Virus record (IMG/VR): IMGVR_UViG_3300045051_000987
Location: 1 to 64,000 of that record
Length of the DNA stretch: 64,000 bases
Source of the DNA: a virus
Reading direction: 5' to 3' (one strand)
Part shown: positions 1 to 64,000 of the stretch, in pieces
Layout of the letters: each line of letters opens with the position of its first letter
How positions within the stretch are numbered: the first letter of the stretch is position 1
Position numbers and translations under genes: made by a program
Notes under the pieces: model-generated
What the model was told of the DNA's origin: nothing
The model's database searches: none
What the model saw: only the letters and a program-made list of their open reading frames with translations

Positions 1-351
1 CACGCCGATGATCGTGAGCGGGATCGAGAGCTGCGGGATCAGGCTCGCGAGCCTTCCGATCTTCTGCACGAGCTTCACGATCGCCTGCACGAGCGCCGCG
101 GGGTTCGCGATCATCTCGGGCACGGCCTGCGCGAAGTCCTTCACGCTCAGCACCGCGTCGAGGATCGCGAACACCGGACCGAGCGGCGCCATCGCGGGCC
201 CCGCTGCACCGACGAGCGCGAGGGCTTGCGTGAGGCCCGTCCCGCCGATGGACGTGGGAACGCCCGCCACCGCGAGCCCGCCAGGCAAGGAGAGCCGCAG
301 AGGAGCGGGAGAAGGGGTCGGAACCGGGACGGTGGGCGGGGTGACGGGCAT
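1..351 (-). CDS. Hypothetical baseplate-region protein, truncated by window edge
   Basis: ATG at 351 after GAGGAGG; open to position 1 (MPVTPPTVPVPTPSPAPLRLSLPGG...); absent from ORF track because it lacks a stop. Confidence 0.7.
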   Translation of the reverse strand, partial: MPVTPPTVPVPTPSPAPLRLSLPGGLAVAGVPTSIGGTGLTQALALVGAAGPAMAPLGPVFAILDAVLSVKDFAQAVPEMIANPAALVQAIVKLVQKIGRLASLIPQLSIPLTIIGV

Positions 352-363
352 CGAGAGGCCTCC

Positions 364-948
364 TCAACGGATCGGACCGGCGCCCGGCACCACGGGACGG
401 CCCATGATCGTGACCGCGGTCCCGTCGATGTCGATCGCGCCGGTGCTCGTGACCTTCACCGAGACGGTCCCCTTCACCTCGAGTGACATCGTGTTGCGGT
501 CGTACGAGACGCCGTCGCCGGTGACCTTGTCGCGCACCTCGAAGGCCGCGTGCCCCGTACGCCCGTCGAGCAGGATGAGGTGATCCTCGGTCTCCCACAG
601 CTTGATCGCGGGAGCGTCCGCCGGGCTGATGTCGGCCGCTTGGATGTAGCTCGGCGCGCGCCCCGATCCGCGCGGCGCGATCCAGTGCCCGGGGACGTAG
701 AAGGGTCGGTCGTGATCGCCGCCGAGGAACCACGCGCCGACGTCGGCTCCGATCTTCGGCACATGGTAGAAGCCCACGCCGTCGCCGCGCCCCATCGAGA
801 GCGGGAAGGCCCAATCGGTGAGGTCGATCATGCCGGGCACGCGCATGCGGAGCCGGCCGATCTTGAGCGGGTCGTCGTTGCGGACGACGACGGCATCGTA
901 GAGCGCGAGCCGTCGCGGTGTCGGGTCGTCCGGATCGTTCTCGTTCAC
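364..948 (-). CDS. Baseplate spike protein (gpV/gp5 OB-fold)
   Basis: AVVVRNDDPLKIGRLRMRVP...WAFP...VPKIGADV..F.GGD.DRP is the gp5/gpV OB-fold pattern; GTG start after GGAGG overlapping upstream stop. Confidence 0.88.
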   Translation of the reverse strand: MNENDPDDPTPRRLALYDAVVVRNDDPLKIGRLRMRVPGMIDLTDWAFPLSMGRGDGVGFYHVPKIGADVGAWFLGGDHDRPFYVPGHWIAPRGSGRAPSYIQAADISPADAPAIKLWETEDHLILLDGRTGHAAFEVRDKVTGDGVSYDRNTMSLEVKGTVSVKVTSTGAIDIDGTAVTIMGRPVVPGAGPIR

Positions 949-2255
949 GTCGGACCTCCACCACCGCCCGAGCGCCGATCGCGGAACTCGGTGCGCGTCG
1001 CGCGCGTCTCGGCGTCGACCACGATCGTCGGCTCGAGCGGCTCGGCCTCTTGCGGCTCGCCGGTCGGGTTCTCGGGGGCGGTCGTCGCGTTGGGCTGCGC
1101 GCGCGTCGCGGGACCGGGGTCGAGCAGCTCGAGCCCGCGCGCGGTGCGGCTCTCGGTGGAGTGCCCGCCGTCGCCGTCGCTCACGAGCTCGAGCTCGCAC
1201 GTGTAGCCACTCGCCGCGACGACGTGCGAGCACTTCTTCACGTAGTACTTCACCGAGAGGCGCTGGCCCATGCCCCGCACCTCGACGATCGTCTTCGCGA
1301 GCATCGACGGGTCGCCGACGATCGTCATCTTCATCTTGATCGCGGTCTGCTGAACGCGTCGGAACCGGCCCACCGCTTCACGGCGTGCGGTCGTCGCGTC
1401 GGGCGCCGACGTCGTGGCGACCTCCTCCGATCCGGAGAGCACCTCGGTGCGTGAGTCGCGCGTCTCGGGATCGACGATGATGCGGATCGGCGCGAGCGTC
1501 GTGCGCTCGTCGTCGCTCGAGTCGTCCGCGGTCTCGTCGATGTCGGTGCCCTCGAGCGGATCGCGTCCCTGACGGCGCACGCGGCCCGGGCGCGCGGTGA
1601 TGTCGTTCTCGATGTCGAACGTGATCACGTCGCCGCGACCGGGGTCGGTGAAGTAGTGGAGCACGCGGACGGGGGCCATCCCGGTGCGGCGTCGATGCCA
1701 GTGGAAGCCGCTGTGATCGACGTAGAACTCGAAGCCCTCGCGACGCGCGAGCCGAAGAAGGAGCTGTGCGTCGGTGAGCCCGGCTTGCGAGATCACCGGG
1801 TAGATCACGGGCGTCTCTTCGATGTCGCGGACCTCGGCGCCGTAGCCCGCCTCATCGGCGATCTGTCGGACGACGTCTGAGCGACGGACGTTCTCGAAGC
1901 TGCGCGTCTTGCCGGTGCGGTGGAGGAGGATCGACTCGCCGAGCGCTTCGATCTTGAGTGCGCTCGCGCCGGTGATCCGGCGCACGACGCACACGCGCGA
2001 GGGCGCCATGTTGCTCGGGTAGCCCCAGCTCACGTCGAGGAGCATCCCCTTCTTGAAGGCCGGGTCGTCGAAGAGCTCGAGGTTGTAGTTGTCGAGCGTG
2101 AAGCCGAGCTTGTCCGCGCGACGCTCCTCATCGTCGAAGCGGAAGTCGGTGATCTTCGCGTGGAGCTCCTCGAGCCGATGCGCGGGGCCTCGCGTGCCGT
2201 CGGGGAGCGCGCGCACGAAGTAGGTCGGGGCAGTGCGTCGGGGCTGGCCGGGCAT
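945..2255 (-). CDS. Baseplate hub / late control D-like protein
   Basis: 436 aa between LysM gene and spike; SDVVRQIA...Q..TDAQLLLRLARREGFEF; C-terminal IVGDP. Confidence 0.8.
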   Translation of the reverse strand: MPGQPRRTAPTYFVRALPDGTRGPAHRLEELHAKITDFRFDDEERRADKLGFTLDNYNLELFDDPAFKKGMLLDVSWGYPSNMAPSRVCVVRRITGASALKIEALGESILLHRTGKTRSFENVRRSDVVRQIADEAGYGAEVRDIEETPVIYPVISQAGLTDAQLLLRLARREGFEFYVDHSGFHWHRRRTGMAPVRVLHYFTDPGRGDVITFDIENDITARPGRVRRQGRDPLEGTDIDETADDSSDDERTTLAPIRIIVDPETRDSRTEVLSGSEEVATTSAPDATTARREAVGRFRRVQQTAIKMKMTIVGDPSMLAKTIVEVRGMGQRLSVKYYVKKCSHVVAASGYTCELELVSDGDGGHSTESRTARGLELLDPGPATRAQPNATTAPENPTGEPQEAEPLEPTIVVDAETRATRTEFRDRRSGGGGGPT

Positions 2256-2261
2256 CGGCGA

Positions 2262-2600
2262 TCACCCGAGCCGTCGACGTCGCTCGGAGAAGACCTCTTC
2301 GGTGAGCGTCCGATGCGACGGGATGATGAGCACGCGTCCGACCTCGAGCTCGACGGTCGGATCGTGGATTGGGTCGGGTTGGAAGTCGGCGATCACCCAC
2401 CACAGCCCGCACGCGCGCGGGATGGGCGCGAAGTACTGCCCTGCGAGCGATTGGAGCGTGTCGCCCGACTGCACGATGTGCTCGACGTTGTCTCCGAAGA
2501 CGTGGAACCGATAGGGCTCGTCGCCGTAGAGCACGAGGTCTCCCTCGGCGTCCTGCGTCGCGTAGGCGAACTGGTAGCGGGATTGCCGTCGGGGAGCCAC
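2262..2600 (-). CDS. LysM / tail X-like baseplate protein
   Basis: HIVQSGDTLQSLAGQY...LWWVIADF...LEVGRVLIIPS; start reassigned to GTG 2600. Confidence 0.8.
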   Translation of the reverse strand: MAPRRQSRYQFAYATQDAEGDLVLYGDEPYRFHVFGDNVEHIVQSGDTLQSLAGQYFAPIPRACGLWWVIADFQPDPIHDPTVELEVGRVLIIPSHRTLTEEVFSERRRRLG

Positions 2601-2617
2601 GGCGCCGAGGGTACGCG

Positions 2618-3157
2618 CTACACGGCGGAGCTTCCACCGCCCGCCGAGCTCCGGCGCGTGCCGTTGCGGCGTACGTCCTCGCTCGTCATGCGCGCGTCGC
2701 GGATCTCCTCGAGCGTGAGCGAGATCGTGCAGCGCGTGATCCGAAGGTCTTCGACCGAGAAGCGCGTCGAGGCCGAGCGGATGCCGAGGAGGATGCACGT
2801 CATGCTGACGACGTTCGGCCACACGATGAGCACGCGCGGTGGCGCGCCGCTGTCGATCGTGCCGGCGCCTCCCGGCGCGTAGGCGAGCGCGAAGCAGAAG
2901 TTGCGGAAGTCTTCGATGTCGTCGGCGCCGTCGCCGCTGTGGGCCTCCATGTAGAGGTCGAGCGGGAACGAATGGTTCCCGGTGTTCCTGTACTGAGGGA
3001 TCTCGTGCGACATGCCCTGCGGCGCGAGCTTCGAGTAGTTGATCGAGAGCTCCTCGACGAGCTGCTCGGGGTTGAACATCGGCTCTCGATCCTCACCCGT
3101 GATGAGGTTCACGAGATGGATGCGCGGTCCGCGTCCGATCGCTTCGCCCATCGTCAT
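2618..3157 (-). CDS. Tail tube initiator (contractile injection system tube-like)
   Basis: MFNPEQL...QY......F.LDL...APPRVLIVW; directly downstream of tape measure. Confidence 0.75.
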   Translation of the reverse strand: MTMGEAIGRGPRIHLVNLITGEDREPMFNPEQLVEELSINYSKLAPQGMSHEIPQYRNTGNHSFPLDLYMEAHSGDGADDIEDFRNFCFALAYAPGGAGTIDSGAPPRVLIVWPNVVSMTCILLGIRSASTRFSVEDLRITRCTISLTLEEIRDARMTSEDVRRNGTRRSSAGGGSSAV

Positions 3158-3160
3158 CGG

Positions 3161-5809
<2,649 letters not shown>

Positions 5810-5818
5810 GAGAGCAGC

Positions 5819-6328
5819 TCACCAGGTCTGTTCGCGAGACTCGTGATCCGACAGCCAGCTCGAGCCGTCGGGGCGAAGGTCGGTCTGAGCGTACGCGGAG
5901 CGCTCCGATTCCGAGTCGCGGTAGACGTGCCCGCCGCGCAGCACCGCGGTGATCCATCCCGAGAGCGAGTGCATCGAGCCGGTGAACCACAGCACGAAGA
6001 ACCACGCGGGCTCACCGCTCAGGATCGCGATCGGGATGCCGAGGAGCAGGCCCGTGATCGTGCCGTCCTCGCCCTGACGGACGTGCACGCGCTCGTGAGC
6101 CATCGTGCGCGCGCTCGCGCCGGGTTGGAGCACCATGCCGGCGAGCAAGCACTGAGAGTACTTCCACCGCTTCGTGACCCACGGGCGCCACGTCGCGACG
6201 AGCACCGCGTCGTCGATCAGACGCAGGTCGGTCGCGGCGAAGCACACGAAGGCGAGCAGAGGGAAGAGCCACCCCAAGAAGCGCGGGGCGGCGAGGATGT
6301 AGAGGGCGATTCGTCCGGCGGTCTTCAT
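5819..6328 (-). CDS. Membrane-associated HExxH putative zinc metallopeptidase
   Basis: AHERVHVRQ plus downstream ERSAY; hydrophobic stretches. Confidence 0.55.
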   Translation of the reverse strand: MKTAGRIALYILAAPRFLGWLFPLLAFVCFAATDLRLIDDAVLVATWRPWVTKRWKYSQCLLAGMVLQPGASARTMAHERVHVRQGEDGTITGLLLGIPIAILSGEPAWFFVLWFTGSMHSLSGWITAVLRGGHVYRDSESERSAYAQTDLRPDGSSWLSDHESREQTW

Positions 6329-6355
6329 GGCGCCGAGGGTAGCTGGGGCCCTCGA

Positions 6356-6660
6356 TCAGCGCGAGCGTGAGGCCTTCGCGTTCGCGGCCTTGAGCGCCTT
6401 CACCTCCGCAGCTCGACGGCGATCGATCTCCTCGATGAGAGCGATCAGCTCATCCCACTCGAGCTCCCACGCCTCGGCCCACGTGATGCCGAGGCCGGAG
6501 CCGCCGTGCTGCGTCCAGAGCACGTCGACGACGCGGGCGAGAAGCTCCTCCTGGTCGACGACGGGGAAGAGGAGCTCGACCGCGCTCGCGAGCGTGATCA
6601 GTCCGTGGTCGTCTCGTCGTCCGCCGTCCCCATCCCCTTGCCGCGCGGGATCCAAAAATC
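6356..6660 (-). CDS. Tail assembly chaperone extension (probable -1 frameshift product; no clear own start)
   Basis: Protein-like frame LLFPVVDQEELLARVVDVLW...WAEAWELEWDEL in the -1 frame of the upstream chaperone. Confidence 0.55.
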
Positions 6661-7428
6661 CTTCGCACCGAAAGGGAGCTCGACCTTCGTCGTGCCTCCG
6701 GGACATCGCGGGTCGTCGGTGTGCTCGGTCGTGATCGTCGTGTCGATGCCGCCGGCCGTGCGCTCGAACGCGTTGCCGATCTTGAGCACCTCGGACGCGT
6801 CGAGATCCTCGTACCACTCGCGCAGGTCCGCGGGCGCGGGAACGACCTTCGAGATGCGCGCGAGCACGCCGTCGACGATGGGATCGAACGGGTGCTTCCT
6901 CGTGCGCTTGTCGGTCTTCGCGAGCTTGTCGATGTGGTTGCGAACGCGCTCCTCCTCGGCGCCCGTCATGAGGCGGAAGAAGACCTCGCGCACGATGCCG
7001 TCGTCGCTGTCGACCTTCACCGAGAGCTCGCGCTTCTCCGCGAACGCCGCGATCGAGCTCTTGGGGTACGCGACGCGCGCGAGCTTCGAGAGCGGAAGGG
7101 CCCACCCGTACTCCTCGCCGCACGCCGAGCACTTCACGTCGAACTCGAAGTCACCGACGTGTGTCACCGAGCGGATGCCGAGGAGCGCCGCGAAGCGGTC
7201 GCCTTGGAGGGCCTTCTTCCAGTCGAACACCGTGCCGATCGTGTGTCCCGGGTACGCGGGGCCGGGGTCGATCACCTCGGTCGCGCACGCCATGAGGAAC
7301 TGCTCGAAGGCGTCTCCCGTCTCGAGCGCCTTGCGGTTGCCGAGCAGCTTGAACTGTCGGGCCTTGAGCTTCTTCACGCGCACGCGCAGCCCGCTCGGGC
7401 ACTCGATGATGTTCGCTTCGTCGTTCAC
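6598..7428 (-). CDS. Tail/baseplate assembly chaperone (T4 gp26-like)
   Basis: GDRFAALLGIRSVT...CSACG...FRLMTG; between tube and tape measure. Confidence 0.7.
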   Translation of the reverse strand: MNDEANIIECPSGLRVRVKKLKARQFKLLGNRKALETGDAFEQFLMACATEVIDPGPAYPGHTIGTVFDWKKALQGDRFAALLGIRSVTHVGDFEFDVKCSACGEEYGWALPLSKLARVAYPKSSIAAFAEKRELSVKVDSDDGIVREVFFRLMTGAEEERVRNHIDKLAKTDKRTRKHPFDPIVDGVLARISKVVPAPADLREWYEDLDASEVLKIGNAFERTAGGIDTTITTEHTDDPRCPGGTTKVELPFGAKDFWIPRGKGMGTADDETTTD

Positions 7429-7492
7429 GTCTGATCTCCCTGCATGCCCTCGCAGCCCTGTCCGCGAGGCGAGCCGACGTTAGCACGCGACG

Positions 7493-7530
7493 GAAAGGCG
7501 AAGCCCCCGAACCGCGTAGCTCGGGGGCCT
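7493..7530 (-). terminator. Putative intrinsic terminator after tail tube gene
   Basis: Minus strand GGCCCCCGAG-loop-TTCGGGGGCT followed by a weak T-rich tail TCGCCTTT. Confidence 0.5.
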
Positions 7531-7588
7531 CTTCGTCGACGCGGACCCTTTTCCTCTTTCCCTGTGATCCGCTCCGCGTCAGTCGCTC

Positions 7589-8065
7589 TCAGCGTCGATT
7601 GACCGGCTCGAAGTAGTCGTAGGCGAGCGTGACGCTCTCCATGACCTTCTCGTCGGTGGTGTTGTCCCACTCACCCGCGACGAACTTCGTCGGCCACGCG
7701 CCCATCACGTTCCAGCGTTGCAGCACCGAGTCGTCGCGATCGAGCTGCACGATGTCGAGCGTCCGCTTGTAGCCGTTGTCGGGCTTGCCGCGTCCGCCGA
7801 GGCCCGCCGACGCGCGCGCGGTCTCCTCGAACCAGTTGTAGAGCTGGAGGTCACGCGTCGCACCGCGCTCGAGCGTGATGTCGGGGAACGTGAGCCGGCC
7901 GGGGCTCTTGTTCGGGATGAGCGAGCCGCCCTCCCAATGCTCGATCTTCGCGAGCTCCGCGCTGAGCTCCGAGCACTTCTGGAAGCCCGCGTAGGTGATC
8001 CCATCGATCTCGATGAGGAACTTGAACTTGTTGTAGAAGCTGCGCGGGGCGCCGATGACGGGCAT
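7589..8065 (-). CDS. Tail tube protein (T4 gp19-like)
   Basis: FKFLIEIDG...GFQKCSEL...EGG...K.PGR....ITLERG...WNV.GAWPTKF. Confidence 0.95.
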
Positions 8066-8101
8066 GTGAACGACTCCTTCGAGGTGTGCGGGAGATGACG
8101 A

Positions 8102-10345
8102 TCAGCTCGCCGCGAGCTCGGCCTCGAGCGCGCGCGTGTCCTGGGAGAAGGCGAGGTTGCCCCACACCATCGGCTTCTGCGTCGCGAGCCCGACGCGCCC
8201 CTTGAGCTTGCCGGCGAAGATCATCGCGTCGGTGTTCAGGCCTCGACCGAAGTCGAGCTGGAAGGCCTTGTCGGGGTCCATCGAACGGAAGGCCTTCTTC
8301 TTCATCTCGCCGATGAGGAAGAGGCGCACCGTGCGGTCGACCTCCGCGCGGAGATCCTCGTCGTTGTTGCGCCAGCGCGCGAACTGCAAGCCGCGCTTGA
8401 TCGACTGCTCGATGAAGATGACGCCGCGACGCTCGCTCAGATAGGGGAAGTTGCCGTTGCTCTTGAGCGTGACGAAACCGTCGATGTGGCGCGGCAGACC
8501 GCGGCCCACCGTGAGCGGGTTGATCCGCTTCGGGAAGACGAGGTCGCGCTTCTTCACGTCGAGCGTGTCGTCGTGCGTGAAGCCGAGCGCCGTGCGGAGC
8601 GTGCCGCGACCGTCCACGCCCGCCGCGGGCTTGTAGACGCCGCCCTCGACCTCATCGCCTCGAGCGATGACGCCGGCCACCGCGCCGCTCGGCGGGACGT
8701 CGATCGTGTTGCCCGGACCGAAGAGCGCAGCGCTCGGGTTGAGGCACTTCATCCACGGCCAGAAGATCGCGCCGAACTCCGAGGCCTCGAGCAGCGACGC
8801 CGTGGTCTCGACGTACGTGATGATCCCGCTCGCCGACGTCGACGGCGAAGGCGGATCCATGAGCATCACGGCCTGGCCCTCGCGCCACACCTCGACGTAC
8901 GTGATGCCCGCGTTGTGCACCGCCGCCGTCGGGCGATCGGGCGCGATGACCATCGACACGGTCTCGACGGCATCGAGCGCGTACATGCCGGTCTTGTCGA
9001 CGCTCGAGCCCACGAAGTCGACGTCGGCGAGCGACGTGAGGCCGTCGTCGCCGCCAGTGAGGAGGCCCGAGGTCACGTTCGCCGGACGACGCTGTGCCGC
9101 GGTGCCGGTGAGCGCGAGGTCGGTCGCGAGCACGAGCACCGAGCCCGTGTCGACGTCGTTCACGATCGTCTCGACGTAGCGCGTCGCGTCGACGTCCATC
9201 GTCACGTTCCGGAACGTCTCCGCGATCGCGCCGTTGCGGACCACGAAGAGGTCGAAGGCCGCCGCCTCGCCGTTCGTCGCCGCCGCGATGCGGATCTGGA
9301 TCGCGTTCGCGTAGGTGCCGTCGGTGAGGCCGTCGAACTTGAGCGTGTCCTGAGCCGTGCCGGCCGAGCCCGTGTGCGTCGCGTTGTCGAAGCCGAACTC
9401 GTCATCGGCCGTCGAGATCGCACCGACCTGCACGGTGCTCGAGCCGCCGGTCGTGCTCGAGGAGATGCGCACCGCGCCGCCCGCGTTCGTGACGACCGAG
9501 CCGGCCACGTCCGCCTGCACGACGGTCTGGACCTCGGAGAAGGTGACCGCCGCGATGTTCGACACGTCGCCCGTTCCGGAGATCGCACCCGTGGTGAAGC
9601 CGAGCACGCCGTTCGCGGTGCCGCCCGTGACGTTGACGCTCGAACCCGTGCCTCGACGGTCGCTCGTGATCGTCACGCGGGTGCCGCCGCCCGTCACCGT
9701 CGCCGTCGCGCCGGTGATCTTCGCGTTGATCACCGCGCTGACCTCCTCGGCCGTCGCAGCTCCGATCGAGACGAACTCGGCCGTGAGGAACGTGATCGTC
9801 TGCACAGCGCCACCGTCGATCGAGACGGTGAGGTTCTGGTTGTTCACGATCGCGAAGTTTTCCGCGCCCGACTGACGAGACGCCGCCGCCGCGTCGAAGG
9901 TCGCCACCGCGGGGCCGCCACCGTCGATCGAGATCGAAAGCGTGTCGCCGGGGGTGAGCGCCCAGGGCCCGATGTTCGTGCCGAGCACCGAGCCCGCGCT
10001 CGGCGCCGTCGCGCCCGTCGCGAGGTTGCGCGTCGCGGCCGCCGAGGTCTTCGAGCTCGCGTCGTCGACGTCGGTGTAGTGGACGGTGCGCACCGTGTAG
10101 AGCGTCTGACCGCCCTCGTCGAAGTAGTTGCGAGCCTCCGCGCAGCCGTAGCCGTTCGCGATGTCGCCGCCGAACGTGCGTTGCCACTCCTCGAACGACG
10201 ACGAGAGCACCGCGACGCCGACGGGGCCTCGCTCGGTGATCGCGATCATGCCGGTGTCGGCCGTGGGCACGCCTTCGATCGTGCGAACGCGCGGGGTCTC
10301 TTCTTCGACCGTCCACTTCGATGCGCCATCGGCTCCGGTTGCCAT
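8102..10345 (-). CDS. Tail sheath protein
   Basis: TERGPVG, FWPW, VPPSGAVAG, RINPL, YLSERR, NDEDLRAEV; long beta-rich insertion. Confidence 0.95.
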   Translation of the reverse strand: MATGADGASKWTVEEETPRVRTIEGVPTADTGMIAITERGPVGVAVLSSSFEEWQRTFGGDIANGYGCAEARNYFDEGGQTLYTVRTVHYTDVDDASSKTSAAATRNLATGATAPSAGSVLGTNIGPWALTPGDTLSISIDGGGPAVATFDAAAASRQSGAENFAIVNNQNLTVSIDGGAVQTITFLTAEFVSIGAATAEEVSAVINAKITGATATVTGGGTRVTITSDRRGTGSSVNVTGGTANGVLGFTTGAISGTGDVSNIAAVTFSEVQTVVQADVAGSVVTNAGGAVRISSSTTGGSSTVQVGAISTADDEFGFDNATHTGSAGTAQDTLKFDGLTDGTYANAIQIRIAAATNGEAAAFDLFVVRNGAIAETFRNVTMDVDATRYVETIVNDVDTGSVLVLATDLALTGTAAQRRPANVTSGLLTGGDDGLTSLADVDFVGSSVDKTGMYALDAVETVSMVIAPDRPTAAVHNAGITYVEVWREGQAVMLMDPPSPSTSASGIITYVETTASLLEASEFGAIFWPWMKCLNPSAALFGPGNTIDVPPSGAVAGVIARGDEVEGGVYKPAAGVDGRGTLRTALGFTHDDTLDVKKRDLVFPKRINPLTVGRGLPRHIDGFVTLKSNGNFPYLSERRGVIFIEQSIKRGLQFARWRNNDEDLRAEVDRTVRLFLIGEMKKKAFRSMDPDKAFQLDFGRGLNTDAMIFAGKLKGRVGLATQKPMVWGNLAFSQDTRALEAELAAS

Positions 10346-10385
10346 CGTTCAGCTCCTCTTGCGGGTCTCAGGGGGGAAGGTCGGA

Positions 10386-10793
10386 TCAGGCGCGGCGCGC
10401 GCGCGGGGTGGGGACCGGGGAGGGCGCCGCCTCTTCGACCGGCTGCTCGTCGACGTGTTCACCCGGGTGAACACGCGCGGGCTCGGGCGCCGCCGCCTTG
10501 AGCGCGTTCTTCACGGGCTCGGGCGCGGGGTCGTCGGTCCACTTGAGCCGGCGCTCGTTGATCGCGGCCTCGATCTCCGGGCACTTCGTGACCTGCACGG
10601 GGAGCGACTCGCTCTCCTGGCCGGTCAGGATGGTGATCGAGTCGGGGAGCACGACGCGCTTCTCGGTCGATCCCCAGGTCCCGTCGGAGTGCTCCTCGCG
10701 ACGGTTGAAGAGGTGCCGAACGGGCGCGACCTGCGTGCTGAGGTTGGCGACGAACACGCGACGCGTGAGGTTCTTGAGCTTGCCAGTCGACAT
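10386..10793 (-). CDS. Hypothetical protein preceding sheath
   Basis: ATG 10793 with GGAGG; 135 aa. Confidence 0.65.
   Translation of the reverse strand: MSTGKLKNLTRRVFVANLSTQVAPVRHLFNRREEHSDGTWGSTEKRVVLPDSITILTGQESESLPVQVTKCPEIEAAINERRLKWTDDPAPEPVKNALKAAAPEPARVHPGEHVDEQPVEEAAPSPVPTPRARRA
10456..10473. repeat. 18-bp palindrome copy 1 (intragenic)
   Basis: TGTTCACCCGGGTGAACA. Confidence 0.95.
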
Positions 10794-10807
10794 CCGTTCC
10801 TCCGGTC

Positions 10808-10853
10808 GGGCCGAAGGTAGCTGGGCGTGATCGAATCGCGCAAGCCAGGGCCC
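10808..10853 (-). promoter_or_regulatory. 46-bp direct repeat copy A, putative late promoter for sheath-tube operon
   Basis: Identical to 24514-24559; TTGCGC-N18-TACCTT on minus strand. Confidence 0.7.
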
Positions 10854-11797
10854 TAGCGCCGCTCGACGCCGATCTCGATGTCGTCGGTGAGGTCCGGAAC
10901 CGCGGTGATCGCCTGATCGTTCTCGAAGCCGGGCATCACGAGCGTGTCGACGGCGACCACTGCGATCGTGCCCGAGCACGTGCGGAGGTTGCCCGGCGTG
11001 TTCGCCGAGTCGAGAGTGATCTCGCCCTCGCGCATGAGCTCGAAGCGCACGATCTCGCTCGAGCCCTCCGCGCGCGGAACGAGGAGGAAGGGGTTCCTCT
11101 TCGTGAAGTCGGCGAGCGCGCCCATGAGCGAGAGCGTGATCGAGAGGTTGTCGGCGATGGCGCCGAGCGTGAAGACGAGATCATCGGTGTCGGGCGCGCG
11201 GTGCTTCACGAAGACGCCCGTGCCCGGCGCGATCTCGCGCTTCTCGCTCACGTTCGTTCGGTAGACGACGTTCGGCCGCATCGTCGGGCCCGCGAGGAAG
11301 AGGCTCGGGAGTTTCGCCTCGCGCACGCCGCGGAGGATCTCCTCGGGGGCATCGGTCCAGTCGACGTGCGCGGTGAGCACGACCTCGGGGTAGACCTGGC
11401 GGATGAGCTCGAGCATGAGCACGCGCGTGACGCGCTCGATGTCGCTCTTCTCGCCGGTGAAGATCGGCCGCGCGTACTCGTAGGCGCTCGGGAGCGTCGC
11501 GACCTCGGCACCGATGGTCTCGCCATGCGGCCCGACGTTGCGCACCTCGAGCGCGAGCTCCTTGGCCGGATCGCGCCGCTCGGTCGTGACGTAGAGCGTC
11601 GTCGCGCTCGCGACGCGCACGAGGCGCGCCTCGGTCCCACCGATGAACACGCGCACGGTCGGAGGCGCCTCGGGGACGATGCCCGTCGGTGGTGGAGGGG
11701 GCGGGAGCGCGAAGTTGGTCCCGACGATCTTGATCACCTGACCGCCGCCGGAGTGACCGCGGGTCGGGGTGACGCTCGTGATGGTCGGGATCGCCAT
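10853..11797 (-). CDS. IPT/TIG-domain virion protein, probable tail terminator/neck
   Basis: PTITSVTPTRG..SGGQVIKIVGTNF IPT signature; start reassigned to ATG 11797 with GGAGG. Confidence 0.65.
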   Translation of the reverse strand: MAIPTITSVTPTRGHSGGGQVIKIVGTNFALPPPPPPTGIVPEAPPTVRVFIGGTEARLVRVASATTLYVTTERRDPAKELALEVRNVGPHGETIGAEVATLPSAYEYARPIFTGEKSDIERVTRVLMLELIRQVYPEVVLTAHVDWTDAPEEILRGVREAKLPSLFLAGPTMRPNVVYRTNVSEKREIAPGTGVFVKHRAPDTDDLVFTLGAIADNLSITLSLMGALADFTKRNPFLLVPRAEGSSEIVRFELMREGEITLDSANTPGNLRTCSGTIAVVAVDTLVMPGFENDQAITAVPDLTDDIEIGVERR

Positions 11798-11799
11798 GT

Positions 11800-12603
11800 C
11801 TACCTCCGCATGAAGCGTCCGGTGTTCGGATCGCGAGCAGGTCCACCGGGCCCGCGGAAGAGCCGCGAGATGAAGCCGAGGATGCCTCCGCCGCCGCGAC
11901 TGCGCCTCCCCCGCGTGAGGTTCGTCCCTCCGCCCTCGGTGAACGCGCCGAGCACCGACGCACCACGCCCCTGAGCTCCGGGCCCTCCGAAGTCGCCGCG
12001 GAGGTTCCACGCGACGCGCGAGAGGAAGCGATCGCGCACCTCTCCGCGGTTCGAGTAGAGCTTGTCGGCGACGGGCCGGATGAAGGGGCGCGCGGGGATC
12101 TGCACGACGATGATCCCGACGCCCGTCGAGGCCATGCCGCCCTTCGTCGTGCTCGAGTTGCCTTCGCGTCGGTGCATGATCGCGAGGAGCCGGCGCATCT
12201 TCGGCGTGACCTGGATGACGATCGGCCTCGAGCCCCACTCGTTGAGCTCGGCGACGTTCGCGAGCGGTCGACCATCGCGGTTGCGCGCGCTCCGCAGCAC
12301 GCCGACGAACGCCGCGCCCGCGCCCTGTCGGTGCACGCGGATGCTGTTCCGGAGATCGCCGCGGTTGAGGAGCGCCTTCGTCCCGTTGAACTTCTTGAAG
12401 CGGCGCACCGCGAGCGTCGAAGCCGAGAGGGGCTTAAAGGCCTGACCGCCCGGCGACTGATCACGGATGCCGGCGATCACCTGTGCGCGGAAGAACTGCG
12501 CCTCTTGAAGCACGGCCTGGTTGATCGCCCGGTTCACCCGGACGCTTCCCGTCGCGAGGATCCGACTCGCGAGCGCCCAATCGCCGACGCGGATCACCGC
12601 CAC
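11800..12603 (-). CDS. Virion morphogenesis / tail completion protein (Mu gpG, P2 gpS-like)
   Basis: LLNRGDLRNSI and IPARPFI motifs. Confidence 0.8.
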   Translation of the reverse strand: MAVIRVGDWALASRILATGSVRVNRAINQAVLQEAQFFRAQVIAGIRDQSPGGQAFKPLSASTLAVRRFKKFNGTKALLNRGDLRNSIRVHRQGAGAAFVGVLRSARNRDGRPLANVAELNEWGSRPIVIQVTPKMRRLLAIMHRREGNSSTTKGGMASTGVGIIVVQIPARPFIRPVADKLYSNRGEVRDRFLSRVAWNLRGDFGGPGAQGRGASVLGAFTEGGGTNLTRGRRSRGGGGILGFISRLFRGPGGPARDPNTGRFMRR

Positions 12604-12609
12604 GAGAGA

Positions 12610-13146
12610 TCAGACCTTCTCGCTCGAGGTCGGGCGTTCCTTGAACGTGCAGACGAGGAGGTTCCGATGCAGGCCCGAGAGCCCGTGCGATCGAGGCTGC
12701 GCCTGCTCGCAGAAGAGGCCCGGCGGGTTCGGCACTTCCTGCACGAGCGCGAGGTCGACCGATCGATGGATCGACACGAGCCGATCGCCGACGCGCGGCG
12801 CGAGCGCGGTGCCGGTCGCATCGACGAGCCCGCGGAGCTCGAGCTCCGCGAAGTGAAAGACGAGCACGAGCTCGAGCTGCGACGACGCGCCCGTGCGGAG
12901 CATCGCGAGCTGTTCCCACGCGATGTCTTCGATCTGGCATCGGAGATCGAGCGGCTCCTTCTCGACGCGAGCGGAGCGGCCCGCTTGCTCCTCGAGCGCC
13001 GGGAGCTGACGCGTCTCGCGGAAGAGCGGGTCGTAGCCGCTCGCGTGTCCACCGATGCCGTCGGGGTCGGCTGACGTCGTGGCCTGATCGAGCTGCGCGA
13101 TGCGCGCGACGAACGGCCAAATGAGCCTTCCACGGTAGCCGGCCAT
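12610..13146 (-). CDS. Putative head closure / neck protein
   Basis: Position and size only. Confidence 0.5.
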   Translation of the reverse strand: MAGYRGRLIWPFVARIAQLDQATTSADPDGIGGHASGYDPLFRETRQLPALEEQAGRSARVEKEPLDLRCQIEDIAWEQLAMLRTGASSQLELVLVFHFAELELRGLVDATGTALAPRVGDRLVSIHRSVDLALVQEVPNPPGLFCEQAQPRSHGLSGLHRNLLVCTFKERPTSSEKV

Positions 13147-13493
13147 CACGAAGCCCCGACGGTGAACGGACGCACCTCGAGCTTCTCGCGAACCTGCACG
13201 GGGCGGATCAGCGAGCCCGCCGTCGTCACGCGCACGTCGAGGATGAAGCCGACGCCGGGGGCGATGTTCCTCGTCTGCGCCGCGGTGAAGACCGCCTCGA
13301 TCGTGCGTGCCGTCGCCGACGTGATCGAGCCGGTGCCCGTCGCCACGACCACGCCGCCCGGCGCGATGAGGCGCACCGCGACCGCCGCCCCCGTGAGCTC
13401 CTCGACCACAGCGGCCGCGTCACGTCCGATCGTCGGGTCGGCGATGATCGTCGCCTGCCAGTCGCATCCGGCGACGATGGGATCGAGGGCCAT
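13146..13493 (-). CDS. Hypothetical beta-rich virion protein
   Basis: 115 aa, coupled to neighbours. Confidence 0.6.
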   Translation of the reverse strand: MALDPIVAGCDWQATIIADPTIGRDAAAVVEELTGAAVAVRLIAPGGVVVATGTGSITSATARTIEAVFTAAQTRNIAPGVGFILDVRVTTAGSLIRPVQVREKLEVRPFTVGAS

Positions 13494-13496
13494 GAG

Positions 13497-14933
13497 TCAC
13501 ATTCTCCCGGTGGTGGAACCGCCGCGAGCGTAGCGTGCGAGCACGGTCGCTCCAACACCGCCGCCGAGCTCGCCGCGCGCGACACCTCCGCTCGCCATGA
13601 AGCCGTGGATGATCCCGTTCGCGCCGCGCCGGCCTTCGCCCTGATCGAAGATCGATGGCTCGTAGACGATCGCGACGGCGCCGACGAGCGGCATCGTGAT
13701 GCGCGTCGCGATGTGCGGCGCGAGCACGCTCGATGGATCTCCGACGAGCGGAGGCTCGACGTCATCCGACGCGCTCGGCTCGAAGACGTGTGCCGGCGAG
13801 CCGAGGAGCCCTGGATCGACGAACGCGTGCACGCGGAGGTCGAGAACGCTCGCAGGGGCCCCGACGACGGGCGGGGTGGTCGCGTGGTCGACCGTGGGGC
13901 CGAAGACGCTCGCAGGGGCGCCCACGAGCGGCGCGGACGTGGCCTCGAAGAAGCGGGGTGGGGTGACGAAGCTCGCAGCTCCGACGAACGGCGTCGAGCT
14001 CGAGCCCGCCACCATCGGGGCGAAGACGGCCGAGTCACCCACGAGCGTCGTCGTGATCGCCGTCGCGATGCTCGGGGTGAACGTCGAGGCCTCGGCACCG
14101 ACGAGCGGGAGGTCGGTGTAGGTCCCCTCGATCACGAAGTCGGGGGCGAAGACCACAGCAGCCGCGCCGACGAGGTCCGGGTCGACCGTGCCGTACACGA
14201 GCGGCGCGAGGACGCTCGCCGCTGCGCCCACGAGAGGCGGATCGACGAGCGCAGCCACGTGGGGCGCGAAGACCGACGCAGCGGCGCCCACGAGCGCGGG
14301 ATCGCTGAACGTCGCGTGCGCCGGCGTGTAGGCGATCGCGGGCGAGCCGATCAGCGGCGGATCGACGTAGCCCTTGATGTCGGGCGTGAAGACGCTCGAG
14401 GCGACACCGACGAGCGCGGGATCGACCGTGCCGTGCACCGACGGCGCGAAGGGCGCGGCCGCCGTGCCGGCGAGCGGGGGATCGATGAAGCCGTGGATCG
14501 TGTGCGAGAAGACGCTCGCCGCCGAGCCGATGAGACCGGGGTCGGTCGTGCCGGCGACGTGGGGCGTGAACGTGCTCGCCGCCGAGCCGATGAGCGCCGG
14601 ATCGATGAGGCCCGCGATCTGCGGAGCGAAGACCGACGACGCCGATCCGATGAGACCGGGGAGCGTCGAGCCTGCGACGTGCGGAGCGAAGGGCGAAGCC
14701 GCCGCGCCCACGAGCACGATGTCGACGGTCCCGTAGATGACGATCGGCGCGAAGACACTCGCAGCGTCGCCGACGAGATCGGGGTCGACGTACTCGGTCG
14801 GCGGAGCTCCGGTGTCGGGCTCACCGTTGATCGTGAGGACGTTGATCGCCGCGCCGTTGATCTCGGCGAGGTCATCGACGTCGATCGCGACAGCGTCTTC
14901 CGCCTCGAAGAACCAGAAGAGGAGCCGGCTCAC
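13497..14933 (-). CDS. Tandem-repeat virion protein (about 20-aa repeats)
   Basis: Many copies of DP.L(V/I)G.A.SVF.P.V.G. Confidence 0.75.
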   Translation of the reverse strand: MSRLLFWFFEAEDAVAIDVDDLAEINGAAINVLTINGEPDTGAPPTEYVDPDLVGDAASVFAPIVIYGTVDIVLVGAAASPFAPHVAGSTLPGLIGSASSVFAPQIAGLIDPALIGSAASTFTPHVAGTTDPGLIGSAASVFSHTIHGFIDPPLAGTAAAPFAPSVHGTVDPALVGVASSVFTPDIKGYVDPPLIGSPAIAYTPAHATFSDPALVGAAASVFAPHVAALVDPPLVGAAASVLAPLVYGTVDPDLVGAAAVVFAPDFVIEGTYTDLPLVGAEASTFTPSIATAITTTLVGDSAVFAPMVAGSSSTPFVGAASFVTPPRFFEATSAPLVGAPASVFGPTVDHATTPPVVGAPASVLDLRVHAFVDPGLLGSPAHVFEPSASDDVEPPLVGDPSSVLAPHIATRITMPLVGAVAIVYEPSIFDQGEGRRGANGIIHGFMASGGVARGELGGGVGATVLARYARGGSTTGRM

Positions 14934-14943
14934 GCGGACCTCC

Positions 14944-15486
14944 CTACTGAACGCTCAGCTCGAAGCGGTCGTCTTCGGTCGGCGGGTCGGTGAAGCCACC
15001 GCTCACCGTGATCTTCTTCGTCGTCCCGTCGTACGCCGAGACCTTCTTCACCTGACCCACGAGGGCGCCGCTCACCATCGTGATCAGCGCGTCCTTCCAG
15101 TGGTTGTCGGTGGTCTCGGTGAGGTACGTCCCGAAGACTGTCTCGGTGTTCGGTGCGCCGTCTGAGATCGACCCTGCTCGACGACTCACGTCGAGGCGGA
15201 AGGTCTCGATGATCTGCTTCACTTCGACGCCATCGACCGTCGCGCGCGCGACGATCTGGTAGGTCGTCCCGAAGTCGTAGTCGGCCGGATCGAAGACGAG
15301 CTGAACGGTGTAGTGCCCGTCGAACGACGCGCCGACGATTCGCAAAGCGTCTTCCGAGTCGATGAGCCCACCGGCCATGTTGTAGACCGTCACCGACGGC
15401 GTATCGTCCGCGTCGACGGCCACGCCGCTCGCGTTCGTGAGGATGAACGCGAACTGGTCGGTCAGGCCTGCGATGATGCTCCGCAT
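14944..15486 (-). CDS. Hypothetical virion protein
   Basis: 180 aa beta-rich, structural operon. Confidence 0.6.
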   Translation of the reverse strand: MRSIIAGLTDQFAFILTNASGVAVDADDTPSVTVYNMAGGLIDSEDALRIVGASFDGHYTVQLVFDPADYDFGTTYQIVARATVDGVEVKQIIETFRLDVSRRAGSISDGAPNTETVFGTYLTETTDNHWKDALITMVSGALVGQVKKVSAYDGTTKKITVSGGFTDPPTEDDRFELSVQ

Positions 15487-16749
15487 CTAGAACCTCCCGC
15501 GGATGCTTGGCCCGCTGCGTGGCGTCGGTGTGTACGCGATCAGCGCGAAGAGATCGAAGCACTGCGAGCTTTCGCTCACGAGGCTCGGGTTCTCGCGGTT
15601 CGTCACGAAGCTCACGCCCTGACCCTTGCGGAGCACGATGTTTCCCGAGACCTCCGCGAAGCGCGATCGACCGCGTGTGCTCCACACGAGCTCGGAGGGG
15701 CCGCCGGGCGCGGGCGGGTTCGGCATCGTGCCGCCGGCACCATCGAAGCGAACGGGGACGCGCGTGGTGCCGCGCAGCGTCGCGTGGCGCTGATAGAGGT
15801 TCACCGCGCCCGTCACGGCACCGAGCCCCGTGTGGAGCGTGTGCCAGTCGGGGTTCGTGCCGACCTTCTCGGTGAGCGCGCGCGCGCGGTGCGGGCCCGC
15901 GTAGACCTTCACGCCCGTGAGCGCCGGGCCCACCGTGTCGAGCGGGAGGAGGCGCGAGGTCACGTCCGTCGCCATCGACTCCGGCACCGAGTCGACACCA
16001 GTCGAGAGGATGAGGCGCATCCCGACGGCGGGGATCTGCGTCGCAGCGAGACCACCCGCGAGCTCGCGGTAGCGAAGGCCGCGCACCTCGAGCACGACGC
16101 CCGATCCCGTCGCGTTGAAGATCGCGAGGAGCGGGTCGTCGTTCGTCGACTCGTTCACGATCGGGCCGGTCGAGAAGTTGTGGGTCGCGCCGGTGCCCTG
16201 CACGATCACCTGACCGCTCAGCGCGAACATTCCGTGCGAGAGCCCGATCTGACTCTGCACGACCGCGAGACCTTGCCCCGCGTTCAGCACGATCGGTTGA
16301 ACGTCTCCCGTCCCGCCGATGCGCATCATCGACGAGAGGTCACCACCACCGCCGAAGGCCGTGTCGAGGCGCGTCGCCGTGATCGCTCCAGCCGCTTGGA
16401 AGTTACCGGCCTGGGGACAGTCCACCAAGCGGCGGAGCGTCGCCGTCGACGTGATGGCGTCGGGGTAGCGGACGATCGAGACCTGCGAGGGAAGGCTCGC
16501 CTCGTTCTCGTCGTGCTTGATCGTCGTGAGCGCCTCGCCGCCGGTGACAGCGCTGATCGTGCGGATGTCGAAGAGACCGGGGCGCACGACGCCCGCCGTC
16601 GCGACACCGAGGACGCCCTGCGTCGCGCGCAGCTCGAGCAGCTCGATCGTCCCGTCGTTCTCCTCGTTGACGATCGAGAAGCAGCCCTCGAGAAGAGGGG
16701 CGAGCGGAGCCACGCGCCGCAAGCTGATCGCGAAGGTGCGCGCGGCCAT
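15487..16749 (-). CDS. Hypothetical virion protein with two internal homologous domains
   Basis: QPIVLNAGQG and NIVLRKGQG repeats. Confidence 0.65.
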   Translation of the reverse strand: MAARTFAISLRRVAPLAPLLEGCFSIVNEENDGTIELLELRATQGVLGVATAGVVRPGLFDIRTISAVTGGEALTTIKHDENEASLPSQVSIVRYPDAITSTATLRRLVDCPQAGNFQAAGAITATRLDTAFGGGGDLSSMMRIGGTGDVQPIVLNAGQGLAVVQSQIGLSHGMFALSGQVIVQGTGATHNFSTGPIVNESTNDDPLLAIFNATGSGVVLEVRGLRYRELAGGLAATQIPAVGMRLILSTGVDSVPESMATDVTSRLLPLDTVGPALTGVKVYAGPHRARALTEKVGTNPDWHTLHTGLGAVTGAVNLYQRHATLRGTTRVPVRFDGAGGTMPNPPAPGGPSELVWSTRGRSRFAEVSGNIVLRKGQGVSFVTNRENPSLVSESSQCFDLFALIAYTPTPRSGPSIRGRF

Positions 16750-16755
16750 CGTCGA

Positions 16756-17127
16756 TCACTCCTCCGCGCGAACGAGGTGCTCCGGCGTCTTCGAGCCCGA
16801 TGAGAACGCGACCACCGCGAGCTCGTCTTCGGCTTTCTCACCGCTTGCGACGAGCCGGAGCTCGAGCGCCTCAGACCATGGGATCGTTCGCTCGGTCGCC
16901 TTCACGCGCCCGACGTTCGCGAAGCGATCATCCATCGGGTAGGTCGAGCCATCCGTGGCCTCTTCCGCGACGGGCGTGTTCGTCTTGCGGTCGAAGTGCA
17001 CGACCTCGGTCTCCCACGAGACGCGCAGGCCTCGACGCTCTGCCTCGGCCCACGAGAGGCGCGCGCGCACGTTCTCGCCATCGATGGCCTCGAAGGCGCG
17101 GAGCTGTCGGTTCGTCGTGATCTTCAT
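16756..17127 (-). CDS. Hypothetical protein
   Basis: 123 aa, fills gap in operon. Confidence 0.6.
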   Translation of the reverse strand: MKITTNRQLRAFEAIDGENVRARLSWAEAERRGLRVSWETEVVHFDRKTNTPVAEEATDGSTYPMDDRFANVGRVKATERTIPWSEALELRLVASGEKAEDELAVVAFSSGSKTPEHLVRAEE

Positions 17128-17139
17128 GGTGCGAGCCTC

Positions 17140-17661
17140 TCAGGTGTCCGTGAACTCGATCTCGAAGTCGGCCGTGCCCACCGCGCTCGATCCGCTCTGC
17201 TGGATCTCGACGCCCTGGTTCTGCCGACACACGAGGGGCTGGACGTTGCTGTCGCCATAGCCAGCGTCCCACACCTGAGCGAAGGGGATCAGGATCTCCC
17301 ACTCGTCGAGCGTCGCGCCCGAGACCGTCGGCTCGTCGTTGCTCCACAAGTACTGTCGGAACGGCGTCGCCGCTCGAGTCGGCGTGCGACCAGTGCCCGA
17401 GGTGGTGCCAGCGTCGAGCGAGCCGTTGCTCGTGTCGTGTGCGATCGGCGTGATGGCCGAACCACCGGTGGGGGCTCCGGTCGTGAGCCGGTTCACGCGC
17501 ATCGTCGTGAGCACACCCGTCACGGCGCTCGTGCCGTTGTTCAGGTGGAACATTCGGTAGGCGCGCAGCACGGCGCTCGCGTCGGTCGTGAAGATATCGA
17601 TCATCGACTTCGCGGACGCGTACGCGCACGCGAGGGTGACCGCTCGCCAGGTGTTCGCCAT
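17140..17661 (-). CDS. Hypothetical virion protein
   Basis: 173 aa; QPLVCRQNQG resembles repeats in 15487-16749. Confidence 0.65.
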   Translation of the reverse strand: MANTWRAVTLACAYASAKSMIDIFTTDASAVLRAYRMFHLNNGTSAVTGVLTTMRVNRLTTGAPTGGSAITPIAHDTSNGSLDAGTTSGTGRTPTRAATPFRQYLWSNDEPTVSGATLDEWEILIPFAQVWDAGYGDSNVQPLVCRQNQGVEIQQSGSSAVGTADFEIEFTDT

Positions 17662-17664
17662 GGA

Positions 17665-17955
17665 TCAGATTCCCTTCGTTCCGGAGAAGAGGAGGATGTC
17701 ACCCGAGCCGTCGCCTCGAGCGCCGACGATGTGCTGCGACCACTTCCCCGCTTCGAGCTCGGCGATGCCGCGCCCGATGTCGTCACGTCGCTCACCGTGC
17801 GGCGCGGCGCGCCACCGATCTCGCTGGATCTTGAGCGCCCAATCGATCGCGCGCTGCGCGAGCCCGAACGGGTAGGCCATCGGCACGTCGAGCAGCCAGC
17901 CGTGATCGGGGTGGTAGTGCAGCCGGAGCACCTTCGGCGGGACCGTCACAACCAT
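17665..17955 (-). CDS. Hypothetical protein
   Basis: 96 aa, fills gap in operon. Confidence 0.5.
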   Translation of the reverse strand: MVVTVPPKVLRLHYHPDHGWLLDVPMAYPFGLAQRAIDWALKIQRDRWRAAPHGERRDDIGRGIAELEAGKWSQHIVGARGDGSGDILLFSGTKGI

Positions 17956-18998
17956 CGCGGGGTCTCCTCGACGATCGAGAGCGCGCCGGTGAGCGTGAAG
18001 TCGTTCGAGCCTGCGAGGTCATCCACCGTGCTCGGAACGCTGTCGCCGGCACGAAGACCGAGCTGCTTGAAGCTCACGAGCGTGTCCCAGCCAAGCCCAC
18101 CCGAGACGATGTCGGCTTCCTCCATGCACGCGCGCATCCAGGCGCGAGCCTGCGGGCGCGTGAACGCCTGATCGGCGTACGCGAAGCCGAAGATCCCCGC
18201 GTCGGTCGCGTACTGACCAGCAGCCTCTCCACCACCGAGGCGCGCGCGGTACGGGTTGCCGCTGGTTCCAGCGGACACGCCGCCGCTCGTGTTGAGCGTG
18301 CGCCACACGATGCCGTTGAGGATGCAGTCGAGATCCTCGGTCGATCCGCCCTCGTAGCGGAGCATGAGGATGATGGTCTTGAAGTCGACCATGTTGATCA
18401 TCCCGCTCGAGCTCAGACCCGACCAATCGGCGCCTGATCCGTTTGTCGCGATCATCGTCCCGGTCCCGTCCGCGATGCCGACGCCGGGGCGTGAGGTGCT
18501 GTATTGGAGCTTCCACCCGTCGCTGAACTGGTTGGCGCCGGCACCGGCGACGGTGACACCCGTCGCGTCCGGATCTTCGACGAGACCGAGGCGGACGCCG
18601 ATCGCGATCGTGACGTCCGCGTGCCCCTGCATGCTGTCGTTGATGGCGTCGAGGTAGTTGGACGCGGAGAAGCCTGTCGCGAGCACGAGGCGCTTCGAGC
18701 CGTCGCGGTGATCCTCGAGCGTCTGTCGCGTGAGCCGCATCTGAACCGCGGCGCCCGCGCTGAACGAGGTGCCCGTCGTGCCCTGACGCCCGCGTACGAT
18801 CGTGAGCGTGTCTCCCGAGCGCGCGGTCACACGCACGATCTCGATCGTCGTGCCGTCGGTGATCGTCGTCCAGCACCAGTCGCCCACGCCGAGCGTCGGC
18901 CACCTCGAGCCCTGACCCGTGTTCAGGACAAGCGAGACGTCCGAGTTGGAGATCCCTGCGGAGAGCACCCCCGCGGCGTTGTTGGCGAACTTCTCCAT
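17946..18998 (-). CDS. Putative fibre / receptor-binding protein
   Basis: N-terminal KFANNA...EIVRVTARSGDTLTIVRG..GT adaptor pattern; possible lectin-like C-terminus; start reassigned to 18998. Confidence 0.65.
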   Translation of the reverse strand: MEKFANNAAGVLSAGISNSDVSLVLNTGQGSRWPTLGVGDWCWTTITDGTTIEIVRVTARSGDTLTIVRGRQGTTGTSFSAGAAVQMRLTRQTLEDHRDGSKRLVLATGFSASNYLDAINDSMQGHADVTIAIGVRLGLVEDPDATGVTVAGAGANQFSDGWKLQYSTSRPGVGIADGTGTMIATNGSGADWSGLSSSGMINMVDFKTIILMLRYEGGSTEDLDCILNGIVWRTLNTSGGVSAGTSGNPYRARLGGGEAAGQYATDAGIFGFAYADQAFTRPQARAWMRACMEEADIVSGGLGWDTLVSFKQLGLRAGDSVPSTVDDLAGSNDFTLTGALSIVEETPRWL

Positions 18999-19008
18999 CG
19001 AGCTCGCA

Positions 19009-19422
19009 TCACACCTGGAAGATGCCGGACGCGTTCCACCGGATCTCGTGGTCGCCGCCCGTGGGCGTGATCGGGAGACCCGCCGCGGTGTCGATGTACG
19101 CGAGGAGGCGCGACGTCGCGGCCGAGCCCGTGTCGATGTAGAGCACCACCGCCTCGATGGTGTCGGCGGAGCCACCGCCGCCCGTGAGGCCTGCGAAGGT
19201 CACGTTGTCGGCGTCGGCCACGCCGCCCGTGTCGGTCTTGCCCGTGAGGTTGCCCGACGTCGCGACGCGCGCGCCCGACGGCACGTCCGTGAGGAACTCG
19301 TGCGACGCGCTGTAGCTGTACTGCCCCGTGTCGACGAGCACGGCCTTGATGTCCGCTGCGGTGAACGTGAGGCCGGTGCGAAGGCACTGTCGTCGAGCGA
19401 GGGGGTAGACCGCGTTTGCCAT
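19009..19422 (-). CDS. Conserved phage minor virion protein
   Basis: MANAVY...IKAVLVD...DADNVTF...LLAYID...WNASGIF pattern. Confidence 0.7.
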   Translation of the reverse strand: MANAVYPLARRQCLRTGLTFTAADIKAVLVDTGQYSYSASHEFLTDVPSGARVATSGNLTGKTDTGGVADADNVTFAGLTGGGGSADTIEAVVLYIDTGSAATSRLLAYIDTAAGLPITPTGGDHEIRWNASGIFQV

Positions 19423-19476
19423 GCGGGATGCTGGGCCCGCGCGCTCGGTCTCGTCAAGGAACGCCCCCGTGCGAGC

Positions 19477-20598
19477 TCAGACCGCTGCGATCATCGGCGA
19501 GCGGAGGAACATCGCGAGGATCGTGTCGATCTCGGGGTCGCCCGTGAAGGCGCCGAGGAGCGGCGAGCCCGCGCGCCCCGAACCGAGCGAGCCCGGCGAG
19601 GCGTAGCTCACGGCCTGATCGCGCGTGCGCTCCGAGGTCACCACGCCGCTCGATGGACCGCCGCCCGCGCCGATGCCTCCGCCGTCCATGTGCCGGCGCA
19701 CGAGGAGCATGGCCGCGTGAGCGATGAGCATCGGCGTGCGCCCTTGGGGTGAGCCGTCGGGTTCGGTGAAGCCGAAGACGCCGCGCACGTGCACGTTCTG
19801 CTGGCCCACCGGCCACGCCCATCGAGACCACCCGACGTGCGTGCCGGCGACGCCACCGCGAACGATGCCGACGGGATCGTAGACCTCGAGCTTCGGGTTC
19901 TGCCGATCGTCGGGCTGCATGAGCCGCTGGGTGAGGTGCCGGTTGTAGACCCTCAGCGTGTCCTTCGAGTATGGGAGCGGTGAGCTCGCGGTCGTCGGGT
20001 AGGGCACGAGATCGACGCTCACGCCTTCGTCCTCGATCGCGACGATCGGCTCGTTGAGCATGAGCATCGGCCCGCCGCGCCCTGAGAGCGCGAGCGCCTT
20101 CGGCTCGGGCACGAAGCGCCGACCCGTGAAGGCCTCGATGTAGGCCGTCGCGCGCGCGAGGAGGAGCGCAGCTCGCGTGTCGCTGAGCACGCTCGGCGAG
20201 AAGCCCTCGGCGCGGAGCTCGGCGATCGTCGTGTAGTACGGCAGGCCCGTGAACGGCTTCGCGCCACCCGCGAGACGCTCGGTCGTCGTCGACCACGTGA
20301 TCTCTGGCCCGCCGTCCTCGAGCACCGCGAACCAGCGCACCGTGCGACGCCCGGGGCCCGGATCATCATCGGGAGCCCACGTCTCGGCCTGTGGGTCGTA
20401 CGTGCGCGCGCGGAAGTAGCCGGGGCCGAGCCGATCGCCCGTCGGGTAGTCCGTGTCGACGTCGACGGCGATGCGCACCATCGCCTCGTCGCCGGCATCG
20501 GTGAGCACCTCGACCTCGAGCGAGTGAGGCGTCACGAGGAAGCCCGCCGAGTCGACGACGAACGTCGTGGGGAGCTGCGGATAGTGCGCGGGCTGCAT
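19477..20598 (-). CDS. Head-to-tail adaptor
   Basis: YTTIAELRAEG...LLARATAYIEAFTGRRF and TPMLIAHAA connector-like segments. Confidence 0.6.
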   Translation of the reverse strand: MQPAHYPQLPTTFVVDSAGFLVTPHSLEVEVLTDAGDEAMVRIAVDVDTDYPTGDRLGPGYFRARTYDPQAETWAPDDDPGPGRRTVRWFAVLEDGGPEITWSTTTERLAGGAKPFTGLPYYTTIAELRAEGFSPSVLSDTRAALLLARATAYIEAFTGRRFVPEPKALALSGRGGPMLMLNEPIVAIEDEGVSVDLVPYPTTASSPLPYSKDTLRVYNRHLTQRLMQPDDRQNPKLEVYDPVGIVRGGVAGTHVGWSRWAWPVGQQNVHVRGVFGFTEPDGSPQGRTPMLIAHAAMLLVRRHMDGGGIGAGGGPSSGVVTSERTRDQAVSYASPGSLGSGRAGSPLLGAFTGDPEIDTILAMFLRSPMIAAV

Positions 20599-20670
20599 GG
20601 TCGCGAAGGTAGCGCGGAGGCGACGGAACGAGCGAGGCCCGCCCGAGCGCGATGCTCAGACGGGCCTTCG

Positions 20671-20688
20671 TGTTCACCCGGGTGAACA
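20671..20688. repeat. 18-bp palindrome copy 2 (intergenic)
   Basis: TGTTCACCCGGGTGAACA. Confidence 0.95.
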
Positions 20689-20697
20689 GGCTCGCGA

Positions 20698-21315
20698 TCA
20701 GCGACCGCGACGACGCGACTGAGGCTGCGCGGCCGCCGCCTTCTCGGCCTTGCCCGGCTTCACCACCGGCGCGCGCGGCTCGCGACCGCCCTCCTCGAGC
20801 AGGTCGTCGCTGTCGTCGAGCTCTTGCTCACCGCCTTCGATCTTGCCGAGCTCGGAATCGCCGGACGTGTCCGCGTCGCCCTCGGCGCCGATGTTCGCGT
20901 CCTCGGTGCCCTCGGCTGGATCCTGCATCTTGCTCGGGTTCACGTCGTTCGTGCTGATCGCGCCGGAGGTCGAGGGCTTCTCGTGACGGTGCACGCGACG
21001 CGCGACGCGCTGCTCGTCAGAAGCCTCCACCGAGCGCTTCGTCTTGTCGCGCTGCTCGCGCTTCTCCATCGCCTCGGCCTCGGCCCGCGTCATCACGTCG
21101 AAGATGAGGATGCCGCCCTCGCGCTCGGGCTTGTCGTTGTGGGTGATCTCGCGGAGCTTCTCGACGAAGACCTCGTCGGTGAGCGTGTACCAGCCACGTG
21201 CTTCCTCGAAGCGAACGCCGTCGATCATGTAGCGGCCCGGCGTCTGCGGGACGCCCTTGCGCGGCTTGGCGGGTCGGGGCTTGAGACGGACCTTGTACTC
21301 GACGGCGTTGCTCAT
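20698..21315 (-). CDS. Hypothetical protein with acidic disordered tail
   Basis: 205 aa, GGAG SD. Confidence 0.7.
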   Translation of the reverse strand: MSNAVEYKVRLKPRPAKPRKGVPQTPGRYMIDGVRFEEARGWYTLTDEVFVEKLREITHNDKPEREGGILIFDVMTRAEAEAMEKREQRDKTKRSVEASDEQRVARRVHRHEKPSTSGAISTNDVNPSKMQDPAEGTEDANIGAEGDADTSGDSELGKIEGGEQELDDSDDLLEEGGREPRAPVVKPGKAEKAAAAQPQSRRRGR

Positions 21316-21421
21316 GCTGAGGCTCCCTTGCTGTGGATCTGTGCTGACGGAATGCAGCGACCCGCGGAGAGTAGCTCTCGCGCGGGCCGTCGGGCAAAGG
21401 GTTGGGGGATGGGGAGCGAGC

Positions 21422-22012
21422 TCAGCCCGCGATCGTCGTGACCGCGAAGCCGCTCGCGAAGTGACGGTTCATCGCCGCCTTCGTCGCGTTGAGGAGCGCG
21501 GTGAGCGTCGCGGTGTTCGACGCGTCAGCCGTCGCGATCACGGCGGGAGCCGCCGCACCGCCCGCACCACCGACCGTGTGGTAGGTGCCGGAGACGACGT
21601 GGAGGTTGAAGTCGGCCTTGATCTCGTTCGCGAGCGTGATCGCCGATGCCTCGTCGCTCGCGTTCGCTGTCGCCACGACGTTCGCCGCGTCGGCTGCGAG
21701 ATGCGTGGGAGCTCCGAGCGCGCCGTGCGCGTTGAACGCCGCCTTGAGCGCGTTCGCGAGCGTGACCTGAGCCGTGGTGAGCGCACCGCCAGCTCCCGAT
21801 GCGTCGGGCGTCGTGACGGCCGCCGTGCGCGCGCCGTGCAGGATGAGGCCCGAGCTGCGCACCGCGGTCTGGACCTCCGAGAGGTCCGTCGCGATATCGC
21901 GGAGCACCTTGCCAAGCGGCGGATGGCGCTTCGAGCCGTTCGTCGATGCGGTTCCCGGTGCGGGGTTGAGACCGCTTCCGCCGGTGCCGTAGTCCTTGGG
22001 GATCGTCGCCAT
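21422..22012 (-). CDS. Hypothetical head-associated protein
   Basis: Ala-rich, three LAN..KA.FN.H-type repeats; AGGAGG SD. Confidence 0.65.
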   Translation of the reverse strand: MATIPKDYGTGGSGLNPAPGTASTNGSKRHPPLGKVLRDIATDLSEVQTAVRSSGLILHGARTAAVTTPDASGAGGALTTAQVTLANALKAAFNAHGALGAPTHLAADAANVVATANASDEASAITLANEIKADFNLHVVSGTYHTVGGAGGAAAPAVIATADASNTATLTALLNATKAAMNRHFASGFAVTTIAG

Positions 22013-22029
22013 GTCTCGAGGCCTCCTGA

Positions 22030-22070
22030 CACCTCAGCCCCGCCGGGAGCTTGTCCGACGGGGCGAGGTG
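22030..22070 (-). other. Intergenic stem-loop, copy 1
   Basis: CACCTC..CCCCG.CGG / CCG.CGGGG.GAGGTG inverted repeat; similar to 22471-22509. Confidence 0.6.
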
Positions 22071-22095
22071 CGGTGTGCGCTCGAGGCGCTCGCGT

Positions 22096-22440
22096 TCAGA
22101 TCGAGTCGACGATCACCGTGAAGGTCTGACCGCTGAGGTTCGCGGTCGAGCTCTGCTGGAGCGGACCGTCGGCCGCGTCGTAGTTGCCCTCGAAGACCAT
22201 GAGCTTGTCGTTCGCCTTGTCGTAGCGGAGCACGTAGCCGCTCGCGTCGACCTGCTGGACCGACAGCACTTCGCGACCGGGGCTCGAGAAGCCCGCAGCC
22301 TCGAGCGCGTCCTTGTAGAGGGTCGAGAAGCCGACCGTGCCGCCCGCGGGATACGCGCCATCGCCCGCGAACGAGACGAGATCCTTGCGGATGGGGCCCT
22401 GCTTGACCTTGGGGGTGATCGTCATCGTTCCGAGAGCCAT
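22096..22440 (-). CDS. Putative capsid decoration protein
   Basis: 114 aa directly after capsid gene; AAGGAG SD. Confidence 0.55.
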   Translation of the reverse strand: MALGTMTITPKVKQGPIRKDLVSFAGDGAYPAGGTVGFSTLYKDALEAAGFSSPGREVLSVQQVDASGYVLRYDKANDKLMVFEGNYDAADGPLQQSSTANLSGQTFTVIVDSI

Positions 22441-22470
22441 GTGCCGTTCTCCTTGCGGGGGTCTTCTGAC

Positions 22471-22509
22471 TCCTCGACCCCGCCGGGAACCTGTCCGGCG
22501 GGGTGAGGA
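22471..22509 (-). other. Intergenic stem-loop, copy 2
   Basis: TCCTC..CCCCGCCGG / CCGGCGGGG.GAGGA inverted repeat after capsid gene. Confidence 0.6.
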
Positions 22510-22535
22510 TGTGGGTCGGTGCTCAGCTCAGGCGA

Positions 22536-23486
22536 TCAGCCCGAGACCTGCACGTTCGTCGCCTTCACGACCGCGAGCTCCTCCTGGTAGAGCACGTCGA
22601 GGCGCATCGTCGCGACGACGATCAGCACGCCCGCGCGGATGTCGCGATCGGTCTCGATCTTGACCTTGCGCCAGATGCCGACGTCGATGTTCTTCGGATC
22701 CGTGAGGATCACGTTCGTGCAGTTGTTCGAGCCGCCGAGGTTCTCGGGGAACACCGGGATGTCGATCACGGGGACGCCCGAGTAGCCGACGACCGCCGAC
22801 TCCGAGCCCACCGCCGCGAGCGCGCGATCACCGAGCGCCGTCATGCGGTCGGAGATCGAGTCGCGGTAGTCGATCTCGGCGTCGACCGAGGTGAGGAAGC
22901 GCATCGCGCCCTTGTTGCGGAGCCACTCGCTCGGCATCGTCTTGAGCATGTCGCGGAGGATGCCCTTGTGGAGCGTCGTCGTTCCAGCGTTGACGATGTT
23001 CGTGGTCGCACCCGCGAGGATGCCGTTGAAGGCCGCGAGCTCGTCGACGAGCGACGTGAGGTCCGAGTTGACGATGAGGTCGTCCATGTCGAGCGCGATG
23101 CGCTCGGCGAGGATCGACATCACGGTCTGTCGGAGCTGATCGCCCTCGATGTTGTCCTCGAGCACTTCGTCGGTGAGGTGCACCTCGGCCTTGAAGAGCT
23201 GCGCGTCGTGCTCGACGTAGCTGAACGCCGGCTTCGTCACGTCGCCCGCTGCGAGCGCCGTGGCTTCCTGACCGCGACGAAGCACGCGCTGCGTGAAGCG
23301 CGTCTTGTTCACGATCTGCTTCGGCGCACGGAGCGGCGTGACGGTCGCCATGCCCATCACCTTCGACTCCTTGATGAGGAGACGGATGAAGCGCTGCGCC
23401 TGCGCCGGCATGAGGACGCCGTTGTTGCCGGCGATGTCCGCCAGCGCGAGCTCCGCCTTCTCGAGGATCGAACGATTGCCTTCCAT
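22536..23486 (-). CDS. Major capsid protein (HK97 fold)
   Basis: GVLMPAQAQRFI, EVLEDNIEG, LTDPKN; 316 aa after protease and scaffold. Confidence 0.88.
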   Translation of the reverse strand: MEGNRSILEKAELALADIAGNNGVLMPAQAQRFIRLLIKESKVMGMATVTPLRAPKQIVNKTRFTQRVLRRGQEATALAAGDVTKPAFSYVEHDAQLFKAEVHLTDEVLEDNIEGDQLRQTVMSILAERIALDMDDLIVNSDLTSLVDELAAFNGILAGATTNIVNAGTTTLHKGILRDMLKTMPSEWLRNKGAMRFLTSVDAEIDYRDSISDRMTALGDRALAAVGSESAVVGYSGVPVIDIPVFPENLGGSNNCTNVILTDPKNIDVGIWRKVKIETDRDIRAGVLIVVATMRLDVLYQEELAVVKATNVQVSG

Positions 23487-23569
23487 GTGCCCTCTCTGTG
23501 CTCCCGCGGAGTCTGGTGTCCGCGTCGGATGGATTCAAGAACTCCACGGGCACCACGCCCGCGCGGGAC

Positions 23570-24508
23570 CTACTTCTTCGTGAAACGGACGCTCGGATCG
23601 GCCTTCTTCACGTCGTACTTGTCGGGCTGCGTCATGTCGTGCGACCAGCCGGGCGAGTTGTCCTCGTCCTCGAAGTCGACGTCACCGCCCTTGTTCGTGT
23701 CGGTGCGACCGTCGTCGACACCGGCGTTCGGGGTCTGACGCGCCTTCGCGATCTCGGCGACCTGCGTCGCCTGCGCGCCGAGCGCCTCGCCGTGCTTCGC
23801 CACGACGTTCGCGATCTTCTCCAGGCCCGACGCGAGCTTCGTCTCGAAGGGCACGAGGGCCTTCGCGAGAGCCTTCGTCACCACGTCGTCGACGTCGACC
23901 TCGGTCGGCGCCGGCTCGGGATCGACCGCGGGCGCCACAGGCTTCGCGATCGACTCGAGGAGCACGTTGATCGCATCGCGCGCCGCAGTGAGCTGGCTGA
24001 CGCGCGCCCCGGAGAACTGTGGGAGGCCTTTTGCGATGGGCTGGCCGTTCGCGTCCTTCTCGACCTCGCCGCGCTCGATGCCGAAGAGGAGCTCGGCGAC
24101 CTTCGTCACGATCTCCGCAGGCACCTCGACGAGGCCGGGCTGCTCGGTCGCACCCGCGACGAGCGCCTTGATCGCAGCGATGCGCGTCGCAGCCATCTCG
24201 AAGCGCTTGATCAGGCTCGCCTTCGCCTCGGGCGAGAGCGCGAGCACCGGCTCGTTCGTGGGTCCGCCGGTGCCCGTCTCGGGCTTCGCGGGGGTCGTCG
24301 GAGCCGAGCCCGGGGCCGGCGTCTCCTTGGTGACCGTGTGACCGCCCTTGCCGTCGCCCACGACCGGATCGCCCTTCTTCGTCGTCATGCTTGCACCCTT
24401 CACGATGAGGAAACACCGCTTGTTCGCCGCCCGATCGACGACGCTCACTTCTTTCGTCTCGATGTCGGTGAGCCGGTAGATCGTCGGATCCGTTTCGGGC
24501 GTCGCCAT
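23570..24508 (-). CDS. Scaffold-like protein carrying an N-terminal protease strand
   Basis: LTDIETKEVSVVDRAANKRCF N-terminus, then helical/disordered body; upstream of capsid. Confidence 0.7.
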   Translation of the reverse strand: MATPETDPTIYRLTDIETKEVSVVDRAANKRCFLIVKGASMTTKKGDPVVGDGKGGHTVTKETPAPGSAPTTPAKPETGTGGPTNEPVLALSPEAKASLIKRFEMAATRIAAIKALVAGATEQPGLVEVPAEIVTKVAELLFGIERGEVEKDANGQPIAKGLPQFSGARVSQLTAARDAINVLLESIAKPVAPAVDPEPAPTEVDVDDVVTKALAKALVPFETKLASGLEKIANVVAKHGEALGAQATQVAEIAKARQTPNAGVDDGRTDTNKGGDVDFEDEDNSPGWSHDMTQPDKYDVKKADPSVRFTKK

Positions 24509-24513
24509 GATCG

Positions 24514-24559
24514 GGGCCGAAGGTAGCTGGGCGTGATCGAATCGCGCAAGCCAGGGCCC
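24514..24559 (-). promoter_or_regulatory. 46-bp direct repeat copy B, putative late promoter for scaffold-capsid operon
   Basis: Identical to 10808-10853. Confidence 0.7.
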
Positions 24560-24562
24560 CGG

Positions 24563-24580
24563 TGTTCACCCGGGTGAACA
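24563..24580. repeat. 18-bp palindrome copy 3 (intergenic)
   Basis: TGTTCACCCGGGTGAACA. Confidence 0.95.
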
Positions 24581-24582
24581 GA

Positions 24583-25641
24583 TCACGCGGGCTGTCGGAT
24601 CGCCGAGCCGCCGATCGAGAAGCCGGTGAAGCCGCCGCTCTTCGTCAGCTCCCACAGGTCGTCATCGACAACGCGGATCGCGAGGAGCCACGTGCCAGCC
24701 TTCACGACCTCGGTCCCGATCGTGAAGTCCACCGGCGCGATGTAGCTCTCGAGCACCTTGAGCTTCCCCGTCACGATCTCGGTGTGCTGCTTCCCGAGCT
24801 GCGCGTGGTGCTCCATGAAGCGGTGCGCCGTCTTGCGCACTTCCTCGGCGGAGTACGTGTCGAGCTGCGAGTCGACGACATCGGGCTCGAGCACGATGCC
24901 GAACACGAAGCGCTCCTCGATCGAAGGCTCGGCGGTGTCCTTCCGCACGAGGCGCACGCTGTGGCTCTTCGTCGTCGACGCCGCGACACGTTCGACGTGC
25001 GGAGCATCCTCGATGAGCGCGAGCGGGGAGCCGAAGAGCACGTCGGGACGCGTCGCGAGCTTGAACACCGAAGCGAGGCCCGCGAGCGCCGTGCGGTGCT
25101 CAGGCGAGTCGACGACGGCGATCACGGTGCTCGGCCCGAGCTTGCTGATCGCGCTCGCGACGCTCTCCGCGGTGAGCGGCGTCTTGTCCGGATCACCGTC
25201 GAGCTCGCCCTTCATGACGACCGCCACGGGCTGATCACTCGCCGGCACGACGCAGAGCGCTCCCGCGACCTCGAGCGAGGTGCGCGCGACGAGGGGCTCC
25301 TCGCCGTCGACCTTCGCGAGGAAGGCCTCCCACACCACGCGGCGGAGCACGCCGTCGACCTTGAGCACGTCGGCCGCCGCGATCACGCGTTGCTCGACGA
25401 GCTCGTCACGGACGTCACGCGCCTCTTCGAGGCTCGCCGCTTTCCAGTAGCGGAACGACGGGGGCACGTCCTGCTCGAGCGACGGCGGGAGCGCCGAGAC
25501 GCCGAGCGGGGGCATGAGGCCCTTCACGACCGCCTCGACGGTGAGCACCGGCGGGAGCGTGCGGGCCCCGATCCCCTCGAACGCGAGCGCCGGATCGAGC
25601 GCCGGAGCCGCGTCCTTCCTGACCTTCGTGCGAGCTCGCAT
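24583..25641 (-). CDS. Prohead protease (XkdF-like domain at C-terminus)
   Basis: FGIVLEPDVVDSQLD...KQH...VLESYIAP...GTW...W...KSGGFTGFSIGG. Confidence 0.85.
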   Translation of the reverse strand: MRARTKVRKDAAPALDPALAFEGIGARTLPPVLTVEAVVKGLMPPLGVSALPPSLEQDVPPSFRYWKAASLEEARDVRDELVEQRVIAAADVLKVDGVLRRVVWEAFLAKVDGEEPLVARTSLEVAGALCVVPASDQPVAVVMKGELDGDPDKTPLTAESVASAISKLGPSTVIAVVDSPEHRTALAGLASVFKLATRPDVLFGSPLALIEDAPHVERVAASTTKSHSVRLVRKDTAEPSIEERFVFGIVLEPDVVDSQLDTYSAEEVRKTAHRFMEHHAQLGKQHTEIVTGKLKVLESYIAPVDFTIGTEVVKAGTWLLAIRVVDDDLWELTKSGGFTGFSIGGSAIRQPA

Positions 25642-25643
25642 GA

Positions 25644-26534
25644 TCAGGTCGTCGGTGCCTTGCCGGAGTCGCGACCCCAGAACGGCTCTTCGTCGCCCGT
25701 GGTGCCCTTGTTCTTGTAGATGCCCGCCTTCTCGTCGAAGTCGGCGCTCGCCATGTCCATCGGCCACGCGGTCTCGCGCGTGGCCGGTGCGGGGCTCGGG
25801 GCCGGAGCTGCGGGAGGCGCCGCCGCCGGGATCGCCTTGCCCACGAGCGCGGCCTTCGCCGTCGCCTCACCGAGGAGCCCGCTCATCTGAGCGATCACGT
25901 GCTCGGTGCGCGCGGCCGCCTGCAACGCGCTCACGGTGTCGCTCACCGACCAGCGGAAGTCGCAGTCGAGGAGGTCGGAGCCCTCCTCGGGCACGTAGTT
26001 GAAGATCGCGGCGATCTTCGAGAGGCACGCGAGCGCCTCGCCGGCCTTCGCGATCGTCGTCTTGCCGTCCTCGCTCTTCGCGAGCTTCGCGCGCGCGGGC
26101 GCCGCCTCGGTCGCCTTCGCGACCTTGAAGAGCGACTTGAAGAGGTCGGTGAGCTCGCGCGAGCCGTCCGCCTTCGTCGTGAAGATCACGTCGTTCTCGA
26201 ACTTGATGTTCGAGTCGCCCGTCGGCGTGATCGCGGGCTGCGGGATGTCCGCGGTGAACGTCTCGATCTTCGCGGTCGTCGCGCCACCGGCGAAGACGGC
26301 CTTCGCCGCCGTGACCTGCGCCTTGAGGTGCTCGAGGCGAGCCTTCTTCTGCTCGCTCTTGCCGGCGAGCTCGTCGGCCGCCGCCTTCTCGAGCTGATCG
26401 AGCGCGTGCGCGGTGAGCTTCTCCGCGGTCACCTCGATGGAGGTCGCCGTTGCGGGAGCGGCGCCGAGCGCGTCGATCTTCGCGAGGACGGTGTCGAGGG
26501 GCGAGACGGGCGCGGGCGTTGCGGACGTGGTCAT
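25644..26534 (-). CDS. Hypothetical Ala/Lys-rich head-region protein
   Basis: 296 aa, GGAGG SD. Confidence 0.65.
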   Translation of the reverse strand: MTTSATPAPVSPLDTVLAKIDALGAAPATATSIEVTAEKLTAHALDQLEKAAADELAGKSEQKKARLEHLKAQVTAAKAVFAGGATTAKIETFTADIPQPAITPTGDSNIKFENDVIFTTKADGSRELTDLFKSLFKVAKATEAAPARAKLAKSEDGKTTIAKAGEALACLSKIAAIFNYVPEEGSDLLDCDFRWSVSDTVSALQAAARTEHVIAQMSGLLGEATAKAALVGKAIPAAAPPAAPAPSPAPATRETAWPMDMASADFDEKAGIYKNKGTTGDEEPFWGRDSGKAPTT

Positions 26535-26585
26535 CGAGGGTTCCTCCGACGCGGAGAATGACCCTGGTCCGCGGGCTGGTGCAAG

Positions 26586-26924
26586 TCAGTGCCCGGCGCG
26601 CGCGGCGATCGAGTCGGGGAACCAAGTCGCGCGCGCGCTCACCGTCGTCGGGTCGAAGTCGAGCCCATCGAGTCGACGACGAAGGAGGATCGGGAGGGCA
26701 TCGGCGATGCGCCAGACGCTCCACTTCGACTCGAAGCGGAGATCCCGCGCCATGTCGATGCACAGGTTCGTGCGTCGCTTGATCTCGTCGGCCGTCGTGA
26801 TGACGCGCCCCGCGCCGTCGCGCACGAGGTCGGAGTCGTAGGAGCGCTGGATCGCGCGCTCGATCCCCTTCACGAGGACGGGGATGTGCTTCGGGTCTTC
26901 GATGATCTTGGCGAGCGACTCCAT
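26586..26924 (-). CDS. Hypothetical protein
   Basis: 112 aa. Confidence 0.6.
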   Translation of the reverse strand: MESLAKIIEDPKHIPVLVKGIERAIQRSYDSDLVRDGAGRVITTADEIKRRTNLCIDMARDLRFESKWSVWRIADALPILLRRRLDGLDFDPTTVSARATWFPDSIAARAGH

Positions 26925-26964
26925 GCGCCCATCCTGGACCGCGCGCGCGCCCTCGGTCCAGCGG

Positions 26965-26982
26965 TGTTCACCCGGGTGAACA
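26965..26982. repeat. 18-bp palindrome copy 4 (intergenic)
   Basis: TGTTCACCCGGGTGAACA. Confidence 0.95.
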
Positions 26983-26985
26983 GGC

Positions 26986-28056
26986 TCAGGCGTAGGAGGC
27001 CGGCTCGATCGTCGATCGGCAGTACGCGTGCAGCGGAGGGAGCGGGGGAGTCATCGCGGCGAGCTGCGCGCCGGTGAGCGCGTTCGAGTAGCTCCCTCGG
27101 TCGTCGCGCGCGCCCACACCCGATCGATCGATCGTCGCGATCACCTCGCGCCCGTTGCCGCGATCGACGTAGATGATCCTCGAGCCGTCCTCGGCGCGGC
27201 CGCTCCGCACCCACGGCGCGACGTTGTAGACGTCGTTTGGGTTCGTGAGCGTCGAGAGCTGATCGCGCGCTGCGATCGCGCCGCTGAGCGGGAAGATCTG
27301 CCCGTCGTAGAAGCGGCACTCGTCGGTCGTGACCTCGTCGAGCACGGCCGTGAACGCGTAGCTCTGCACGCCGGCTTCTTGGAACGCGCCGATCTCCGAG
27401 AACGTGCGCGCGCTGTTCACGAACTGACCGGCGATCAGTTGCCAGTACGAGTCGCCGCGCATGACCGTCGAGCCGAGTGCGGTGTTCAGGTCGCGAGCGA
27501 TCTCCGCGCGCCCGAGGCCTTGCTCGAGGCCACGAGCCACGACGTCGCGCGCGGTCGCCGCGAGCTCGTCACGCCGCACGCCGTAGTGGTCGCGGATGAA
27601 GTTGGCCGTCGAGAGGCGGAGGTAGCGCTCGGCGAGGTGATCGCGCTGCGAGAGCGACGCACCGATCGTGAAGTCCCATCGACGCGTCGCCGCCTCGCGC
27701 GTCGAGCCCATGACCCGCGGACCGGCCACGCGGAGCACGCCGGAGATCGACGGGAGCGCGCGCGCGGGCGCCGTCCCGATCGCAGCTCGAGCGGCCTCGA
27801 TCACCGCCTCGCGCGCGGCCGCGTTCAGGTTCGGCCAGTCCACGTCGAGCTCGCGGATCGCGAGAGCCACCGCTTGCGCCTCGCCCTCGCCCGCCGCCGC
27901 CGCGAGCGCGCGCCGCACCTGAGCGACGATCCGGAGGTAGCCGCTCGGCGCGAGGGGGTTGATCGAGGCCTTCTCGACGGGGATGTGGAGGGCCTCGGCG
28001 ATCTCGTCGACGGCGTGTCCGACGCAGCACGCGAAGCCCGAGTCGACGCGGAGCAT
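26986..28056 (-). CDS. Head morphogenesis / minor capsid protein (Mu gpF, SPP1 gp7-like)
   Basis: AVLDEVTTDECRFYDGQIF and PPLHAYCRS; start reassigned to 28056. Confidence 0.85.
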   Translation of the reverse strand: MLRVDSGFACCVGHAVDEIAEALHIPVEKASINPLAPSGYLRIVAQVRRALAAAAGEGEAQAVALAIRELDVDWPNLNAAAREAVIEAARAAIGTAPARALPSISGVLRVAGPRVMGSTREAATRRWDFTIGASLSQRDHLAERYLRLSTANFIRDHYGVRRDELAATARDVVARGLEQGLGRAEIARDLNTALGSTVMRGDSYWQLIAGQFVNSARTFSEIGAFQEAGVQSYAFTAVLDEVTTDECRFYDGQIFPLSGAIAARDQLSTLTNPNDVYNVAPWVRSGRAEDGSRIIYVDRGNGREVIATIDRSGVGARDDRGSYSNALTGAQLAAMTPPLPPLHAYCRSTIEPASYA

Positions 28057-30122
28057 CACGCCCCCTTTGCGATCGGAACCGTCGGCTTGATCGCGAACTT
28101 CTTCACCAGCTCGTCGAGCGGCATCGTGATGCGCTCCTCTTCGAGCGCGGGCGCCGGATCGGTGCCCGTCGTCGTGTCGCCGGCACGCACGGCCGCGATG
28201 TGCTCGGCGTGCGCCTGCTCTTCCTCGAGCTTCTCGAGCTCGTCGCGGAGGCCGAGGATCGTGCCGGCGAACGCCATGAGGTTCTTCGTCGAGGTCTTCG
28301 TCGCGCGGACGTTCGCCGCCCACGTGAGTACTTGCCCCGCGCGTCCCTTCGCGGCCGGCTTCGGCGCCGGCTTCTTCTCGCCGCCCGCGTCGGCGCCCTC
28401 TTCCGCAGCGGCTCCGGGGCCCTTCGGCGCCGTGCTTTCGTCGAGGCCGGGGATCTTGCCGTCGAGCGATCCGTCGAGCGGTACGCCGACCTGCGTGAGC
28501 ATCGTGGGCTGGTAGACCCAATCGGCGTCGATCTTCGGGAGCGGGCTGTTGAAGACGAGCTCGGCCGCGAGCCGGCGCGCGTCGTTCGGCACGAGCACGT
28601 TGGCGGTCGTGAGGTCGGCGATGATCTCGGCGAGCACCTTCGGGTCGCGCACGACGGTGCTGTTCGACTGGAACTTCCAGAACCGGATCCCGAGCGAGCC
28701 GAGCACGATGCGGTTCATGAAGAAGTCGAACTCGACGCGCTCGGGCCCGAAGACCTGAGCCTCGGCGAACTCGAGCGCCGCGTCGGCCGTCGCGCGGTTG
28801 AAGTCGCGCACGTCGCCTCGAAGCATGCGGCTCAATCGGAACTGCATGCCGATCTTGTCGAGGCCTCGCTCGTCGTACTTCTGGAAGAGCCCGTCGCCTT
28901 GCTGCGCGCTCGTGAGCGGGCGGAGCTCGATCTTGAGGCGCCCCGCGGCGAGCGGATCGCCCTCGTTGCCCTGCGCGGGCTCGCCTTCGATCACGAGGAT
29001 TTTGTGAAAGTTGCGCGCGCCCTTGATCTCGTTGTCGATGTAGTCGCGGATGTTGGTCACGCTCTCGCTCGACACGCGCCCGCCGGAGACGAGCAGTGCG
29101 AGCGGGGGCACGCTCTTGTTCTCGAAGTAGAGGTAGTTGACCTCTTCCGCGGAGCGCATGCCGAGCACGCTGATCAACGTGCCGATCCATCGAGGTACGC
29201 CGTACTGCGTGCGCGGCGCGTGGATGCGGAAGTGCATGATCTCAGTCGCGGGGAGCGCCGGGCCTTCGTCCCCGCGTCCGGGCTCCTTCGTCGAGAGCTC
29301 GAGCGCGCTCGAGTAAGTCCGGCCGGTGCGCGAGCTCATCACGCGCGGATCGCCGAACTCCTTGAAGTAGACCACGCGCGAGTCGATGACCTGCACGAAG
29401 CGGCGGAAGCGTCGCTTGAGGCGCTCGGTACGCACCGAGATCGGCGACACGCGCACGGGCACCTTGATCTCGACGAACTGCGGGCCTTGCGGGAGCAGGC
29501 GCATCGTGTGGGCCTGCACGTAGTTGAACTGCGCGACGCGGTTCGTGTCGTCGCGGAGCACCTCCCAATAGCCGTTGCCCGTGACCTCGAGATCCTGTCG
29601 CGTGCGCTTGCGGAGCGAGATGAAGCTCTCCTCGATGGTCGCCATCTCGAAGAAGAGGTCGAGCTTGTGCCGCTCGATCCGCATCTCGTCTTGGATGATC
29701 GAGATCCGCTTCGCGACCTCGTCAGCGGTGGGCACGAGCTTCTCGACGATCTTGCCGGCGTCCTTCGCGGCGAGGCGCTCGATGTAGATCGCGTTCGCGA
29801 CCTGCGCGACGAGATCATCGCTGTCGAGATCGATGAGCGGCTCGAAGTGATGCCCGTTGCCGTCGATGTTCGTCGCGTACGCGTCGACGCTCGGGCGGAG
29901 CGCGCTCGAGCACTCGAAGACCTCGCACAGCGTGCTCATGTTGAAAGGCGGGACGATCGCGCCGGCCTCGAAGAACGCCTTGCGAGCGGTCTCCTCGTCG
30001 ATCGTGTTCGTGAGCTCGCGGGGCCGCCCGTCGCCACCGATCATGATCGACTTGAGCACCGGCGATCGCGTCACGCGCTCGACGCGCTTCTCGGTCTCGC
30101 TCTTCTTCACCCGACTTCGCAT
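28056..30122 (-). CDS. Portal protein (PBSX-like)
   Basis: DLEVTGNGYWEVLRD, EIMHF, YGVPRW, YFENKSVP, FNRATA. Confidence 0.92.
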   Translation of the reverse strand: MRSRVKKSETEKRVERVTRSPVLKSIMIGGDGRPRELTNTIDEETARKAFFEAGAIVPPFNMSTLCEVFECSSALRPSVDAYATNIDGNGHHFEPLIDLDSDDLVAQVANAIYIERLAAKDAGKIVEKLVPTADEVAKRISIIQDEMRIERHKLDLFFEMATIEESFISLRKRTRQDLEVTGNGYWEVLRDDTNRVAQFNYVQAHTMRLLPQGPQFVEIKVPVRVSPISVRTERLKRRFRRFVQVIDSRVVYFKEFGDPRVMSSRTGRTYSSALELSTKEPGRGDEGPALPATEIMHFRIHAPRTQYGVPRWIGTLISVLGMRSAEEVNYLYFENKSVPPLALLVSGGRVSSESVTNIRDYIDNEIKGARNFHKILVIEGEPAQGNEGDPLAAGRLKIELRPLTSAQQGDGLFQKYDERGLDKIGMQFRLSRMLRGDVRDFNRATADAALEFAEAQVFGPERVEFDFFMNRIVLGSLGIRFWKFQSNSTVVRDPKVLAEIIADLTTANVLVPNDARRLAAELVFNSPLPKIDADWVYQPTMLTQVGVPLDGSLDGKIPGLDESTAPKGPGAAAEEGADAGGEKKPAPKPAAKGRAGQVLTWAANVRATKTSTKNLMAFAGTILGLRDELEKLEEEQAHAEHIAAVRAGDTTTGTDPAPALEEERITMPLDELVKKFAIKPTVPIAKGA

Positions 30123-30433
30123 CACGCCTCCGCGCGGACGTTCATCCCGCCGTACATCACGACCGGATCGCCATCCGTGAAGGCCGCTGTGCGCACGCGC
30201 AGCATGCGGAACGAGCCCTCGTAGAACACGATCTCGGGCGCTGTGATCTGATCGATCTCGACCCACGTCACGCCGTCGTTCGAGACCTCGACGCGCAGGT
30301 TCGCGGTGAAGGTGCCGGAGACCTGGATCGTGTGGTCGATGCAGATCTCGGGGTAGCGCGAGGGTGAGCCCTCACTGAGCGGGCCCGGCGTGGCGTCGCG
30401 CTTCACGTCGACGGCGTGGAACTCGGGGCGCAT
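30122..30433 (-). CDS. Small beta-sandwich protein, paralogue A
   Basis: VSGTFTANLRVEVSNDGVTW...ITAP...RMLRVRT. Confidence 0.65.
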   Translation of the reverse strand: MRPEFHAVDVKRDATPGPLSEGSPSRYPEICIDHTIQVSGTFTANLRVEVSNDGVTWVEIDQITAPEIVFYEGSFRMLRVRTAAFTDGDPVVMYGGMNVRAEA

Positions 30434-30434
30434 C

Positions 30435-30728
30435 TCAGAAGGCCCTTCCGTCGAAGCCACCGAACGACGCCGCTGGTGCGCCGCTCGCGAAGACAGTCGT
30501 GCGCATGCGGAGGTAACGCACCGTGTGCGGAATCGGGTGCACGCCGGGCGCGGTGATGTCGCCGGTGAGATCCGCCCACGTAGAGCCATCGAGCGAGCCC
30601 TGCACGCGCACGGTCGCATCGAAGGTCCCCGACACGATCACCGTCTTCTCGGTGAAGCGATCGACGACGATCGACGCGCCGCTCGCGACGGACGCGGGGG
30701 TGGGCATGGCCTTGCTCTCGAACCTCAT
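30435..30728 (-). CDS. Small beta-sandwich protein, paralogue B
   Basis: VSGTFDATVRVQGSLDGSTW...ITAP...RYLRMRT. Confidence 0.65.
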   Translation of the reverse strand: MRFESKAMPTPASVASGASIVVDRFTEKTVIVSGTFDATVRVQGSLDGSTWADLTGDITAPGVHPIPHTVRYLRMRTTVFASGAPAASFGGFDGRAF

Positions 30729-31042
30729 CGGCCACCTCCGCCGATCACGCGGTGCTTCGAGGTCGGGCGATCGTCCTTCACCGTGGCGAGGTGCGCGACG
30801 AGCGTCGTCGCCGGGCCCGTGCGCGCGCCGAGCGCGATGGTCGCGACGATGCCCTGATCGGGCGCGTGCGAGAGCGAGACGACGTCGCAGCCCTGCGCCT
30901 CGAGCTTCGCGCGCACGAGCGTCGCGGCGTGATCGGGGTGCTTCGCCTCGATGTTGAACGCGAGGCTCGGCTCCTCCTTCCCCGGATCGCGGGGGTCCTT
31001 GGCCTTGCGGAAGACGCGCACCTTGAATCGCTTCGTCGCCAT
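30725..31042 (-). CDS. Hypothetical protein
   Basis: 105 aa, coupled to next gene. Confidence 0.6.
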   Translation of the reverse strand: MATKRFKVRVFRKAKDPRDPGKEEPSLAFNIEAKHPDHAATLVRAKLEAQGCDVVSLSHAPDQGIVATIALGARTGPATTLVAHLATVKDDRPTSKHRVIGGGGR

Positions 31043-31086
31043 GCGCGCGAGCGTAGCCGATCACGCGGGACGTCACGACGCGCCGG

Positions 31087-31104
31087 TGTTCACCCGGGTG
31101 AACA
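31087..31104. repeat. 18-bp palindrome copy 5 (intergenic)
   Basis: TGTTCACCCGGGTGAACA. Confidence 0.95.
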
Positions 31105-31107
31105 CGC

Positions 31108-31743
31108 TCAGGCCGAGCGCAGCTCCCTCCGGACCTCAGCGATCCACCTCGAGCGCTCAGGGCTCGCATCTTCGAGTCGTTCGGCGAGCGACGCTTCGAT
31201 CTCCTTCACGAGGCCGGGCCCCGGAAGATCGCCGGAGTCGAAGGGCACCTTCGGGAAGGTCGTGCGGAAGAGGTGCTCGTACGCGCGCCCGTCGTGGTGC
31301 GTCAGCGGGTGACGAAGCGAGACCTCGACGAAGATGCCGAGCAGCTCGGGGCCCGTGATCCTCCCGAGCGCGTCCCACGTGGCCGGCTTCCACGCCTCGG
31401 ACGGCTCCGAGGGCACGCGCTCGAGCATGGCGCCCACGTGCGCGCGGAAGAGCATCTCGGAGAACCGCACGGGCGCCGTGGGCCGAAGGAGGAGCATCAC
31501 GTTCCGCGGCTCGCCCGCATCGATCGGGAGCATGCCAGCGGACCGAGGCCATCGATCGCGACACGCTCGATCGGCGAAGTCGTGCCGATCGAGCGTGCGC
31601 GTGATGTCGACGACGGGCGCGCCGAGCTCGGTGAGCACACCCTCGATCGTCTTCTTCGGGTTCGACCGGATCTCGACGTCGATGCGCAACAGAAGCTCGA
31701 GCTGTGGGGAAGGCGCCGAGGCCTTCTTCACGCGGGCCTTCAT
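31108..31743 (-). CDS. Hypothetical protein
   Basis: ATGA overlap with upstream gene. Confidence 0.6.
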   Translation of the reverse strand: MKARVKKASAPSPQLELLLRIDVEIRSNPKKTIEGVLTELGAPVVDITRTLDRHDFADRACRDRWPRSAGMLPIDAGEPRNVMLLLRPTAPVRFSEMLFRAHVGAMLERVPSEPSEAWKPATWDALGRITGPELLGIFVEVSLRHPLTHHDGRAYEHLFRTTFPKVPFDSGDLPGPGLVKEIEASLAERLEDASPERSRWIAEVRRELRSA

Positions 31744-31955
31744 GAAGGCATGTCCGCCGCCGAGCGGTAGACGCGGAACCGACGCGCACCCGGCTTCCAT
31801 CGAGCGGGGTCGTCGGGATCTCCGACGTCGACGGCACGCGCGTTCTCGTCGAGCCCGAAGAAGCTGATCGCGCTCCTCGCGCTCATCGCCACGACCGACA
31901 GATAACCCACGGGCTCGATCGTCACCCCGTTCTTCGTCTTCGTCCTCGCTCTCAT
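31740..31955 (-). CDS. Hypothetical protein
   Basis: ATGA-coupled on both sides. Confidence 0.5.
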   Translation of the reverse strand: MRARTKTKNGVTIEPVGYLSVVAMSARSAISFFGLDENARAVDVGDPDDPARWKPGARRFRVYRSAADMPS

Positions 31956-32458
31956 GCGTTCCTCGTTCCTCTGCACGCGGGGTAGCCCGTGCAGCCGTAG
32001 AAGCGTCTCGTCTTGTCCTTCGTCGTGCGGAGGGCCATCGGGAGCCCGCAGAGCGTGCAGCCGGGCACGCCGCGCGCCTCGTCGTACGCGAGCCTGATCA
32101 TCCGTCGGAGCCGCTCGAGGAACGTCCCGATGCGATCCCCGTCGCCATGCGGCGCTGTGCGGAGCACCTTCCTCGACTCGTCGAGCGGTTGGAAGCGATC
32201 GGGCGTCACTGTCCCGACGACGATCCGCACGGCGTCGTCACCGCAGTCCCGGACCTCCTTCGCGCCGAGCGCGAGGGACGTGTAGACCCGCACCACCGCC
32301 TTCGAGCCACGGGGCCCGACGTCGAAGAGGATCTCGCGACCCTGACGACCCTCGACGAACGTCCCGCCGGCTTCCACCACGCGGGCCCCGATGTCTCGGA
32401 GCTCGGCGAGGAGGCGATCGGCGGGGACCGCCACGAAGCGCGATCCCCAGCCCTTCAC
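31952..32458 (-). CDS. Protein with C-terminal topoisomerase-type C4 zinc ribbon
   Basis: CTLCGLPMALR...FYGCTGYPACRGT. Confidence 0.75.
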   Translation of the reverse strand: MKGWGSRFVAVPADRLLAELRDIGARVVEAGGTFVEGRQGREILFDVGPRGSKAVVRVYTSLALGAKEVRDCGDDAVRIVVGTVTPDRFQPLDESRKVLRTAPHGDGDRIGTFLERLRRMIRLAYDEARGVPGCTLCGLPMALRTTKDKTRRFYGCTGYPACRGTRNA

Positions 32459-32625
32459 TCGCCACCCATCCGGCGCTCGTACCAGCGGCGCGCGCCGCCC
32501 TCGGTCTTGAAGCGCTTCGACTTCGTGAACGTCATCGCGAGCCACTCGCCGTTCTCCTGGGGGAACACGCCAGCGCTCACCGTCTCGTGGTTCCCGAGGT
32601 CGATCTTCATGTTCGGCGTCGTCAT
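32455..32625 (-). CDS. DUF1391 family small protein (YdfA/YdaF-like)
   Basis: IDLGNHETVSAGVFPQENGEWLAMTFTKSKRFKTEGGARRW; AAGGAG SD. Confidence 0.8.
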   Translation of the reverse strand: MTTPNMKIDLGNHETVSAGVFPQENGEWLAMTFTKSKRFKTEGGARRWYERRMGGE

Positions 32626-32652
32626 CTTCTGCTCCTTGGGGCAAGCCCCGTT

Positions 32653-32700
32653 CGATTGATTTAGGTATACAGCCGACCGCCCAAAGGCGCCAGAAGAAAA
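32653..32700 (-). promoter_or_regulatory. Repeated promoter class E, copy 1
   Basis: T-tract-CTGGCG-N18-TATACCTAAATCAATCG on minus strand. Confidence 0.75.
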
Positions 32701-32723
32701 ACGACGACTGTTGAAAAAAGATT

Positions 32724-32921
32724 CTAGGGCTCGATCCACCCGATCGCGCGGAGCACCGCGACGACGAAGACGATCTTGATCCCGATGACGAGGCCGGCGA
32801 TCACGAGCAGCCCGACGACCCTCGCAGCGTTCCCGGCCATCTTCCACCCATCGTCACGGTGGGCGTTCTCGGCTTCGGCCTCGCGCTCGATGCGCTGCAA
32901 CTCCCTCTCGAATCGATCCAT
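32724..32921 (-). CDS. Small membrane protein
   Basis: 65 aa with long hydrophobic C-terminus. Confidence 0.6.
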   Translation of the reverse strand: MDRFERELQRIEREAEAENAHRDDGWKMAGNAARVVGLLVIAGLVIGIKIVFVVAVLRAIGWIEP

Positions 32922-32942
32922 CGGTCACCTCGGTGTTGAACA

Positions 32943-33416
32943 TCACGAACGAACGGCGATCGCGCCGGTGCGCTTCTCGATGCGATCGAAGACCTGATCA
33001 CGCTGCTCGCCCACCACGTTCGGCGAGACGAGGAACGCGCACCGCGCGCAGAGGCGGAAGCGCCGGCCGGGGAACGTGCTCGGCGTCGACAGACGCACGC
33101 GCGGGGCCTTGAGCGTGCTGCACGCGTCGCACGGGAGGATCATGGCGCGCGCGGCGCGGCACTCCTCCGCGGTGAGCACGATCACGATCGGGAGCTGACG
33201 GTAGCGGGGCGTCCCCTCGGGCGCCGAGCTCACGCCGTAGGCGATGGCGCGCGAGCTCGCGATCGAGGGGCGCGGGTGCGCCGGCACGATGTCGAGGATC
33301 TCACCGGGCTCGAGGAGCGTCAGGGCGAATGGGCGAGCCTCCTCGACGTAGAAGGCCGTGGGCGCCGTGTTCATCGCGTTGTGCCAGACGCCGTTCACGA
33401 GGGTGGGGTTGAACAT
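32943..33416 (-). CDS. Hypothetical protein with CxxC...CxxC
   Basis: ATG 33416; CDAC and CARC. Confidence 0.55.
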   Translation of the reverse strand: MFNPTLVNGVWHNAMNTAPTAFYVEEARPFALTLLEPGEILDIVPAHPRPSIASSRAIAYGVSSAPEGTPRYRQLPIVIVLTAEECRAARAMILPCDACSTLKAPRVRLSTPSTFPGRRFRLCARCAFLVSPNVVGEQRDQVFDRIEKRTGAIAVRS

Positions 33417-33418
33417 GA

Positions 33419-33889
33419 TCAGGTGTCCTTTCGATTCCAGAGGGAGAGACGCGCCGAGCAGCACTGCGAGACGATCGATTCGACGCGCTTCTCGCGATGC
33501 ATGGAGGCCTCGCCATAGAGGCGCGTGACCGCTGCGCCGAGCGCCGTGACGATCGCGCGAGAGAGCACCTCCTCGGGAGCCTCGCGGGCGCCGTCGGAGT
33601 AGTCGGGCGAGCCGTACGCGCACCCGGCGACCCCGTTCTCGAACGATTCGTAGCCGCGCGCGCGGATGCGCACGTTCGCGAACCAGTAGGTCTCGCCTTC
33701 CTCGACGCAGGCCCACACGTCTTCGGTGAGGTGGACCCACGAGCAGCCCTCTTGGGCCATGTCCGAGACCGAGAAGGGGAGGAGCCCGCCATGCGGGGAG
33801 AGGACCGGCGGGGTGTCTCCGTCGAGGCGTGAGGATGCGAGCGCGCGCGCTGCGGTCTCGGATGCGGGGGTGTTGCTCGGATGGATCAT
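33419..33889 (-). CDS. Hypothetical protein
   Basis: ATG after AGGAG. Confidence 0.55.
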   Translation of the reverse strand: MIHPSNTPASETAARALASSRLDGDTPPVLSPHGGLLPFSVSDMAQEGCSWVHLTEDVWACVEEGETYWFANVRIRARGYESFENGVAGCAYGSPDYSDGAREAPEEVLSRAIVTALGAAVTRLYGEASMHREKRVESIVSQCCSARLSLWNRKDT

Positions 33890-33899
33890 GATGGTCTCC

Positions 33900-34109
33900 T
33901 CAGAAGCCTGCGCCGCCGTGCCATGCACCGGGGCCGTTGTCGGTGTCGATGAGCACGTCGTCGACGCGCACCGCACGCGTCCAGAGGTGCTCGCCACGCT
34001 TCACGCGGGGGTGGGTCTGTCCGGTCCAGAAGCGCTCGAGCTCTTCGGCCGTCGCCGCGCGGAGGTGAGCGCCGGTGGTGGGGTGCACGGCGACGTAGGT
34101 GGTGGGCAT
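33900..34109 (-). CDS. Hypothetical protein
   Basis: 69 aa, GAGGAG SD. Confidence 0.6.
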   Translation of the reverse strand: MPTTYVAVHPTTGAHLRAATAEELERFWTGQTHPRVKRGEHLWTRAVRVDDVLIDTDNGPGAWHGGAGF

Positions 34110-34140
34110 CGTCTTGATCTCCTCGAAGGGTGCGCCGAGC

Positions 34141-34353
34141 TCAGCCGACCATCGTCATCACGACGTCGCGGATGCGCTGCATCTCGCTCGCGGTGAGGTC
34201 CGGCTCGTTGACCGAGAGCACGCGATCGGCCTGGTGGGCGATCTCGCGATCCGAGCACCACGACTCGATCTCGTGCTCGGGCACCTCGTGGTGGCGAGCG
34301 ATGCTCACCAGGAAGGAGGCCATCTCGCGGGTGGTGGTCGTGCGCTTCGTCAT
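34141..34353 (-). CDS. Hypothetical protein
   Basis: 70 aa, AAGGAG SD downstream of class E promoter. Confidence 0.65.
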   Translation of the reverse strand: MTKRTTTTREMASFLVSIARHHEVPEHEIESWCSDREIAHQADRVLSVNEPDLTASEMQRIRDVVMTMVG

Positions 34354-34380
34354 CGTCAGCTCCTTGGGGTGAACCCCGTT

Positions 34381-34430
34381 CGATTGATTTAGGTATACAG
34401 CACCCCTCCGAATCGCGCCAGAGAAAAAAG
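34381..34430 (-). promoter_or_regulatory. Repeated promoter class E, copy 2
   Basis: Same two conserved blocks, same spacing, different spacer. Confidence 0.75.
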
Positions 34431-34449
34431 CACGCGGTCGATTCTTTTT

Positions 34450-35274
34450 TCATTCCTCGATCGGACGGTACCCCGTGCGTGCGACCTGACCGAGCATCTC
34501 CCGACGCCAATCGAGCGCCGTGGGAAGGTCGTTCTGCATCCCCGTCTTCTCACGTCGCTCGTGGAAGCTCCACGCGAGAGAGTCTGCCGATCGGAAGCTC
34601 GATCCCGCGAGCGCGATCAGCCCGGTCTTCTTGAGGCCGAAGCCGTGGAGGTTCCGCAGCTCGAGATCGTCGAGGCGCATCGTCACGCGGAGGAGCAGAT
34701 CGGTCGACTGACGACGGCACACCGATCCGACGCCGACGACGGGCTCCTTCGAGAGATCGACGCCCGCGCGCGCGTAGAGCTCGGCGCAATCGAGGTAGGA
34801 CGCCGAGAGCCACCCTTGAAGCACCGGCGCGATCGGGAGGTCGGGCGCGATGCTCCGCAGCTCGAGGAAGTTGTCGACCGTGCGCCGCTGGTGCTCCTCG
34901 ACGCTCAGGCCCGTCTTCGCCGTCACGACGGGCTCGCACATCCAGTCCATGGGCGCCGCCCATTCGAGCTGTCCGACCTCGTCTCGAAGGCGCCGCACGT
35001 CGTCGCAGTACTCGCGCGGCGTGCGCGTCCACCGGCCGTGCTTGTTGAGCTCGGTGAAGCCCCCGGAGTCGAGCGCCCACGGGCCCCGAGCGCGCGGGAG
35101 ACGCGCCATCGCACCGAAGGCCTGACGCGCCACGAAGAGCCGGCACGGGGCCTCCGCGAGCCACCCCGGGCGGTGCACGCCGAGATAGAAGCGGAGGGGC
35201 ATGTCGGAACCCGCGTAGACCGGCGCGGGGGCCTTCACGCGGCCCGGGATCAGGCTGAGGTCGAGCTGACGCAT
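34450..35274 (-). CDS. TGT/DpdA-like base-exchange (transglycosylase-fold) protein
   Basis: LDSGGF, MDWMCEP, PVLQG, GVGSVCRR, LHGFG, SADSLAWS. Confidence 0.78.
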   Translation of the reverse strand: MRQLDLSLIPGRVKAPAPVYAGSDMPLRFYLGVHRPGWLAEAPCRLFVARQAFGAMARLPRARGPWALDSGGFTELNKHGRWTRTPREYCDDVRRLRDEVGQLEWAAPMDWMCEPVVTAKTGLSVEEHQRRTVDNFLELRSIAPDLPIAPVLQGWLSASYLDCAELYARAGVDLSKEPVVGVGSVCRRQSTDLLLRVTMRLDDLELRNLHGFGLKKTGLIALAGSSFRSADSLAWSFHERREKTGMQNDLPTALDWRREMLGQVARTGYRPIEE

Positions 35275-35278
35275 GGGA

Positions 35279-35488
35279 TCACCGCGGGAGGTTGAGACCG
35301 GCGCGGCGGAGCGCGGCGCGCGTGTTCTCGATCGCGCGGTTGCCGCCGCCGGGCGTCGAAGGGGTGAAGACCACCGCGCCCGTCGGCGACTTGAAGCGGA
35401 GGTGCCCGCCGCCGGTCTTCTCGACCGACCATCCCTGATCGATCGCCGCCTTCACGAACGGGCGGAGCTCGCGATGCACGGCGATCAC
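35279..35488 (-). CDS. HicA-like small protein
   Basis: QGWSVEKTGGGHLRFKSPTG..V..PSTP; GTGA overlap start. Confidence 0.65.
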   Translation of the reverse strand: MIAVHRELRPFVKAAIDQGWSVEKTGGGHLRFKSPTGAVVFTPSTPGGGNRAIENTRAALRRAGLNLPR

Positions 35489-35844
35489 GAGAGCACCTCG
35501 AGCTGGGCTCGCGCGTCGAGCCACGAGGCGTTCAGCCAGTAGCGGCGGAAGAGCTTGATCGTCGCCTTCACCTGCGCGTCGATCATCTCGAGCGCGGTGG
35601 GGCAGAGCTCCCACTCGATCACCTCGTGCGGGAGGTCCCACACGACGGCCGTGAGGTTCCACGCGCCGTCGACGATGACGCGCTCGCCGAAGACGGCCTC
35701 ACGCACCTCGACGCCGAGCGAGCGATCGATGCGCACGATCACGCGTTGACCGTACTCGCGGATCCCGAGCTGTCCGCTCGGAACGCGCATCTCGATCGAG
35801 ATCACGTCGTCGGTGAGGAGGGTGTGGGCGGGTATGTGTCGCAT
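35485..35844 (-). CDS. Hypothetical protein
   Basis: ATG 35844 after AAGGAG. Confidence 0.6.
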   Translation of the reverse strand: MRHIPAHTLLTDDVISIEMRVPSGQLGIREYGQRVIVRIDRSLGVEVREAVFGERVIVDGAWNLTAVVWDLPHEVIEWELCPTALEMIDAQVKATIKLFRRYWLNASWLDARAQLEVLS

Positions 35845-35886
35845 GTCGGGATCTCCTTGGGGCAAGCCCCGTCGAGGGTGGAAGGA

Positions 35887-36168
35887 TCAGCCCTTGCGGG
35901 CGAGGAAGCTGAGGGCCGCCTTGAGCGTCGAGAAGGTCTCCACGAGGACGAACTCGCCATCGTTCATGTCCGGGCCGTCGAGCTCGCGCGTGGGGAAGCG
36001 GACGACCTCGACAGTCGTGAGGAGCGCCGAGGTGAGGTTGATCGCGTGACCGCCCTTCACGAACGACGAGAGGCGGTAGGCCGGGTTCGTCGTGAACGAG
36101 ACGCCGTTCGCCGCGCACCACGACTCCTGGGCCTGCGTGAGCTTCGTGATGTAGCCGTTCGTCGTCAT
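35887..36168 (-). CDS. Hypothetical protein
   Basis: 93 aa, AAGGAG SD downstream of class E promoter. Confidence 0.65.
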   Translation of the reverse strand: MTTNGYITKLTQAQESWCAANGVSFTTNPAYRLSSFVKGGHAINLTSALLTTVEVVRFPTRELDGPDMNDGEFVLVETFSTLKAALSFLARKG

Positions 36169-36207
36169 GGTCTCGTTCTCCTTGGGGCAAGCCCCGCGTC
36201 ACCGTCT

Positions 36208-36255
36208 CGATTGATTTAGGTATACACCCACCATCCCGAACGCGCCAGAAAAAAG
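36208..36255 (-). promoter_or_regulatory. Repeated promoter class E, copy 3
   Basis: Same two conserved blocks, same spacing, different spacer. Confidence 0.75.
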
Positions 36256-36280
36256 ATTCGCCCCGATGTCGATTTCTTCC

Positions 36281-36778
36281 TCAGCCCTTCGGCGCCGGGC
36301 ATTCGCACGGCTTGCCGCGGTCGTTCAGCTCGCAGCACCCCGCGCGTTCCTCGACCACGAGCTCGTCGAGCCCGTACCCGACCGTGCGACCCGCGAGCCG
36401 GGCGAACATCCGCGCGCAGTACTTCGGGAAGCGGCCCGATGACCCGATGATCTCTTCGGCGTCGACCCACGCGCACCGGCGCGATCGAAGCGTGTCGTCG
36501 TGGGTCGCGATCGGACGCTCGCGCCGATCCTCCCATCGCGTCGCGAGGAAGGCCTCGCACGTGTGCGGGCCGGCGCTGTAGACGAGGATCGACGCGGCGC
36601 CGAGAAGCACGATCCCGGTCTCCTCGAAGAGCTCGCGCGACGCACACGCGAGGCTCGAGGCATCGGAGGCCTCACGCCGGCCACCGGGGAGCCCGAGCCC
36701 GTCGGGATGAAGCTCGACGAGCACGAGGTGCTTCGTGGGGTGGAAGAGGAGCACGCACGCTGCATTCGGCTCGGTCAT
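36281..36778 (-). CDS. NUDIX hydrolase
   Basis: LPGGRREASDASSLACASRELFEETGI Nudix box. Confidence 0.88.
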   Translation of the reverse strand: MTEPNAACVLLFHPTKHLVLVELHPDGLGLPGGRREASDASSLACASRELFEETGIVLLGAASILVYSAGPHTCEAFLATRWEDRRERPIATHDDTLRSRRCAWVDAEEIIGSSGRFPKYCARMFARLAGRTVGYGLDELVVEERAGCCELNDRGKPCECPAPKG

Positions 36779-37326
36779 GACGTTCCTTCTCGCACGCGAC
36801 GCGCGCGCACCACAACGAGGGCGAACACGCGCCCGGCTTGATCGCCGGGCATGCGGATCGCGACGACGAGCTCAGGCGCGCGCTCGAGCACGACGAGCTC
36901 GGCGCCGGTGAGCGTGGCCTGGTGTCGCGCGCACGCGAGCGCGTCAGACGCGCCGTGCTCGTCGATCGTCCACTCCCATCCGGGCGTCGTCGCGAAGAGC
37001 ACCTCGCGCGCAGCGCCGTCGACGCCGAGCGACTCGACACGCTCGAGCGGGAGCGTGAGCACCATCGCCGTCGGGAGCTGCGCGCGCTCAGCGAGCGGGG
37101 CTCGCACGCGGCCTCTGATCTTCGACGTGTTCACCCGGGTGAACACGGGGCGCGGCGGACGTCCCTCGAGCGCGCGCAGGCGTCGAATGCACGTCGTCTC
37201 GTGCGGGTGGAAGGCTTGATCCGTCGCTTCCCCGATCGCGCGCGCCGCATCGGCGAAGCGCACGCCTTCAACGCGGATCTTCTTCACGAGGAGCGCGTCG
37301 AGCTCCGCCGTCCATGTCGAGGCCAT
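36775..37326 (-). CDS. Hypothetical protein with possible N-terminal HTH (GcrA/Myb-like)
   Basis: WTAELDALL...EGVRFADAARAIG. Confidence 0.5.
   Translation of the reverse strand: MASTWTAELDALLVKKIRVEGVRFADAARAIGEATDQAFHPHETTCIRRLRALEGRPPRPVFTRVNTSKIRGRVRAPLAERAQLPTAMVLTLPLERVESLGVDGAAREVLFATTPGWEWTIDEHGASDALACARHQATLTGAELVVLERAPELVVAIRMPGDQAGRVFALVVVRARRVREGTS
37128..37145. repeat. 18-bp palindrome copy 6 (intragenic)
   Basis: TGTTCACCCGGGTGAACA. Confidence 0.95.
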
Positions 37327-37651
37327 CGGCCCGATCATGCCGCGACGCGTGCTCACGCATCCGGCGCTTCACCTCGGCCCGACCTCGCTCGACGATGCCC
37401 CGCACGACGTCGGAGATCCCGACGCGCATTGCCGGCGACACGGCCTGGGTGAGGAGCCGGGTCGAGACGCGCTCGAAGATCGCAGCCTCGCGATCGGCGT
37501 CGCACGCGTCGAGGCCCGAGCGCACCTTGATCTGAGCGATCCGCTCGAGCTTGCGCCCGCGCGCGATGAGCAGGTCGACGATCGCATCGTCGATCACGTT
37601 GATCTCGTGCCGCACGAGCTCGAGGTCGGCCGGGATGGGCGTGTCGCTCAC
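37268..37651 (-). CDS. Chorismate mutase type II (AroQ-like)
   Basis: LELVRHEINVIDDAIVDLLIAR...IAQIK...DADRE: R11, R28, K39, D48, R51, E52 spacing of the E. coli enzyme; GTGA overlap with cmoA-like gene. Confidence 0.82.
   Translation of the reverse strand: MSDTPIPADLELVRHEINVIDDAIVDLLIARGRKLERIAQIKVRSGLDACDADREAAIFERVSTRLLTQAVSPAMRVGISDVVRGIVERGRAEVKRRMREHASRHDRADGLDMDGGARRAPREEDPR
37334..37343 (-). promoter_or_regulatory. Class M motif GCGGCATGAT, 7 nt before ATG 37326
   Basis: One of 11 copies. Confidence 0.6.
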
Positions 37652-38379
37652 GACGACCTCACCGCGAGCCACGCGCCGAAGCTCAGGCACCGCCACACGC
37701 ACTCGACGGTCGTGAAGCCGGCGCCGCGGAGGAGATCCTCGTTCCACCGCGCCGTGCACGGCACGAGCACGCCCTCGAGCGATGCGGCCTTGCGGTCGAT
37801 CTCGTCGCGCGAGTAGCCCGCGGCCTCCTTTTCCGCGTGGTAGAGCGCGGTGAGCGCCTCGTCGGCCTCCGCGTCGCTCCCGAGCACCTTCTCGACGACG
37901 ATCAGCGCCCCGCCGGGCATCGTCGCCTTGAACACGTCGCGGAGGATGCGCTGGCGATGGTTGATCGGGAGGAACTGCATCGTGAGCACCGCGAGGGTCA
38001 CGCTCGCGCGCATGCTGAGCGACGGGTAGCCGGCGCGGAGGTCGGTCCCATGCACGAAGACGCGCCGCGTCGCGATCTCGCCTGCGAAGCGCGTGCGGCA
38101 GACCTCGAGCATCGGCTTCGACGTCTCGACGAGCTCGAAGACGTTCCGCAGCTCCGCGCGCGCGATCAGAGGAGCGATCGCGTCACCGCGCGAGGCGCCG
38201 AGGTCGACGATCGAGGAGCCCGGGCGCGCGTAGCGGTCCGCGAGGTTCGTCACGACGTCGCGCATCGCGTCGAGCTGCGGGATCGAGCGTCGGAGCATGT
38301 CCTCGAAGACACTCGCGACGCTCTCATCGAACTCCCATCGCTCGCGCGCGGGAAGGTGCCCAAGGCTCGACTCGCTCAT
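37648..38379 (-). CDS. cmoA: Carboxy-S-adenosyl-L-methionine synthase-like protein
   Basis: WEFDESVASVFEDMLRRSIP, DLGASRG, LTMQFL, PGGALIVVEK, K..AGYS..EI..K match CmoA along the whole length. Confidence 0.85.
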   Translation of the reverse strand: MSESSLGHLPARERWEFDESVASVFEDMLRRSIPQLDAMRDVVTNLADRYARPGSSIVDLGASRGDAIAPLIARAELRNVFELVETSKPMLEVCRTRFAGEIATRRVFVHGTDLRAGYPSLSMRASVTLAVLTMQFLPINHRQRILRDVFKATMPGGALIVVEKVLGSDAEADEALTALYHAEKEAAGYSRDEIDRKAASLEGVLVPCTARWNEDLLRGAGFTTVECVWRCLSFGAWLAVRSS

Positions 38380-39488
38380 GGGGCCGAGGATGCCTCGATC
38401 CAGCCCTCACGCACGAGCCCGAGCGGTGCGAAGACGCGATCGCGCAGCTCGCGCCCGATCGCGAACATCATCGGGGGCGGGACGCTGCGCGCGAGCCGCT
38501 CCCATTGCTGAGCGAACGTCCCCGTGAGCTCGAAGTCGTCGGGGAAGCCGCAGATCCGACGCAGCTCGCGGATCGTGAACTTCCGGCGCTCGAGCGGGTG
38601 CGTGACGCTCGCCGCGGGCTCGCCGCCCTTCACCGTGATGCACGGGCTCGGCTTGTTCACCGGCGCCTTGATCAGGTTGAAGTACTTCTCGGACCACACG
38701 CCGGGCCGGAGCTTGTTCCACTCCGCATCGAGGCTCGGAACCATCGCGCGGCGCGCGGCCTCGAGCTCCTCGATCGTCGGCTCGATCCCGCTCGGCTCAC
38801 CGATGATGTGCGGGATCGCTTCGGCGAGCGTGAACGCGCGCGCGAAGGGCTTGGGGTAGGGCACGTCGCTCGACGTCGCGATCCCGAGCTCGCTCGCGAG
38901 ATCACGGCGCACGCCGACGAGGATCACGCGCCCGCGCTGCTGAGGGACACCGAGCCACTGAGCATCGAGCTCGCGAGCGGCCGCGACGTAGCCAGCCGCC
39001 TCGAGCCGCTTCATCACCGTGTGGAAGTAGCCGAAGGCCTTGCCGCGCACGAAGCCCGACACGTTTTCTGCGATGAACGTCTTCGGCTTCACGCCCTCGA
39101 GCAGGCGGAGCCACTCGAAGAAGAGATCGTCGGTGCGCTGCTTCACGCCCGAGTAGGCCTTCACCTGGCCCCATCCCTTCTCGCGCGCGCCCACCATCGA
39201 GAAGCTCGAGCACGGGGGAGAGCCCTCGAAGACGTCGAGCTCTCCGGCCTTCACGCCCGCGCGCTCGAGCACCTCCTCGGGATGCACCGATCGGATGTCA
39301 CGCGGATCGAGGAAGACGCTCGCCGCGTGGTTCTTCACGTACGTCGCGCGCGCCTCCTCGATGAACTCGTTCGCGAAGACGACGTCGAAGCCGGCCATCT
39401 CGAGGCCGAGGCACGAGCCACCGCACCCTGAGAACGTCGACGCGACTCGCAGCCCCGTGGTGCCCCGTGCGCGCGCGATCGCGGCCAT
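38376..39488 (-). CDS. C5 cytosine DNA methyltransferase-fold enzyme, candidate carboxymethyltransferase (start uncertain)
   Basis: FSGCGG, GSPPC, ENV, Q.R.R, motif IX, and motif X reading LARSVPP instead of GNxVP. Confidence 0.88.
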   Translation of the reverse strand: MAAIARARGTTGLRVASTFSGCGGSCLGLEMAGFDVVFANEFIEEARATYVKNHAASVFLDPRDIRSVHPEEVLERAGVKAGELDVFEGSPPCSSFSMVGAREKGWGQVKAYSGVKQRTDDLFFEWLRLLEGVKPKTFIAENVSGFVRGKAFGYFHTVMKRLEAAGYVAAARELDAQWLGVPQQRGRVILVGVRRDLASELGIATSSDVPYPKPFARAFTLAEAIPHIIGEPSGIEPTIEELEAARRAMVPSLDAEWNKLRPGVWSEKYFNLIKAPVNKPSPCITVKGGEPAASVTHPLERRKFTIRELRRICGFPDDFELTGTFAQQWERLARSVPPPMMFAIGRELRDRVFAPLGLVREGWIEASSAP

Positions 39489-39513
39489 GTCGGGGACGCG
39501 GTAGCTCGTCGGC

Positions 39514-40179
39514 TCAGCTCTTCGTGACGGGGTTCCCGTGCCCGCAGCGCGAGCAGTAGACGATCGCCTTCGAGTTTGCATCGTGCTCCTTGAAATCCCC
39601 CGGGCTCTCGCGCCCGCTCGCACCCGGCCGATCGTCGCGCCCCGTCCCGATGTCCTTGAGCGTCGCGAGCATCGTCGTGACCTGCTCGTCGCTCCATCCG
39701 AGGCCTGCGACGCCGGGCTCGTACTCGCGGTGATCGGCGAGCATCTTCGTGAGGAGCTCCTCGTCGTAGCCCGCCGCGCGCCCGTGCTGGTTGTCCGCGA
39801 GCAGGTAGGCCTCGGCCTCCTCGGGGCCCGACCACGAGAGCCCGCGGATCACCGGCACGAGCCAGTCACCGTCGGGAGCGACGTCGATGCGCGCGGGACG
39901 CACCTTGCCGGTCGATCGGAGTGCGAGGAGCACCTCGATGCGTCCGTGACCCGCCACGACGGTCTGCGTCGTCTCGTCGAGCATCACCGGGAGCGTGTAG
40001 CCGAAGCGGTTCATCGACGCGGTCACGCCGTCGACGTCGTGGCGCTTGGGGTTCCGCGGCGCCTGGTGCTCGACGAGCCACGAGAGGCGCTCGTAGCTGA
40101 TCCGCATGCGCGCGGGCTCGGGGATCGGGGTCTGCGGAGGAGTCGGTGAAGGGGTCTTCTTCGTGCGTGCGTTCGCCAT
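39514..40179 (-). CDS. ParB/Srx N-terminal domain protein with C-terminal CxxC
   Basis: RNPKRH...SMNRFGYTLPVMLD...VVAGHGR...YLLADN; CSRCG. Confidence 0.8.
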   Translation of the reverse strand: MANARTKKTPSPTPPQTPIPEPARMRISYERLSWLVEHQAPRNPKRHDVDGVTASMNRFGYTLPVMLDETTQTVVAGHGRIEVLLALRSTGKVRPARIDVAPDGDWLVPVIRGLSWSGPEEAEAYLLADNQHGRAAGYDEELLTKMLADHREYEPGVAGLGWSDEQVTTMLATLKDIGTGRDDRPGASGRESPGDFKEHDANSKAIVYCSRCGHGNPVTKS

Positions 40180-40224
40180 GTGCTCCCTGCTCGGCGCGAC
40201 CGTAGCAGGGCCAGGGGAGCGACG

Positions 40225-40500
40225 TCAGCCGCTCTCGACGCTCTCGCTCACGACCATCGGGGGCTTCACCTCCGACGTCGGCCACGGTGGACGCACGCGC
40301 CCGCCGTCCTCGAGCATCATCACGCTCTTCACGAGGGTGTTCGGGTCGACGCCGAAGCGCGCGGCCGCGACCTCGAGCAGCGCCTTCGCGATCGACTCCT
40401 CGGAGGAGTCGGCGGGCGTCGCGCAGTACGCGTAGACGATGTGCGCGAGATACTCCTCGGCCGTCACTTCTCGACCACGCTCCTTCTCAGCTTCCGGCAT
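40225..40500 (-). CDS. Hypothetical protein
   Basis: Fills gap; start uncertain. Confidence 0.45.
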   Translation of the reverse strand: MPEAEKERGREVTAEEYLAHIVYAYCATPADSSEESIAKALLEVAAARFGVDPNTLVKSVMMLEDGGRVRPPWPTSEVKPPMVVSESVESG

Positions 40501-41011
40501 CTCCGGCCTCCTTCTCGAGGTTCGCGAACTTGAAGCCGCACGAGCACGGCGTCGGTGCGACGAGCGACCTCTCGGCGAGAGCACCGCACCGAGGGCACGT
40601 CGTGTGGACCTTCATCCCTTCGATCGCGCCATCGCCATCGAGCACACCGACCACGCCGGCACGTCGCGCGAACGCGACCGCGCGCCGCGTGACGCCGACG
40701 TGACCCTCGATCCATCCCACGCGAAGCCAGTGCAGACGCGAGCGGATCGAACGGTCGCGCGTGCTCTGCGCGATCATCGCGAAGAGCTTCGGCGCGATGT
40801 CGAGGAGCGCGTCGTCGACGGCGACCTTGCGAGCTGCGAGGCGCGTCGCCATCACCGCGACGTTCGCGCCGATGAGAGCGACGGGGAAGCTCTTCGGCGT
40901 GAAGAGCTGAGGGTGCGCGCGAAGGATGCGAAGCGCCTCCTCGAGAAGCGCGGTCACGCTCTTGAGCTCCTCGGCCGTGAGGGCTCGATCGTCGTGCTCG
41001 TTGTTCGTCAT
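40487..41011 (-). CDS. Hypothetical protein with zinc ribbon
   Basis: CPRCG...CSCG. Confidence 0.6.
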   Translation of the reverse strand: MTNNEHDDRALTAEELKSVTALLEEALRILRAHPQLFTPKSFPVALIGANVAVMATRLAARKVAVDDALLDIAPKLFAMIAQSTRDRSIRSRLHWLRVGWIEGHVGVTRRAVAFARRAGVVGVLDGDGAIEGMKVHTTCPRCGALAERSLVAPTPCSCGFKFANLEKEAGDAGS

Positions 41012-41018
41012 GTGGCGT

Positions 41019-41288
41019 TCATCGGATCAGCGCGAGCCGGGGTGTGGCCGCGATGGTAGCAGGGGTGGGGGCTCGAACGATCGCACCGGCCTTCGACGCA
41101 TCTTCGAGACCATCGACGAAGGCTTCGCGCGCGGCGTGCTCGCCGGCACGCCGATCGGGATCGAAGAGCGCCGTCGCCATGCGGGTCATGATCCGCGAGC
41201 TCCACACCGACGCGTCGAGCGGCGTGCGCCACGTCCATCCGTTCTCGGCGAGCCGCAGATCGAGCTCGGCGCGGGTCTCGTCGCTCAT
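41019..41288 (-). CDS. Hypothetical protein
   Basis: MSDETRAELDLRLAENGW; start uncertain. Confidence 0.45.
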   Translation of the reverse strand: MSDETRAELDLRLAENGWTWRTPLDASVWSSRIMTRMATALFDPDRRAGEHAAREAFVDGLEDASKAGAIVRAPTPATIAATPRLALIR

Positions 41289-41317
41289 CGTGAACACGGG
41301 GCCGGAGCGTACAGGGA

Positions 41318-42196
41318 TCAGCCCGCGTCGCGCGGGGGTGAGTCGTCCTCGCCATCGTCGCGCGGCATGAGGCGCTGAGCTCGCTCGACGAGGCGCGTGA
41401 GCCGCGTGACCTGCACGCCGCCGTTCGGATCGGCGCCCATGCGGATCGCGTAGGCCGTGAGGCCGGAGACGAGCACGCGCTTCTCGCTCTCGATGGTGTG
41501 GTCGAGCGTGACGCTGCATCCGAGCATGCCGAGCGTCGATTCCGTGTCGGCGGTCGCCGACATCACGAGCTCGGCGACGAAGTCCTCGAAGCTCTGCTCG
41601 CGATCCTTCCACACGTAGTCGGTGAGCCACGAATCGTCGCTCGTGAGCACGTCGATCAGCGTCGCAGCGACGCGCATGAGGCGAGGGAGCGGCTTCGCGA
41701 CGACCTTCTCGATCGCGACAACCTCCTCGAGCCGCGTCTTCGCATCGACGCCGAGCGCCGCGCACGCACGCTCGAAGGCATCCTCGATCGCCGAGGGCAC
41801 GATGCCGGGGAGCGAGGTGAGCAGGCGCATCTTCACGATGGCGCCCGCGAGGCGATCGAGAAACTCGTGCTCGGTGTCGACGAGGGCGCGAGACTGAGGC
41901 GCCATCATGAAGCGGATGTCGAAGACGAGATGGTTCTTCGTCTTGGCGACGTGCACGACCTCGAAGTTGCGCGTGTCGTCCGTCTTGAAGACCTCGTTCG
42001 ACTTGAGGAAGTCGCTGACCACATCGCGCATGGCGCGCCGCGAGGCCTCGGTGTTCGTGTCGCCCGCGAAGAGTGAGGCGAGCGTGTTGCGGAGCCGCGT
42101 CTCGACGTTCTTCGTGACGATGATGGGCTCGGCGATCGAATGGTCCGGCTCCTTGAGCACGACCACGGTTTCGGGATCGAACAGCAAATCAGACAC
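41318..42196 (-). CDS. Hypothetical protein
   Basis: 292 aa, GGAGG SD. Confidence 0.7.
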   Translation of the reverse strand: MSDLLFDPETVVVLKEPDHSIAEPIIVTKNVETRLRNTLASLFAGDTNTEASRRAMRDVVSDFLKSNEVFKTDDTRNFEVVHVAKTKNHLVFDIRFMMAPQSRALVDTEHEFLDRLAGAIVKMRLLTSLPGIVPSAIEDAFERACAALGVDAKTRLEEVVAIEKVVAKPLPRLMRVAATLIDVLTSDDSWLTDYVWKDREQSFEDFVAELVMSATADTESTLGMLGCSVTLDHTIESEKRVLVSGLTAYAIRMGADPNGGVQVTRLTRLVERAQRLMPRDDGEDDSPPRDAG

Positions 42197-42214
42197 AGGG
42201 ACCTCCTCGAGATC

Positions 42215-43084
42215 TCAGAAGGGGATGTCTTCGGCCTGCTCGTGACCGCACGCCGAGCACTTCACGTGGCGCGTGCGATGCACAGCGCCGTCGACGCCGA
42301 CATCGACGATGGGCTTGAGATCCGTCGAGCCGCACGTGTCGCACTTCGGGTTCATCCACCGCGGCTCGGATGACTCGACGAGGGGTGGGATCGTGATCTG
42401 AACCTGCTCGGCTCGGAGGTCGGTGCCGCACTCCGAACACGAGAGGTGACCGTCTTCGACGCGCGCGCCGCATGCCCAGCACGTGCGCGGGAGAGGCGCG
42501 GGCTCGCCGACCACGACCTTCGAGTGAGCCGCGAGCGAGTTGGCCTCGGCGATCAGCTCCGCGCGCACCTCGGGCGTGAGGTCGGCGAGCCCGAGCTTCT
42601 TCGCCTCGCGCACGAAGCCCGCTTCGATGTCGCCGATGTGCTTGTCGAACTCGGCATAGAGGAAGTGAGCGTTGAACGACGAGACGCCCTCGCTCTTCTC
42701 GAACTTCGCAGCCTCCTCGTCGGTGAAGTCGTACTCGGGACGAGCACACGCGGGCTGCATCGCCTTCTTCGCGTTCTCGTACGCAAGCGCCGCGTCCGTG
42801 AGCGACTTCTCGGCCTCGCGGGCGTTCGTCCATGCGCGCGAGACCGCGTCGTTCGCAGCATCGAGCGCGGTTATCGCCTCCTTCTGCTTCGCCTTCGCAT
42901 GAGCATGGGTCGCCTGAGCGCGCGCGAGCTTGCCCGACGCCTCGAAGAGCTCGTAGCGCGCCTCGGCGACGTCGTCGTACGACGGAGGTGCCTTCTCGGT
43001 CGTGACGGGCGCGACGTCTTCGGCGTCTTCGGCGTCGACGTCCTTCGCTTCGTTCCGCGAGAGCACGTGGCGATGTTCGGTCAT
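42215..43084 (-). CDS. Coiled-coil plus zinc-ribbon protein ending in EDIPF
   Basis: Four CxxC pairs; acidic-IPF C-terminus. Confidence 0.7.
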   Translation of the reverse strand: MTEHRHVLSRNEAKDVDAEDAEDVAPVTTEKAPPSYDDVAEARYELFEASGKLARAQATHAHAKAKQKEAITALDAANDAVSRAWTNAREAEKSLTDAALAYENAKKAMQPACARPEYDFTDEEAAKFEKSEGVSSFNAHFLYAEFDKHIGDIEAGFVREAKKLGLADLTPEVRAELIAEANSLAAHSKVVVGEPAPLPRTCWACGARVEDGHLSCSECGTDLRAEQVQITIPPLVESSEPRWMNPKCDTCGSTDLKPIVDVGVDGAVHRTRHVKCSACGHEQAEDIPF

Positions 43085-43090
43085 GGCCCC

Positions 43091-43100
43091 ATCATGCCGC
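43091..43100 (-). promoter_or_regulatory. Class M motif, 6 nt before ATG 43084
   Basis: GCGGCATGAT. Confidence 0.7.
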
Positions 43101-43105
43101 GACGA

Positions 43106-45076
43106 TCAGCGGCCCGCGGTGAGCCTTCGGATCCGGTCGCTGATCGTCGCTGCGTCCGCACGACGCGGGAGCGACGACGGAAGGCCCTCGTGACCGCCGA
43201 TGATGCGCGCGCGCACCTCGCCCTTGCGCGTCTGCATCCCTCGAAGCCGACGGAGCGCCCACGTGCGAGCGAACCAGAGCCCCATGAGCCGATCGCCGGG
43301 GTGCGCACCGGGCACGTACGCGCGCATCTCGCCGAGGAGACGACGCACCTCGTCGGGCACGTCCTTGCCGTTGCGGCCGCTCGGGAGGCGCCATCGGTTC
43401 GCCTCGAACTCCGCCGCCATCGCGTCGATGCCGAGCACCTCGTCGTACTTGTTCCGGCCCGTGTAGAAGGGGAGCACCGGAACGCTGATAGACGAACCCT
43501 CCTCGTTCGCGAGGTCGACGATGTGCTTCTGGATGCCGTTGTCCTCGACCACGATGAAGCCGCCGAAGCGGTCCGCGACGTCGGAGAGGTTCCGCATCAC
43601 ATCGCCACCGCTCCATCGACCTGCGCGCGCGGCCACGAGCTGACGCATACCCGAGGGGTGCACCGCGATCGTGAACATCGTCGTCGCGCCGCCGGTCATC
43701 TTCCGCGACGCACCGAGATCGCAGCCCGTCACGATGAGCGTGCCCGACGGAGGCTCGCCGATGTTGTCGACGAAGCGGTAGCCCATGCCGAGACGGAGCG
43801 CGGCGCGGAGCCATTCGGGACGGAACGACATCGCACCGGGGTCACGCGGCTCGCACATGTACATGCGCGCGAACTCGAGCTCGTTGGCCTGCGTCTTCCG
43901 AACCTGTCGGATGCGGTGAAGGGGCCATCGCTCCGGCCACGTCGGGTTCCCCGCTTCGTCGAGCACGGGGTAGCGAAGCGTCACCCATCCGCCCTCACCG
44001 AGCTCGTGCGCGAGGTCTTCCTCGTGCCACGCGTTCGTCAAGAAGACCATCTTCGCCCCGGACGTGAGACGAGTCATGAACGTCCGACGGAACCAAGACG
44101 ACGTGTCCGCGCGCGCGGGAGCGCTCCGCGTGTTCTCGTAGTCGAGGAGGTCGTCGACGACGGCTCGATCGATGCGGGCGCCGAGGATGTTGCCGTGGAA
44201 GCCGAGACAGTAGATCGACGGGTCGCGCGCGAGAGACGCACGCTCGATGGTGATGGCGTCCTCGCGCCATAGACCGCCCGGACGGAGGTGAGGGAACACC
44301 GCCCGCAGCTCCGTCGAGCGCTCGAGGTATTTCTTCGTCGCCGAGAGGTTCTTCTTCGCGCCGTCCTGACCGTTGTTCAGGAACACCGTGCGGAGGTCGG
44401 GGTTGTTCCCGAGCTCGAAGAGCGTGCGCCCGACCGCGAACTGCTGTGTCTTCCCCGACTCCGGGTGTGCGAGGACGATCATGAAGTCCTCGCGGTCGTA
44501 GGTCGCCTGCATCTCGAGGTGGATGCGCGCTTGCTCGATGTCGGCGCCCGTCTCTTCGTCCTTGAGGACGAACTCGTTGAAGGTGTTCACGTCACGCCGC
44601 GCGAGCGCGAGGAGGCTCTCGTAGGCGTACCTCCCGGCCTCGATGCCGTCGGTCGGGAGCATGTCGTCGTCTTCGTCGCCGCCGGGGCTCTGAGAGGCGC
44701 CTGAGAGCGGCACCGAGGCATCCGACTCGATGGGGGGCTCGCCCGAGGCCCATACCGGACCGGTCTCCGACTCGGAACCGACGGGCACGGGGCCCCCGAG
44801 CGTGTCGGATTGATTTAGGATGCGGTCAGTTGCCGATTTTTGTAGCGAATCGGTGGAGGGGGGGACTACGGCCCTGAGCGCGCCGCGCGCGACGGAACTC
44901 GACCCCTCCCCCCCTCCCCCCGATCGTGAACCGCCGGCCACACTGCTCGCCTGCTTCCTGGGCTTGGGGCCTCGTGGTGCGTAGGGATCGACGACCTTCT
45001 TCGTTGCGTGTTCACCCGGGTGAACACGTGAGGGTGAGGGCTGCTCGAGCTGTCCCTTGTACATGCTCCGCTTCAC
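43106..45076 (-). CDS. terL: Terminase large subunit (true start may be 44662)
   Basis: PESGKT Walker A-like, VVDD Walker B, GCDL and GDRLM nuclease acidic residues, VVEDNG.Q. Confidence 0.9.
   Translation of the reverse strand: MKRSMYKGQLEQPSPSRVHPGEHATKKVVDPYAPRGPKPRKQASSVAGGSRSGGGGEGSSSVARGALRAVVPPSTDSLQKSATDRILNQSDTLGGPVPVGSESETGPVWASGEPPIESDASVPLSGASQSPGGDEDDDMLPTDGIEAGRYAYESLLALARRDVNTFNEFVLKDEETGADIEQARIHLEMQATYDREDFMIVLAHPESGKTQQFAVGRTLFELGNNPDLRTVFLNNGQDGAKKNLSATKKYLERSTELRAVFPHLRPGGLWREDAITIERASLARDPSIYCLGFHGNILGARIDRAVVDDLLDYENTRSAPARADTSSWFRRTFMTRLTSGAKMVFLTNAWHEEDLAHELGEGGWVTLRYPVLDEAGNPTWPERWPLHRIRQVRKTQANELEFARMYMCEPRDPGAMSFRPEWLRAALRLGMGYRFVDNIGEPPSGTLIVTGCDLGASRKMTGGATTMFTIAVHPSGMRQLVAARAGRWSGGDVMRNLSDVADRFGGFIVVEDNGIQKHIVDLANEEGSSISVPVLPFYTGRNKYDEVLGIDAMAAEFEANRWRLPSGRNGKDVPDEVRRLLGEMRAYVPGAHPGDRLMGLWFARTWALRRLRGMQTRKGEVRARIIGGHEGLPSSLPRRADAATISDRIRRLTAGR
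45009..45026. repeat. 18-bp palindrome copy 7
   Basis: TGTTCACCCGGGTGAACA. Confidence 0.95.
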
Positions 45077-45906
45077 AGCTCGAGCCCTTCCACGAGCTCA
45101 GCAACGTCTTCGTCTTCCACGTCCACCACCGACACGACCTTCGCTTCAAGCACCCTCTGCCGAGCCCGCTTCTTCTCGAACGCCTTGTTCGCTAGAGCGA
45201 GCCACTGTGCAGCCTCATCCTCAGTCATCTCCCCCACAGGGGACGGGTCTGCCCTGCCGAGGATGGTGGTGGGCTCTCCCATGAGCAGCCTGTTCATGTT
45301 CACCGTCCCCGCAGAGGCCTGCGTGGTGCGGTGCACAATCCCTCCGATGGTGCGTAGGACCGACATCCTGTCCCTCACCCCCATGGTCCGGATCTTCTCC
45401 GCATCGGAGAGGAGGGAATCGGCGATCTGCACACTGAGCTCGAGGAGCCTCGCGTTCACGTTCGTCAGCACGAGGGCGCTGATCCGGTTAGCCCTCACGA
45501 GCTTGACCTCCTCCTCCCTAGAAGCGACTGCGTCTCCGAGAACGAGGGTTTCCTGCTTCCGAGCCTTCTTCGTGGCTTCGAGGCGTGCTCGGAGGGCTTG
45601 GGCGTGTTCCTTGGCTTGCTCAATCGCGTCGGCCTTCTCAGCGGCCTTCGCCCGCTTGTCGAGCTCGACGCCCTTGGCGCGCGCGCAGTCGCGAAGGCTC
45701 GGAAGCTTGAGCCTCGGCTCTCCCGAATCGATCAGGCGCGTGGCGACCTCTCGGGAGACGCCTGCGGCCTGCGAGACGGCCGTGACCGTGCCGAACGCAA
45801 GCCAGGCCTCGCGAGCCTTCTCGTGCACCTCGGGCGGTACGACCGCGCTCGCCGCGGATGCGTGTTCACCCGGGTGAACACCGGGGCGCTTCGTGCGCTT
45901 CTTCAT
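45073..45906 (-). CDS. Putative terminase small subunit
   Basis: N-terminal HTH-like segment (GTVTAVSQAAGVSREVA), helical body, directly upstream of terL. Confidence 0.55.
   Translation of the reverse strand: MKKRTKRPGVHPGEHASAASAVVPPEVHEKAREAWLAFGTVTAVSQAAGVSREVATRLIDSGEPRLKLPSLRDCARAKGVELDKRAKAAEKADAIEQAKEHAQALRARLEATKKARKQETLVLGDAVASREEEVKLVRANRISALVLTNVNARLLELSVQIADSLLSDAEKIRTMGVRDRMSVLRTIGGIVHRTTQASAGTVNMNRLLMGEPTTILGRADPSPVGEMTEDEAAQWLALANKAFEKKRARQRVLEAKVVSVVDVEDEDVAELVEGLEL
45863..45880. repeat. 18-bp palindrome copy 8 (intragenic)
   Basis: TGTTCACCCGGGTGAACA. Confidence 0.95.
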
Positions 45907-46039
45907 CGATCCGGAGCCTAGCCGATCGCGGGTCCCTTGGGCCGGGGTCGGCCCGATTGGGGGCGCAAGGGGCCGCCCTCTCTGTATTGAGTCTGTCCGA
46001 ATTGGGCGACCGGGGCGCGTGTGAGTCTGTCCGGTCCGT

Positions 46040-46303
46040 TCAGTCGCCTGCGTGTTCACCCGGGTGAACACCGACCCGTTCCGGGGGCCACGCGCGCTCC
46101 CATCTCGGGTCCGTCGGCTTCGGTAGCGCCTGCATCCGGGCGTGCTCGAGCGCTCTCGTGAGCGAGGCTGCTAGGTCCCTCAGCCCCTTCGACCTGCATC
46201 TCAGGCACCACGCGACTCCCGGCGCTCCGCACGCGTGACACGAGCCATGTCGGTACGGGTGAGCGTCTGACCTCGGGGGTGTCGTCGGCCATGCTCGGAT
46301 CAC
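46040..46303 (-). CDS. Small CxxC...CxxC protein
   Basis: GTGA overlap start; CHAC and CLRC. Confidence 0.5.
   Translation of the reverse strand: MIRAWPTTPPRSDAHPYRHGSCHACGAPGVAWCLRCRSKGLRDLAASLTRALEHARMQALPKPTDPRWERAWPPERVGVHPGEHAGD
46053..46070. repeat. 18-bp palindrome copy 9
   Basis: TGTTCACCCGGGTGAACA. Confidence 0.95.
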
Positions 46304-46785
46304 GTCGAGGCCTTCCCCTGCATCGCCACCATGTGGCTCGTCGCTCTCCCGTGCCCTGTGATGCGTACGAGCGAACCGCACACCTCGCACTTCGTCATCG
46401 GTCGCTCGAAGGCCTCCATGCGCTCTCTCGGGGTAGCCATCGCGGGGATGTCTCGCGTCTTGGCCTTCCTCAGTGAGCCCGTGCACCTCGCCCGCATGTC
46501 GAAGAGGTCGAGGAAGTGCTTCGGGAACGTCTCGCATGCTGCGGAGGTCCGTCCTGACCTCGAGCCTCTCGTGCCCGGTGCTGAGCCCGTGTAGCGCCAT
46601 GTGACCGCGTCGAGGACGGTGCCCGTGATGCGCACGCCGAGGATCACGCCCGGCCTACGCGTCCGCTTGTGCTCGATGAGCATGCCCACGGCGAGGGGCT
46701 GAGGTTCCTCGATGACGACCTCGACCTCTTGCGGGAGGGCCGGGCCTAGCTCCTTGGGTGCCTGCTTCTTCGTGCGCGCCTTCAC
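46300..46785 (-). CDS. Hypothetical protein with Cys/His cluster
   Basis: GTG 46785; CTGS...CEVCG...H. Confidence 0.55.
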   Translation of the reverse strand: MKARTKKQAPKELGPALPQEVEVVIEEPQPLAVGMLIEHKRTRRPGVILGVRITGTVLDAVTWRYTGSAPGTRGSRSGRTSAACETFPKHFLDLFDMRARCTGSLRKAKTRDIPAMATPRERMEAFERPMTKCEVCGSLVRITGHGRATSHMVAMQGKAST

Positions 46786-46786
46786 G

Positions 46787-47027
46787 TCAGACGCCGACGA
46801 ACTCTGCGAGCACCACACCACGCTCGACGCCACGTGCAGCCGTGCCGATGTGCTCGACGATGATCTTGTCGGGACCGACCCACGAAGAGTCGCCGACGAC
46901 GTTGTTCTCACCGCCTCGTGGATGGATGGATGGTGAGGGCGTCCTTCTCCGACTTCGCTGCGACTACGCACCCGCTGTAGTAGTCGAGGTGCTTGGGGGC
47001 CGAGCGCGAGAGCTTGTAGAGCTTCAT
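46787..47027 (-). pseudogene. Small phage gene frameshifted at a (TGGA)3 tract
   Basis: Deleting one 4-bp unit at 46919-46933 gives a continuous 78-aa ORF that exactly fills the gap. Confidence 0.65.
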
Positions 47028-47033
47028 GGCTCG

Positions 47034-47043
47034 ATCATGCCGC
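47034..47043 (-). promoter_or_regulatory. Class M motif, 6 nt before ATG 47027
   Basis: GCGGCATGAT. Confidence 0.7.
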
Positions 47044-47051
47044 GCTCGCCC

Positions 47052-47435
47052 TCAGCGGCCGCCTGCGCGGATCTCACGTGCTCGGGAGCTGTGCCAGCGC
47101 ATGACGCTCCACAGCGTCGCCGAGGCCTTCTCGTCGCCGTGGATGGCCTCCGAGGCGATGCGGCATCGCTCGGCGCTCAAGTCGTGCTCTCGTGCGCGGA
47201 TCTCGAGCGCCCATTCCTCTGCGGTGGCCTCGGGATGCCTCAGCACGACGTCGAGGCGCTCGGTGGCCTTCATGAGCCGCACGAGAGGCGCCGAGGAGCG
47301 TGACGGGCTCGGAAAGGCTGCCTGAGCGTCGCACGCCTCCCGCGCGGCTCGATGGGCTTCGCAGGCCTCGCGCAAGGCCGCGAGCTGCTTCTTCGTCTCC
47401 TCGAGCTCGGTGGTGAGCTGCTCTACGGTCTTCAC
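47052..47435 (-). CDS. Hypothetical helical protein
   Basis: GTGA overlap start. Confidence 0.55.
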   Translation of the reverse strand: MKTVEQLTTELEETKKQLAALREACEAHRAAREACDAQAAFPSPSRSSAPLVRLMKATERLDVVLRHPEATAEEWALEIRAREHDLSAERCRIASEAIHGDEKASATLWSVMRWHSSRAREIRAGGR

Positions 47436-47755
47436 TCGGATCCTCGCTTCATGAGGTGCGCGGCGAGCTTCTGTCCGGCCTTCTTCACGCGGTGCACGTC
47501 CGTGGGGTGCTCGATCCCGCCTCGGAGCCATCCCGCGGGGTCGCCGAGGTCGGCGTCGATGGAGGAGGCCACCACGCGTGCCGCGTAGCGGTCTGCCGAG
47601 GCCTGATCGGGGAACTGAGGCCTCGTGCCCTTCTTCGGGCGTGGTGGGCGCTTGGGGAGCGCGCGCGGTGGTGTCGCATCGGTCGCGATCCCGATGATGC
47701 CGGAGCCGAACCCGGCACCGACCGCGAGGTGTTCACCCGGGTGAACACGCTTCAC
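47432..47755 (-). CDS. Hypothetical protein
   Basis: 107 aa, coupled both sides. Confidence 0.5.
   Translation of the reverse strand: MKRVHPGEHLAVGAGFGSGIIGIATDATPPRALPKRPPRPKKGTRPQFPDQASADRYAARVVASSIDADLGDPAGWLRGGIEHPTDVHRVKKAGQKLAAHLMKRGSE
47730..47747. repeat. 18-bp palindrome copy 10 (intragenic)
   Basis: TGTTCACCCGGGTGAACA. Confidence 0.95.
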
Positions 47756-47877
47756 GGCGTCACCGTGACGTGCACGTGCTCGGCGATGAGCACGATCAGC
47801 CGAAGGAGCGCGGCGAGGCCTTGGATGGCTCCGGCGATGACGAGGAGCGTGATGAGCCGTTCTTCGTGCTTCCTCAT
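47752..47877 (-). CDS. 41-aa hydrophobic peptide
   Basis: MRKHEERLITLLVIAGAIQGLAALLRLIVLIAEHVHVTVTP; 4-bp overlaps on both sides. Confidence 0.55.
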   Translation of the reverse strand: MRKHEERLITLLVIAGAIQGLAALLRLIVLIAEHVHVTVTP

Positions 47878-48572
47878 CGGGCCGTCCATCGAGGCACGCC
47901 GGTGTCGCTTCCCTTGCCGCGATCGGCGAGACCGAGGCTCGCGAGCTTGCCGAGGATGTCGAGCACGCGTCCGGGGCTGATCGCCGTCGCGAGCGATGCC
48001 CCCTTGTTCAGCCGTGAGGCGAGGTCATGAGCTCCCGAGACCTCTCCCGCGGCCTTGAGCGCATCGAAGACGCGTTGCTCGCTCTTCGAGAGCTTCTTCG
48101 CGAGCGGCTTGGGCTCGGCCTTCGGTTCTTCCTCCTCGTCAGGCGTCGACGGCTTGGGTTGTCGGAGGAGCTTGTTGAGCCGCCCACGTCCGATCTCGAG
48201 CACGTCGGCCGCGTCCTGACGGCTCATGCTCTGCTCGACCACAAGCTCGTGCGCGACGCGTCGCATACGGCTCTCTTCGGCCTCGATCGCGAAGCGGAGA
48301 TCCATCGTGGCTCTGTGAGCCTCCGACACGAGCTTCCCGACCGGCCCGCCCGACATGACCTGCACGAAGAACGTGAAGGGCTCCTTCTCGTCGAGACGGA
48401 TGGCGTCACGAAGAGCATCGAGCACTTCGGCGAGCGTGCGGCCGCGCGCGCCCGGTCGGAGGAGCTTCGGATCCATGTCTCGAGGCGAGCCGCGCCACGG
48501 GTAGTGAAGATCGACGTCCGGCTCGTAGTAGACGCCGATCCTGTACTCCTTGAGCTTCTTCTTCGGCTTCAT
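47874..48572 (-). CDS. HicB-like protein with HTH domains
   Basis: ARGRTLAEVLDALRDAI, then MSRQDAADVLEIGRGRLNKLL, then winged-helix-like C-terminus. Confidence 0.55.
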   Translation of the reverse strand: MKPKKKLKEYRIGVYYEPDVDLHYPWRGSPRDMDPKLLRPGARGRTLAEVLDALRDAIRLDEKEPFTFFVQVMSGGPVGKLVSEAHRATMDLRFAIEAEESRMRRVAHELVVEQSMSRQDAADVLEIGRGRLNKLLRQPKPSTPDEEEEPKAEPKPLAKKLSKSEQRVFDALKAAGEVSGAHDLASRLNKGASLATAISPGRVLDILGKLASLGLADRGKGSDTGVPRWTAR

Positions 48573-48575
48573 CGA

Positions 48576-48923
48576 TCACCATCCCGGCGGGACGATGCCC
48601 CGCAGACCGCACGTGAGACAGTCGTTGAGGTTGCTGTTCTCGCTGTTCGGGACCGTGCTGCGGTGCTCGCAGCACTTCTGGCATGGCCGGTCCGTGTTCA
48701 CCTTCGAGGCGACTGAGACGCCCTTCGCGACACGTCGAGCGAGATCGAGGCGCGAGACGAATGCAGCGAGGTCGACGGCCGCGTGCGCTACCTGCTGAGC
48801 TGCGTACGGGCCGGGAGGCGACCGATCGGCGAGCGTGAGCTCGAGGCCTCGCACGAGAGCCTTGAGGTGGCTCAGGCGCTCAGCGACGCGCTTCTCTTCG
48901 GTCTCGAGCATGACGGTGCTCAT
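48576..48923 (-). CDS. Hypothetical protein with zinc ribbon
   Basis: CQKC...CLTCG; ATGA overlap. Confidence 0.55.
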   Translation of the reverse strand: MSTVMLETEEKRVAERLSHLKALVRGLELTLADRSPPGPYAAQQVAHAAVDLAAFVSRLDLARRVAKGVSVASKVNTDRPCQKCCEHRSTVPNSENSNLNDCLTCGLRGIVPPGW

Positions 48924-49564
48924 GACCGCGGTTCGTCCTTCCAAGGATCGAGACCCACGCGGAGCGTGATCCTCTCCGCGGGCGTGATCATGTCGAGCAC
49001 GTCGGGGATCAGGAACCTCGGGAGCGATTCGCCGCTCACGACTTCGATCATGCGTCGGCGCGTGAAGACGCACGCACGACGGACGATCTCACGCACGAGC
49101 GCAGCTCGCTCCTTCTCGACCGGCGAGGGATCGACGACGAGCGGGCGCCCGTTGTCGGTCATCTTGAGGTCGGGGAACTGCTCGGCGATGTCGCCCGCAG
49201 CGATGCCGGCGACGTGCCTGCACAGTCCCATCGCGCTGAGCTCTTCGGGGAAGGGGCCGAAGACCTTGAACGCCGCCATCCCACCCGCGAGACCGAGCTC
49301 GGGAGGTCCGACGCTCGCCGAGCCGCGCACCATGACCGTGACCTCGTAGTAGCCACCATGCGCGAGCTCCTCGAGATCGACGGGCTGCTCGGGCTCGAAG
49401 TCGACCTTCGCCGTGCGCGCGCTGTCCCTCGCCGACATGAGCGACGTGCGTGCGTTCGCGAGGTGCGCGTGGAGGGCCTGTCGAGCGCTCAGCGGTTCCG
49501 CTCCGCTGAGAAGATCGATCATCTCGTTGAGCTGCTCGATCATGCCTTCGATGTGCTTGCTCAT
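48920..49564 (-). CDS. Hypothetical protein
   Basis: 214 aa, coupled both sides. Confidence 0.65.
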   Translation of the reverse strand: MSKHIEGMIEQLNEMIDLLSGAEPLSARQALHAHLANARTSLMSARDSARTAKVDFEPEQPVDLEELAHGGYYEVTVMVRGSASVGPPELGLAGGMAAFKVFGPFPEELSAMGLCRHVAGIAAGDIAEQFPDLKMTDNGRPLVVDPSPVEKERAALVREIVRRACVFTRRRMIEVVSGESLPRFLIPDVLDMITPAERITLRVGLDPWKDEPRS

Positions 49565-51111
49565 CGCGTGATCCCCGAGATGCGACGCTGAGCTTCGTTG
49601 ATCCGCTCACGAGCATCCTCGAGCAGACGGTGTCGCATGACGTCGGCCTCGGTGAGGAAGTTGAGCCAGTTGCGCTGTCCGGCGTCCGTCGAGAGCACGA
49701 CGCACGGGGGCTCGCTGCGATGGATCTGCGAGAAGAACGCGCCGGTCACGCGGAGCCGTTCCTTCACAGCTCGCGGGTCGAGCTCCGCGCGTGCACGCCA
49801 TTCCTCACGAAGGGCGATCTGTTCCTCGACCACGATGCGATCGGCCACGCACAGATCGGTGAACGCCGCCGCCGCGCTGTCGATCACCGTCATCGGGAGC
49901 TTGTACGTCATCGGGTCCCCACCACGTCGGCCATGTCGGGGAGCCGATCGAGGCTTCCCATGCCGATCCACCACGTCGCGCACGATGCGCTCGATCACGC
50001 TTCCCTGCGTGGCGAACGGCGGTGCGAACTTCCACGTGTCGTGCGTGGGGGAGATGGAGCCCGCGATGTCACCGGGGCGGAGTGCATCGGCCTGCTCGCG
50101 CGGGTGTGCACGCATCCGAGCAAGAGTCTCCTCCTCGACGGGTGCTCGCGCTGCATCACGCGCACCGCGGAAGTCGTTCTCGAGCTGATCGGCGAGCACC
50201 TTGAGTCGACGATCGATGAATGCCTTGAAGTCCTCATCGCTCGGAAGGCCCGCCGCTGCGCGCTCCTTGTCCTTCGCCACGATCGCGCGCGCCTGACGGA
50301 CGATGCTCTCGGCATGGTCGGGCCCGTTGCCCTTCGCGCGGAGGTTCGGGAAAAGCTCGACGAGGAAGCGACCGAAGATCTCGCCCACGGCCTGACGCTC
50401 GTCGAGGCCTCGACGCATGCCGCGGAGATGAGCGATCACGTTCGAGATCGGTGCGGGGTGATCGGCGAAGCCCTCACACTTGATCACGAGCCCGAGCTCG
50501 GTGCACACGGCCTCGTAGTCCGCGCACTCGTCGCGCAGCGGGCTCGCCTTCGTCGTGCCCTCGGCCCTGAGCTTCTCGATGCGCTTGCACACACGCAACA
50601 CCGCCTGCTCGGCCGCGACCTCCCTGAACGTGACGAACTGCACGAGCGCGTGCGTCTCGTCTTCGTCGAGCACGTAGGAGCCTTCGAGGCACGACGTGCG
50701 AACGAGGTCTTCGAGATCGCTGATCGCAGCGGACACGTCCGGGTGCTTCCCGGCGTGCATGTTGAGCTGATAGAGCGCATCGCGAATGCGCTTCTCCGCG
50801 TTCGTCGCGATCGGCGTCGGGATGCTCGACTCGGACACGCCGTCGACGACCTTCACGAAGGTCACGGTCGGATCGCCGAGGTCGTTCTCCTTCATGTCGG
50901 CGTTGGGCCCGTAGAACGTCGTCAGCGTCCCTCGCTGATGGCACTTCGGACAGTGGTCGTTGTCGTCGGGGTCGTACGCGCGCTGCTCCTCAGCGGTGAA
51001 GGTCTCGTCGCATTCGATGCAGCCTTCGACGTGCGCGAGCGCGACGAGGATCCGGTTTCCGAGCGCAGCGCGCTGCTCGGCGGTGAGCGTGATCTCGAGG
51101 GGCTTCGTCAT
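49561..51111 (-). CDS. Hypothetical protein with N-terminal zinc ribbon
   Basis: 516 aa; CIEC...CPKC. Confidence 0.65.
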   Translation of the reverse strand: MTKPLEITLTAEQRAALGNRILVALAHVEGCIECDETFTAEEQRAYDPDDNDHCPKCHQRGTLTTFYGPNADMKENDLGDPTVTFVKVVDGVSESSIPTPIATNAEKRIRDALYQLNMHAGKHPDVSAAISDLEDLVRTSCLEGSYVLDEDETHALVQFVTFREVAAEQAVLRVCKRIEKLRAEGTTKASPLRDECADYEAVCTELGLVIKCEGFADHPAPISNVIAHLRGMRRGLDERQAVGEIFGRFLVELFPNLRAKGNGPDHAESIVRQARAIVAKDKERAAAGLPSDEDFKAFIDRRLKVLADQLENDFRGARDAARAPVEEETLARMRAHPREQADALRPGDIAGSISPTHDTWKFAPPFATQGSVIERIVRDVVDRHGKPRSAPRHGRRGGDPMTYKLPMTVIDSAAAAFTDLCVADRIVVEEQIALREEWRARAELDPRAVKERLRVTGAFFSQIHRSEPPCVVLSTDAGQRNWLNFLTEADVMRHRLLEDARERINEAQRRISGITR

Positions 51112-51117
51112 GCCGGC

Positions 51118-51127
51118 ATCATGCCGC
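51118..51127 (-). promoter_or_regulatory. Class M motif, 6 nt before ATG 51111
   Basis: GCGGCATGAT. Confidence 0.7.
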
Positions 51128-51133
51128 CGGTGA

Positions 51134-51307
51134 TCATCGACTCTTCGGGTAGCGCTTCCCTGTCGGGTTCGGCTGCTTCGAGAGCTTCGCGATCTCCTTG
51201 CGCACCTTCGCGACGCGCTGCGCGCTCGCGGGCGTCCTCGGCGCTTCCTCGAGCTTCTCGAGCTCGGAGCGGAGCTCAGCCATCGTCATGAACTTCGGGT
51301 TCGTCAT
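51134..51307 (-). CDS. Small basic protein
   Basis: MTNPKFMTMAELRSELEKL; ATGA overlap. Confidence 0.55.
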   Translation of the reverse strand: MTNPKFMTMAELRSELEKLEEAPRTPASAQRVAKVRKEIAKLSKQPNPTGKRYPKSR

Positions 51308-51654
51308 GTGCCTCGGATGAGGTGCTCGATGTCGGTGCTCACCGCGTGGTGTCGACGGGCGCCCACGCGCGCGACGAGTAGCTTCGAGGCCTCGACGGGA
51401 TCGGGATGCGCGAGGCACCACGCCACCGCACGGCGCGCGAGAGCTGTCCCACCGTCCTCATGAAGCGCCGTCGTCTGAAAGACGGCCGTGAGCACCGCGC
51501 ACACGTGATCGGGCGCGGGATGCTCGTGCACGAGGAGCGTGGCGCCGGGATGCATGATGTCGGCGACCTCTCGAGGAGGAACGGCCGGCGTGCGGTGCTC
51601 CTTCACGAGGATCCGCCGGAGCTCGCGCCGCTCCATGCGCGACCACACCTTCAC
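51304..51654 (-). CDS. Hypothetical protein
   Basis: 116 aa, coupled. Confidence 0.55.
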   Translation of the reverse strand: MKVWSRMERRELRRILVKEHRTPAVPPREVADIMHPGATLLVHEHPAPDHVCAVLTAVFQTTALHEDGGTALARRAVAWCLAHPDPVEASKLLVARVGARRHHAVSTDIEHLIRGT

Positions 51655-51848
51655 GTGTCCTCGGGATCACGACGTTCCTTCCACACGATCGTGAGCTCGA
51701 GGACATGCCCGGAATCGATGCGCTCGTCGATCTGCAAGCCACTCGTCGGGATCTGCTTCTCCGGATACCGCGCGCGGATCGCGTCGAGGATGTCTGACCG
51801 CGTGAGGATGACGCGGTTCGTCACTTCGACCTGCTTCTCGTGCTTCAT
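51651..51848 (-). CDS. Hypothetical protein
   Basis: 65 aa, AAGGAG SD. Confidence 0.6.
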   Translation of the reverse strand: MKHEKQVEVTNRVILTRSDILDAIRARYPEKQIPTSGLQIDERIDSGHVLELTIVWKERRDPEDT

Positions 51849-52171
51849 CGCTCCTTGGGCTTTCCGATCAAGTTGCCGTCGACGTCGACGAACTCGATCC
51901 GTTTGTAGAGGGTCTCGCAGACCTCGTGCCCACGTTCGTCGAGGTGCACGGGGCCGTACTCGCAGAGCAGCCAGACGGCTTCATCCGGCATCATGTGCGG
52001 ATGGTGGATGCCGTCGTGACGGAGCCATCGCTTGCCGGGCCTGACGTCCGACGGATGGCTCGCCGAGTACTCGCGGAGCTCCGCCTTGAGCTTGAAGAAC
52101 TCCGCATGCGTCATGCGCACCGGGATGTTCCGCAGCGTGTCGAAGCCTCGCATGGTGATCGTCTGCGTCAT
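51845..52171 (-). CDS. Hypothetical protein
   Basis: ATGA overlap; EYSASHPS....GKRW. Confidence 0.6.
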   Translation of the reverse strand: MTQTITMRGFDTLRNIPVRMTHAEFFKLKAELREYSASHPSDVRPGKRWLRHDGIHHPHMMPDEAVWLLCEYGPVHLDERGHEVCETLYKRIEFVDVDGNLIGKPKER

Positions 52172-52527
52172 CCGTGTGCGTCTCCCGCGAGGTCGAGAAG
52201 TCGATCGAGCTCTTGCAGCGCACCGAAGGGACCTTCGGCATCGCCCCGCGAGCATCCGAGCTTGTCGAGGATCTCGTTGAGGAGCCGTCGATCCTCGCTC
52301 TCGACGGTCTCCTTCAAGTCGGCGCCTTCGCGGATCCGCTTCTGACACGAGGAGCAGATCACGACGCTCAGCATGCCCGCCCGATAGAGGTTCGCGTGAC
52401 CGACCATCGTGTTCTTCACCTCGAGCTGATCGACCTGCTCGTTCGTCAGGAAGAAGCCCGCTTCGGAAGTCGGCTCGCCGGTCGTGCTCACCACACCCCG
52501 ACATCGGATGCAGACCGCGCGGCTCAC
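52168..52527 (-). CDS. Hypothetical protein with CxxC pairs
   Basis: GTGA overlap; CIRC and CSSC. Confidence 0.55.
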   Translation of the reverse strand: MSRAVCIRCRGVVSTTGEPTSEAGFFLTNEQVDQLEVKNTMVGHANLYRAGMLSVVICSSCQKRIREGADLKETVESEDRRLLNEILDKLGCSRGDAEGPFGALQELDRLLDLAGDAHG

Positions 52528-52934
52528 TTCGGCAGCTCCGACGGCCACCTCACGACCTCGATCTGTTCGAGGTTCGCGTCGACGAGGAGCAAGCGCTCCA
52601 TGAGCAAGCCGTCGGTCAACGCGTTCACGCTCAACGGGAGGTAGCGCCGGATCGACGTGAGCTTGAAGTGAAAGAGAAGCGCTCGATCACCGCGGCTCTC
52701 ACGCACGACGACCTCTAGATACCGCTCGAAGGCGAACTTCTCCGAGAGCCACGTCTCGAGGCCCCCCTTCTCGTCGAGACAGTACGCGCGCGAGATCACG
52801 AGACCTTGCGGCGTCGATTCGACCGAGGCTACCGAGAACCATTCGGCGTCGTCGCGTTCGGGGAAGGGACAGCGGAGAGCGAAGGCGAACGTGCCGAAAG
52901 TCGTGCTGTGCTGGAGCGGGGCTGCGGGGATCAT
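52524..52934 (-). CDS. Hypothetical protein, possibly a diverged tail-tube-like fold
   Basis: AAGGAGG SD; weak colinear similarity to 7589-8065. Confidence 0.55.
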   Translation of the reverse strand: MIPAAPLQHSTTFGTFAFALRCPFPERDDAEWFSVASVESTPQGLVISRAYCLDEKGGLETWLSEKFAFERYLEVVVRESRGDRALLFHFKLTSIRRYLPLSVNALTDGLLMERLLLVDANLEQIEVVRWPSELPK

Positions 52935-52953
52935 GGGTGGCCTCCTTGGGGCG

Positions 52954-52971
52954 TGTTCACCCGGGTGAACA
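52954..52971. repeat. 18-bp palindrome copy 11 (between class M motif and SD)
   Basis: TGTTCACCCGGGTGAACA. Confidence 0.95.
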
Positions 52972-52993
52972 CCGGGCGTCGTCGTCAGCTCCC

Positions 52994-53003
52994 ATCATGC
53001 CGC
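52994..53003 (-). promoter_or_regulatory. Class M motif with long leader
   Basis: GCGGCATGAT. Confidence 0.6.
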
Positions 53004-53004
53004 C

Positions 53005-53418
53005 TCACCTGATCCGGATCCGCTCGCCGGTCGGGAGCACCTCGAAGATCATCGCGGCCGCGTACTTCGATCGCTTCTTCCGCGTGGTGGTGCTCTGCGC
53101 CGAACGCACACGGGCCGTCCACTTCGCACGGCGGAGCTTGCCGCTCGGTCGATCGGGCCCGCGAGCGATCCACGTCTGACCCGCTTCGCTCTTGAGCCAC
53201 GCGAGGAAGACCTCGAGAGGGAGGTCCGACTTCGTGTTGTTGCAGGGGTGGCACGCGATCACGACCTTGCTCCCGCCGCGCGACTTCGGCTCGACGTGAT
53301 CGAGCGTGGCCTCCTCGCGGAGGAGCGGATCACCGCAGTACGTGCACGGCACCGTTGGTTCGGGTGCGTCAGCGTGCCTTCGACGCTCACGCGTGAAGAT
53401 GGCGTCTCGTCGGGTCAT
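53005..53418 (-). CDS. HNH endonuclease
   Basis: CTYCG...TLDHVEPKSRGG...ACHPCNNTK. Confidence 0.9.
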   Translation of the reverse strand: MTRRDAIFTRERRRHADAPEPTVPCTYCGDPLLREEATLDHVEPKSRGGSKVVIACHPCNNTKSDLPLEVFLAWLKSEAGQTWIARGPDRPSGKLRRAKWTARVRSAQSTTTRKKRSKYAAAMIFEVLPTGERIRIR

Positions 53419-53429
53419 GTCTCACAGGC

Positions 53430-53789
53430 TCACAGTGTGGTGTCCTTCCGGAGCTTGATCAGCCGATGGGTGCGCGCGAACGCGCCGAGCGTGAGGTTCC
53501 GATCGACGCCCTGCGCGTGGCGGAGGTGCACGAGGAGCTCGGAGGCCTTCCACTCCTCGGCGCCATCGAGCTTCACGAAGGTCACGGCGCCGAGCGTCGC
53601 GCGCGGTGAGCGCGGATCGCGCACCGTCCACACCGAGCCTTCGAGGAAGGCCGAGAGGTCGTCCATCGTCACCGCGAAGGCGTCTCCCCACTCCCACGAG
53701 CCCGGGATCTCGTCACCGAGCTCAGCGGGGACGGCGAACGGATCCGCGGATGCGAGGAGGGCCTCGACCTGTTCCTCGAGCGTAGGCAT
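53430..53789 (-). CDS. Hypothetical protein
   Basis: 119 aa, TGATG overlap. Confidence 0.55.
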   Translation of the reverse strand: MPTLEEQVEALLASADPFAVPAELGDEIPGSWEWGDAFAVTMDDLSAFLEGSVWTVRDPRSPRATLGAVTFVKLDGAEEWKASELLVHLRHAQGVDRNLTLGAFARTHRLIKLRKDTTL

Positions 53790-55336
53790 CACCCGGTGAA
53801 CCGCTTGAAGAACGCGACCACGCGATCACGCGTGCGTCCGCGCTGGTAGGTCTGCGGCTCGAAGTCGGCGAGCGTCCTCGCGTCGAGCTCACGCGCGCGC
53901 CGGGTGTTCTCGTGGTTGAGGATGTCCATCACCTCGCCCGCTTCCCCGCGCACGTCCGGGCGGCTCTCTCGGAGCTGCGCGGTCGCCATGCCGAGCACGT
54001 GCTCGAACCGCTTGTGCGCGAGCATCTTCGGATCGAGGACACGCCACGTCTCGAGCACGCCATCGCTCACGAAGCGCGAGTCGAGGTCATCGAAGCCGTC
54101 GGGCTTCACGCGGACGCAGCGCCACCCCACGAGGTCTGACTGCGTCTGCTTCTCGATGAGCTTCACAGTCGTGCCCGAGATCGACTGACGCACCTGACCG
54201 CGCTCGAGCGGCTCGCGGTTCCGAGGATCGATGCTCTGATCGATCGCGTTCCACAGCTCGTCTCGAGCAGGGTCGCCCCATCGCTCGGCGATGTTCGCGC
54301 GGATGCGCGTGAGCTGCTTCTCGAGCTCTTCGAGCGCTTCGTCGAACGTGCGGTGCGGCTGAGGGCCGAACGCTTCGACCATGATCGAGAGGAGCCGCTT
54401 CCGAAGCGTGTCGAGCCGTTCGCCGAGGTCGAAGTGCTCGTGCGTGAAGATGCGCTCGATCACGTGCTGCATGGTGTCGCCGCTCGCACCCGCGGCGCGG
54501 AGGTGGTGCACCGCTGCGAAGTAGAGCCGCGTGCGGAGGTTCTCGATTGTCGGCTTCTCGACGATGGTCCCCTTCGGGAGCTTGATCTTGATCGTCGCGA
54601 AGATCCCGTCGCGCGTCGATCGCTCGATCTGCACGTCCTCGACGAGCTCGGCGTTCGGCGCCATCACGTAGCCGAAGACGTCGACCGTCGACGTGTGGAG
54701 CACCTCACCGACGCGCGCGCCGGCCTCGCCGACGGGCGTGACGTGGATCTTTCGCTCGACCGTGCGGAGCTGCTCGTCGAGCGCCGGTGCTGGCTCGGTG
54801 TTCCCGAGCACGAACGCATCGCGCACCTTCGATGCGACCGCGGCCGCGCCGATGAGTGCTTCGCTGAGCACGACGACGGGCCTACCGGGGGTCGCGTGTC
54901 CGCTCTCGTAGAAGAGGCGCATCTCGTTCGCCCACGTCGAGAGCGTGCGCATCTCCTCGCGCGTGATGGTGAAGGTCTCTTCGTCCCTGCTCAGCATGAT
55001 CTCTGCTCCTCTCACGAACTGCTCGAGCAGCTCGGGCCATCCTTCGACGTCGGCGTGCCCCGTCTCGATCGCGCTCACGTCCGCGATGCTCAGATCGAGG
55101 ATGTAGGCCACCTCGCTCAGCTTGAGCTCGCGCTCGCGACGAAGGCGCCGGAAGCGTTCACCACGCTCGCGGAGCACCTCGCTCGGCTCCTCGAACGTCA
55201 TGACCTCGCCGATGCCGCACGGGAGCTCCTCGGCCGCCGCTTGGCACGGGCCGGAGCCATCGGGACCGCAGCACGTGCGCGTCACGAAGCTGCGCGTCGA
55301 TCCGGTGGGCTTGGCCCTCTTGATCTTGAACGCCAT
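53789..55336 (-). CDS. Xre-type HTH domain-containing protein
   Basis: GERFRRLRRERELKLSEVAYILDLSIADVSAIETG. Confidence 0.7.
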   Translation of the reverse strand: MAFKIKRAKPTGSTRSFVTRTCCGPDGSGPCQAAAEELPCGIGEVMTFEEPSEVLRERGERFRRLRRERELKLSEVAYILDLSIADVSAIETGHADVEGWPELLEQFVRGAEIMLSRDEETFTITREEMRTLSTWANEMRLFYESGHATPGRPVVVLSEALIGAAAVASKVRDAFVLGNTEPAPALDEQLRTVERKIHVTPVGEAGARVGEVLHTSTVDVFGYVMAPNAELVEDVQIERSTRDGIFATIKIKLPKGTIVEKPTIENLRTRLYFAAVHHLRAAGASGDTMQHVIERIFTHEHFDLGERLDTLRKRLLSIMVEAFGPQPHRTFDEALEELEKQLTRIRANIAERWGDPARDELWNAIDQSIDPRNREPLERGQVRQSISGTTVKLIEKQTQSDLVGWRCVRVKPDGFDDLDSRFVSDGVLETWRVLDPKMLAHKRFEHVLGMATAQLRESRPDVRGEAGEVMDILNHENTRRARELDARTLADFEPQTYQRGRTRDRVVAFFKRFTG

Positions 55337-55338
55337 CG

Positions 55339-55854
55339 TCAGCTCGCCATCGCTGCGAGAATGCGACCAAGGCTCTCGCGCGCTGCTTCGAGACGCGTGC
55401 GGAGCATCGCGAGGGCTTCACGTCGCGCCGCCTGTTCGGTCTTCGCCACAAGGCTCTCGCAGCGCGGCTTGCCGTTCTCGAAGACCACGAACCAGTCACC
55501 GTCGTCGTGACCGATCGTCATGTGGTCGACGTCGCCCACCGCGAAGCGACTGTGCAGCGCACCGAACTGCACGCGCTCCCACTTCGCGACAAGAGGCTCG
55601 ACGATGCCCCAGCCGTCCGCGTTGAAGTCGACCACGCCACGACGGCGGAGCTCCTCGAGCACGCTCAGCGTGAGACGCGGCGAAAGCGTGCCCGACGTCG
55701 TCTTCGCAGGCGTCCACTTGGCGACCTCGCGAGCGGTCTTCACACGAGGGAATCGCGTGATGTTCGGCGCGCTGCACATCGCATGACGTCGAAGGGCATC
55801 GATCACCCGCTCTTCGATCGCGGTGAACGGCTTCTTGGGGTTGGGCTTCGCCAC
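55339..55854 (-). CDS. Putative winged-helix DNA-binding protein
   Basis: ERVIDALRR...TAREVA...VLEELRRRGVV; GTG start 55854. Confidence 0.5.
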   Translation of the reverse strand: MAKPNPKKPFTAIEERVIDALRRHAMCSAPNITRFPRVKTAREVAKWTPAKTTSGTLSPRLTLSVLEELRRRGVVDFNADGWGIVEPLVAKWERVQFGALHSRFAVGDVDHMTIGHDDGDWFVVFENGKPRCESLVAKTEQAARREALAMLRTRLEAARESLGRILAAMAS

Positions 55855-55860
55855 GGACCC

Positions 55861-55870
55861 ATCATGCCGC
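55861..55870 (-). promoter_or_regulatory. Class M motif, 6 nt before GTG 55854
   Basis: GCGGCATGAT. Confidence 0.7.
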
Positions 55871-55874
55871 CTGC

Positions 55875-56132
55875 TCATTGCAGGCCTGGCCGCGTGACAG
55901 CCGACGTGAGGATGAAGCGCTCGCGGATCGTCGACTCACGCACGCGCGTCTCGCGCCCGGTCTCGAGGTTCTTCACGCGCCACACGCGGAGCGGGCCCTT
56001 CACGCGCGCGTCGACGGGCTCGAAGAGGATGATCTTCCGCGTCTCGCGCTCGTCGCGCGGTCGCAGGATGTCGCCCGCGGTGAAGTCACGCATGAGCGTC
56101 TCGCGATGGATGTTCGGCTTCGGCCTCTTCAT
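55875..56132 (-). CDS. Hypothetical protein
   Basis: ATGA overlap. Confidence 0.55.
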   Translation of the reverse strand: MKRPKPNIHRETLMRDFTAGDILRPRDERETRKIILFEPVDARVKGPLRVWRVKNLETGRETRVRESTIRERFILTSAVTRPGLQ

Positions 56133-56962
56133 CGTCGGAATGCCTTCCTCGCGTCGGCGATCGCGTTGTTGAGCTCGACCATCGCCTCGTGCGATCCGCC
56201 CGGCCGATCGGGATGACGCTCGAGCGTGAGCTTCTTGTAGACGGCCTCGGCCGCTGCGATGTCGACGGGGTTGTTGAGGATCTCGCGCCACTTCTCCGAG
56301 ATGGGGCGCGTCGGGCGAGGAGGGATCCCGCTCTGACCGAAGCCACGTCGGAACGCGTTGAAGAAGTCCTCGAAGCCCTCGAACACCTCAGCCGTGGCCT
56401 TGCGTGCCTGCTCGCGCTCCCACGCCTGACGCTGTCGGCGCTGGTTCTCTTCGGCGCGACGGTCCGCGGCTTCCGCTTCCTGACGCTCTCGTCGCTCGCG
56501 CACCTCGCGATCGTTCGGATCGGGTGCGTCGACGTGACCGAAGCCTTCCTCGACGTGCTGCGATCGAGGCTGCTGTCGCACGCGCTGCCCCACGGTCTTC
56601 TTCCAACCACCGAAGGGCTGTCCTTCGACCTCGACCGTGAAGTTGATCGGGGTCTCTTCGTAGCGCGCGGCCTCCCGAACGCGCGCCTCTTCGGATCGCT
56701 GAGCGCTTCCCTTTTCGTCGACGAAGTCGCAATCGTCGTACTCGAAACGCAGCTCCATGCGCCCGGCGTAGATGCCCTGATCAGCTGTCGGGATCCGGTG
56801 CTGCTTCGCGTCGGCCTTCGAGATCCAGCATCCGCGGTAGATGCGCGACCGACCCTGATCGTCGATCACCTCGATGTCCATCTTCTCGATGTCGTGTGGT
56901 CCACGAGGGAGCCGGAACACGACGCGCGGCGTCGGCCGCTGTGCGGGGCGCTTGGCTGTCAC
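56129..56962 (-). CDS. Protein with C-terminal J-domain (HPD)
   Basis: YKKLTLERHPDRPGGSHEAMVELNNA. Confidence 0.75.
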   Translation of the reverse strand: MTAKRPAQRPTPRVVFRLPRGPHDIEKMDIEVIDDQGRSRIYRGCWISKADAKQHRIPTADQGIYAGRMELRFEYDDCDFVDEKGSAQRSEEARVREAARYEETPINFTVEVEGQPFGGWKKTVGQRVRQQPRSQHVEEGFGHVDAPDPNDREVRERRERQEAEAADRRAEENQRRQRQAWEREQARKATAEVFEGFEDFFNAFRRGFGQSGIPPRPTRPISEKWREILNNPVDIAAAEAVYKKLTLERHPDRPGGSHEAMVELNNAIADARKAFRR

Positions 56963-56968
56963 GTCGGC

Positions 56969-56978
56969 ATCATGCCGC
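56969..56978 (-). promoter_or_regulatory. Class M motif, 6 nt before GTG 56962
   Basis: GCGGCATGAT. Confidence 0.7.
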
Positions 56979-56983
56979 GACGC

Positions 56984-57982
56984 TCACGGCGTGAAGTCGG
57001 CCTTCGGCGTGCTCGTCTCCGAGATCTCGACCTGCAAGCCTCGCAAGCGCTTCGTGACGCGCGCGGGCGTGCGCGGGTCGAGATCGATGCCCACCCCACG
57101 ACGGCCGAGCACGCACGCCGCCTCGAGCACCGTGCCGGTCCCGACGAACGGATCGAGCACCACGTCGTTCGGCCGCGAGCTCGCGAGGATGCACCGGCGC
57201 GGGAGCTCCACCGGGAACGTCGAGTAGTGGTCGCCCTTGTACCGCCCGCCTCCGAACGACCACACGTCTCGGAGGTTCGCGCCCATCGGCTCGCCGTTCT
57301 CGTCGAGCTTCGCCGCGCGCTTCTTGCCCCACCGCCCGAGCCCGTACGACGCAGCTCGAGGATCGGGAACCGTCGCCGATCGCGCGGGGCCCTGCGCCTG
57401 TAGGCGGAGCGTGTTCGGCCTGAGCGGCTGTCGCACGGCGTTCGCGTCGTAGAAGTAGTGCGCGCGCCGCGAGAAGAGGAACACGTGCTCGTGAGACGAC
57501 GTCGGCCGATCCTGCATCGAGCCCGGCACGGGCGAGGGCTTCGACCAGATCACCTCGCTGCGAAGGATCCACCCGTCGGCTTGGAGCGCGAGCGCGACGC
57601 GCCACGGGATCCCGATCAGGCTCTTGCGCGGCAGACCGCACAGCGTGCTCTTGCTCTCGATGTTCGGAACGAGGTCATGTCGCTCGGGCGTCGAGAGCTT
57701 CGAGCTCTTGCCCGTGCTCCCTCGACGCGAGCCCGAGTAGCTGTCGCCGAGGTTCAACCACATCGTGCCGTCCTTCCGCAGCCCGCGGCGCGCCTCACGG
57801 AACGTGAGCACCATCGCCTCGACGAACGCATCGGGCGTCGGCTCCATCCCGATCTGCCCGTCGAGCCGGTAGTCGCGGAGGTGCCAATAGGGCGGGCTCG
57901 TCACGATCGTCTGCACGTTCTCGACGGTGCCGGCTAGCTCGCGCGCGTCGCCGACGAGGATCCGAAACCGCTCCTCGGTCAT
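56984..57982 (-). CDS. DNA methyltransferase, N4-cytosine/N6-adenine beta class
   Basis: TSPPY, LNLGD, IWSK, H..TFP.EL, DPFVGTGT. Confidence 0.92.
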   Translation of the reverse strand: MTEERFRILVGDARELAGTVENVQTIVTSPPYWHLRDYRLDGQIGMEPTPDAFVEAMVLTFREARRGLRKDGTMWLNLGDSYSGSRRGSTGKSSKLSTPERHDLVPNIESKSTLCGLPRKSLIGIPWRVALALQADGWILRSEVIWSKPSPVPGSMQDRPTSSHEHVFLFSRRAHYFYDANAVRQPLRPNTLRLQAQGPARSATVPDPRAASYGLGRWGKKRAAKLDENGEPMGANLRDVWSFGGGRYKGDHYSTFPVELPRRCILASSRPNDVVLDPFVGTGTVLEAACVLGRRGVGIDLDPRTPARVTKRLRGLQVEISETSTPKADFTP

Positions 57983-58194
57983 CGGTGTTCACCCGGGTGA
58001 ACAGGCTTCGAGAGCTCGGCGCGCGCCGCGATCATCGCGTGCTTCAACGGCGAGCCGGTCGGGAGCTCCTCGGTGCTCATGTCGTGAAGGCTGAGGTAGT
58101 CCTCGATCGACGTCGTGAGCAGCTCGAGCACCTCGTGCGAGACGCGCGCGCGCTCGGCGTGCTGCTCCGCTGTGACCTGTGGGCGTGTCGCCAT
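57979..58194 (-). CDS. Hypothetical protein
   Basis: 71 aa, ATGA overlap with methyltransferase. Confidence 0.6.
   Translation of the reverse strand: MATRPQVTAEQHAERARVSHEVLELLTTSIEDYLSLHDMSTEELPTGSPLKHAMIAARAELSKPVHPGEHR
57986..58003. repeat. 18-bp palindrome copy 12 (just upstream of methyltransferase start)
   Basis: TGTTCACCCGGGTGAACA. Confidence 0.95.
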
Positions 58195-58200
58195 GCGCCC

Positions 58201-58210
58201 ATCATGTCGC
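58201..58210 (-). promoter_or_regulatory. Class M motif variant, 6 nt before ATG 58194
   Basis: GCGACATGAT. Confidence 0.6.
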
Positions 58211-58537
58211 GCGTCGACGGCCGGGGATCCGTGCGTACCGGGCGCGCGCAGCGCGTGCCTCTCGGATGATGTGCACGCCGAACTCGTTCACGCGGATCAG
58301 CACGTCCCACCCGATGATCTGGTGCTCGTTGTGGGGCGCCTCGAAGGGAACCATCCGCCACTCGCTCCGCTCACCGACCTTGCCGGCGACGATGAACATG
58401 AGGCGCGAGCACGCCGCCACCGGGTCGGTCTCCTCGGTGTCGACCCACACGAGGCCGGGCCGGTAGCCGCGCGCCGGTGCCCACCACACGCGCACGCACA
58501 CGGTGCCGCGCTCGGGGTGACGCGTTACGAGCTGCAT
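58202..58537 (-). CDS. Hypothetical protein
   Basis: MQLVTRHPERGTVCVRVWW; start uncertain. Confidence 0.45.
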   Translation of the reverse strand: MQLVTRHPERGTVCVRVWWAPARGYRPGLVWVDTEETDPVAACSRLMFIVAGKVGERSEWRMVPFEAPHNEHQIIGWDVLIRVNEFGVHIIREARAARARYARIPGRRRAT

Positions 58538-58938
58538 CGACGGATCGTGTACGAGAGCCCGCGCGTGCCCACCGGATCGGATCCGATGAGGTAGCTCACC
58601 GCGGGCGTCAGGAACGCGAGCTTCGGGCTGTCCGCCTTGAAGTCCCACCCGGCATGCACTTCGGCGATCGAGAACACGCCGCGCGAGGGGGCGTAGCGCC
58701 AGAGCTGCTTGAGCGATCGCGTGAACGCGTAGCGCGCGCGGTAGTCGGCGCCGTTGTCCTCGGCTCGCACGATGGCATCGATCGGTCCCGTGATCAGCTC
58801 TTCGAGGAACGTGCGACACGCCTCGATGCGCTCAGGTCGACCGCCCACGAGATGAAGCCCGACGTTCAGCTCGATCACCGAGGGCTGGTGGACGATCACG
58901 TGATCGGGCTCGCCCCTGATCAGCTCGCCGCGCCTCAT
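58525..58938 (-). CDS. Hypothetical protein
   Basis: 137 aa, ATGA overlap. Confidence 0.5.
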   Translation of the reverse strand: MRRGELIRGEPDHVIVHQPSVIELNVGLHLVGGRPERIEACRTFLEELITGPIDAIVRAEDNGADYRARYAFTRSLKQLWRYAPSRGVFSIAEVHAGWDFKADSPKLAFLTPAVSYLIGSDPVGTRGLSYTIRRCSS

Positions 58939-59300
58939 CGGTCGCCGGCCTTCTTGATCTCGGTCGACGTGAGGATCGGCGGAGCCTGCGGGACCTTCGA
59001 GATGATCTCAGCACCGCACTGACCTGCGACGTCGGCGGAGGGGTCGTGCCAGTGATCGCCGGCGTGTCCGCGTCGAAGCGTGCACACGAAGACGCCCTCG
59101 CTCACGAGCGTCACCGCGGTCTTGAGCGGGCTCGTCGCCGGCATCGCGGCCGCCGCCTCGGCCATCGCGACGTCATGCCGCCGAAGTACTTCGCGCAGCG
59201 CGCGAGCGAACGTCGGCCCGTCGATCCCCGCTGCGAACGCGAAGGCCTCGAGCCCACGCACGAGGCGCTTCACCTCTTCGTCGTCGCTCACCTTGATCAC
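58935..59300 (-). CDS. Hypothetical protein
   Basis: GTG 59300 after GGAGG; C....GH.G.H. Confidence 0.55.
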   Translation of the reverse strand: MIKVSDDEEVKRLVRGLEAFAFAAGIDGPTFARALREVLRRHDVAMAEAAAAMPATSPLKTAVTLVSEGVFVCTLRRGHAGDHWHDPSADVAGQCGAEIISKVPQAPPILTSTEIKKAGDR

Positions 59301-61069
59301 GTGGGCACCTCCGCGAGCATCATGCCGCCCATCGGGATCCCGTTCGGCTGAACCCACACCGATCCCGAGTCGAGCGAGAAGCCGCCGAGCTCGGACGCTG
59401 CGAGCGTCACGAGCATCTTCTCCGCGATCGCGCGCGCCGCACCGACGGGCACCGCGTTGCCGATGCGCTCCCGCCAGTCGCTCTGACTCTTGCCGGCGAG
59501 CACGAGCGGCGCGCCCTTCCACATCGTCGGGATCCCTTGGAGCGACGCAAGCTCGAGCGTCGTGAGCGGGCGGTGCCATGTCCCGTCCTTCGCGATGATC
59601 ACGGGGAGGAACGACGGCGCCTTCTTCGGCGTCGCGGCCGCGAGCCTGAGCGCCTCCTCGATGTCGGCGTTGAACGATGGGCCCGTGCGCGGCTCCGCCA
59701 CCGCGTACGCGCCGCACCCAACATGCGCGGTGCCTGCGATCGTGCGCGCGGCCTGCTCCCACCCGAGCACGGCATAGCCGGCGTCATAGGCGTACTTCAC
59801 GCGGACATCGGCCACACGCGGATCACCGACAGCGGGCCCGCCCGATCCGGGCTGCGTCGCCTTGATCACCGTGCGCGCGGGCTCGCTCCACTTCCCGACG
59901 GCGTACTTGTTCCAGTGCCGGCCCTCGCTCGGCGGGAGCTCGAGCGCGCGCGGGTCGGCCACCGCGAAGCGACCGTTCGAGGGGAGGCTCTCGCCGCACA
60001 CCGCGCCGGTCGGTTCCTCCCACGGCGAGACGCCGTAGGCGCCCGCGTGCGGCCCTCGGGGGTCGGCGACAGCGAACGCCCCGGTCGAGACGCCTGCTCG
60101 CCCTGTGACGGTCGGCGCGGGGCCCTCCCATGCCTTCACGCCGAGCACGCCCCCGAACCATTCGATCCGCGGTTCCTGCACGACGCCGATCGCGTTCGCA
60201 CCGGCGCCCGTGATCGTGCCGGTCGGCTCATCCCACGGCGCGACCTCGTGCCGCTTGAAGACCTCGCGCCTCGCCTGACCCTCGGCGAGCACGCCTTCGA
60301 GGTCACGCCAATCGCCGCCGGCCGGGATCATCGCGATGCGGACCCAGTTGAGGAACGAGATCTTCGGGAGCTCGTGGATCTTCCCGAACGCGCGCGCGTC
60401 CTCTGTCGCCGGCACGGGGAGCGACTCGAGCACCTCGCCGCACGCGCGCACCCGCTTCTTCGGGGGCTGGTAGAGCAGGCTCGAGCACCGCGCCTCGAGC
60501 CTCGCGACGAGCAGGTAGCGCCGTCGACGCTGAGCGAGCCCGCCGATCTCACCGCAGTCGTGGAAGCCCTCGTGCAGCCGGTAGCCGACGCCGCGGAGGA
60601 GCTTCTTCACCTGCTCGAGCATCGCCTTCGCGCGCGTCTTGAGGCGCGGCACGTTCTCGAGGAGCACGAGCCTCGGGAGCGAGCCCTTCCACGCCTCGAT
60701 CATCTTGCGCGTCCACGTCAGCGCGAGCGTGTTCATGCGCTGATACTTCTCGGTCTCGGCGAGCTCCTTCGGGAGGAGCCCGCTCGCCCCCTTGCACGGC
60801 GGGCTCATGAAGACGCAGTCGGGACCGATCGCGCCGTACCGCTCGAGGAGCTCGGCGACGGTGATCTCCTCGACGTCGCGGTGCCACGCCGTGCGCGTGT
60901 CGGTGAGGTAGTCGAAGTCGCGACACGCGTCCGGATCGAAGTCGATCCCGCCGATGCACTCGAAGCGGAGCGCGTGCCCGAAGAGGTGCGCGTGCGCATC
61001 GAGGAAGCCGCGAGCTCCCGCGCCGAGACCACCGAAGGGGAAGAGCGCGCGGAAGACGATCTCGCTCAC
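59297..61069 (-). CDS. C5 cytosine DNA methyltransferase with repeated variable region
   Basis: FGGLGAG, SPPC, ENV, QRRRR, ERIGNAVP; several W..P......V.DPR repeats. Confidence 0.92.
   Translation of the reverse strand: MSEIVFRALFPFGGLGAGARGFLDAHAHLFGHALRFECIGGIDFDPDACRDFDYLTDTRTAWHRDVEEITVAELLERYGAIGPDCVFMSPPCKGASGLLPKELAETEKYQRMNTLALTWTRKMIEAWKGSLPRLVLLENVPRLKTRAKAMLEQVKKLLRGVGYRLHEGFHDCGEIGGLAQRRRRYLLVARLEARCSSLLYQPPKKRVRACGEVLESLPVPATEDARAFGKIHELPKISFLNWVRIAMIPAGGDWRDLEGVLAEGQARREVFKRHEVAPWDEPTGTITGAGANAIGVVQEPRIEWFGGVLGVKAWEGPAPTVTGRAGVSTGAFAVADPRGPHAGAYGVSPWEEPTGAVCGESLPSNGRFAVADPRALELPPSEGRHWNKYAVGKWSEPARTVIKATQPGSGGPAVGDPRVADVRVKYAYDAGYAVLGWEQAARTIAGTAHVGCGAYAVAEPRTGPSFNADIEEALRLAAATPKKAPSFLPVIIAKDGTWHRPLTTLELASLQGIPTMWKGAPLVLAGKSQSDWRERIGNAVPVGAARAIAEKMLVTLAASELGGFSLDSGSVWVQPNGIPMGGMMLAEVPT
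59319..59328 (-). promoter_or_regulatory. Class M motif with short SD-containing leader
   Basis: GCGGCATGAT. Confidence 0.55.
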
Positions 61070-61743
61070 GAGAGATCCTCGAGCGCGTGCGCGAGATCGT
61101 GCACCGACATCCGAGGCATGCGCCGATCGTAGTGCGTCGCGTTGTTCGGCGCGCCCTCGTACGCGCGCCCATCACACTCGGCCTTCACGCTCGCCGCCGC
61201 GCGTCGACGCACCTCGAGCGCGACCTCGTTCGGCACCGACCAGATCCCGAGCATCCCGCGACAGAGGATCGGCTCGATCGGGATCGCGTCGACGAGGAGC
61301 CACCCCACGGGGCCGAGCCACCACCGCGCGCGCTCGAGGTCGACGAGCTCACGCCATCGCGGATCGACAGCGGCGAGGTGCCGCCCATCGACACCGAGGA
61401 CGCGGAGATACGGCCCGCGCTTGTCGAGCGCGCCCTTCACGCGCGCGATGCCGATGATCCGCCCGTACGGGAGCGCGTCCTTCTCGGGTACGCGCGTGCC
61501 CGACGGGAACGCCATGTGTGATCCGGCGTGCTCGATGCTGTCGGTCCCCTCTGCGATGCGCTTCGGCGATGCGTCGTAGACGAGGCCGGCGTGCACCGCG
61601 ACGAACGGCCGGCGCCCGGTCTCCGGATCGAGCTTGAGGATCTCGGCGCTCGGCGTGAGGCGCCCACGGTTCTCGACGTTCTTCGGATCGCGCGGGTCGA
61701 AAATCTGAGAGGCCCACGGCTGGTGCAGCGTGATCGCTCGCAC
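61066..61743 (-). CDS. ASCH domain protein
   Basis: AITLHQPWASQI...KNVENR...VAVHAG...G.IIG...RGMLGIW. Confidence 0.85.
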   Translation of the reverse strand: MRAITLHQPWASQIFDPRDPKNVENRGRLTPSAEILKLDPETGRRPFVAVHAGLVYDASPKRIAEGTDSIEHAGSHMAFPSGTRVPEKDALPYGRIIGIARVKGALDKRGPYLRVLGVDGRHLAAVDPRWRELVDLERARWWLGPVGWLLVDAIPIEPILCRGMLGIWSVPNEVALEVRRRAAASVKAECDGRAYEGAPNNATHYDRRMPRMSVHDLAHALEDLS

Positions 61744-61745
61744 CC

Positions 61746-62012
61746 TCAGCCCCCGTTGCCCGGCGTGCGGTAGTCCGCGCGCTCGTCGAGCTCCACGTGG
61801 AAGGACGACCCGAGCATGATGCGCGCGGGATCGCTGAGCGCCTTGGCGAGACGATCGAGCCGCTCCTTCGTCGGAGGGAAGACGACGACCGTGCTCTCGC
61901 GCGGCCGCACGATGACCTTGAGCACGAAGCCGAACGGTTCGACCCCCACGACGTCGAGCCCGTGCAGCTCAGCCTCGGCTTCGACGTCGGTGCGCGTGAT
62001 GATGTAGCTCAT
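61746..62012 (-). CDS. Hypothetical protein
   Basis: ATGA overlap. Confidence 0.55.
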   Translation of the reverse strand: MSYIITRTDVEAEAELHGLDVVGVEPFGFVLKVIVRPRESTVVVFPPTKERLDRLAKALSDPARIMLGSSFHVELDERADYRTPGNGG

Positions 62013-62338
62013 CGCTCGCGCTCCACCGGGGGCTTCGCGTGATGCGCGTGCGCGGGGCAGAAGCACACGGGGAGCTCGCGCACCTCGGGACCAGGACCGT
62101 TCGGCATGACGATCAGCGGCGAGACCTTGAACGTCACGAGCCCGATGATCCACTCCGCGGGGAGGCTCGAGAGCAGCTCTTCGGAGTCGAGCACGAACAC
62201 GCCGCTCCGATCGGGCACGAGGAGCGGGAGCGCGTCGACCTCGTGCGACGCGAGGCATCCGGGCGCCGAGCATCGCGCCGTCGTCTTGACCGAGATCGCG
62301 AGCCGGATCGGTTCGGGGAACTTCTGCGGGGTAGGCAT
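62009..62338 (-). CDS. Hypothetical Cys-containing protein
   Basis: CSAPGC...FCPAH. Confidence 0.55.
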   Translation of the reverse strand: MPTPQKFPEPIRLAISVKTTARCSAPGCLASHEVDALPLLVPDRSGVFVLDSEELLSSLPAEWIIGLVTFKVSPLIVMPNGPGPEVRELPVCFCPAHAHHAKPPVERER

Positions 62339-62344
62339 GGCCCC

Positions 62345-62354
62345 ATCATGCCGC
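62345..62354 (-). promoter_or_regulatory. Class M motif, 6 nt before ATG 62338
   Basis: GCGGCATGAT. Confidence 0.7.
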
Positions 62355-62358
62355 CCGA

Positions 62359-63156
62359 TCACTGCGCGTCGGCGATCACGTCGTCTTCGTCGTCGCGGAG
62401 CGTCTCGCCCTCGCCGGGCATCTGTTCACCCGGGTGAACACGCGTCGCCTTCCGCTCTTCGAGGTAGCTCAGCACGCGCGAGAGGCGCGGTTCAGCGAAC
62501 CCGAGCGGGCGCAACGATCCATCGCCGAGCACGGTGTCTCGCCCCTCGAAAAGAGCGGCCACGCCCGCCGTCGCAGCGCCGCACACCGGATCGCAGACGA
62601 CGTCGCCGGGGCGCGAGTAGTCCTCGACGATCTGCCGCATCGCCCAGAGCGGCTTACCGCCCGTCATGAGGAGCTTCTCGCGCGGGCCCATGTACGCGCC
62701 GCGTCCGATGGTCCCCCAGCTCGAGAGCTCGGCGGGGCGCGCGACGAGGATGAAGTAGCTCCACGGGCTCGGGCCGTCGCCTCGAAGGCGCACGCGCGAG
62801 CCGGTCACCACGAGAGGGATCGGAGGGAAGCCGGCGTAGTACCCTGCGCGCTCGGCCGCGCGTTGCCATGCGGGCCAGAGCACGTGATCGGTGATCGAGA
62901 CGAGCCACCCTCGATGCACCTCACGCCACGTGTCGACGAAGACGTGCACGTCTTCCGGCGTCCAGAACGCGTAGGGGATCGACGAGCGCCCGCCGGGCCG
63001 CGTGCTGTCGTGCCCGGTGTGCGTGCGCTCGGAGTAGGGCGTGTCGGCCGTGATGAGGTTCACCACCTCACGGCGCGCGCGCAGCTCGCGAGCGAGGTCG
63101 GTGGCGTCAGCGTGGAAGAGCGAAACGCGCCGGTGCTCGAGGAGGGAGATCGTCAC
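62359..63156 (-). CDS. Divergent N4/N6 DNA methyltransferase-like protein
   Basis: DTPY for DPPY; KPLWAM..IV..YSRPGDVVCDPVCGAAT. Confidence 0.75.
   Translation of the reverse strand: MTISLLEHRRVSLFHADATDLARELRARREVVNLITADTPYSERTHTGHDSTRPGGRSSIPYAFWTPEDVHVFVDTWREVHRGWLVSITDHVLWPAWQRAAERAGYYAGFPPIPLVVTGSRVRLRGDGPSPWSYFILVARPAELSSWGTIGRGAYMGPREKLLMTGGKPLWAMRQIVEDYSRPGDVVCDPVCGAATAGVAALFEGRDTVLGDGSLRPLGFAEPRLSRVLSYLEERKATRVHPGEQMPGEGETLRDDEDDVIADAQ
62423..62440. repeat. 18-bp palindrome copy 13 (intragenic)
   Basis: TGTTCACCCGGGTGAACA. Confidence 0.95.
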
Positions 63157-63162
63157 CGCGGC

Positions 63163-63172
63163 ATCATGCCGC
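63163..63172 (-). promoter_or_regulatory. Class M motif, 6 nt before GTG 63156
   Basis: GCGGCATGAT. Confidence 0.7.
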
Positions 63173-63421
63173 CGGACGCTTCCGCCGTCCCGGGATCCGA
63201 TCGAAGCGTCGAAGGCCGAGCACCACGATCGGCGAGCCATCCGGCCACGTCGTCGGCTCCTCGCCCTTCGCGTGCGCGACGCCGATCGGGCACCTCTTGC
63301 ACGTCGGATCCTCGCCGGCCTTGTGGCGTTTGCCGCACGAGCTCCGAGGGAGCCGCGTGTGGATCCGCTCGCACTTGAAGACCGGGAGCCGCGCGGACGA
63401 CGAGAGCGGGAGCGTCTTCAT
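63164..63421 (-). CDS. Small Cys-rich protein
   Basis: C...C...CKRCPIG; ATGA overlap. Confidence 0.55.
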   Translation of the reverse strand: MKTLPLSSSARLPVFKCERIHTRLPRSSCGKRHKAGEDPTCKRCPIGVAHAKGEEPTTWPDGSPIVVLGLRRFDRIPGRRKRPAA

Positions 63422-63699
63422 GGGGATCCCTCCGAGCTGCGGGGTGCCTCGAGCCGGGCGCCCTCGATGCGCGCCCACTCCTTGAGCCACGCACAGAAGT
63501 CGCGGTGATCCTGCTCCTCGAGCACGTGCGAGTCGCGGTAGCTCTTGAGCTCGCGCCACTGACCCCACCGTCTCGACATCCACGTGATGAAGCCGGCCAT
63601 CTTCCCGCCCGGCCACGTCTCGCGATCGGCGTCGAGCATCGCCTCGGTATCGACCCCGTGCCCGTGCGCGCGCGTGTAGGCGACGAAGTACGGGTTCAC
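63418..63699 (-). CDS. Hypothetical protein
   Basis: NPYFVAYTRAHG...DRETWPGGKMAGFITW; GTGA overlap. Confidence 0.6.
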   Translation of the reverse strand: MNPYFVAYTRAHGHGVDTEAMLDADRETWPGGKMAGFITWMSRRWGQWRELKSYRDSHVLEEQDHRDFCAWLKEWARIEGARLEAPRSSEGSP

Positions 63700-64000
63700 G
63701 CCGCACCCACGCACGCCGCGCAGACGGTCGCCCCACGCGCGCGCACGAAGTAGCGGTGATGCGGGGTCGTGCACCGCACGTGCGCGTCGTACCAAGCGCG
63801 GCGCGCGTCGTGGTCGGTGGGCTCGGCCGGGATCAGGCCCTCAGCGATCCGCGCTGCGATGTCTGCCTCGATCGCACGCGCGAGCTCGACGACCTCAGAG
63901 GTCGAGATCGGGGAGGTCTTCGACGTCTCCGATGACGTCGTCCGGTGCGAGCTCGGCGTTGGGATCACCGTCGAGAACGTCGTCTGTGTCGTCGGCTTCT
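63696..64000 (-). CDS. Hypothetical protein, 5' end outside window
   Basis: Frame open to the window edge. Confidence 0.45.
   Translation of the reverse strand, partial: KPTTQTTFSTVIPTPSSHRTTSSETSKTSPISTSEVVELARAIEADIAARIAEGLIPAEPTDHDARRAWYDAHVRCTTPHHRYFVRARGATVCAACVGAA

Follow-up and report, generated by a model that had tools for sequence, protein, structure and literature searches.

Twenty-one identical 18-bp palindromes dispersed through an uncultured phage genome: probable docking sites for a dimeric phage protein

The palindromes and the genes around them

The uncultured phage record measures 113,552 bp, and the window, the whole stretch covered by the preliminary description, comprises its bases 1-64000. 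The phage looks like a lytic myovirus with a circularly permuted genome coded on one strand. It encodes several helix-turn-helix (HTH) proteins, cytosine methylases and an HNH endonuclease, and no restriction enzyme was recognised in it. Searches of the phage for an integrase, a resolvase, ParA or an immunity module found none; because neither integrase nor immunity module was found, a role as lysogenic repressor sites is unsupported.

As reported in the preliminary description, TGTTCACCCGGGTGAACA occurs in 13 exact, invariant copies in the window:

10456..10473, strandless: copy 1, coding, translated VHPGEH with 29 codons left to the stop of the ORF that ends at 10386; the tail sheath gene 8102-10345 lies downstream
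20671..20688, strandless: copy 2, intergenic, 9 nt past the stop of 20698-21315, 57 nt upstream of GCTACCTTCG, the promoter-like motif ahead of the head-tail adaptor gene 19477-20598, whose ATG is leaderless
24563..24580, strandless: copy 3, intergenic, 2 nt past the stop of the prohead protease gene 24583-25767, 35 nt upstream of the GCTACCTTCG preceding 23570-24508
26965..26982, strandless: copy 4, intergenic, 3 nt past the stop at 26986, 28 nt upstream of CAGGAT-6 nt-ATG of 26586-26924
31087..31104, strandless: copy 5, intergenic, 3 nt past the stop of 31108-31800, 29 nt upstream of GCTACGCTCG-7 nt-ATG of 30725-31042
37128..37145, strandless: copy 6, internal to gene 36775-37356 (FTRVNT, in a linker)
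45009..45026, strandless: copy 7, 5' end of terL or terS-terL junction, 47 nt below the terS stop/GTGA overlap of the long terL ORF 43106-45076
45863..45880, strandless: copy 8, codons 9-15 of terS, +27 to +44 from its leaderless ATG (45906), which a GCTAGGCTCC motif precedes
46053..46070, strandless: copy 9, last 10 codons of ORF 46040-46600, 130 nt upstream of the terS promoter motif
47730..47747, strandless: copy 10, gene junction, 4 nt past the stop of the 45-aa ORF 47752-47889 and in codons 4-9 of ORF 47432-47755 (start in a GTGA overlap)
52954..52971, strandless: copy 11, 5'UTR, 22 nt after the CATGAT of a GCGGCATGAT motif (53003-52994), 7 nt ahead of the SD AAGGAGG of 52524-52934
57986..58003, strandless: copy 12, gene junction, within the final 8 codons of 57979-58194; after a further 3 nt comes the ATG of the N6_N4 methylase gene 56984-57982
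62423..62440, strandless: copy 13, VHPGEQ, 27 codons before the stop of gene 62359-63240 (3' part), 68 nt upstream of the GCGGCATGAT motif at 62354

The full-genome count proposed in that description gives 21 exact copies in 113,552 bp, the others lying at 73181, 82277, 89710, 95341, 95390, 100724, 104879 and 113223. A scan of the window allowing up to three mismatches returned nothing besides the 13 exact copies, where dinucleotide shuffles predict 0.01 matches by chance, and over the whole record the spectrum at 0-3 mismatches is 21, 0, 0 and 0, followed by background. The 18-mer, the sole over-represented dyad of the phage genome, is perfectly symmetric through its centre and shows no orientation signal. 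The flanks extend this invariant core to a dyad of 22 bp, CG-core-CG: on the left, C stands at -2 in 17/21 and G at -1 in 16/21, and on the right, C at +1 in 19/21 and G at +2 in 15/21.

The copies are placed non-randomly. Twelve of the 21 are intergenic or in a 5'UTR, in a genome whose non-coding DNA amounts to roughly 10-20% (P between 1e-7 and 2e-4); eight fall within ~30 codons of a gene's start or end and one is internal. Coding copies occur in all three frames, at protein ends, and in the third frame the motif brings its own TGA, which is the end of gene 73184-73582. The reported VHPGEH and FTRVNT peptides, mostly near protein ends, were found again, the copy at 37128 being the internal one. 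Nine copies lie 2-20 nt past a stop codon, every gene being on one strand. They include the four (20671, 24563, 26965 and 31087) originally described as sitting just after a stop and before a promoter-like motif, which do so at 2-9 nt with a -10-like motif following; the single copy placed between promoter motif and SD, 52954, is likewise confirmed and, with 45863, belongs to the 5'UTR or early-ORF sites. For ten copies, one of the 36 strand-specific promoter motifs is no more than 150 nt away (for example, copy 95341 ends 7 nt before a CATGAT hexamer and copy 104879 starts 8 nt after TACCAT), and roughly half have no recognisable promoter nearby. Two copies adjoin methylase genes. The copies are also spaced more evenly than random (gap CV 0.60 vs 0.94, P 0.009), the largest gap being 10.8 kb (P about 0.0025-0.003).

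Absence from hosts and symmetric change in relatives

The 18-mer is not a host repeat: a screen of 185,579 species genomes returned 27 scattered single matches. Related phages, sampled around terL, carry other perfect palindromes at the same places, namely the terL 5' end and the linker of gene 36775-37356. Relatives L036, L038 and L042 each have their own perfect palindrome at the place matching copy 7, and the L037 orthologue of gene 36775-37356 has CGTCCACCCGGGTGGACA at the matching place, translated STRVDT; a sister palindrome in L038 lies 1 nt past a stop and 9 nt before TACGGT-7-ATG. The centre is self-complementary in every case (CCGG, GCGC or ACGT), and orthologous sites differ by symmetric changes. 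Since relatives hold GCGC or ACGT at the centre, the idea that a central CCCGGG makes binding sensitive to modification is weakened.

A centre that stays self-complementary while changing symmetrically points to a symmetric protein on double-stranded DNA rather than to an RNA hairpin. In L038 a symmetric double change distinguishes two copies from each other; selection for self-complementarity as such could account for this too. It may be asked whether the sites act as RNA, forming hairpins at transcript 3' ends that terminate, stabilise or mark mRNAs for processing. The nine copies just past stop codons, the one-strand coding and the complementarity preserved by the changes in relatives would suit this, and the predicted hairpin has a 7-bp stem and a 4-nt loop (about -7 to -14 kcal/mol including flanks). 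However, its stability is no better than that of shuffled sequence in 5/6 contexts, no U tract follows it, and the would-be loop is self-complementary in all relatives, which a loop does not need. Nor does a hairpin need exact identity across 21 copies; those within the last 4-29 codons of a gene, or in a 5'UTR, would cut short or block the very gene they belong to, and an imperfect L037 copy has a C-A mismatch on the sense strand. A function as RNA is thus improbable.

Identical copies at gene borders, protein ends and linkers, of a length (18 bp) equal to six codons, could also be selfish or recombinogenic mini-palindromes, spread by insertion and kept where tolerated, for example at module-exchange points. 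Against this, orthologous copies have kept their places while diverging in concert, and spacing is more even than random. Neither a Y1/RAYT transposase nor an integrase or resolvase was found in the phage, and the flanks of the 21 copies show no target duplications and no terminal repeats. We regard such an origin as highly improbable.

Candidate binding proteins

The preliminary reading of the 18-mers as binding sites for a dimeric phage protein fits best, given the perfect unoriented dyad, the symmetric change in relatives and the absence of a host repeat; most likely, as judged from sequence, they are docking sites for the phage's own dimeric DNA-binding protein. Four proteins were considered:

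53789..55336, minus strand: leading candidate binder, a Cys4 knuckle and an XRE/C-protein-like HTH (first ~110 aa) followed by a unique 400-aa tail
39514..40179, minus strand: ParB-like protein (phrog_620 at 3e-25)
47874..48572, minus strand: HicB-like, HTH and winged-helix protein (domain hints)
45073..45906, minus strand: terS, small terminase, minor candidate binder with an N-terminal HTH-like stretch

The XRE/C-protein-like module of 53789-55336, already named in the preliminary description, is the leading putative binder on the basis of its modelled fold. The protein has a weak HTH_31 match, homologues for residues 3-107 only (small proteins of 95-220 aa) and a counterpart in the sibling genome. 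In its AF2 model (pLDDT 90), the HTH matches C.AhdI, C.BclI and C.Esp1396I, and also DdrO and ClgR (rmsd 1.7-1.9 over ~60 residues). This fold is that of dimeric controller proteins binding ~19-bp palindromes, which supports the HTH-dimer reading. A second protein named earlier, 47874-48572, was rejected as an ORFan: it has no homologue among 5.8 billion proteins and is missing even from the near-identical 111,684-bp sibling.

Three copies within 1.06 kb flank or enter terS and the 5' end of terL, which raises the possibility that the small terminase recognises the palindromes as pac-type packaging signals, this cluster being the main initiation region. The HTH-like stretch of TerS is consistent with such a role, as are the palindromes that flank terS and sit in the terL 5' end in L036, L038 and L042; terS homologues lie directly before terL in these three and in L039. 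However, the other 18 copies are genome-wide and would give wasteful cuts, and the association with terL is partly a sampling effect, since relatives were sampled around that gene. In addition, L037 has two copies 5-9 kb from terL, and G004 and G005 keep terS homologues in the absence of the array. Packaging signals are therefore very unlikely.

The even spacing and a ParB-like gene without ParA are compatible with a further proposal, in which the palindromes are docking or loading sites of the ParB/KorB/Noc type for 39514-40179 or an unrecognised protein. From the evenly spaced palindromes that protein would spread or slide along the DNA and so silence, organise or mark the phage genome as a whole; it might also escort neighbouring DNA-modification enzymes (C5-methylase-like, CmoA-like, chorismate mutase). 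Residues 25-185 of the 39514-40179 model (AF2, pLDDT 88) align to ParB, Noc and KorB at Z about 9, and Cluster O phages likewise encode a ParB-like protein. The TGTT...AACA of the 18-mer also occurs in parS, and its CCCGGG in the Noc site. KorB acts from operators at variable distances (PMC11790492), which would agree with this proposal, as would the phage ParB-like partners that activate DNA-modifying enzymes (bioRxiv 10.1101/2025.08.14.668559). However, 39514-40179 is strongly acidic where the ParB DNA-binding domain aligns (net charge about -9 over residues 115-185, counted on the alignment), and the conserved GGYDDxML and GLGWSDEQ of this region are common to homologues in phages with other palindromes. 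The protein has GHGR in place of ParB's GERR and no match to Pfam ParB_N. The ParB-like/methylase pair is found in G004 and a homologue in phage Cinna, both of which lack the array, and published modification-linked phage ParBs are without a DNA-binding domain (bioRxiv 10.1101/2025.08.14.668559). Because of its acidic region and its homologues in array-less phages, 39514-40179, also an early candidate, is disfavoured as a binder, and docking of the ParB type appears unlikely. The proposed likeness to the centromere sites of N15 is not supported either: ParA, integrase and resolvase were not found, the ParB-like protein is acidic in the region corresponding to the DNA-binding domain of ParB, and relatives without the array have it as well.

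Comparison with known systems and predicted function

By analogy, the array is the same kind of feature as the 17-mers of Cluster O mycobacteriophages, where the dyad TGTTCGG-N3-CCGAACA is present in 34 copies in Corndog (PMC4351075). Both comprise tens of invariant copies across a phage genome, mix short intergenic, gene-5'-end and coding sites with no orientation rule, are absent from the host, share outer TGTTC...GAACA arms and have a dimeric binder predicted. Gene content is alike too: a ParB-like protein, cytosine methylases and an HNH endonuclease in both, with no integrase and no known lysogeny in either. In contrast to the variable 3-bp centre of Cluster O, the dyad here is perfect through its centre, sequence and spacing differ, and even spacing, one-strand coding and co-evolving variants in relatives are particular to the present array. 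A DNA comparison with the phage collection gave no match, and the phage is unrelated to Cluster O.

Controller (C) proteins of restriction-modification systems are XRE-type HTH homodimers on ~19-bp palindromes; C.AhdI, C.BclI and C.Esp1396I are the best matches to the HTH of 53789-55336, and two copies here and one in L037 adjoin methylase genes. However, a C gene has one or two C-boxes ahead of it, vs 21 sites genome-wide here, no restriction enzyme was recognised in the phage, and the candidate has the additional Cys4 knuckle and 400-aa tail. The conserved inverted repeats (CIRs) of phiC31, possibly a further parallel, are about 17 bp long and lie at many intergenic loci, bound by one phage repressor; phiC31 is, however, a temperate actinophage with an integrase, which was not found here.

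The 18-mer literally fits the TGT-N12-ACA of the Ogr/Delta-dependent late promoters of P2/P4 (PMC3931495), and five copies that precede structural genes have their centres at about -50 to -60 from presumed starts, with one at -81. However, relatives end in CGT...ACG, without TGT/ACA ends, most copies lie elsewhere than at that position, and no Ogr/Delta-like protein was found in the phage.

Stoperators are asymmetric 13-bp sites that point in the direction of transcription; the phages carrying them are temperate and have an immunity repressor. In Cluster A mycobacteriophages, the protein bound to them (L5 repressor gp71) blocks elongation as well as initiation (PMC4351075). The many near-identical, genome-wide sites at gene borders are a shared trait, and the roadblock mechanism suggested earlier is plausible here; the stoperator class itself fits poorly, as the present sites are symmetric and the phage looks lytic, with no lysogeny genes found. 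Dimeric KorB of the IncP plasmid RK2, acting on promoters up to 1.5 kb away (PMC11790492), similarly uses a dozen or more copies of one palindrome (OB) at variable promoter distances. KorB, however, belongs to the ParB family of CTPase clamps and has KorA as its partner; the sole ParB-fold protein here is without a credible DNA-binding domain and does not track the array.

Taken as predicted operators and roadblocks of a phage-encoded dimeric HTH protein, a reading to which we give a nearly even chance, the 22-bp dyads would be recognised on double-stranded DNA by a homodimer that co-evolved with them inside this phage clade; its binding, identity and effect on transcription are what we infer. 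About half of the sites have no recognisable promoter near them, which argues against transcription operators, and the Cluster O authors considered control of transcription initiation unlikely on the same ground (PMC4351075). In addition, the even spacing suggests a whole-genome function rather than gene-specific control. Some sites overlap the -35/spacer, transcription start or 5'UTR of the phage's single-element promoters; others lie directly past a stop codon or in the final codons of a gene. From both, the bound protein would most likely serve as operator and roadblock across the genome and so shut or insulate transcription units in a manner like that of stoperators or KorB operators while being a member of neither family.

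The phage genome and its palindrome array

The virus record (113,552 bp, 68% G+C, rated complete) carries nearly all of its genes, as called from GC3, on the minus strand. Tail genes at its two ends are contiguous in a relative, which indicates that the record is circularly permuted. The structural genes recognised are those for a portal, a prohead protease, a major capsid protein, a head-tail adaptor and a tail sheath. The replication block encodes SNF2-type and DnaB helicases, a primase, UvrD, a family B polymerase and RecA-, Mre11- and Rad50-like proteins; several DNA methylases and ArdC are also encoded. The terminase genes are placed as follows:

43106-45076, minus strand: terL (Terminase_6N in homologues)
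directly upstream of terL: terS

Tyrosine integrase, serine recombinase and ParA profiles (PF00589, PF00239 and PF13614, respectively) were unmatched at E values up to 1, although remote forms may be encoded. No close relative of this phage was found among 50,697 deposited phages, and a megablast search with window positions 44000-49000 against these records gave zero matches. Four hexamers are absent from the whole record, namely CTGCAG (about 17 expected under a Markov model), TTCGAA (about 24 expected), TGGCCA and CCTAGG, as if the phage avoided restriction sites of its host.

All 13 exact copies of the 18-bp palindrome TGTTCACCCGGGTGAACA counted in the window in the preliminary description were recovered where it had placed them, and the full-genome count is 21. 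The copies outside the window start at 73181, 82277, 89710, 95341, 95390, 100724, 104879 and 113223. Beyond the 13, the window contains zero matches at up to 3 mismatches (0.01 expected from dinucleotide shuffles), and across the record the numbers at 0-3 mismatches are 21, 0, 0 and 0, with background thereafter. The palindrome is the sole over-represented dyad of the genome. Its flanks show a preference for C at -2 (17/21), G at -1 (16/21), C at +1 (19/21) and G at +2 (15/21), and outside these four positions no conserved base and no asymmetry was seen among the 21 copies. This symmetric preference defines the element as a 22-bp dyad around an invariant 18-bp core.

Frame-by-frame inspection placed 12 copies in intergenic regions or 5'UTRs, 8 within about 30 codons of the start or end of a gene, and a single one internally; nine lie 2-20 nt downstream of a stop codon. 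Non-coding sequence is enriched in copies, with a P value between 1e-7 and 2e-4 that is set by the assumed non-coding fraction. Coding copies translate as VHPGEH, FTRVNT or CSPG-stop, and such varied peptides, one of them ending in a stop, point to selection on the nucleic acid and not on the peptide. At copy 73181-73198, a TGA inside the palindrome terminates gene 73184-73582, and the start of the following gene also falls across this copy.

The spacing of the copies is more even than chance. On the circular map, the coefficient of variation (CV) of the gaps is 0.60, against 0.94 under random placement (P 0.009), and the largest gap is 10.8 kb where 19.7 kb is expected (P 0.0025). Once two doublets are collapsed, P falls to about 6e-4.

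Several other origins were rejected. An assembly or adaptor artefact is contradicted by ORFs that stay open through the copies and by variant copies at orthologous places in independent metagenomes. A reading of the central CCCGGG as a restriction site is contradicted by its frequency (39 found, 39.6 expected under a Markov model) and by the different centre in relatives. Nor is the palindrome likely to be a common host repeat, the outcome that would have undone the preliminary description: an exact match never occurred more than once in any of 185,579 species genomes, and the 27 contigs with a match belong to unrelated taxa, with the copy mostly within genes. In IMG/VR, one further contig carries the 18-mer and is unrelated to this phage. 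The viral contigs bearing the motif or its Y/R variants, G001 and G002 among them, were likewise set aside as unrelated, having no proteins in common with it.

Orthologous sites in related phages

TerL homologues with 58-76% identity were found in metagenomes, and some of their loci contain palindromes at corresponding positions. Locus L037 is syntenic with the 35-45 kb region of the window. Its orthologue of gene 36775-37356 contains CGTCCACCCGGGTGGACA exactly at the position of copy 37128, where the encoded peptide is FTRVNT in this phage and STRVDT in L037; the same locus carries TGTCCACCCGGGTAGACA just ahead of the C5 methylase. The 5' end of terL can be compared in four phages.

Palindromes at the 5' end of terL in this phage and in three related metagenome loci
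This phage: G-TGTTCAC-CCGG-GTGAACA-C
L036: GCGTCCAC-CCGG-GTGGACAC
L038: GCGTCTAC-GCGC-GTAGACGC
L042: GCGTCCCG-ACGT-CGGGACGC

A second palindrome in L038, GCGTCCAC-GCGC-GTGGACGC, lies 1 nt past a stop codon, and TACGGT-7-ATG follows it after 9 nt. The palindromes can be summarised as the family G-Y-G-T-Y-Y-A-C-N4-G-T-R-R-A-C-R-C, with the half-site varying among GTTCAC, GTCCAC and GTCTAC. Different perfect palindromes at orthologous positions indicate that the sites are inherited in place and change symmetrically. In addition, the central tetranucleotide is self-complementary in all three of its versions (CCGG, GCGC and ACGT), a property that a hairpin loop does not need and that a two-fold symmetric protein on duplex DNA does.

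The array is a genuine feature and very probably a protein-binding dyad on duplex DNA. The site for a dimeric phage protein proposed in the preliminary description gains support from the perfect dyad, the symmetric flanks and the symmetric change in relatives, by which binding is predicted. The alternative that the copies act as RNA hairpins is improbable. A hairpin with a 7-bp stem, A/U-rich at its base, and a CCGG loop can be drawn; with flanks included, however, folding was no better than that of shuffled sequence in 5/6 contexts. Whereas intrinsic terminators combine a stable G+C-rich stem with a U tract, these sites have neither: no U/T run follows them, and a terminator scan gave no match at the sites. 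Terminator action would moreover be harmful for the copies in last codons or 5'UTRs.

Among the distant relatives G004, G005 and G006 (TerL identity of 37-39%), no invariant array was found. An 18-copy dyad of G004, CGAGGA-NN-TCCTCG, was considered as a site array and rejected for its variable centre and flanks and its random spacing (CV 0.98); we take codon usage to be its source.

Promoter-like motifs and regulatory context

Two classes of promoter-like motif occur on the coding strand of the record, with none on the other strand:

minus strand: GCGGCATGAT (n=19, whole record), in the window for example at 62354, 59328, 56978, 55870, 53003, 51127, 47043, 43100 and 37343
minus strand: GCTAC[CG]NTCG (n=17, whole record), in the window for example at 45922, 41060, 31057, 24527, 20613, 13534, 10821, 6343 and 3530

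An ATG or GTG follows most motifs of both classes at 5-8 nt, which implies leaderless starts. The pattern points to a transcription programme that is leaderless for the most part and divided into an early/middle class and a late class.

Of the 21 palindromes, ten have such a motif no more than 150 nt away. Seven copies stand upstream of it, at distances of 3, 29, 35, 57, 61, 68 and 130 nt; in the 3-nt case, copy 95341, the dyad extends over the -35/spacer region of a promoter of the GCGGCATGAT class. The three downstream copies are 104879, which begins 8 nt past the hexamer, 52954, in a 5'UTR immediately ahead of the SD, and 45863, at +27 to +44 of terS. A role of the dyad as a promoter element was rejected, since the -10 motif lies anywhere between 3 and 130 nt from it and no copy is near 26 of the 36 motifs. 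Action at variable distance from promoters is known for the palindromic KorB operators (PMC11790492), which the array resembles in this respect.

Copies 95341 and 95390, 49 bp apart from start to start, stand directly ahead of the gene for the SNF2-type helicase, the first of the replication block, with the proximal copy over the -35/spacer region; no arrangement in the genome looks more like an operator than this pair. Between copy 46053 and the terS promoter, at about 45988-46032 of the window, the 11-mer GGACAGACTCA occurs twice with starts 34 nt apart; it may serve as an additional signal for regulation or packaging.

The likeliest role of the sites is genome-wide transcription control at gene borders, a tentative reading with somewhat less than an even chance. 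The stoperators of Cluster A phages would be similar in mechanism, although those sites are asymmetric and oriented and the phages temperate (PMC4351075), whereas here the dyad is perfect, the flanks are symmetric and PF00589, PF00239 and PF13614 are unmatched. That the palindromes are packaging signals is as improbable as the hairpin reading. Still less probable are selfish palindromes. REP elements pair a Y1 transposase with an imperfect palindrome of 20-40 bp bearing a conserved 5' tetranucleotide; here the dyad is perfect and has no GTAG/CGTC head, and the Y1 (RAYT) transposase profile PF01797 was unmatched in this phage. The P2 Ogr element TGT-N12-ACA (PMC3931495) literally fits the 18-mer, but the pattern is not conserved in relatives and no Ogr-like gene was found, the Ogr/Delta zinc-finger activator profile PF04606 giving no match at E values up to 1.

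Among described cases, the 17-bp repeat of Cluster O mycobacteriophages comes nearest, with 34 exact copies in Corndog and 3 with one change (PMC4351075). In both systems, tens of invariant copies are distributed among intergenic, gene-end and coding positions with no orientation rule. The Cluster O repeat is absent from the host, a dimeric binder has been predicted for it, and the phages, which lack an integrase, have genes for a ParB-like protein, for cytosine methylases and for an HNH endonuclease (PMC4351075). The core and spacing of the Cluster O motif, TGTTCGG-N3-CCGAACA, differ from those described here, as does the lineage. The array is another case of a described but unexplained kind.

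Candidate binding proteins

Among the candidate binders named in the preliminary description, the product of 53789-55336 now leads, the ParB-like protein 39514-40179 is disfavoured and 47874-48572 has been dropped. This last (HicB-like/HTH/winged-helix) is an ORFan with no homologue found even in the near-identical 111,684-bp sibling genome.

The ParB-like protein matches phrog_620 at 3e-25 (phage ParB-like families), and residues 25-185 of its AF2 model (pLDDT 88) align to ParB, Noc and KorB with Z scores of about 9 (9.1-9.6 for ParB and Noc). Helices 119-178 superpose on the part of ParB that forms its DNA-binding domain; this stretch, however, is strongly acidic, with a net charge of about -9 by manual count, and it is conserved in homologues from phages with other palindromes. 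The protein has GHGR where ParB has GERR, and it gave no match to Pfam ParB_N. Its pairing with a methylase recurs in G004, and Microbacterium phage Cinna has a homologue, both phages being without the array. No DNA-binding domain is present in the phage ParB-like proteins that have been described as partners of DNA-modifying enzymes (bioRxiv 10.1101/2025.08.14.668559). For these reasons, the protein ranks low as a binder.

At 37268-40179, C5-methylase-like and CmoA-like genes come after the ParB-like gene; L037 keeps all three and G004 the ParB-like/C5-methylase pair. This set fits the published partners of DNA-modifying enzymes.

ParB-parS, KorB-OB and Noc-NBS systems likewise involve a protein with a ParB-fold N-terminal domain, but here that protein and the array fail to co-occur across relatives. 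The partition or centromere option of the preliminary description is not supported, on this ground and for the absence of a ParA match (PF13614), a protein that KorB- and Noc-type systems do not need. Clamp loading or genome marking from the sites is unlikely: a ParB-fold protein is indeed encoded, yet homologues occur in phages without the array and its DNA-binding-like stretch is acidic. Somewhat more doubtful is that the palindromes are self-marks from which a site-specific loader and the ParB-fold protein would spread silencing or hypermodification over the phage genome and not over host DNA. This would amount to genome-wide addressing in a lytic phage without a partition role, with the ParB-fold gene beside the C5-methylase-like and CmoA genes.

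The 515-aa product of 53789-55336 has a conserved N-terminal module with a Cys4 knuckle and an XRE HTH. The nearest structural matches of its HTH model (pLDDT 90) are controller (C) proteins of restriction-modification systems, with residues 53-114 giving a TM score of 0.65-0.78 on the target and an rmsd of 1.7-1.9. The protein also occurs in the sibling, and the distant relatives that have no array lack it. The product is the leading candidate for the predicted binder. C proteins, with which its HTH shares a fold, bind as dimers to palindromes of about 19 bp; C-box systems place one box or two upstream of the C gene, with a linked restriction enzyme, whereas here 21 sites are dispersed and no restriction enzyme was recognised among the scanned proteins of this phage. 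The palindrome copy nearest to the gene is 835 nt away. The module itself (about 110 aa, with the knuckle FVTRxCCGPDGxGPC...PCG) is found elsewhere only as small stand-alone proteins: homologues of 95-220 aa match it alone, and no homologues were found for the unique 400-aa C-terminal region.

Further HTH candidates are:

89478-89966: Fis-like ORF, with copy 89710 in its 3' part
63895-64389 (895-1389 of L005, the stretch spanning the window end): sigma-region-4-like ORF, straddling the window end
TerS

The 164-aa product of 63895-64389 matches sigma-70 region 4 (2.7e-9). Since region 4 starts at residue 61, too little N-terminal sequence would, in our reading, remain for a region 2, and the product may be a small HTH regulator and not a sigma factor.

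Arrays of invariant palindromes across lytic phage genomes, such as those of Cluster O mycobacteriophages, are known and have so far never been explained. What this case adds is that the spacing is more even than chance, that orthologous positions are kept while the sequence changes symmetrically between relatives, and that the sites are set against promoters whose grammar is simple and can be read: two classes, each with a single element and mostly leaderless. Together, these three facts make the search for a binder practical among a handful of candidate proteins, and they make tractable the question of whether arrays of this sort insulate transcription globally or serve to mark the genome.

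Follow-up and report, generated by a model that had tools for sequence, protein, structure and literature searches.

Known routes of carboxymethylation

The CmoA/CmoX route to 5-carboxymethylcytosine was described by Yang et al. (Nat Commun, December 2025, PMC12783734), which is the first report of this base as a natural one. The system of the Synechococcus phage S-B43 comprises CmoA, CmoX (structure 8YF3) and CmoY, the last one being an ATP-dependent 5cxmC amide ligase of the Asn-synthase type. The transferase SpCmoX uses carboxy-SAM only; its R350 binds the carboxyl of this cofactor and the R350N mutant is dead. The SPPC motif served the authors as search criterion for CmoX, and ParBc proteins adjoin 1660 CmoX genes in their survey. 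The availability of prephenate was flagged as an open question by Yang et al. themselves (PMC12783734).

Carboxy-SAM is also formed in E. coli, where CmoB consumes it for cmo5U34 in tRNA. In addition, C5-methylases use carboxy-SAM when a basic residue occupies the Asn site of motif X, as in M.MpeI N374K and M.MedI, which resemble the phage CmoX type in that respect. These are lab variants or a bacterial enzyme relying on host CmoA, whereas the locus described here is predicted to encode the supply chain from chorismate onwards.

This locus has in common with S-B43 a CmoA beside a C5-methylase homologue with SPPC and Arg, the lack of CmoB and a ParBc neighbour, as on the 1660 contigs of the survey. 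It differs by the lack of the ligase and by a coupled chorismate mutase (CM), while no CM is annotated in the ~10.6-kb stretch around cmoA of S-B43. The recent pairing of CmoA with a C5-transferase that the initial annotation had mentioned is the one of Yang et al., and the transferase studied here has both CmoX hallmarks. The mutase had been named as the novel part, and this is borne out: the word "chorismate" has 0 occurrences in the text and supplements of PMC12783734 that were searched, and no paper joining "chorismate mutase", CmoA and phage was found in the literature searched. The CmoA/CmoX pair is therefore already known, and the CM add-on was not found in that literature.

Organization of the locus

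The window, a stretch of 64,000 nucleotides, is part of a complete soil phage genome of 113.5 kb (113,552 bases; IMG/VR record IMGVR_UViG_3300045051_000987), whose large terminase shows at most 24% identity to that of any cultured phage. The genes of the module lie on the minus strand in the order ParB-like, C5-cytosine transferase, CmoA-like and AroQ chorismate mutase (Table 1). The stop of CmoX and the start of CmoA overlap by 4 bp at 38376-38379 (ATGA), and the same is true for the stop of CmoA and the start of CM at 37648-37651 (GTGA), with GGTGAGG immediately 5'. These overlaps imply co-translation, and CmoX, CmoA and CM are thus predicted to be translationally coupled. The four-gene layout and both overlaps, as claimed before, were confirmed. 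A second, independent contig from another study (8,035 bases) spans 36200-40300 and shows 23 differences, which means that the order of the genes in the module is no assembly artefact.

Table 1. Genes of the predicted carboxymethylation module and of its 3' flank.
Feature	Coordinates	Strand	Basis
ParB-like (ParBc-type) protein, at the head of the module	39514..40179	-	phrog_620 'ParB-like partition protein', E 3e-25
Predicted CmoX-type DNA cytosine-C5 carboxymethyltransferase, 370 aa	38376..39488	-	PF00145, 8yf3_A
Predicted CmoA-like carboxy-SAM synthase, 243 aa	37648..38379	-	TIGR00740, 4gek, phrog_4752
Predicted chorismate mutase of the AroQ class, starting with GTG, 127 aa	37268..37651	-	PF01817, AlphaFold2/Foldseek
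Conserved 183-187-aa protein, no assigned family	36775..37338	-	position kept in L088
NUDIX hydrolase	36281..36778	-	PF00293, E 2.3e-10

The CmoX-type transferase

The transferase matches PF00145 with an E-value of 7.6e-49 in the Pfam search. Its longest open reading frame covers 38376-39623 (GTG start, 415 aa), and the GTG at 39623 would overlap the ParB gene by 110 nt. The most likely start is the ATG at 39488, 26 nt past the ParB stop, which gives a predicted protein of 370 aa (SpCmoX has 372 aa). The top match among solved structures is SpCmoX (8yf3_A, E 1.8e-59), with M.HaeIII at 1.4e-20. The motifs FSGCGG (64), SPPC (135-138, with PPC at 136-138), ENV (186) and QRGR (229) could be located in the 415-aa numbering. 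The SPPC hallmark is present, as GSPPCSSFS is aligned to GSPPCSAFS of 8yf3 (S95-C98 of SpCmoX). The second hallmark is Arg379 (Arg334 in the 370-aa form) in ARSVPP, which aligns with R350 of SpCmoX; the segment ERLARSVPP corresponds to ERVGRMVPP in 8yf3 and to IGNAVP in M.HaeIII, which has Asn at this site, as does M.HhaI (Asn304). The transferase had been called altered, and the alteration is this Arg in place of the methylase Asn. The Arg is kept in close relatives, and SPPC together with Arg is found in all seven CM-bearing loci that include a transferase gene (7/7).

The window encodes a second C5-methylase (59297-61069), in which SPPC is present and the canonical Asn is kept (RIGNAVP). 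SPPC by itself therefore does not discriminate CmoX. This Asn-type enzyme is an internal control, the Arg being confined to the CmoA-adjacent enzyme. With both published hallmarks the transferase is predicted to be of the CmoX type.

We also looked for other users of carboxy-SAM. The initial annotation had seen no CmoB-like gene, and this holds over the entire 113,552-base genome, in which the CmoB family gave no match. No tRNA was found in the window. A ligase of the CmoY or Asn-synthase type (PF00733) had no match in the genome at E<=0.1. Besides the transferase no other known consumer of carboxy-SAM is thus predicted, and the place that CmoB takes in E. coli would be taken by a DNA transferase. 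The membership in PF00145 with all canonical catalytic motifs would also suit an ordinary SAM-dependent 5-methylcytosine methylase, CmoA then serving something else. We find this scarcely credible, however, in view of the Arg at the position that decides on the cofactor in SpCmoX, the Asn retained by the other C5-methylase of the genome and the lack of CmoB or any other known carboxy-SAM user.

The CmoA-like protein

CmoA is by far the top family for the protein encoded next to the transferase. The match to TIGR00740 (E 5.3e-42) spans positions 13-240 of 243, but with 144.1 bits it stays below the cut-off of 193.3, as does the score for NF011995 (117 bits, cut-off 285); by NCBI's rule the protein is therefore a divergent CmoA member and not an equivalog. 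It aligns end to end with E. coli CmoA's structure (4gek, E 5.5e-32) and shares its SAM-binding motifs, and it matches phrog_4752 with an E-value of 5e-63. It falls in one clade with Erwinia phage Y3 and Pseudomonas phage PaBG, whose CmoA proteins are 43% identical to it, and is part of a clade of 1,948 phage proteins (E<=1e-20), whereas identity to SpCmoA is only ~22%.

In E. coli CmoA, Arg199 salt-bridges the carboxylate of the product carboxy-SAM, and this residue is mostly kept in CmoA relatives under ~60% identity. The phage protein has no equivalent, as Ala198 is aligned with Arg199. SpCmoA, which is active in experiment, has Glu in this column; Arg199 thus does not define activity, which weakens the objection that could be raised from the Ala. 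We regard the phage protein as a candidate carboxy-SAM synthase, and its reaction with prephenate is assumed by analogy to E. coli CmoA.

The chorismate mutase

The CM protein reaches 37.9 bits for PF01817 (CM_2) and 39.1 bits in the genome search (cut-off 27), with a match to just positions 1-56/60 of the 80-position profile. Its AlphaFold2 model (pLDDT 89.8) contains helices at 8-45, 52-68 and 73-108. The top Foldseek matches of the model are AroQ chorismate mutases; 1ecm_B gave TM 0.89 and rmsd 1.6 A, 5vht TM 0.88, with E-values of only ~0.02, as is usual for short helical proteins. According to the model CM is a three-helix AroQ protein. Six of the eight catalytic residues are kept, which are the equivalents of Arg11 (Arg11'), Arg28, Lys39, Asp48, Arg51 and Glu52 in EcCM (1ECM). 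Throughout the family of 12 members to which the phage protein belongs, its residues Arg14, Arg31/Arg33, Lys42, Asp51, Arg54 and Glu55 do not vary, and they line up with canonical chorismate mutases.

Equivalents of Ser84 and Gln88 (the latter Glu in some subclasses) are absent from helix 3, which has Gly90-Arg91 and Val94 instead. In the other phage-cluster CMs the same sites are occupied by Cys/Gly/Ser/Leu, then Arg or Lys, then V/I/W/E/P. A Gly-Arg pair near the end of helix 3 (Gly84-Arg85) and the lack of a Gln88 equivalent are shared with MtCM, the intracellular enzyme of M. tuberculosis (AroQ delta; 2VKL, 2W1A), which allows no residue other than Gly, Ser or Cys in front of Arg85 and is a chorismate mutase nonetheless. 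The canonical Lys is replaced by Arg46 in MtCM but kept in the phage protein. Further differences are a tail of roughly 25 residues, which EcCM and MtCM lack and which carries a conserved C-terminal pattern of the phage family (RHD..DG..D), as well as the location on a phage genome in a putative DNA-modification operon. As an AroQ subfamily without Gln88, these proteins would be new. Most likely the small CM makes the prephenate that the pathway would use.

MtCM is poorly active without its partner and needs DAHP synthase for full activity. By the same token, the phage protein may not be an efficient free-standing mutase, but be activated by docking to CmoA, pass prephenate directly to CmoA or use a similar substrate, for example isochorismate. 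The missing Gln88 equivalent with Gly-Arg as in MtCM, the family-specific tail and the translational coupling with CmoA would agree with that, and isochorismate-pyruvate lyases, which have the same fold, occur among the structural matches. Nevertheless we hold it to be unlikely: the Lys39 equivalent is retained, which is not so in MtCM, directed evolution has shown that an AroQ protein without Gln88 can be fully active, and in the window as well as in its closest relative, locus L088, the following gene already begins within the tail region, so that the conservation of the tail may belong to the other reading frame. Similarly doubtful is a more elaborate version, in which a partner-dependent CM of the MtCM-like, Gln88-less Gly-Arg type docks on the Arg199-less CmoA and forms a channel from chorismate to carboxy-SAM, by which labile prephenate would be kept from PheA and TyrA of the host, with the product of gene 36775-37338 as third part.

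Recurrence of the mutase in CmoA/CmoX clusters

The initial annotation had made its proposal depend on co-occurrence of the genes in related phages. Nine further non-redundant loci (9 of 118 informative ones) indeed contain a CM_2 gene within the CmoA/CmoX cluster, the three gene orders being CmoA-CM, ParB-CM-CmoX and CM-CmoX-CmoA. Four of these clusters were added by metagenome loci, and the lengths of the contigs also link CM, CmoA and CmoX clusters, on contigs of roughly 90-107 kb. On the CmoA tree the presence of CM requires at least two gains or losses, most simply seven changes. The window, L088 and L034 form one clade with 99% support, and CM is found in all three; L088 (72% in CmoA) has the same layout of CmoA, CM and next gene. 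About 92% of the informative CmoA loci, including six contigs that are at least 90% complete, are without CM, which means that the pathway can do without the mutase.

Since metabolic genes are numerous in phages and a small PHROG of CM-like proteins without assigned function exists (phrog_10027), the CM might be an unrelated auxiliary metabolic gene, for instance for more Phe or Tyr, which lies beside CmoA by chance. This is very improbable. Among 80 whole IMG/VR contigs with CmoA, five have a CM_2 match above the Pfam cut-off and all five matches lie inside the CmoA/CmoX cluster, though four of these contigs are 30-56 kb long. The adjacency is kept in spite of the different gene orders, none of the four cultured CmoA phages (PaBG, Y3, Afa-NA1 and TurkishDelight) has a CM anywhere in its whole record, and tblastn with the CM gave no match in 50,697 phage records.

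Another role to be considered is that CM and CmoA mainly hit the metabolism of the host, where a drain on chorismate and SAM would weaken either the defences that depend on SAM or the aromatic and siderophore pathways, and that DNA carboxymethylation comes second. SAM depletion by CmoA was raised as a possibility by Yang et al. (PMC12783734), and one SAM and one prephenate would be destroyed per turnover. However, a simple SAM lyase is a cheaper means of SAM depletion, the CM always adjoins a CmoX with the Arg hallmark, and translational coupling ties the genes to the transferase. As the main role we consider the drain quite improbable, although it and DNA carboxymethylation are not mutually exclusive.

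Proposed pathway

The analysis shows which enzymes the genes encode by family, the hallmark residues that they carry, the CM fold, the layout as an operon and the return of CM in further clusters. All this is consistent with an operon for post-replicative carboxymethylation of DNA cytosines with its own co-substrate supply, a reading that we consider likely. What we infer are all of the chemical steps, the motif that is targeted and the gain for the phage. Host chorismate would be converted to prephenate by the AroQ chorismate mutase. With prephenate, CmoA would carboxylate SAM, which yields carboxy-SAM, phenylpyruvate and water. The CmoX-type transferase, whose motif X Arg would hold the carboxyl, may then place the carboxymethyl group on C5 of cytosines in the phage DNA, and the product would be 5-carboxymethylcytosine (5cxmC). 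Due to the lack of a CmoY-type ligase the base probably remains a free acid, for which we expect neither a glycine nor an amide cap. The likely benefit would be a shield against host nucleases, and the initial annotation had seen the modification as probably directed against restriction.

Each modified base would cost one prephenate. Were the GC specificity the same as in SpCmoX, the genome would contain ~28,000 target cytosines, and a dedicated mutase would thus relieve a stoichiometric bottleneck. Should this be true, the coupled CM would mean that, at least in some hosts, carboxymethylation across the genome is limited by the supply of prephenate, and the phage-encoded route would reach back to chorismate, a central metabolite. 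Recruitment of a shikimate-pathway enzyme to nucleic-acid modification, as proposed here, would be a rarity. The three-enzyme cassette, leading from chorismate and SAM via carboxy-SAM to 5cxmC-DNA, could serve to produce carboxy-SAM or carboxymethylated DNA in hosts without CmoA or with a small prephenate pool. We regard this as an incremental and not a categorical advance, since the core chemistry had been known before and the CM is the logical add-on.

Flanking genes

For the ParB-like protein Pfam gave no match at E<0.01. A ParB homologue is found 5' of CmoX in L007, L034, L045, L133 and phage PaBG. On the other side of the module, the start of the gene at 36775..37338 (ATG 37338 or 37326) falls within the region that codes for the C-terminal tail of CM. 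Its product of 183-187 aa has no Pfam or PHROG match, and the protein atlas gave weak leads only. In L088 a homologue with 46% identity occupies the same overlapping site after CM, and this conserved position suggests that the protein may take part in the pathway.

The tie of the NUDIX hydrolase to the module is uncertain. No sequence homologues of it were found among 160 related loci. In Alcaligenes phage Afa-NA1 a NUDIX gene lies directly 3' of CmoA, as well.

Genomic setting and layout of the module

The complete record comprises 113,552 bases (68% G+C; 100% complete according to CheckV), of which the first 64 kb form the window. Nearly all genes are located on the minus strand, and genes for a tail sheath, a tape-measure protein, a portal and a large terminase are present in the record. 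The large terminase shares no more than 24% identity with its counterpart in any cultured phage. Near-identical DNA is contained in rhizosphere metagenome runs from several studies, while no RNA runs containing the window stretch are listed. The module is placed on the minus strand downstream of the terminase gene. The initial annotation had described 4-bp overlaps between the transferase, CmoA and chorismate mutase (CM) genes, and both could be confirmed (ATGA at 38376-38379 and GTGA at 37648-37651). Since an independent contig of 8,035 bases, obtained in another study, spans 36200-40300 with 23 differences and agrees with the gene order of this region, the order is not an assembly artefact. 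No match to the module region was found by blastn among 50,697 phage records.

Features of the module, its surroundings and other DNA-modifying enzymes of the window
Feature	Position	Strand	Evidence or remark
DpdA-family DNA transglycosylase	34450-35274	-	PF23859, E 1.6e-63; 1 kb beyond the NUDIX gene
NUDIX hydrolase	36281-36778	-	PF00293, E 2.3e-10
Protein without family match, 183-187 aa	36775-37338	-	none
AroQ chorismate mutase (predicted)	37268-37651	-	PF01817, 37.9 bits (cut-off 27)
CmoA-like	37648-38379	-	TIGR00740, E 5.3e-42
C5-cytosine transferase	38376-39488, or to 39623	-	PF00145, E 7.6e-49
ParB-like	39514-40179	-	phrog_620, E 3e-25
N6/N4 methylase	56984-57982	-	PF01555, E 2e-40
Second C5-methylase, 590 aa	59297-61069	-	SPPC; motif X with canonical Asn (RIGNAVP); long insert

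The transferase

In the Synechococcus phage S-B43 CmoA produces carboxy-SAM, CmoX moves the carboxymethyl group onto DNA cytosine, and the Asn-synthase-like ligase CmoY adds a glycine cap (PMC12783734). CmoX is a homologue of the C5-methylases, and candidates are recognized by an SPPC motif together with Arg350 (PMC12783734). In SpCmoX, the S-B43 enzyme, this residue stands where M.HhaI has Asn304 and is in contact with the carboxyl group of the cofactor; carboxy-SAM is the sole cofactor accepted by the wild type, and the R350N variant is inactive (PMC12783734). The window transferase matches the SpCmoX structure (8YF3) with an E-value of 1.8e-59, compared to 1.4e-20 for the next-best structure. 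It contains GSPPCSSFS, and the Arg within ERLARSVPP aligns with R350 of SpCmoX. Judged by its sequence, the window transferase is a CmoX. Of the two C5-methylases in the window only the CmoA-adjacent enzyme has the cofactor-switching Arg, the other one serving as an in-window control.

Neither a CmoB gene nor a gene of the Asn-synthase family was found in the genome and no tRNA in the window, so that CmoX is the only visible consumer of carboxy-SAM. As an Asn-synthase family gene is missing from the genome, no amide cap is expected on the product.

The CmoX allele of the window is intein-free. A near-identical phage variant carries a 242-aa intein at window 39147-39153, between ...VKAY and SGVKQRT.... 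This intein-bearing CmoX (P0165, 612 aa) is encoded by a 111,684-base contig, and its flanks are identical to the window CmoX. The insert has a Cys at its start and His-Asn at its end, followed by Ser; within it a LAGLIDADG motif is matched by PF14528 (E 4e-5), and Intein_splicing is matched weakly. At the DNA level contig X2 has 733 letters in place of 7 (net +726), which matches the intein of P0165. The closest CmoX relatives (P0166, P0167 and P0169; 65-68% identity) are 538-596 aa long, with an extended N-terminus and with about 100 additional aa inserted into the variable (target-recognition) region. Extension and insert both include repeats of the 'DEPA.T...GMGG' type, which are also present in the second methylase of the window.

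CmoA

The window CmoA aligns end-to-end with E. coli CmoA (4GEK; E 5.5e-32), but scores below the NCBIfam equivalog cut-off. Its identity to the CmoA proteins of jumbo phages (Erwinia Y3-like phages and Pseudomonas PaBG) is 43%, and the order ParB-CmoX-CmoA is common to the window and PaBG. Codon 198 (window 37786-37788) encodes Ala at the position of E. coli Arg199, which forms a salt bridge to the carboxylate of the product. At the same position of the alignment, in a column without gaps, SpCmoA, the experimentally 'highly active' enzyme of S-B43, carries Glu; Ala is therefore not taken as disqualifying, although it remains a real difference from bacterial CmoA. Ala is also found in the closest CmoA relatives (64-73% identity), whereas most relatives at 60% identity or less keep the Arg.

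The Ala tracks the presence of CM (5 of 9 versus 3 of 121 loci; Fisher p 2e-5, a raw value which ignores kinship). As only two phylogenetically independent pairs exist, too few for a sign test, and as shared ancestry accounts for the data equally well, the association was rejected as evidence of a functional tie.

The chorismate mutase

When 1.84 billion representative proteins were searched exhaustively with HMMER, only 11 other clusters of the CM family came up at E<=2.5e-10, below which ordinary chorismate mutases follow in the list (E about 1e-6 to 1e-3). The equivalents of Arg11', Arg28, Lys39, Asp48, Arg51 and Glu52 of the E. coli enzyme are invariant across this 12-sequence family. The AlphaFold2 model of the window protein is confident (pLDDT 89.8) and consists of three helices. 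The structures that match it best are without exception AroQ mutases, with a TM score of 0.89 and an rmsd of 1.6 A for 1ECM.

Helix 3 is non-canonical, with Gly-Arg at the Ser84 position and Val at the Gln88 position. The intracellular chorismate mutase of M. tuberculosis (MtCM), a genuine but partner-activated mutase, has no Gln88 equivalent either and admits no residue other than Gly, Ser or Cys before Arg85 (PMC7762937); the window CM resembles it in both respects, lacking a Gln88 equivalent and having Gly before Arg. The CMs of the other phage clusters carry Cys, Gly or Ser at this spot (Leu in locus L037), followed by Arg or Lys. The 127-aa protein is therefore filed as a predicted AroQ mutase, which does not imply efficiency.

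No match was obtained in single-protein scans of IMG/VR with CM or with the window CmoA, in a search of IMG/VR with the CM-family alignment, or by tblastn of CM against the 50,697 phage records, and a word-index search for CM homologues returned the protein itself only. Complex prediction with two copies each of CmoA and CM gave a score of 0.20 (mark 0.32), which speaks neither for nor against a complex. The RHD..DG..D tail of the CM family was set aside as a docking motif, since in the window and in L088, the locus of the closest relative, it overlaps the conserved start of the next gene (MIG.MA..TWT.ELDALL) and its conservation is not assignable to CM.

Recurrence of CM in CmoA/CmoX clusters

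A CmoA-alignment scan of IMG/VR and JGI metagenomes yielded 160 loci, 142 of them non-redundant; in 118 of these 142 the sequence continues for 350 bases or more on the downstream side of CmoA. The full set of CmoA loci numbers 393 in IMG/VR and more than 542 in metagenomes. Pfam CM_2 scored above the cut-off in five of 80 whole IMG/VR contigs, and each of the five hits lies within the CmoA/CmoX cluster, including those on contigs of 30-56 kb. With a broader HMM the same five loci and four more, the latter among the metagenome loci, were identified. The co-occurrence of the three genes in related phages, on which the initial annotation had made its reading depend, is seen in these nine other loci within CmoA/CmoX clusters. 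CM follows CmoA in six loci and the window, and L097 represents a seventh locus of this order, with a CM-like match about 800 bases downstream of CmoA. The order is ParB, CM, CmoX in L045 and CM, CmoX, CmoA in L030. Wherever a CM-bearing locus includes the transferase gene, which is the case in seven, the enzyme has both SPPC and the Arg.

In the CmoA tree the presence of CM requires at least two changes, most simply seven. The window, L088 (72% CmoA identity) and L034 form a clade with 99% support, all members of which are CM-positive. The layout of L088 is exactly that of the window and extends to a homologue of the 36775-37338 gene (46% identity); in both, the ATG of this gene lies inside the CM tail. 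Equal source-contig sizes were found for P0171, P0019 and P0129 (99,346), P0169 and P0004 (107,907), P0008 and P0127 (90,861), P0167 and P0159 (17,271), and P0013 and P0126 (3,824); these equal sizes alone link further CM, CmoA and CmoX clusters, the closest relatives among them, to shared Logan and ENA contigs of roughly 90-107 kb. CM is absent from most CmoA phages, including six contigs that are at least 90% complete and four cultured phages, and is therefore an accessory and not a core part.

Novelty and prephenate demand

The CmoA/CmoX pair is already published (PMC12783734). That CM is the novel part, as had been supposed initially, holds as far as the literature is searchable: 'chorismate' is absent from the text of PMC12783734 and from the searched supplements, and a literature search found no paper combining 'chorismate mutase', CmoA and phage. 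The discoverers of CmoX name the availability of prephenate among the open questions (PMC12783734).

In the proposed pathway CM would turn chorismate into prephenate, from which CmoA, with SAM, would form carboxy-SAM, a reaction established for the CmoA family. CmoX would then use carboxy-SAM to convert DNA cytosine to 5-carboxymethylcytosine, at a cost of one prephenate per modified base. The genome contains 77,599 cytosines and 14,163 GC dinucleotides. With a GC specificity like that of SpCmoX a burst of 100 virions would use millions of prephenate molecules, which would be a plausible reason for carrying a mutase. We infer this demand argument as well as the target motif and an anti-restriction role.

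Neighbouring genes and further DNA modification

The 36775-37338 protein starts within the last 20-24 or so codons of CM (59 or 71 nt, depending on the start codon), as does its L088 homologue. It has no Pfam match even at E<=10, and its scores in the protein atlas (at most 0.81) are at chance level. A resemblance of its N-terminus (TWTAELDALL...AARAIG) to GcrA/Myb-type helix-turn-helix domains is supported only by an atlas match of 0.79, again at chance level.

The DpdA-family protein points to a 7-deazaguanine-type change as a putative second modification of the phage DNA. QueC was not found in the genome, so that the precursor would have to be host-derived. Together with CmoX and two methyltransferases, four DNA-modifying enzymes are encoded within about 27 kb (34450-61069).

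In the Alcaligenes phage Afa-NA1 (L001, 5950-7195) a NUDIX hydrolase gene directly follows CmoA, and no adjoining gene is annotated as cytosine methylase. At the genome end of the Streptomyces phage TurkishDelight (L004, 1668-6696) two ParB genes, a methyltransferase gene, a gene for a glutamine-amidotransferase-domain protein and a CmoA-like gene are found. Both records give generic annotation only for the genes of these CmoA clusters.

The Dcm/EcoRII site CCWGG is depleted in the whole window, with 38 sites observed and 94.6 +/- 11.4 expected from dinucleotide-preserving shuffles; none of the 100 shuffles contained fewer than 38.

Follow-up and report, generated by a model that had tools for sequence, protein, structure and literature searches.

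A motif X arginine and a coupled cmoA point to a divergent CmoX-type cytosine carboxymethyltransferase in a high-GC phage

Carboxy-SAM and the modification of phage cytosine

CmoX of Synechococcus phage S-B43 (SpCmoX) is a homologue of C5-methyltransferases which uses carboxy-SAM (Cx-SAM), supplied by the phage's own CmoA, to make 5-carboxymethylcytosine (5cxmC) (Yang et al., Nat Commun, 7 Dec 2025, PMC12783734). The wild-type enzyme accepts Cx-SAM only and refuses SAM. In its structure at 1.9 Å, PDB 8YF3, Arg350 is present in place of Asn304 of M.HhaI and makes direct contact with the carboxymethyl group of Cx-SAM; F25, E47, F48 and D69 provide further contacts to the cofactor, and C98 is the nucleophile (PMC12783734). 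Mutation of the arginine to asparagine, R350N, abolishes activity and neither cofactor is then accepted (PMC12783734). Because activity is lost without being switched, the arginine is necessary, yet a plain switch of cofactor is not what the mutant shows. Crystallography and mutagenesis together have already established the motif X arginine as a determinant of carboxy-SAM use.

The arginine is described by the same authors as one that 'strikingly mirrors' the engineered N374K of M.MpeI (PMC12783734). That mutant is a carboxymethyltransferase using CxSAM, as an earlier note on the DNA analysed here had correctly recounted of an Asn-to-Lys change in M.MpeI, and in M.CviPI cationic substitutions at the homologous residue also lead to carboxymethyltransferase activity (PMC13288465). 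CmoB belongs to another methyltransferase family and acts on ho5U at tRNA U34, but it too uses the Cx-SAM made by CmoA and holds the carboxylate with cationic and polar residues, Lys91, Tyr200 and Arg315 (PMC10491745).

The defining features of the CmoX family are SPPC and R350. Mining of IMG/VR v4, UniProtKB and MGnify for this combination gave 5,615 CmoX candidates, on whose contigs there are 4,257 CmoA, 2,251 AMP-forming ligases (CmoY-like) and 1,660 ParBc (PMC12783734). In S-B43 virion DNA the glycine amide alone is present and free 5cxmC was not found; the target of SpCmoX is GC (PMC12783734). How prephenate is made available is left as an open question in that paper, and chorismate mutase is never mentioned there (PMC12783734).

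The locus

The window, by which is meant the whole 64 kb stretch of DNA analysed, is the first part of a 113,552 bp IMG/VR record, that of an uncultivated phage, with a CheckV completeness of 100%. It has 68% GC, and nearly all its genes are on the minus strand. Just two PF00145 genes are present in the whole phage, one of them the CmoX homologue and the other a second C5 methyltransferase (Table 1).

The CmoX homologue has 415 aa when counted from a GTG, and residue numbers below follow that count. However, an ATG at 39581 has a Shine-Dalgarno sequence, AAGGAG, 5 nt upstream, and agrees with the annotated start of the homologue in Streptomyces phage TurkishDelight. This ATG is probably the true start, in which case the protein has 401 aa and its motif X arginine is at position 365.

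Table 1. Coordinates of the CmoX-type gene, its neighbours and the second methyltransferase in the window
Feature	Coordinates	Strand	Basis or remark
CmoX-type DNA cytosine C5-carboxymethyltransferase homologue	38376..39623	minus	PF00145; 8yf3 sequence and fold matches
Motif X Arg codon CGC	38487..38489	minus	R379 of ORF, R365 from ATG; aligned with SpCmoX R350
Motif IV S135-P-P-C138, catalytic Cys nucleophile	39210..39221	minus	Invariant in alignments A2 and A3; = SpCmoX S95-P-P-C98
CmoA homologue (carboxy-SAM synthase), 243 aa	37648..38379	minus	TIGR00740; 4gek
AroQ-type chorismate mutase homologue, 127 aa	37268..37651	minus	Pfam CM_2 PF01817
ParB-like protein, 221 aa, immediately upstream of CmoX	39514..40179	minus	phrog_620 E 3e-25
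Second C5 cytosine methyltransferase, 590 aa	59297..61069	minus	RERIGNAVPV; Asn codon 59456-59458

Fold, family and conserved residues

Over its full length the window enzyme is homologous to C5 cytosine methyltransferases (PF00145, E 7.6e-49; TIGR00675, E 4.7e-44). Among all PDB sequences its top match is 8yf3 (E 1.8e-59, residues 58–398), an entry entitled 'DNA cytosine C5-carboxymethyltransferase in complex with Cx-SAM'. Canonical C5 methyltransferases, SAM users with Asn at motif X, match it at E 1e-14 to 1e-20 versus 1e-59 for SpCmoX: M.HaeIII as runner-up has E 1.4e-20 and M.HhaI is near 1e-14, so that 8yf3 is ahead by about forty orders of magnitude. The ranking by fold has the same leader. 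An AlphaFold2 model, made with 27 relatives (mean pLDDT 77.5, pTM 0.80), has 8yf3 as its best fold match (E 8e-28, target-normalised TM 0.84), above HaeIII, HhaI and the catalytic domains of DNMT1/MET1. The fold and motifs I, IV, VI, VIII and X are nevertheless common to the window CmoX, M.HhaI, M.HaeIII and the second methyltransferase of the window.

The residues with which SpCmoX contacts its cofactor and substrate all have their counterparts. F25, E47, F48, D69, C98 and R350 correspond to F64, E86, F87, D109, C138 and R379 of the window enzyme, and each is invariant in an alignment (A2) of SpCmoX, the window protein, TurkishDelight gp123 and the homologue from Moraxella phage Mcat8. The Glu of ENV (E186) and the motif VIII residues R230/R232, which are those that hold the cytosine, are likewise invariant in A2. 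All of these columns, those of the cytosine-holding residues included, are without exception in a further alignment (A3) of 27 IMG/VR relatives.

With the C5-methyltransferase fold, SPPC, the motif X arginine, the cofactor contacts and an adjacent cmoA all present, the window enzyme is a divergent member of the CmoX family (about 36–38% identity to SpCmoX), an enzyme kind already described in the literature. The protein is likely to be among the 5,615 published candidates, since the window is an IMG/VR record and IMG/VR was mined. Cx-SAM-dependent carboxymethylation of DNA by this enzyme, as homology and gene context predict, is given a probability of roughly 85%.

The motif X arginine

Positions 38466–38510, read in frame on the minus strand, encode residues 372–386, QQWERLARSVPPPMM, with the arginine as residue 379. 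In the alignment with 8yf3 this stretch is opposite QQTERVGRMVPPLMM and R379 falls on R350. The pairing of window FAQQWERLARSVPPPMM with HSQQTERVGRMVPPLMM of 8yf3 is gap-free, and R350 was assigned by counting from chain residue 318. In the alignment from the PDB sequence search, the M.HaeIII residue opposite R379 is the Asn of IGNAVP. The equivalence of R379 with the motif X Asn is drawn from sequence alignment together with the published superposition.

The earlier note had read an arginine codon at 38487–38489, had taken the residue to be a natural carboxylate-binding determinant, and had proposed alignment as a check. The reading is borne out and the alignment places R379 where the note would have it, on SpCmoX R350 as well as on the M.HaeIII motif X Asn. 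Its interpretation is supported, with R379 as the predicted contact of the Cx-SAM carboxylate, by the contact that R350 makes with the carboxymethyl group (PMC12783734). As this role of the arginine was published in December 2025, the deduction is a correct re-derivation and not a discovery.

For an internal control, the note had pointed to the second methyltransferase of the window and its RERIGNAVPV. This sequence is indeed present, the codon for its asparagine, Asn538, being AAC, and SPPC and ENV motifs accompany it. The canonical Asn is there, but the second enzyme is only a distant paralogue, and the close Asn-type relatives without cmoA, considered below, are the better controls. Against engineered M.MpeI N374K, the likenesses are a cationic residue for the motif X Asn, CxSAM use and a 5cxmC product. 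The differences are that N374K is a laboratory mutant with Lys, CpG-specific and derived from a methyltransferase, whereas the window has a natural Arg and a co-encoded cofactor supply.

R379 is invariant in A2. The residue directly before it is Ala378, where SpCmoX, like about 95% of the relatives, has Gly. Another two of the Arg-type relatives, L091 and L119, both with a cmoA, have alanine there as well, which argues that Ala378 is a tolerated variant. Unusual as the Gly-to-Ala change is, the notion that the window CmoX is an inactive or degenerate copy, decaying beside a working second methyltransferase, is hardly credible. All its catalytic and cofactor-binding residues are conserved and its frame is intact; third-position GC of the ORF is 0.88, a value typical for the expressed genes of this phage genome; and two partner genes, both intact, are translationally coupled to it.

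Co-occurrence of the arginine with cmoA

As a check, the earlier note had proposed a correlation among homologues between motif X Arg and a neighbouring cmoA. In two scans of IMG/VR, 124 loci were found to have relatives of the window enzyme, at 39–56% identity, and 115 sequences were left after removal of duplicates. For each locus, motif X was read and a CmoA profile search performed, with the whole contig searched in doubtful cases. The correlation is found. When motif X has Arg, cmoA is near in 94 of 96 relatives; when it has another residue (Asn in 17, Asp in one and Cys in one), cmoA is near in none of 19. One of the two Arg-type cases in which cmoA was not found stands for identical sequences on contigs estimated to be 11–17% complete, and for the other the search covered an 8-kb flank only. 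Three of the contigs with a non-Arg enzyme and without cmoA are estimated to be 95–100% complete. The association is perfect wherever it can be judged.

How much independent weight these counts have depends on the tree. The non-Arg sequences form two or three groups, which corresponds to 2–3 changes and two phylogenetically independent contrasts, a number with which a sign test on the contrasts cannot reach significance; the AU test does not reject a tree on which they are one clade (p 0.495). With about two independent changes only, the link is consistent support and not independent statistical proof. A history of many independent switches between Arg and Asn was considered, but with just the 2–3 changes on the tree neither repeated switching nor a direction of change is claimed. 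The Asn-type relatives without cmoA branch beside the CmoX clade or inside it, which suggests that a change of cofactor and a gain or loss of cmoA go together.

The same relatives have to be considered for a different reading of the window gene, namely that it encodes an ordinary SAM-dependent C5 methyltransferase which tolerates Arg at motif X, and that cmoA serves another purpose such as the draining of host SAM or RNA modification. The canonical methyltransferase motifs are all intact, and since close Asn-type relatives without cmoA exist, the scaffold can presumably methylate. Depletion of SAM by CmoA has also been suggested as a possibility by the CmoX authors (PMC12783734). Wild-type SpCmoX, however, has the same arginine and refuses SAM (PMC12783734), and the division of cmoA between Arg-type and non-Arg enzymes is as given above. 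In the window, cmoA is translationally coupled to the methyltransferase gene itself. As for RNA modification, a homologue of CmoB (PF08003) was sought in the phage and none was found, so no tRNA-directed consumer of Cx-SAM is encoded by it. An ordinary methyltransferase is on these grounds highly improbable, and carboxymethylation with Cx-SAM is the reading followed below.

Predicted cofactor supply from the operon

cmoA is directly downstream of CmoX, and the two genes share 4 bp, ATGA, in which the start codon of the one overlaps the stop codon of the other. The product of cmoA matches TIGR00740 with E 5.3e-42 over model positions 13–238 of 239, and the E. coli CmoA structure 4gek with E 5.5e-32. 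The 144 bits that it scores on TIGR00740 are below the equivalog cut-off of 193. This shortfall is uninformative because SpCmoA, which is experimentally active, scores lower still (115.6 bits). A second apparent defect has the same answer. R199 of E. coli CmoA, an arginine with a role beside the Cx-SAM carboxylate in the literature on 4GEK, is replaced by Ala in the window CmoA, by Glu in SpCmoA, and is Arg in three close relatives (alignment A1). The possibility that the window CmoA is non-functional owing to the missing arginine was rejected: SpCmoA also lacks it and is active, so a phage CmoA can do without R199.

A second overlap of 4 bp (GTGA) joins the cmoA stop codon to the GTG of the chorismate mutase homologue. 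Here the Pfam CM_2 match has 38.8 bits against a threshold of 27 (E 1.1e-9) and spans profile positions 1–59 of 80, with the third helix outside the match. Seventeen NCBIfam chorismate mutase models also match the ORF, with E down to 3e-9 and each under its own cut-off. The active site of E. coli chorismate mutase includes R11, R28, K39, D48, R51, E52, S84 and Q88, and the first six of these have counterparts in R14, R31, K42, D51, R54 and E55 of the 127-aa ORF, at identical spacing; S84 and Q88, the pair on the third helix, have no assigned counterpart.

The product of chorismate mutase, prephenate, is the co-substrate of CmoA, and the homologue is presumed to be the prephenate supply for CmoA. 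A jackhmmer search of the first set of related loci with the window protein gave no homologue, and with the Pfam model a CM_2 gene is present in one of ten other CmoX phage records, each searched whole. In that one, the contig of L044, the CM_2 gene is on the same strand as CmoX and some 1.8 kb upstream. The coupling of chorismate mutase to cmoA in the window bears on the question of prephenate supply raised in the CmoX paper (PMC12783734).

The gene immediately upstream of CmoX encodes a ParB-like protein, identified by its PHROG match; it has no Pfam match at E <=0.01. Its presence agrees with the association of CmoX with ParBc (PMC12783734) and also with the gene order in TurkishDelight. 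This Streptomyces phage has the nearest homologue among isolate phages, 43% identical over 87% of the protein and with motif X GRAV. Its genes gp121–125, which are uncharacterised, encode two ParB proteins, the methyltransferase, a ligase with a glutamine-amidotransferase domain, and CmoA. A ParB-like gene upstream of the methyltransferase and a cmoA in the cluster are thus features of both phages. The AsnB-like ligase, between the methyltransferase and cmoA in TurkishDelight, is a feature which the window phage lacks. A search for chorismate mutase in the whole TurkishDelight record found none.

Likenesses to SpCmoX include, in addition to fold and residues, a phage cmoA nearby, but the gene order in S-B43 is CmoA-CmoY-CmoX and in the window it is ParB-CmoX-CmoA-chorismate mutase. 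S-B43 has the ligase CmoY and the window phage, whose genome has 68% GC, is without it. A ligase-free operon with chorismate mutase is the sole element here that goes beyond the published picture of CmoX, and the gain over that work is incremental.

The probable fate of the mark

No ligase of the CmoY type is present in the CheckV-complete genome by Pfam Asn_synthase PF00733, which matches nothing in it. A CmoY profile made from SpCmoY, TurkishDelight gp124 and seven metagenomic homologues also finds nothing in it up to E 10. From this, one of two fates is probable for the mark: it is left as free 5cxmC, or an enzyme unrelated to CmoY acts on it; the former would make this a phage with free 5cxmC as its final mark.

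The latter has precedents to recommend it. The glycine amide of S-B43 virion DNA in the place of free 5cxmC, and the diverse ligase clusters found with CmoX elsewhere (PMC12783734), both accord with 5cxmC being an intermediate only, whose carboxyl would be converted further, by amidation or decarboxylation, by a phage enzyme unrelated to CmoY. Room for such an enzyme is provided by the many ORFs flanking the operon that have no family match. Even so, ligases accompany 2,251 of 5,615 CmoX, which is under half (PMC12783734), and in the complete genome there is no ligase of the Asn-synthase type by either search. An intermediate is accordingly rated as unlikely, and free 5cxmC is the predicted end product.

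One ORF near the operon was considered as a substitute for CmoY. This 193-aa ORF (36775–37356) sits after the operon. It is without a Pfam or PHROG match, none of the first 44 related loci has a homologue of it, and a promoter-like GCGGCATGAT motif is present upstream of its likely ATG. The candidate was rejected and is not counted among the genes of the CmoX module.

A possible route to 5cxmC

A route for the whole operon can be suggested, in which fold, catalytic and cofactor residues are assigned by homology, the role of the arginine is taken from SpCmoX, and activity, cofactor preference, product and target are inferred. The chorismate mutase homologue would convert host chorismate to prephenate, and CmoA would combine this with SAM to give Cx-SAM, so that the cofactor would be made on site. 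CmoX would then carboxymethylate C5 of cytosine within a motif on the phage DNA. For this step the normal chemistry of C5-methyltransferases would be kept, with Cys138 attacking C6 of the flipped-out cytosine while the base is kept in place by the Glu of ENV and the arginines of motif VIII. Arg379 would occupy the place of the motif X Asn, which is normally beside the transferred methyl, and its guanidinium would pair with the carboxylate of Cx-SAM. Such pairing would lead to transfer of the carboxymethyl group, and 5cxmC would be made in phage DNA, where the mark could guard against host restriction.

The full version of this proposal has three enzymes, chorismate mutase, CmoA and CmoX, acting independently of the host prephenate pool and ending at free 5cxmC, and a cofactor choice that flips with cmoA gain or loss. 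It is put forward tentatively, with the odds for the combination slightly below even.

Target recognition and relationship to isolate phages

The variable, target-recognition region of SpCmoX differs from that of the window enzyme. Because of this difference, and of an identity of about 36–38%, the GC specificity of SpCmoX is not transferable to the window enzyme. A CmoX as divergent as this one (about 37% identity), with another target-recognition region, could have a sequence specificity of a new kind, a prospect relevant to sequencing tools based on 5cxmC.

Many ORFs flanking the CmoX operon are without a family match. A search of isolate phages with the DNA of positions 36000–42000 gave no match, and the large terminase subunit is at most 24% identical to that of any isolate phage. 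The Arg-for-Asn rule seen in 8YF3 predicts carboxymethyltransferases even in distant high-GC phages.

Operon architecture

In the phage operon, the gene for CmoX, a predicted carboxy-SAM-using DNA cytosine C5-carboxymethyltransferase, is followed by that for a carboxy-SAM synthase homologue (cmoA) and then by that for an AroQ chorismate mutase homologue. The latter two are translationally coupled via a GTGA overlap, and the mutase homologue would yield prephenate, the co-substrate of CmoA. The chorismate mutase gene is absent from the text of the paper on CmoX of Synechococcus phage S-B43 (Yang et al., PMC12783734), and is present in one of the 10 other CmoX phage records (at L044:2612-3136). 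Its 3′ end contains the motif GCGGCATGAT, which is consistent with a leaderless promoter and sets the limit of the carboxymethylation operon. A NUDIX hydrolase gene is found near the operon, two genes downstream of it (in S-B43, the gene immediately upstream of cmoA codes for a pyrophosphatase).

Features of the operon end and of other genes in the window
Feature	Position	Strand	Remarks
Portal protein	28056-30266	(-)	PF04860
DpdA homologue	34450-35274	(-)	PF23859, E 1.6e-63; phrog_1279
NUDIX hydrolase	36281-36778	(-)	PF00293, E 2.3e-10
AroQ chorismate mutase homologue	37268-37651	(-)	GTGA overlap with cmoA
Motif GCGGCATGAT	37326-37345	(-)	7 nt 5′ of likely ATG (37326) of 193-aa ORF
Large terminase subunit	43106-45076	(-)	phrog_38, E 2e-51
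N6/N4 DNA methylase	56984-57982	(-)	PF01555, E 2e-40
Second C5 MTase	59297-61069	(-)	
Second ORF, weak partial PF01555 match	62359-63240	(-)	E 3.6e-5

Relatives of CmoX

Close relatives of CmoX (40–50% identity) with Asn, instead of Arg, at the motif X position are encoded at the IMG/VR loci L012, L016, L021, L023, L031-33, L040-43, L045, L047, L082, L094, L104, L108-110, L116 and L128, and cmoA was not found on the contigs of these loci. At several of them the Glu four residues before the motif X position is altered, with WER becoming WAR, WMR or WGM. This Glu is invariant among the Arg-form relatives, and may pair with the motif X Arg.

In jumbo phages of Erwinia and Dickeya (hits H4-H30, H31-H84), the CmoX-like gene aligns as two pieces across about 2 kb and so probably carries a large insertion; their cmoA is not adjacent, being about 17 kb away.

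Phage lineage and other predicted DNA modification

The large terminase subunit has at most 24% identity to that of any isolate phage, and the virus is therefore a member of an uncultivated lineage. DpdA is a transglycosylase that inserts 7-deazaguanine bases in DNA, and since a homologue is present, the phage DNA may have a guanine modification in addition to 5cxmC, the predicted CmoX product. At least four DNA-modifying enzymes are encoded by the phage, among them DpdA, CmoX, the C5 MTase and the PF01555 methylase. In the second C5 MTase, the variable region (residues 279-460) contains five tandem repeat units, each about 35–45 aa, of the form W-[DES]-x-P/A-x-x-T-[IV] ... A-V-x-[DE]-P-R, an arrangement reminiscent of multispecific phage C5 MTases with several target-recognition modules.
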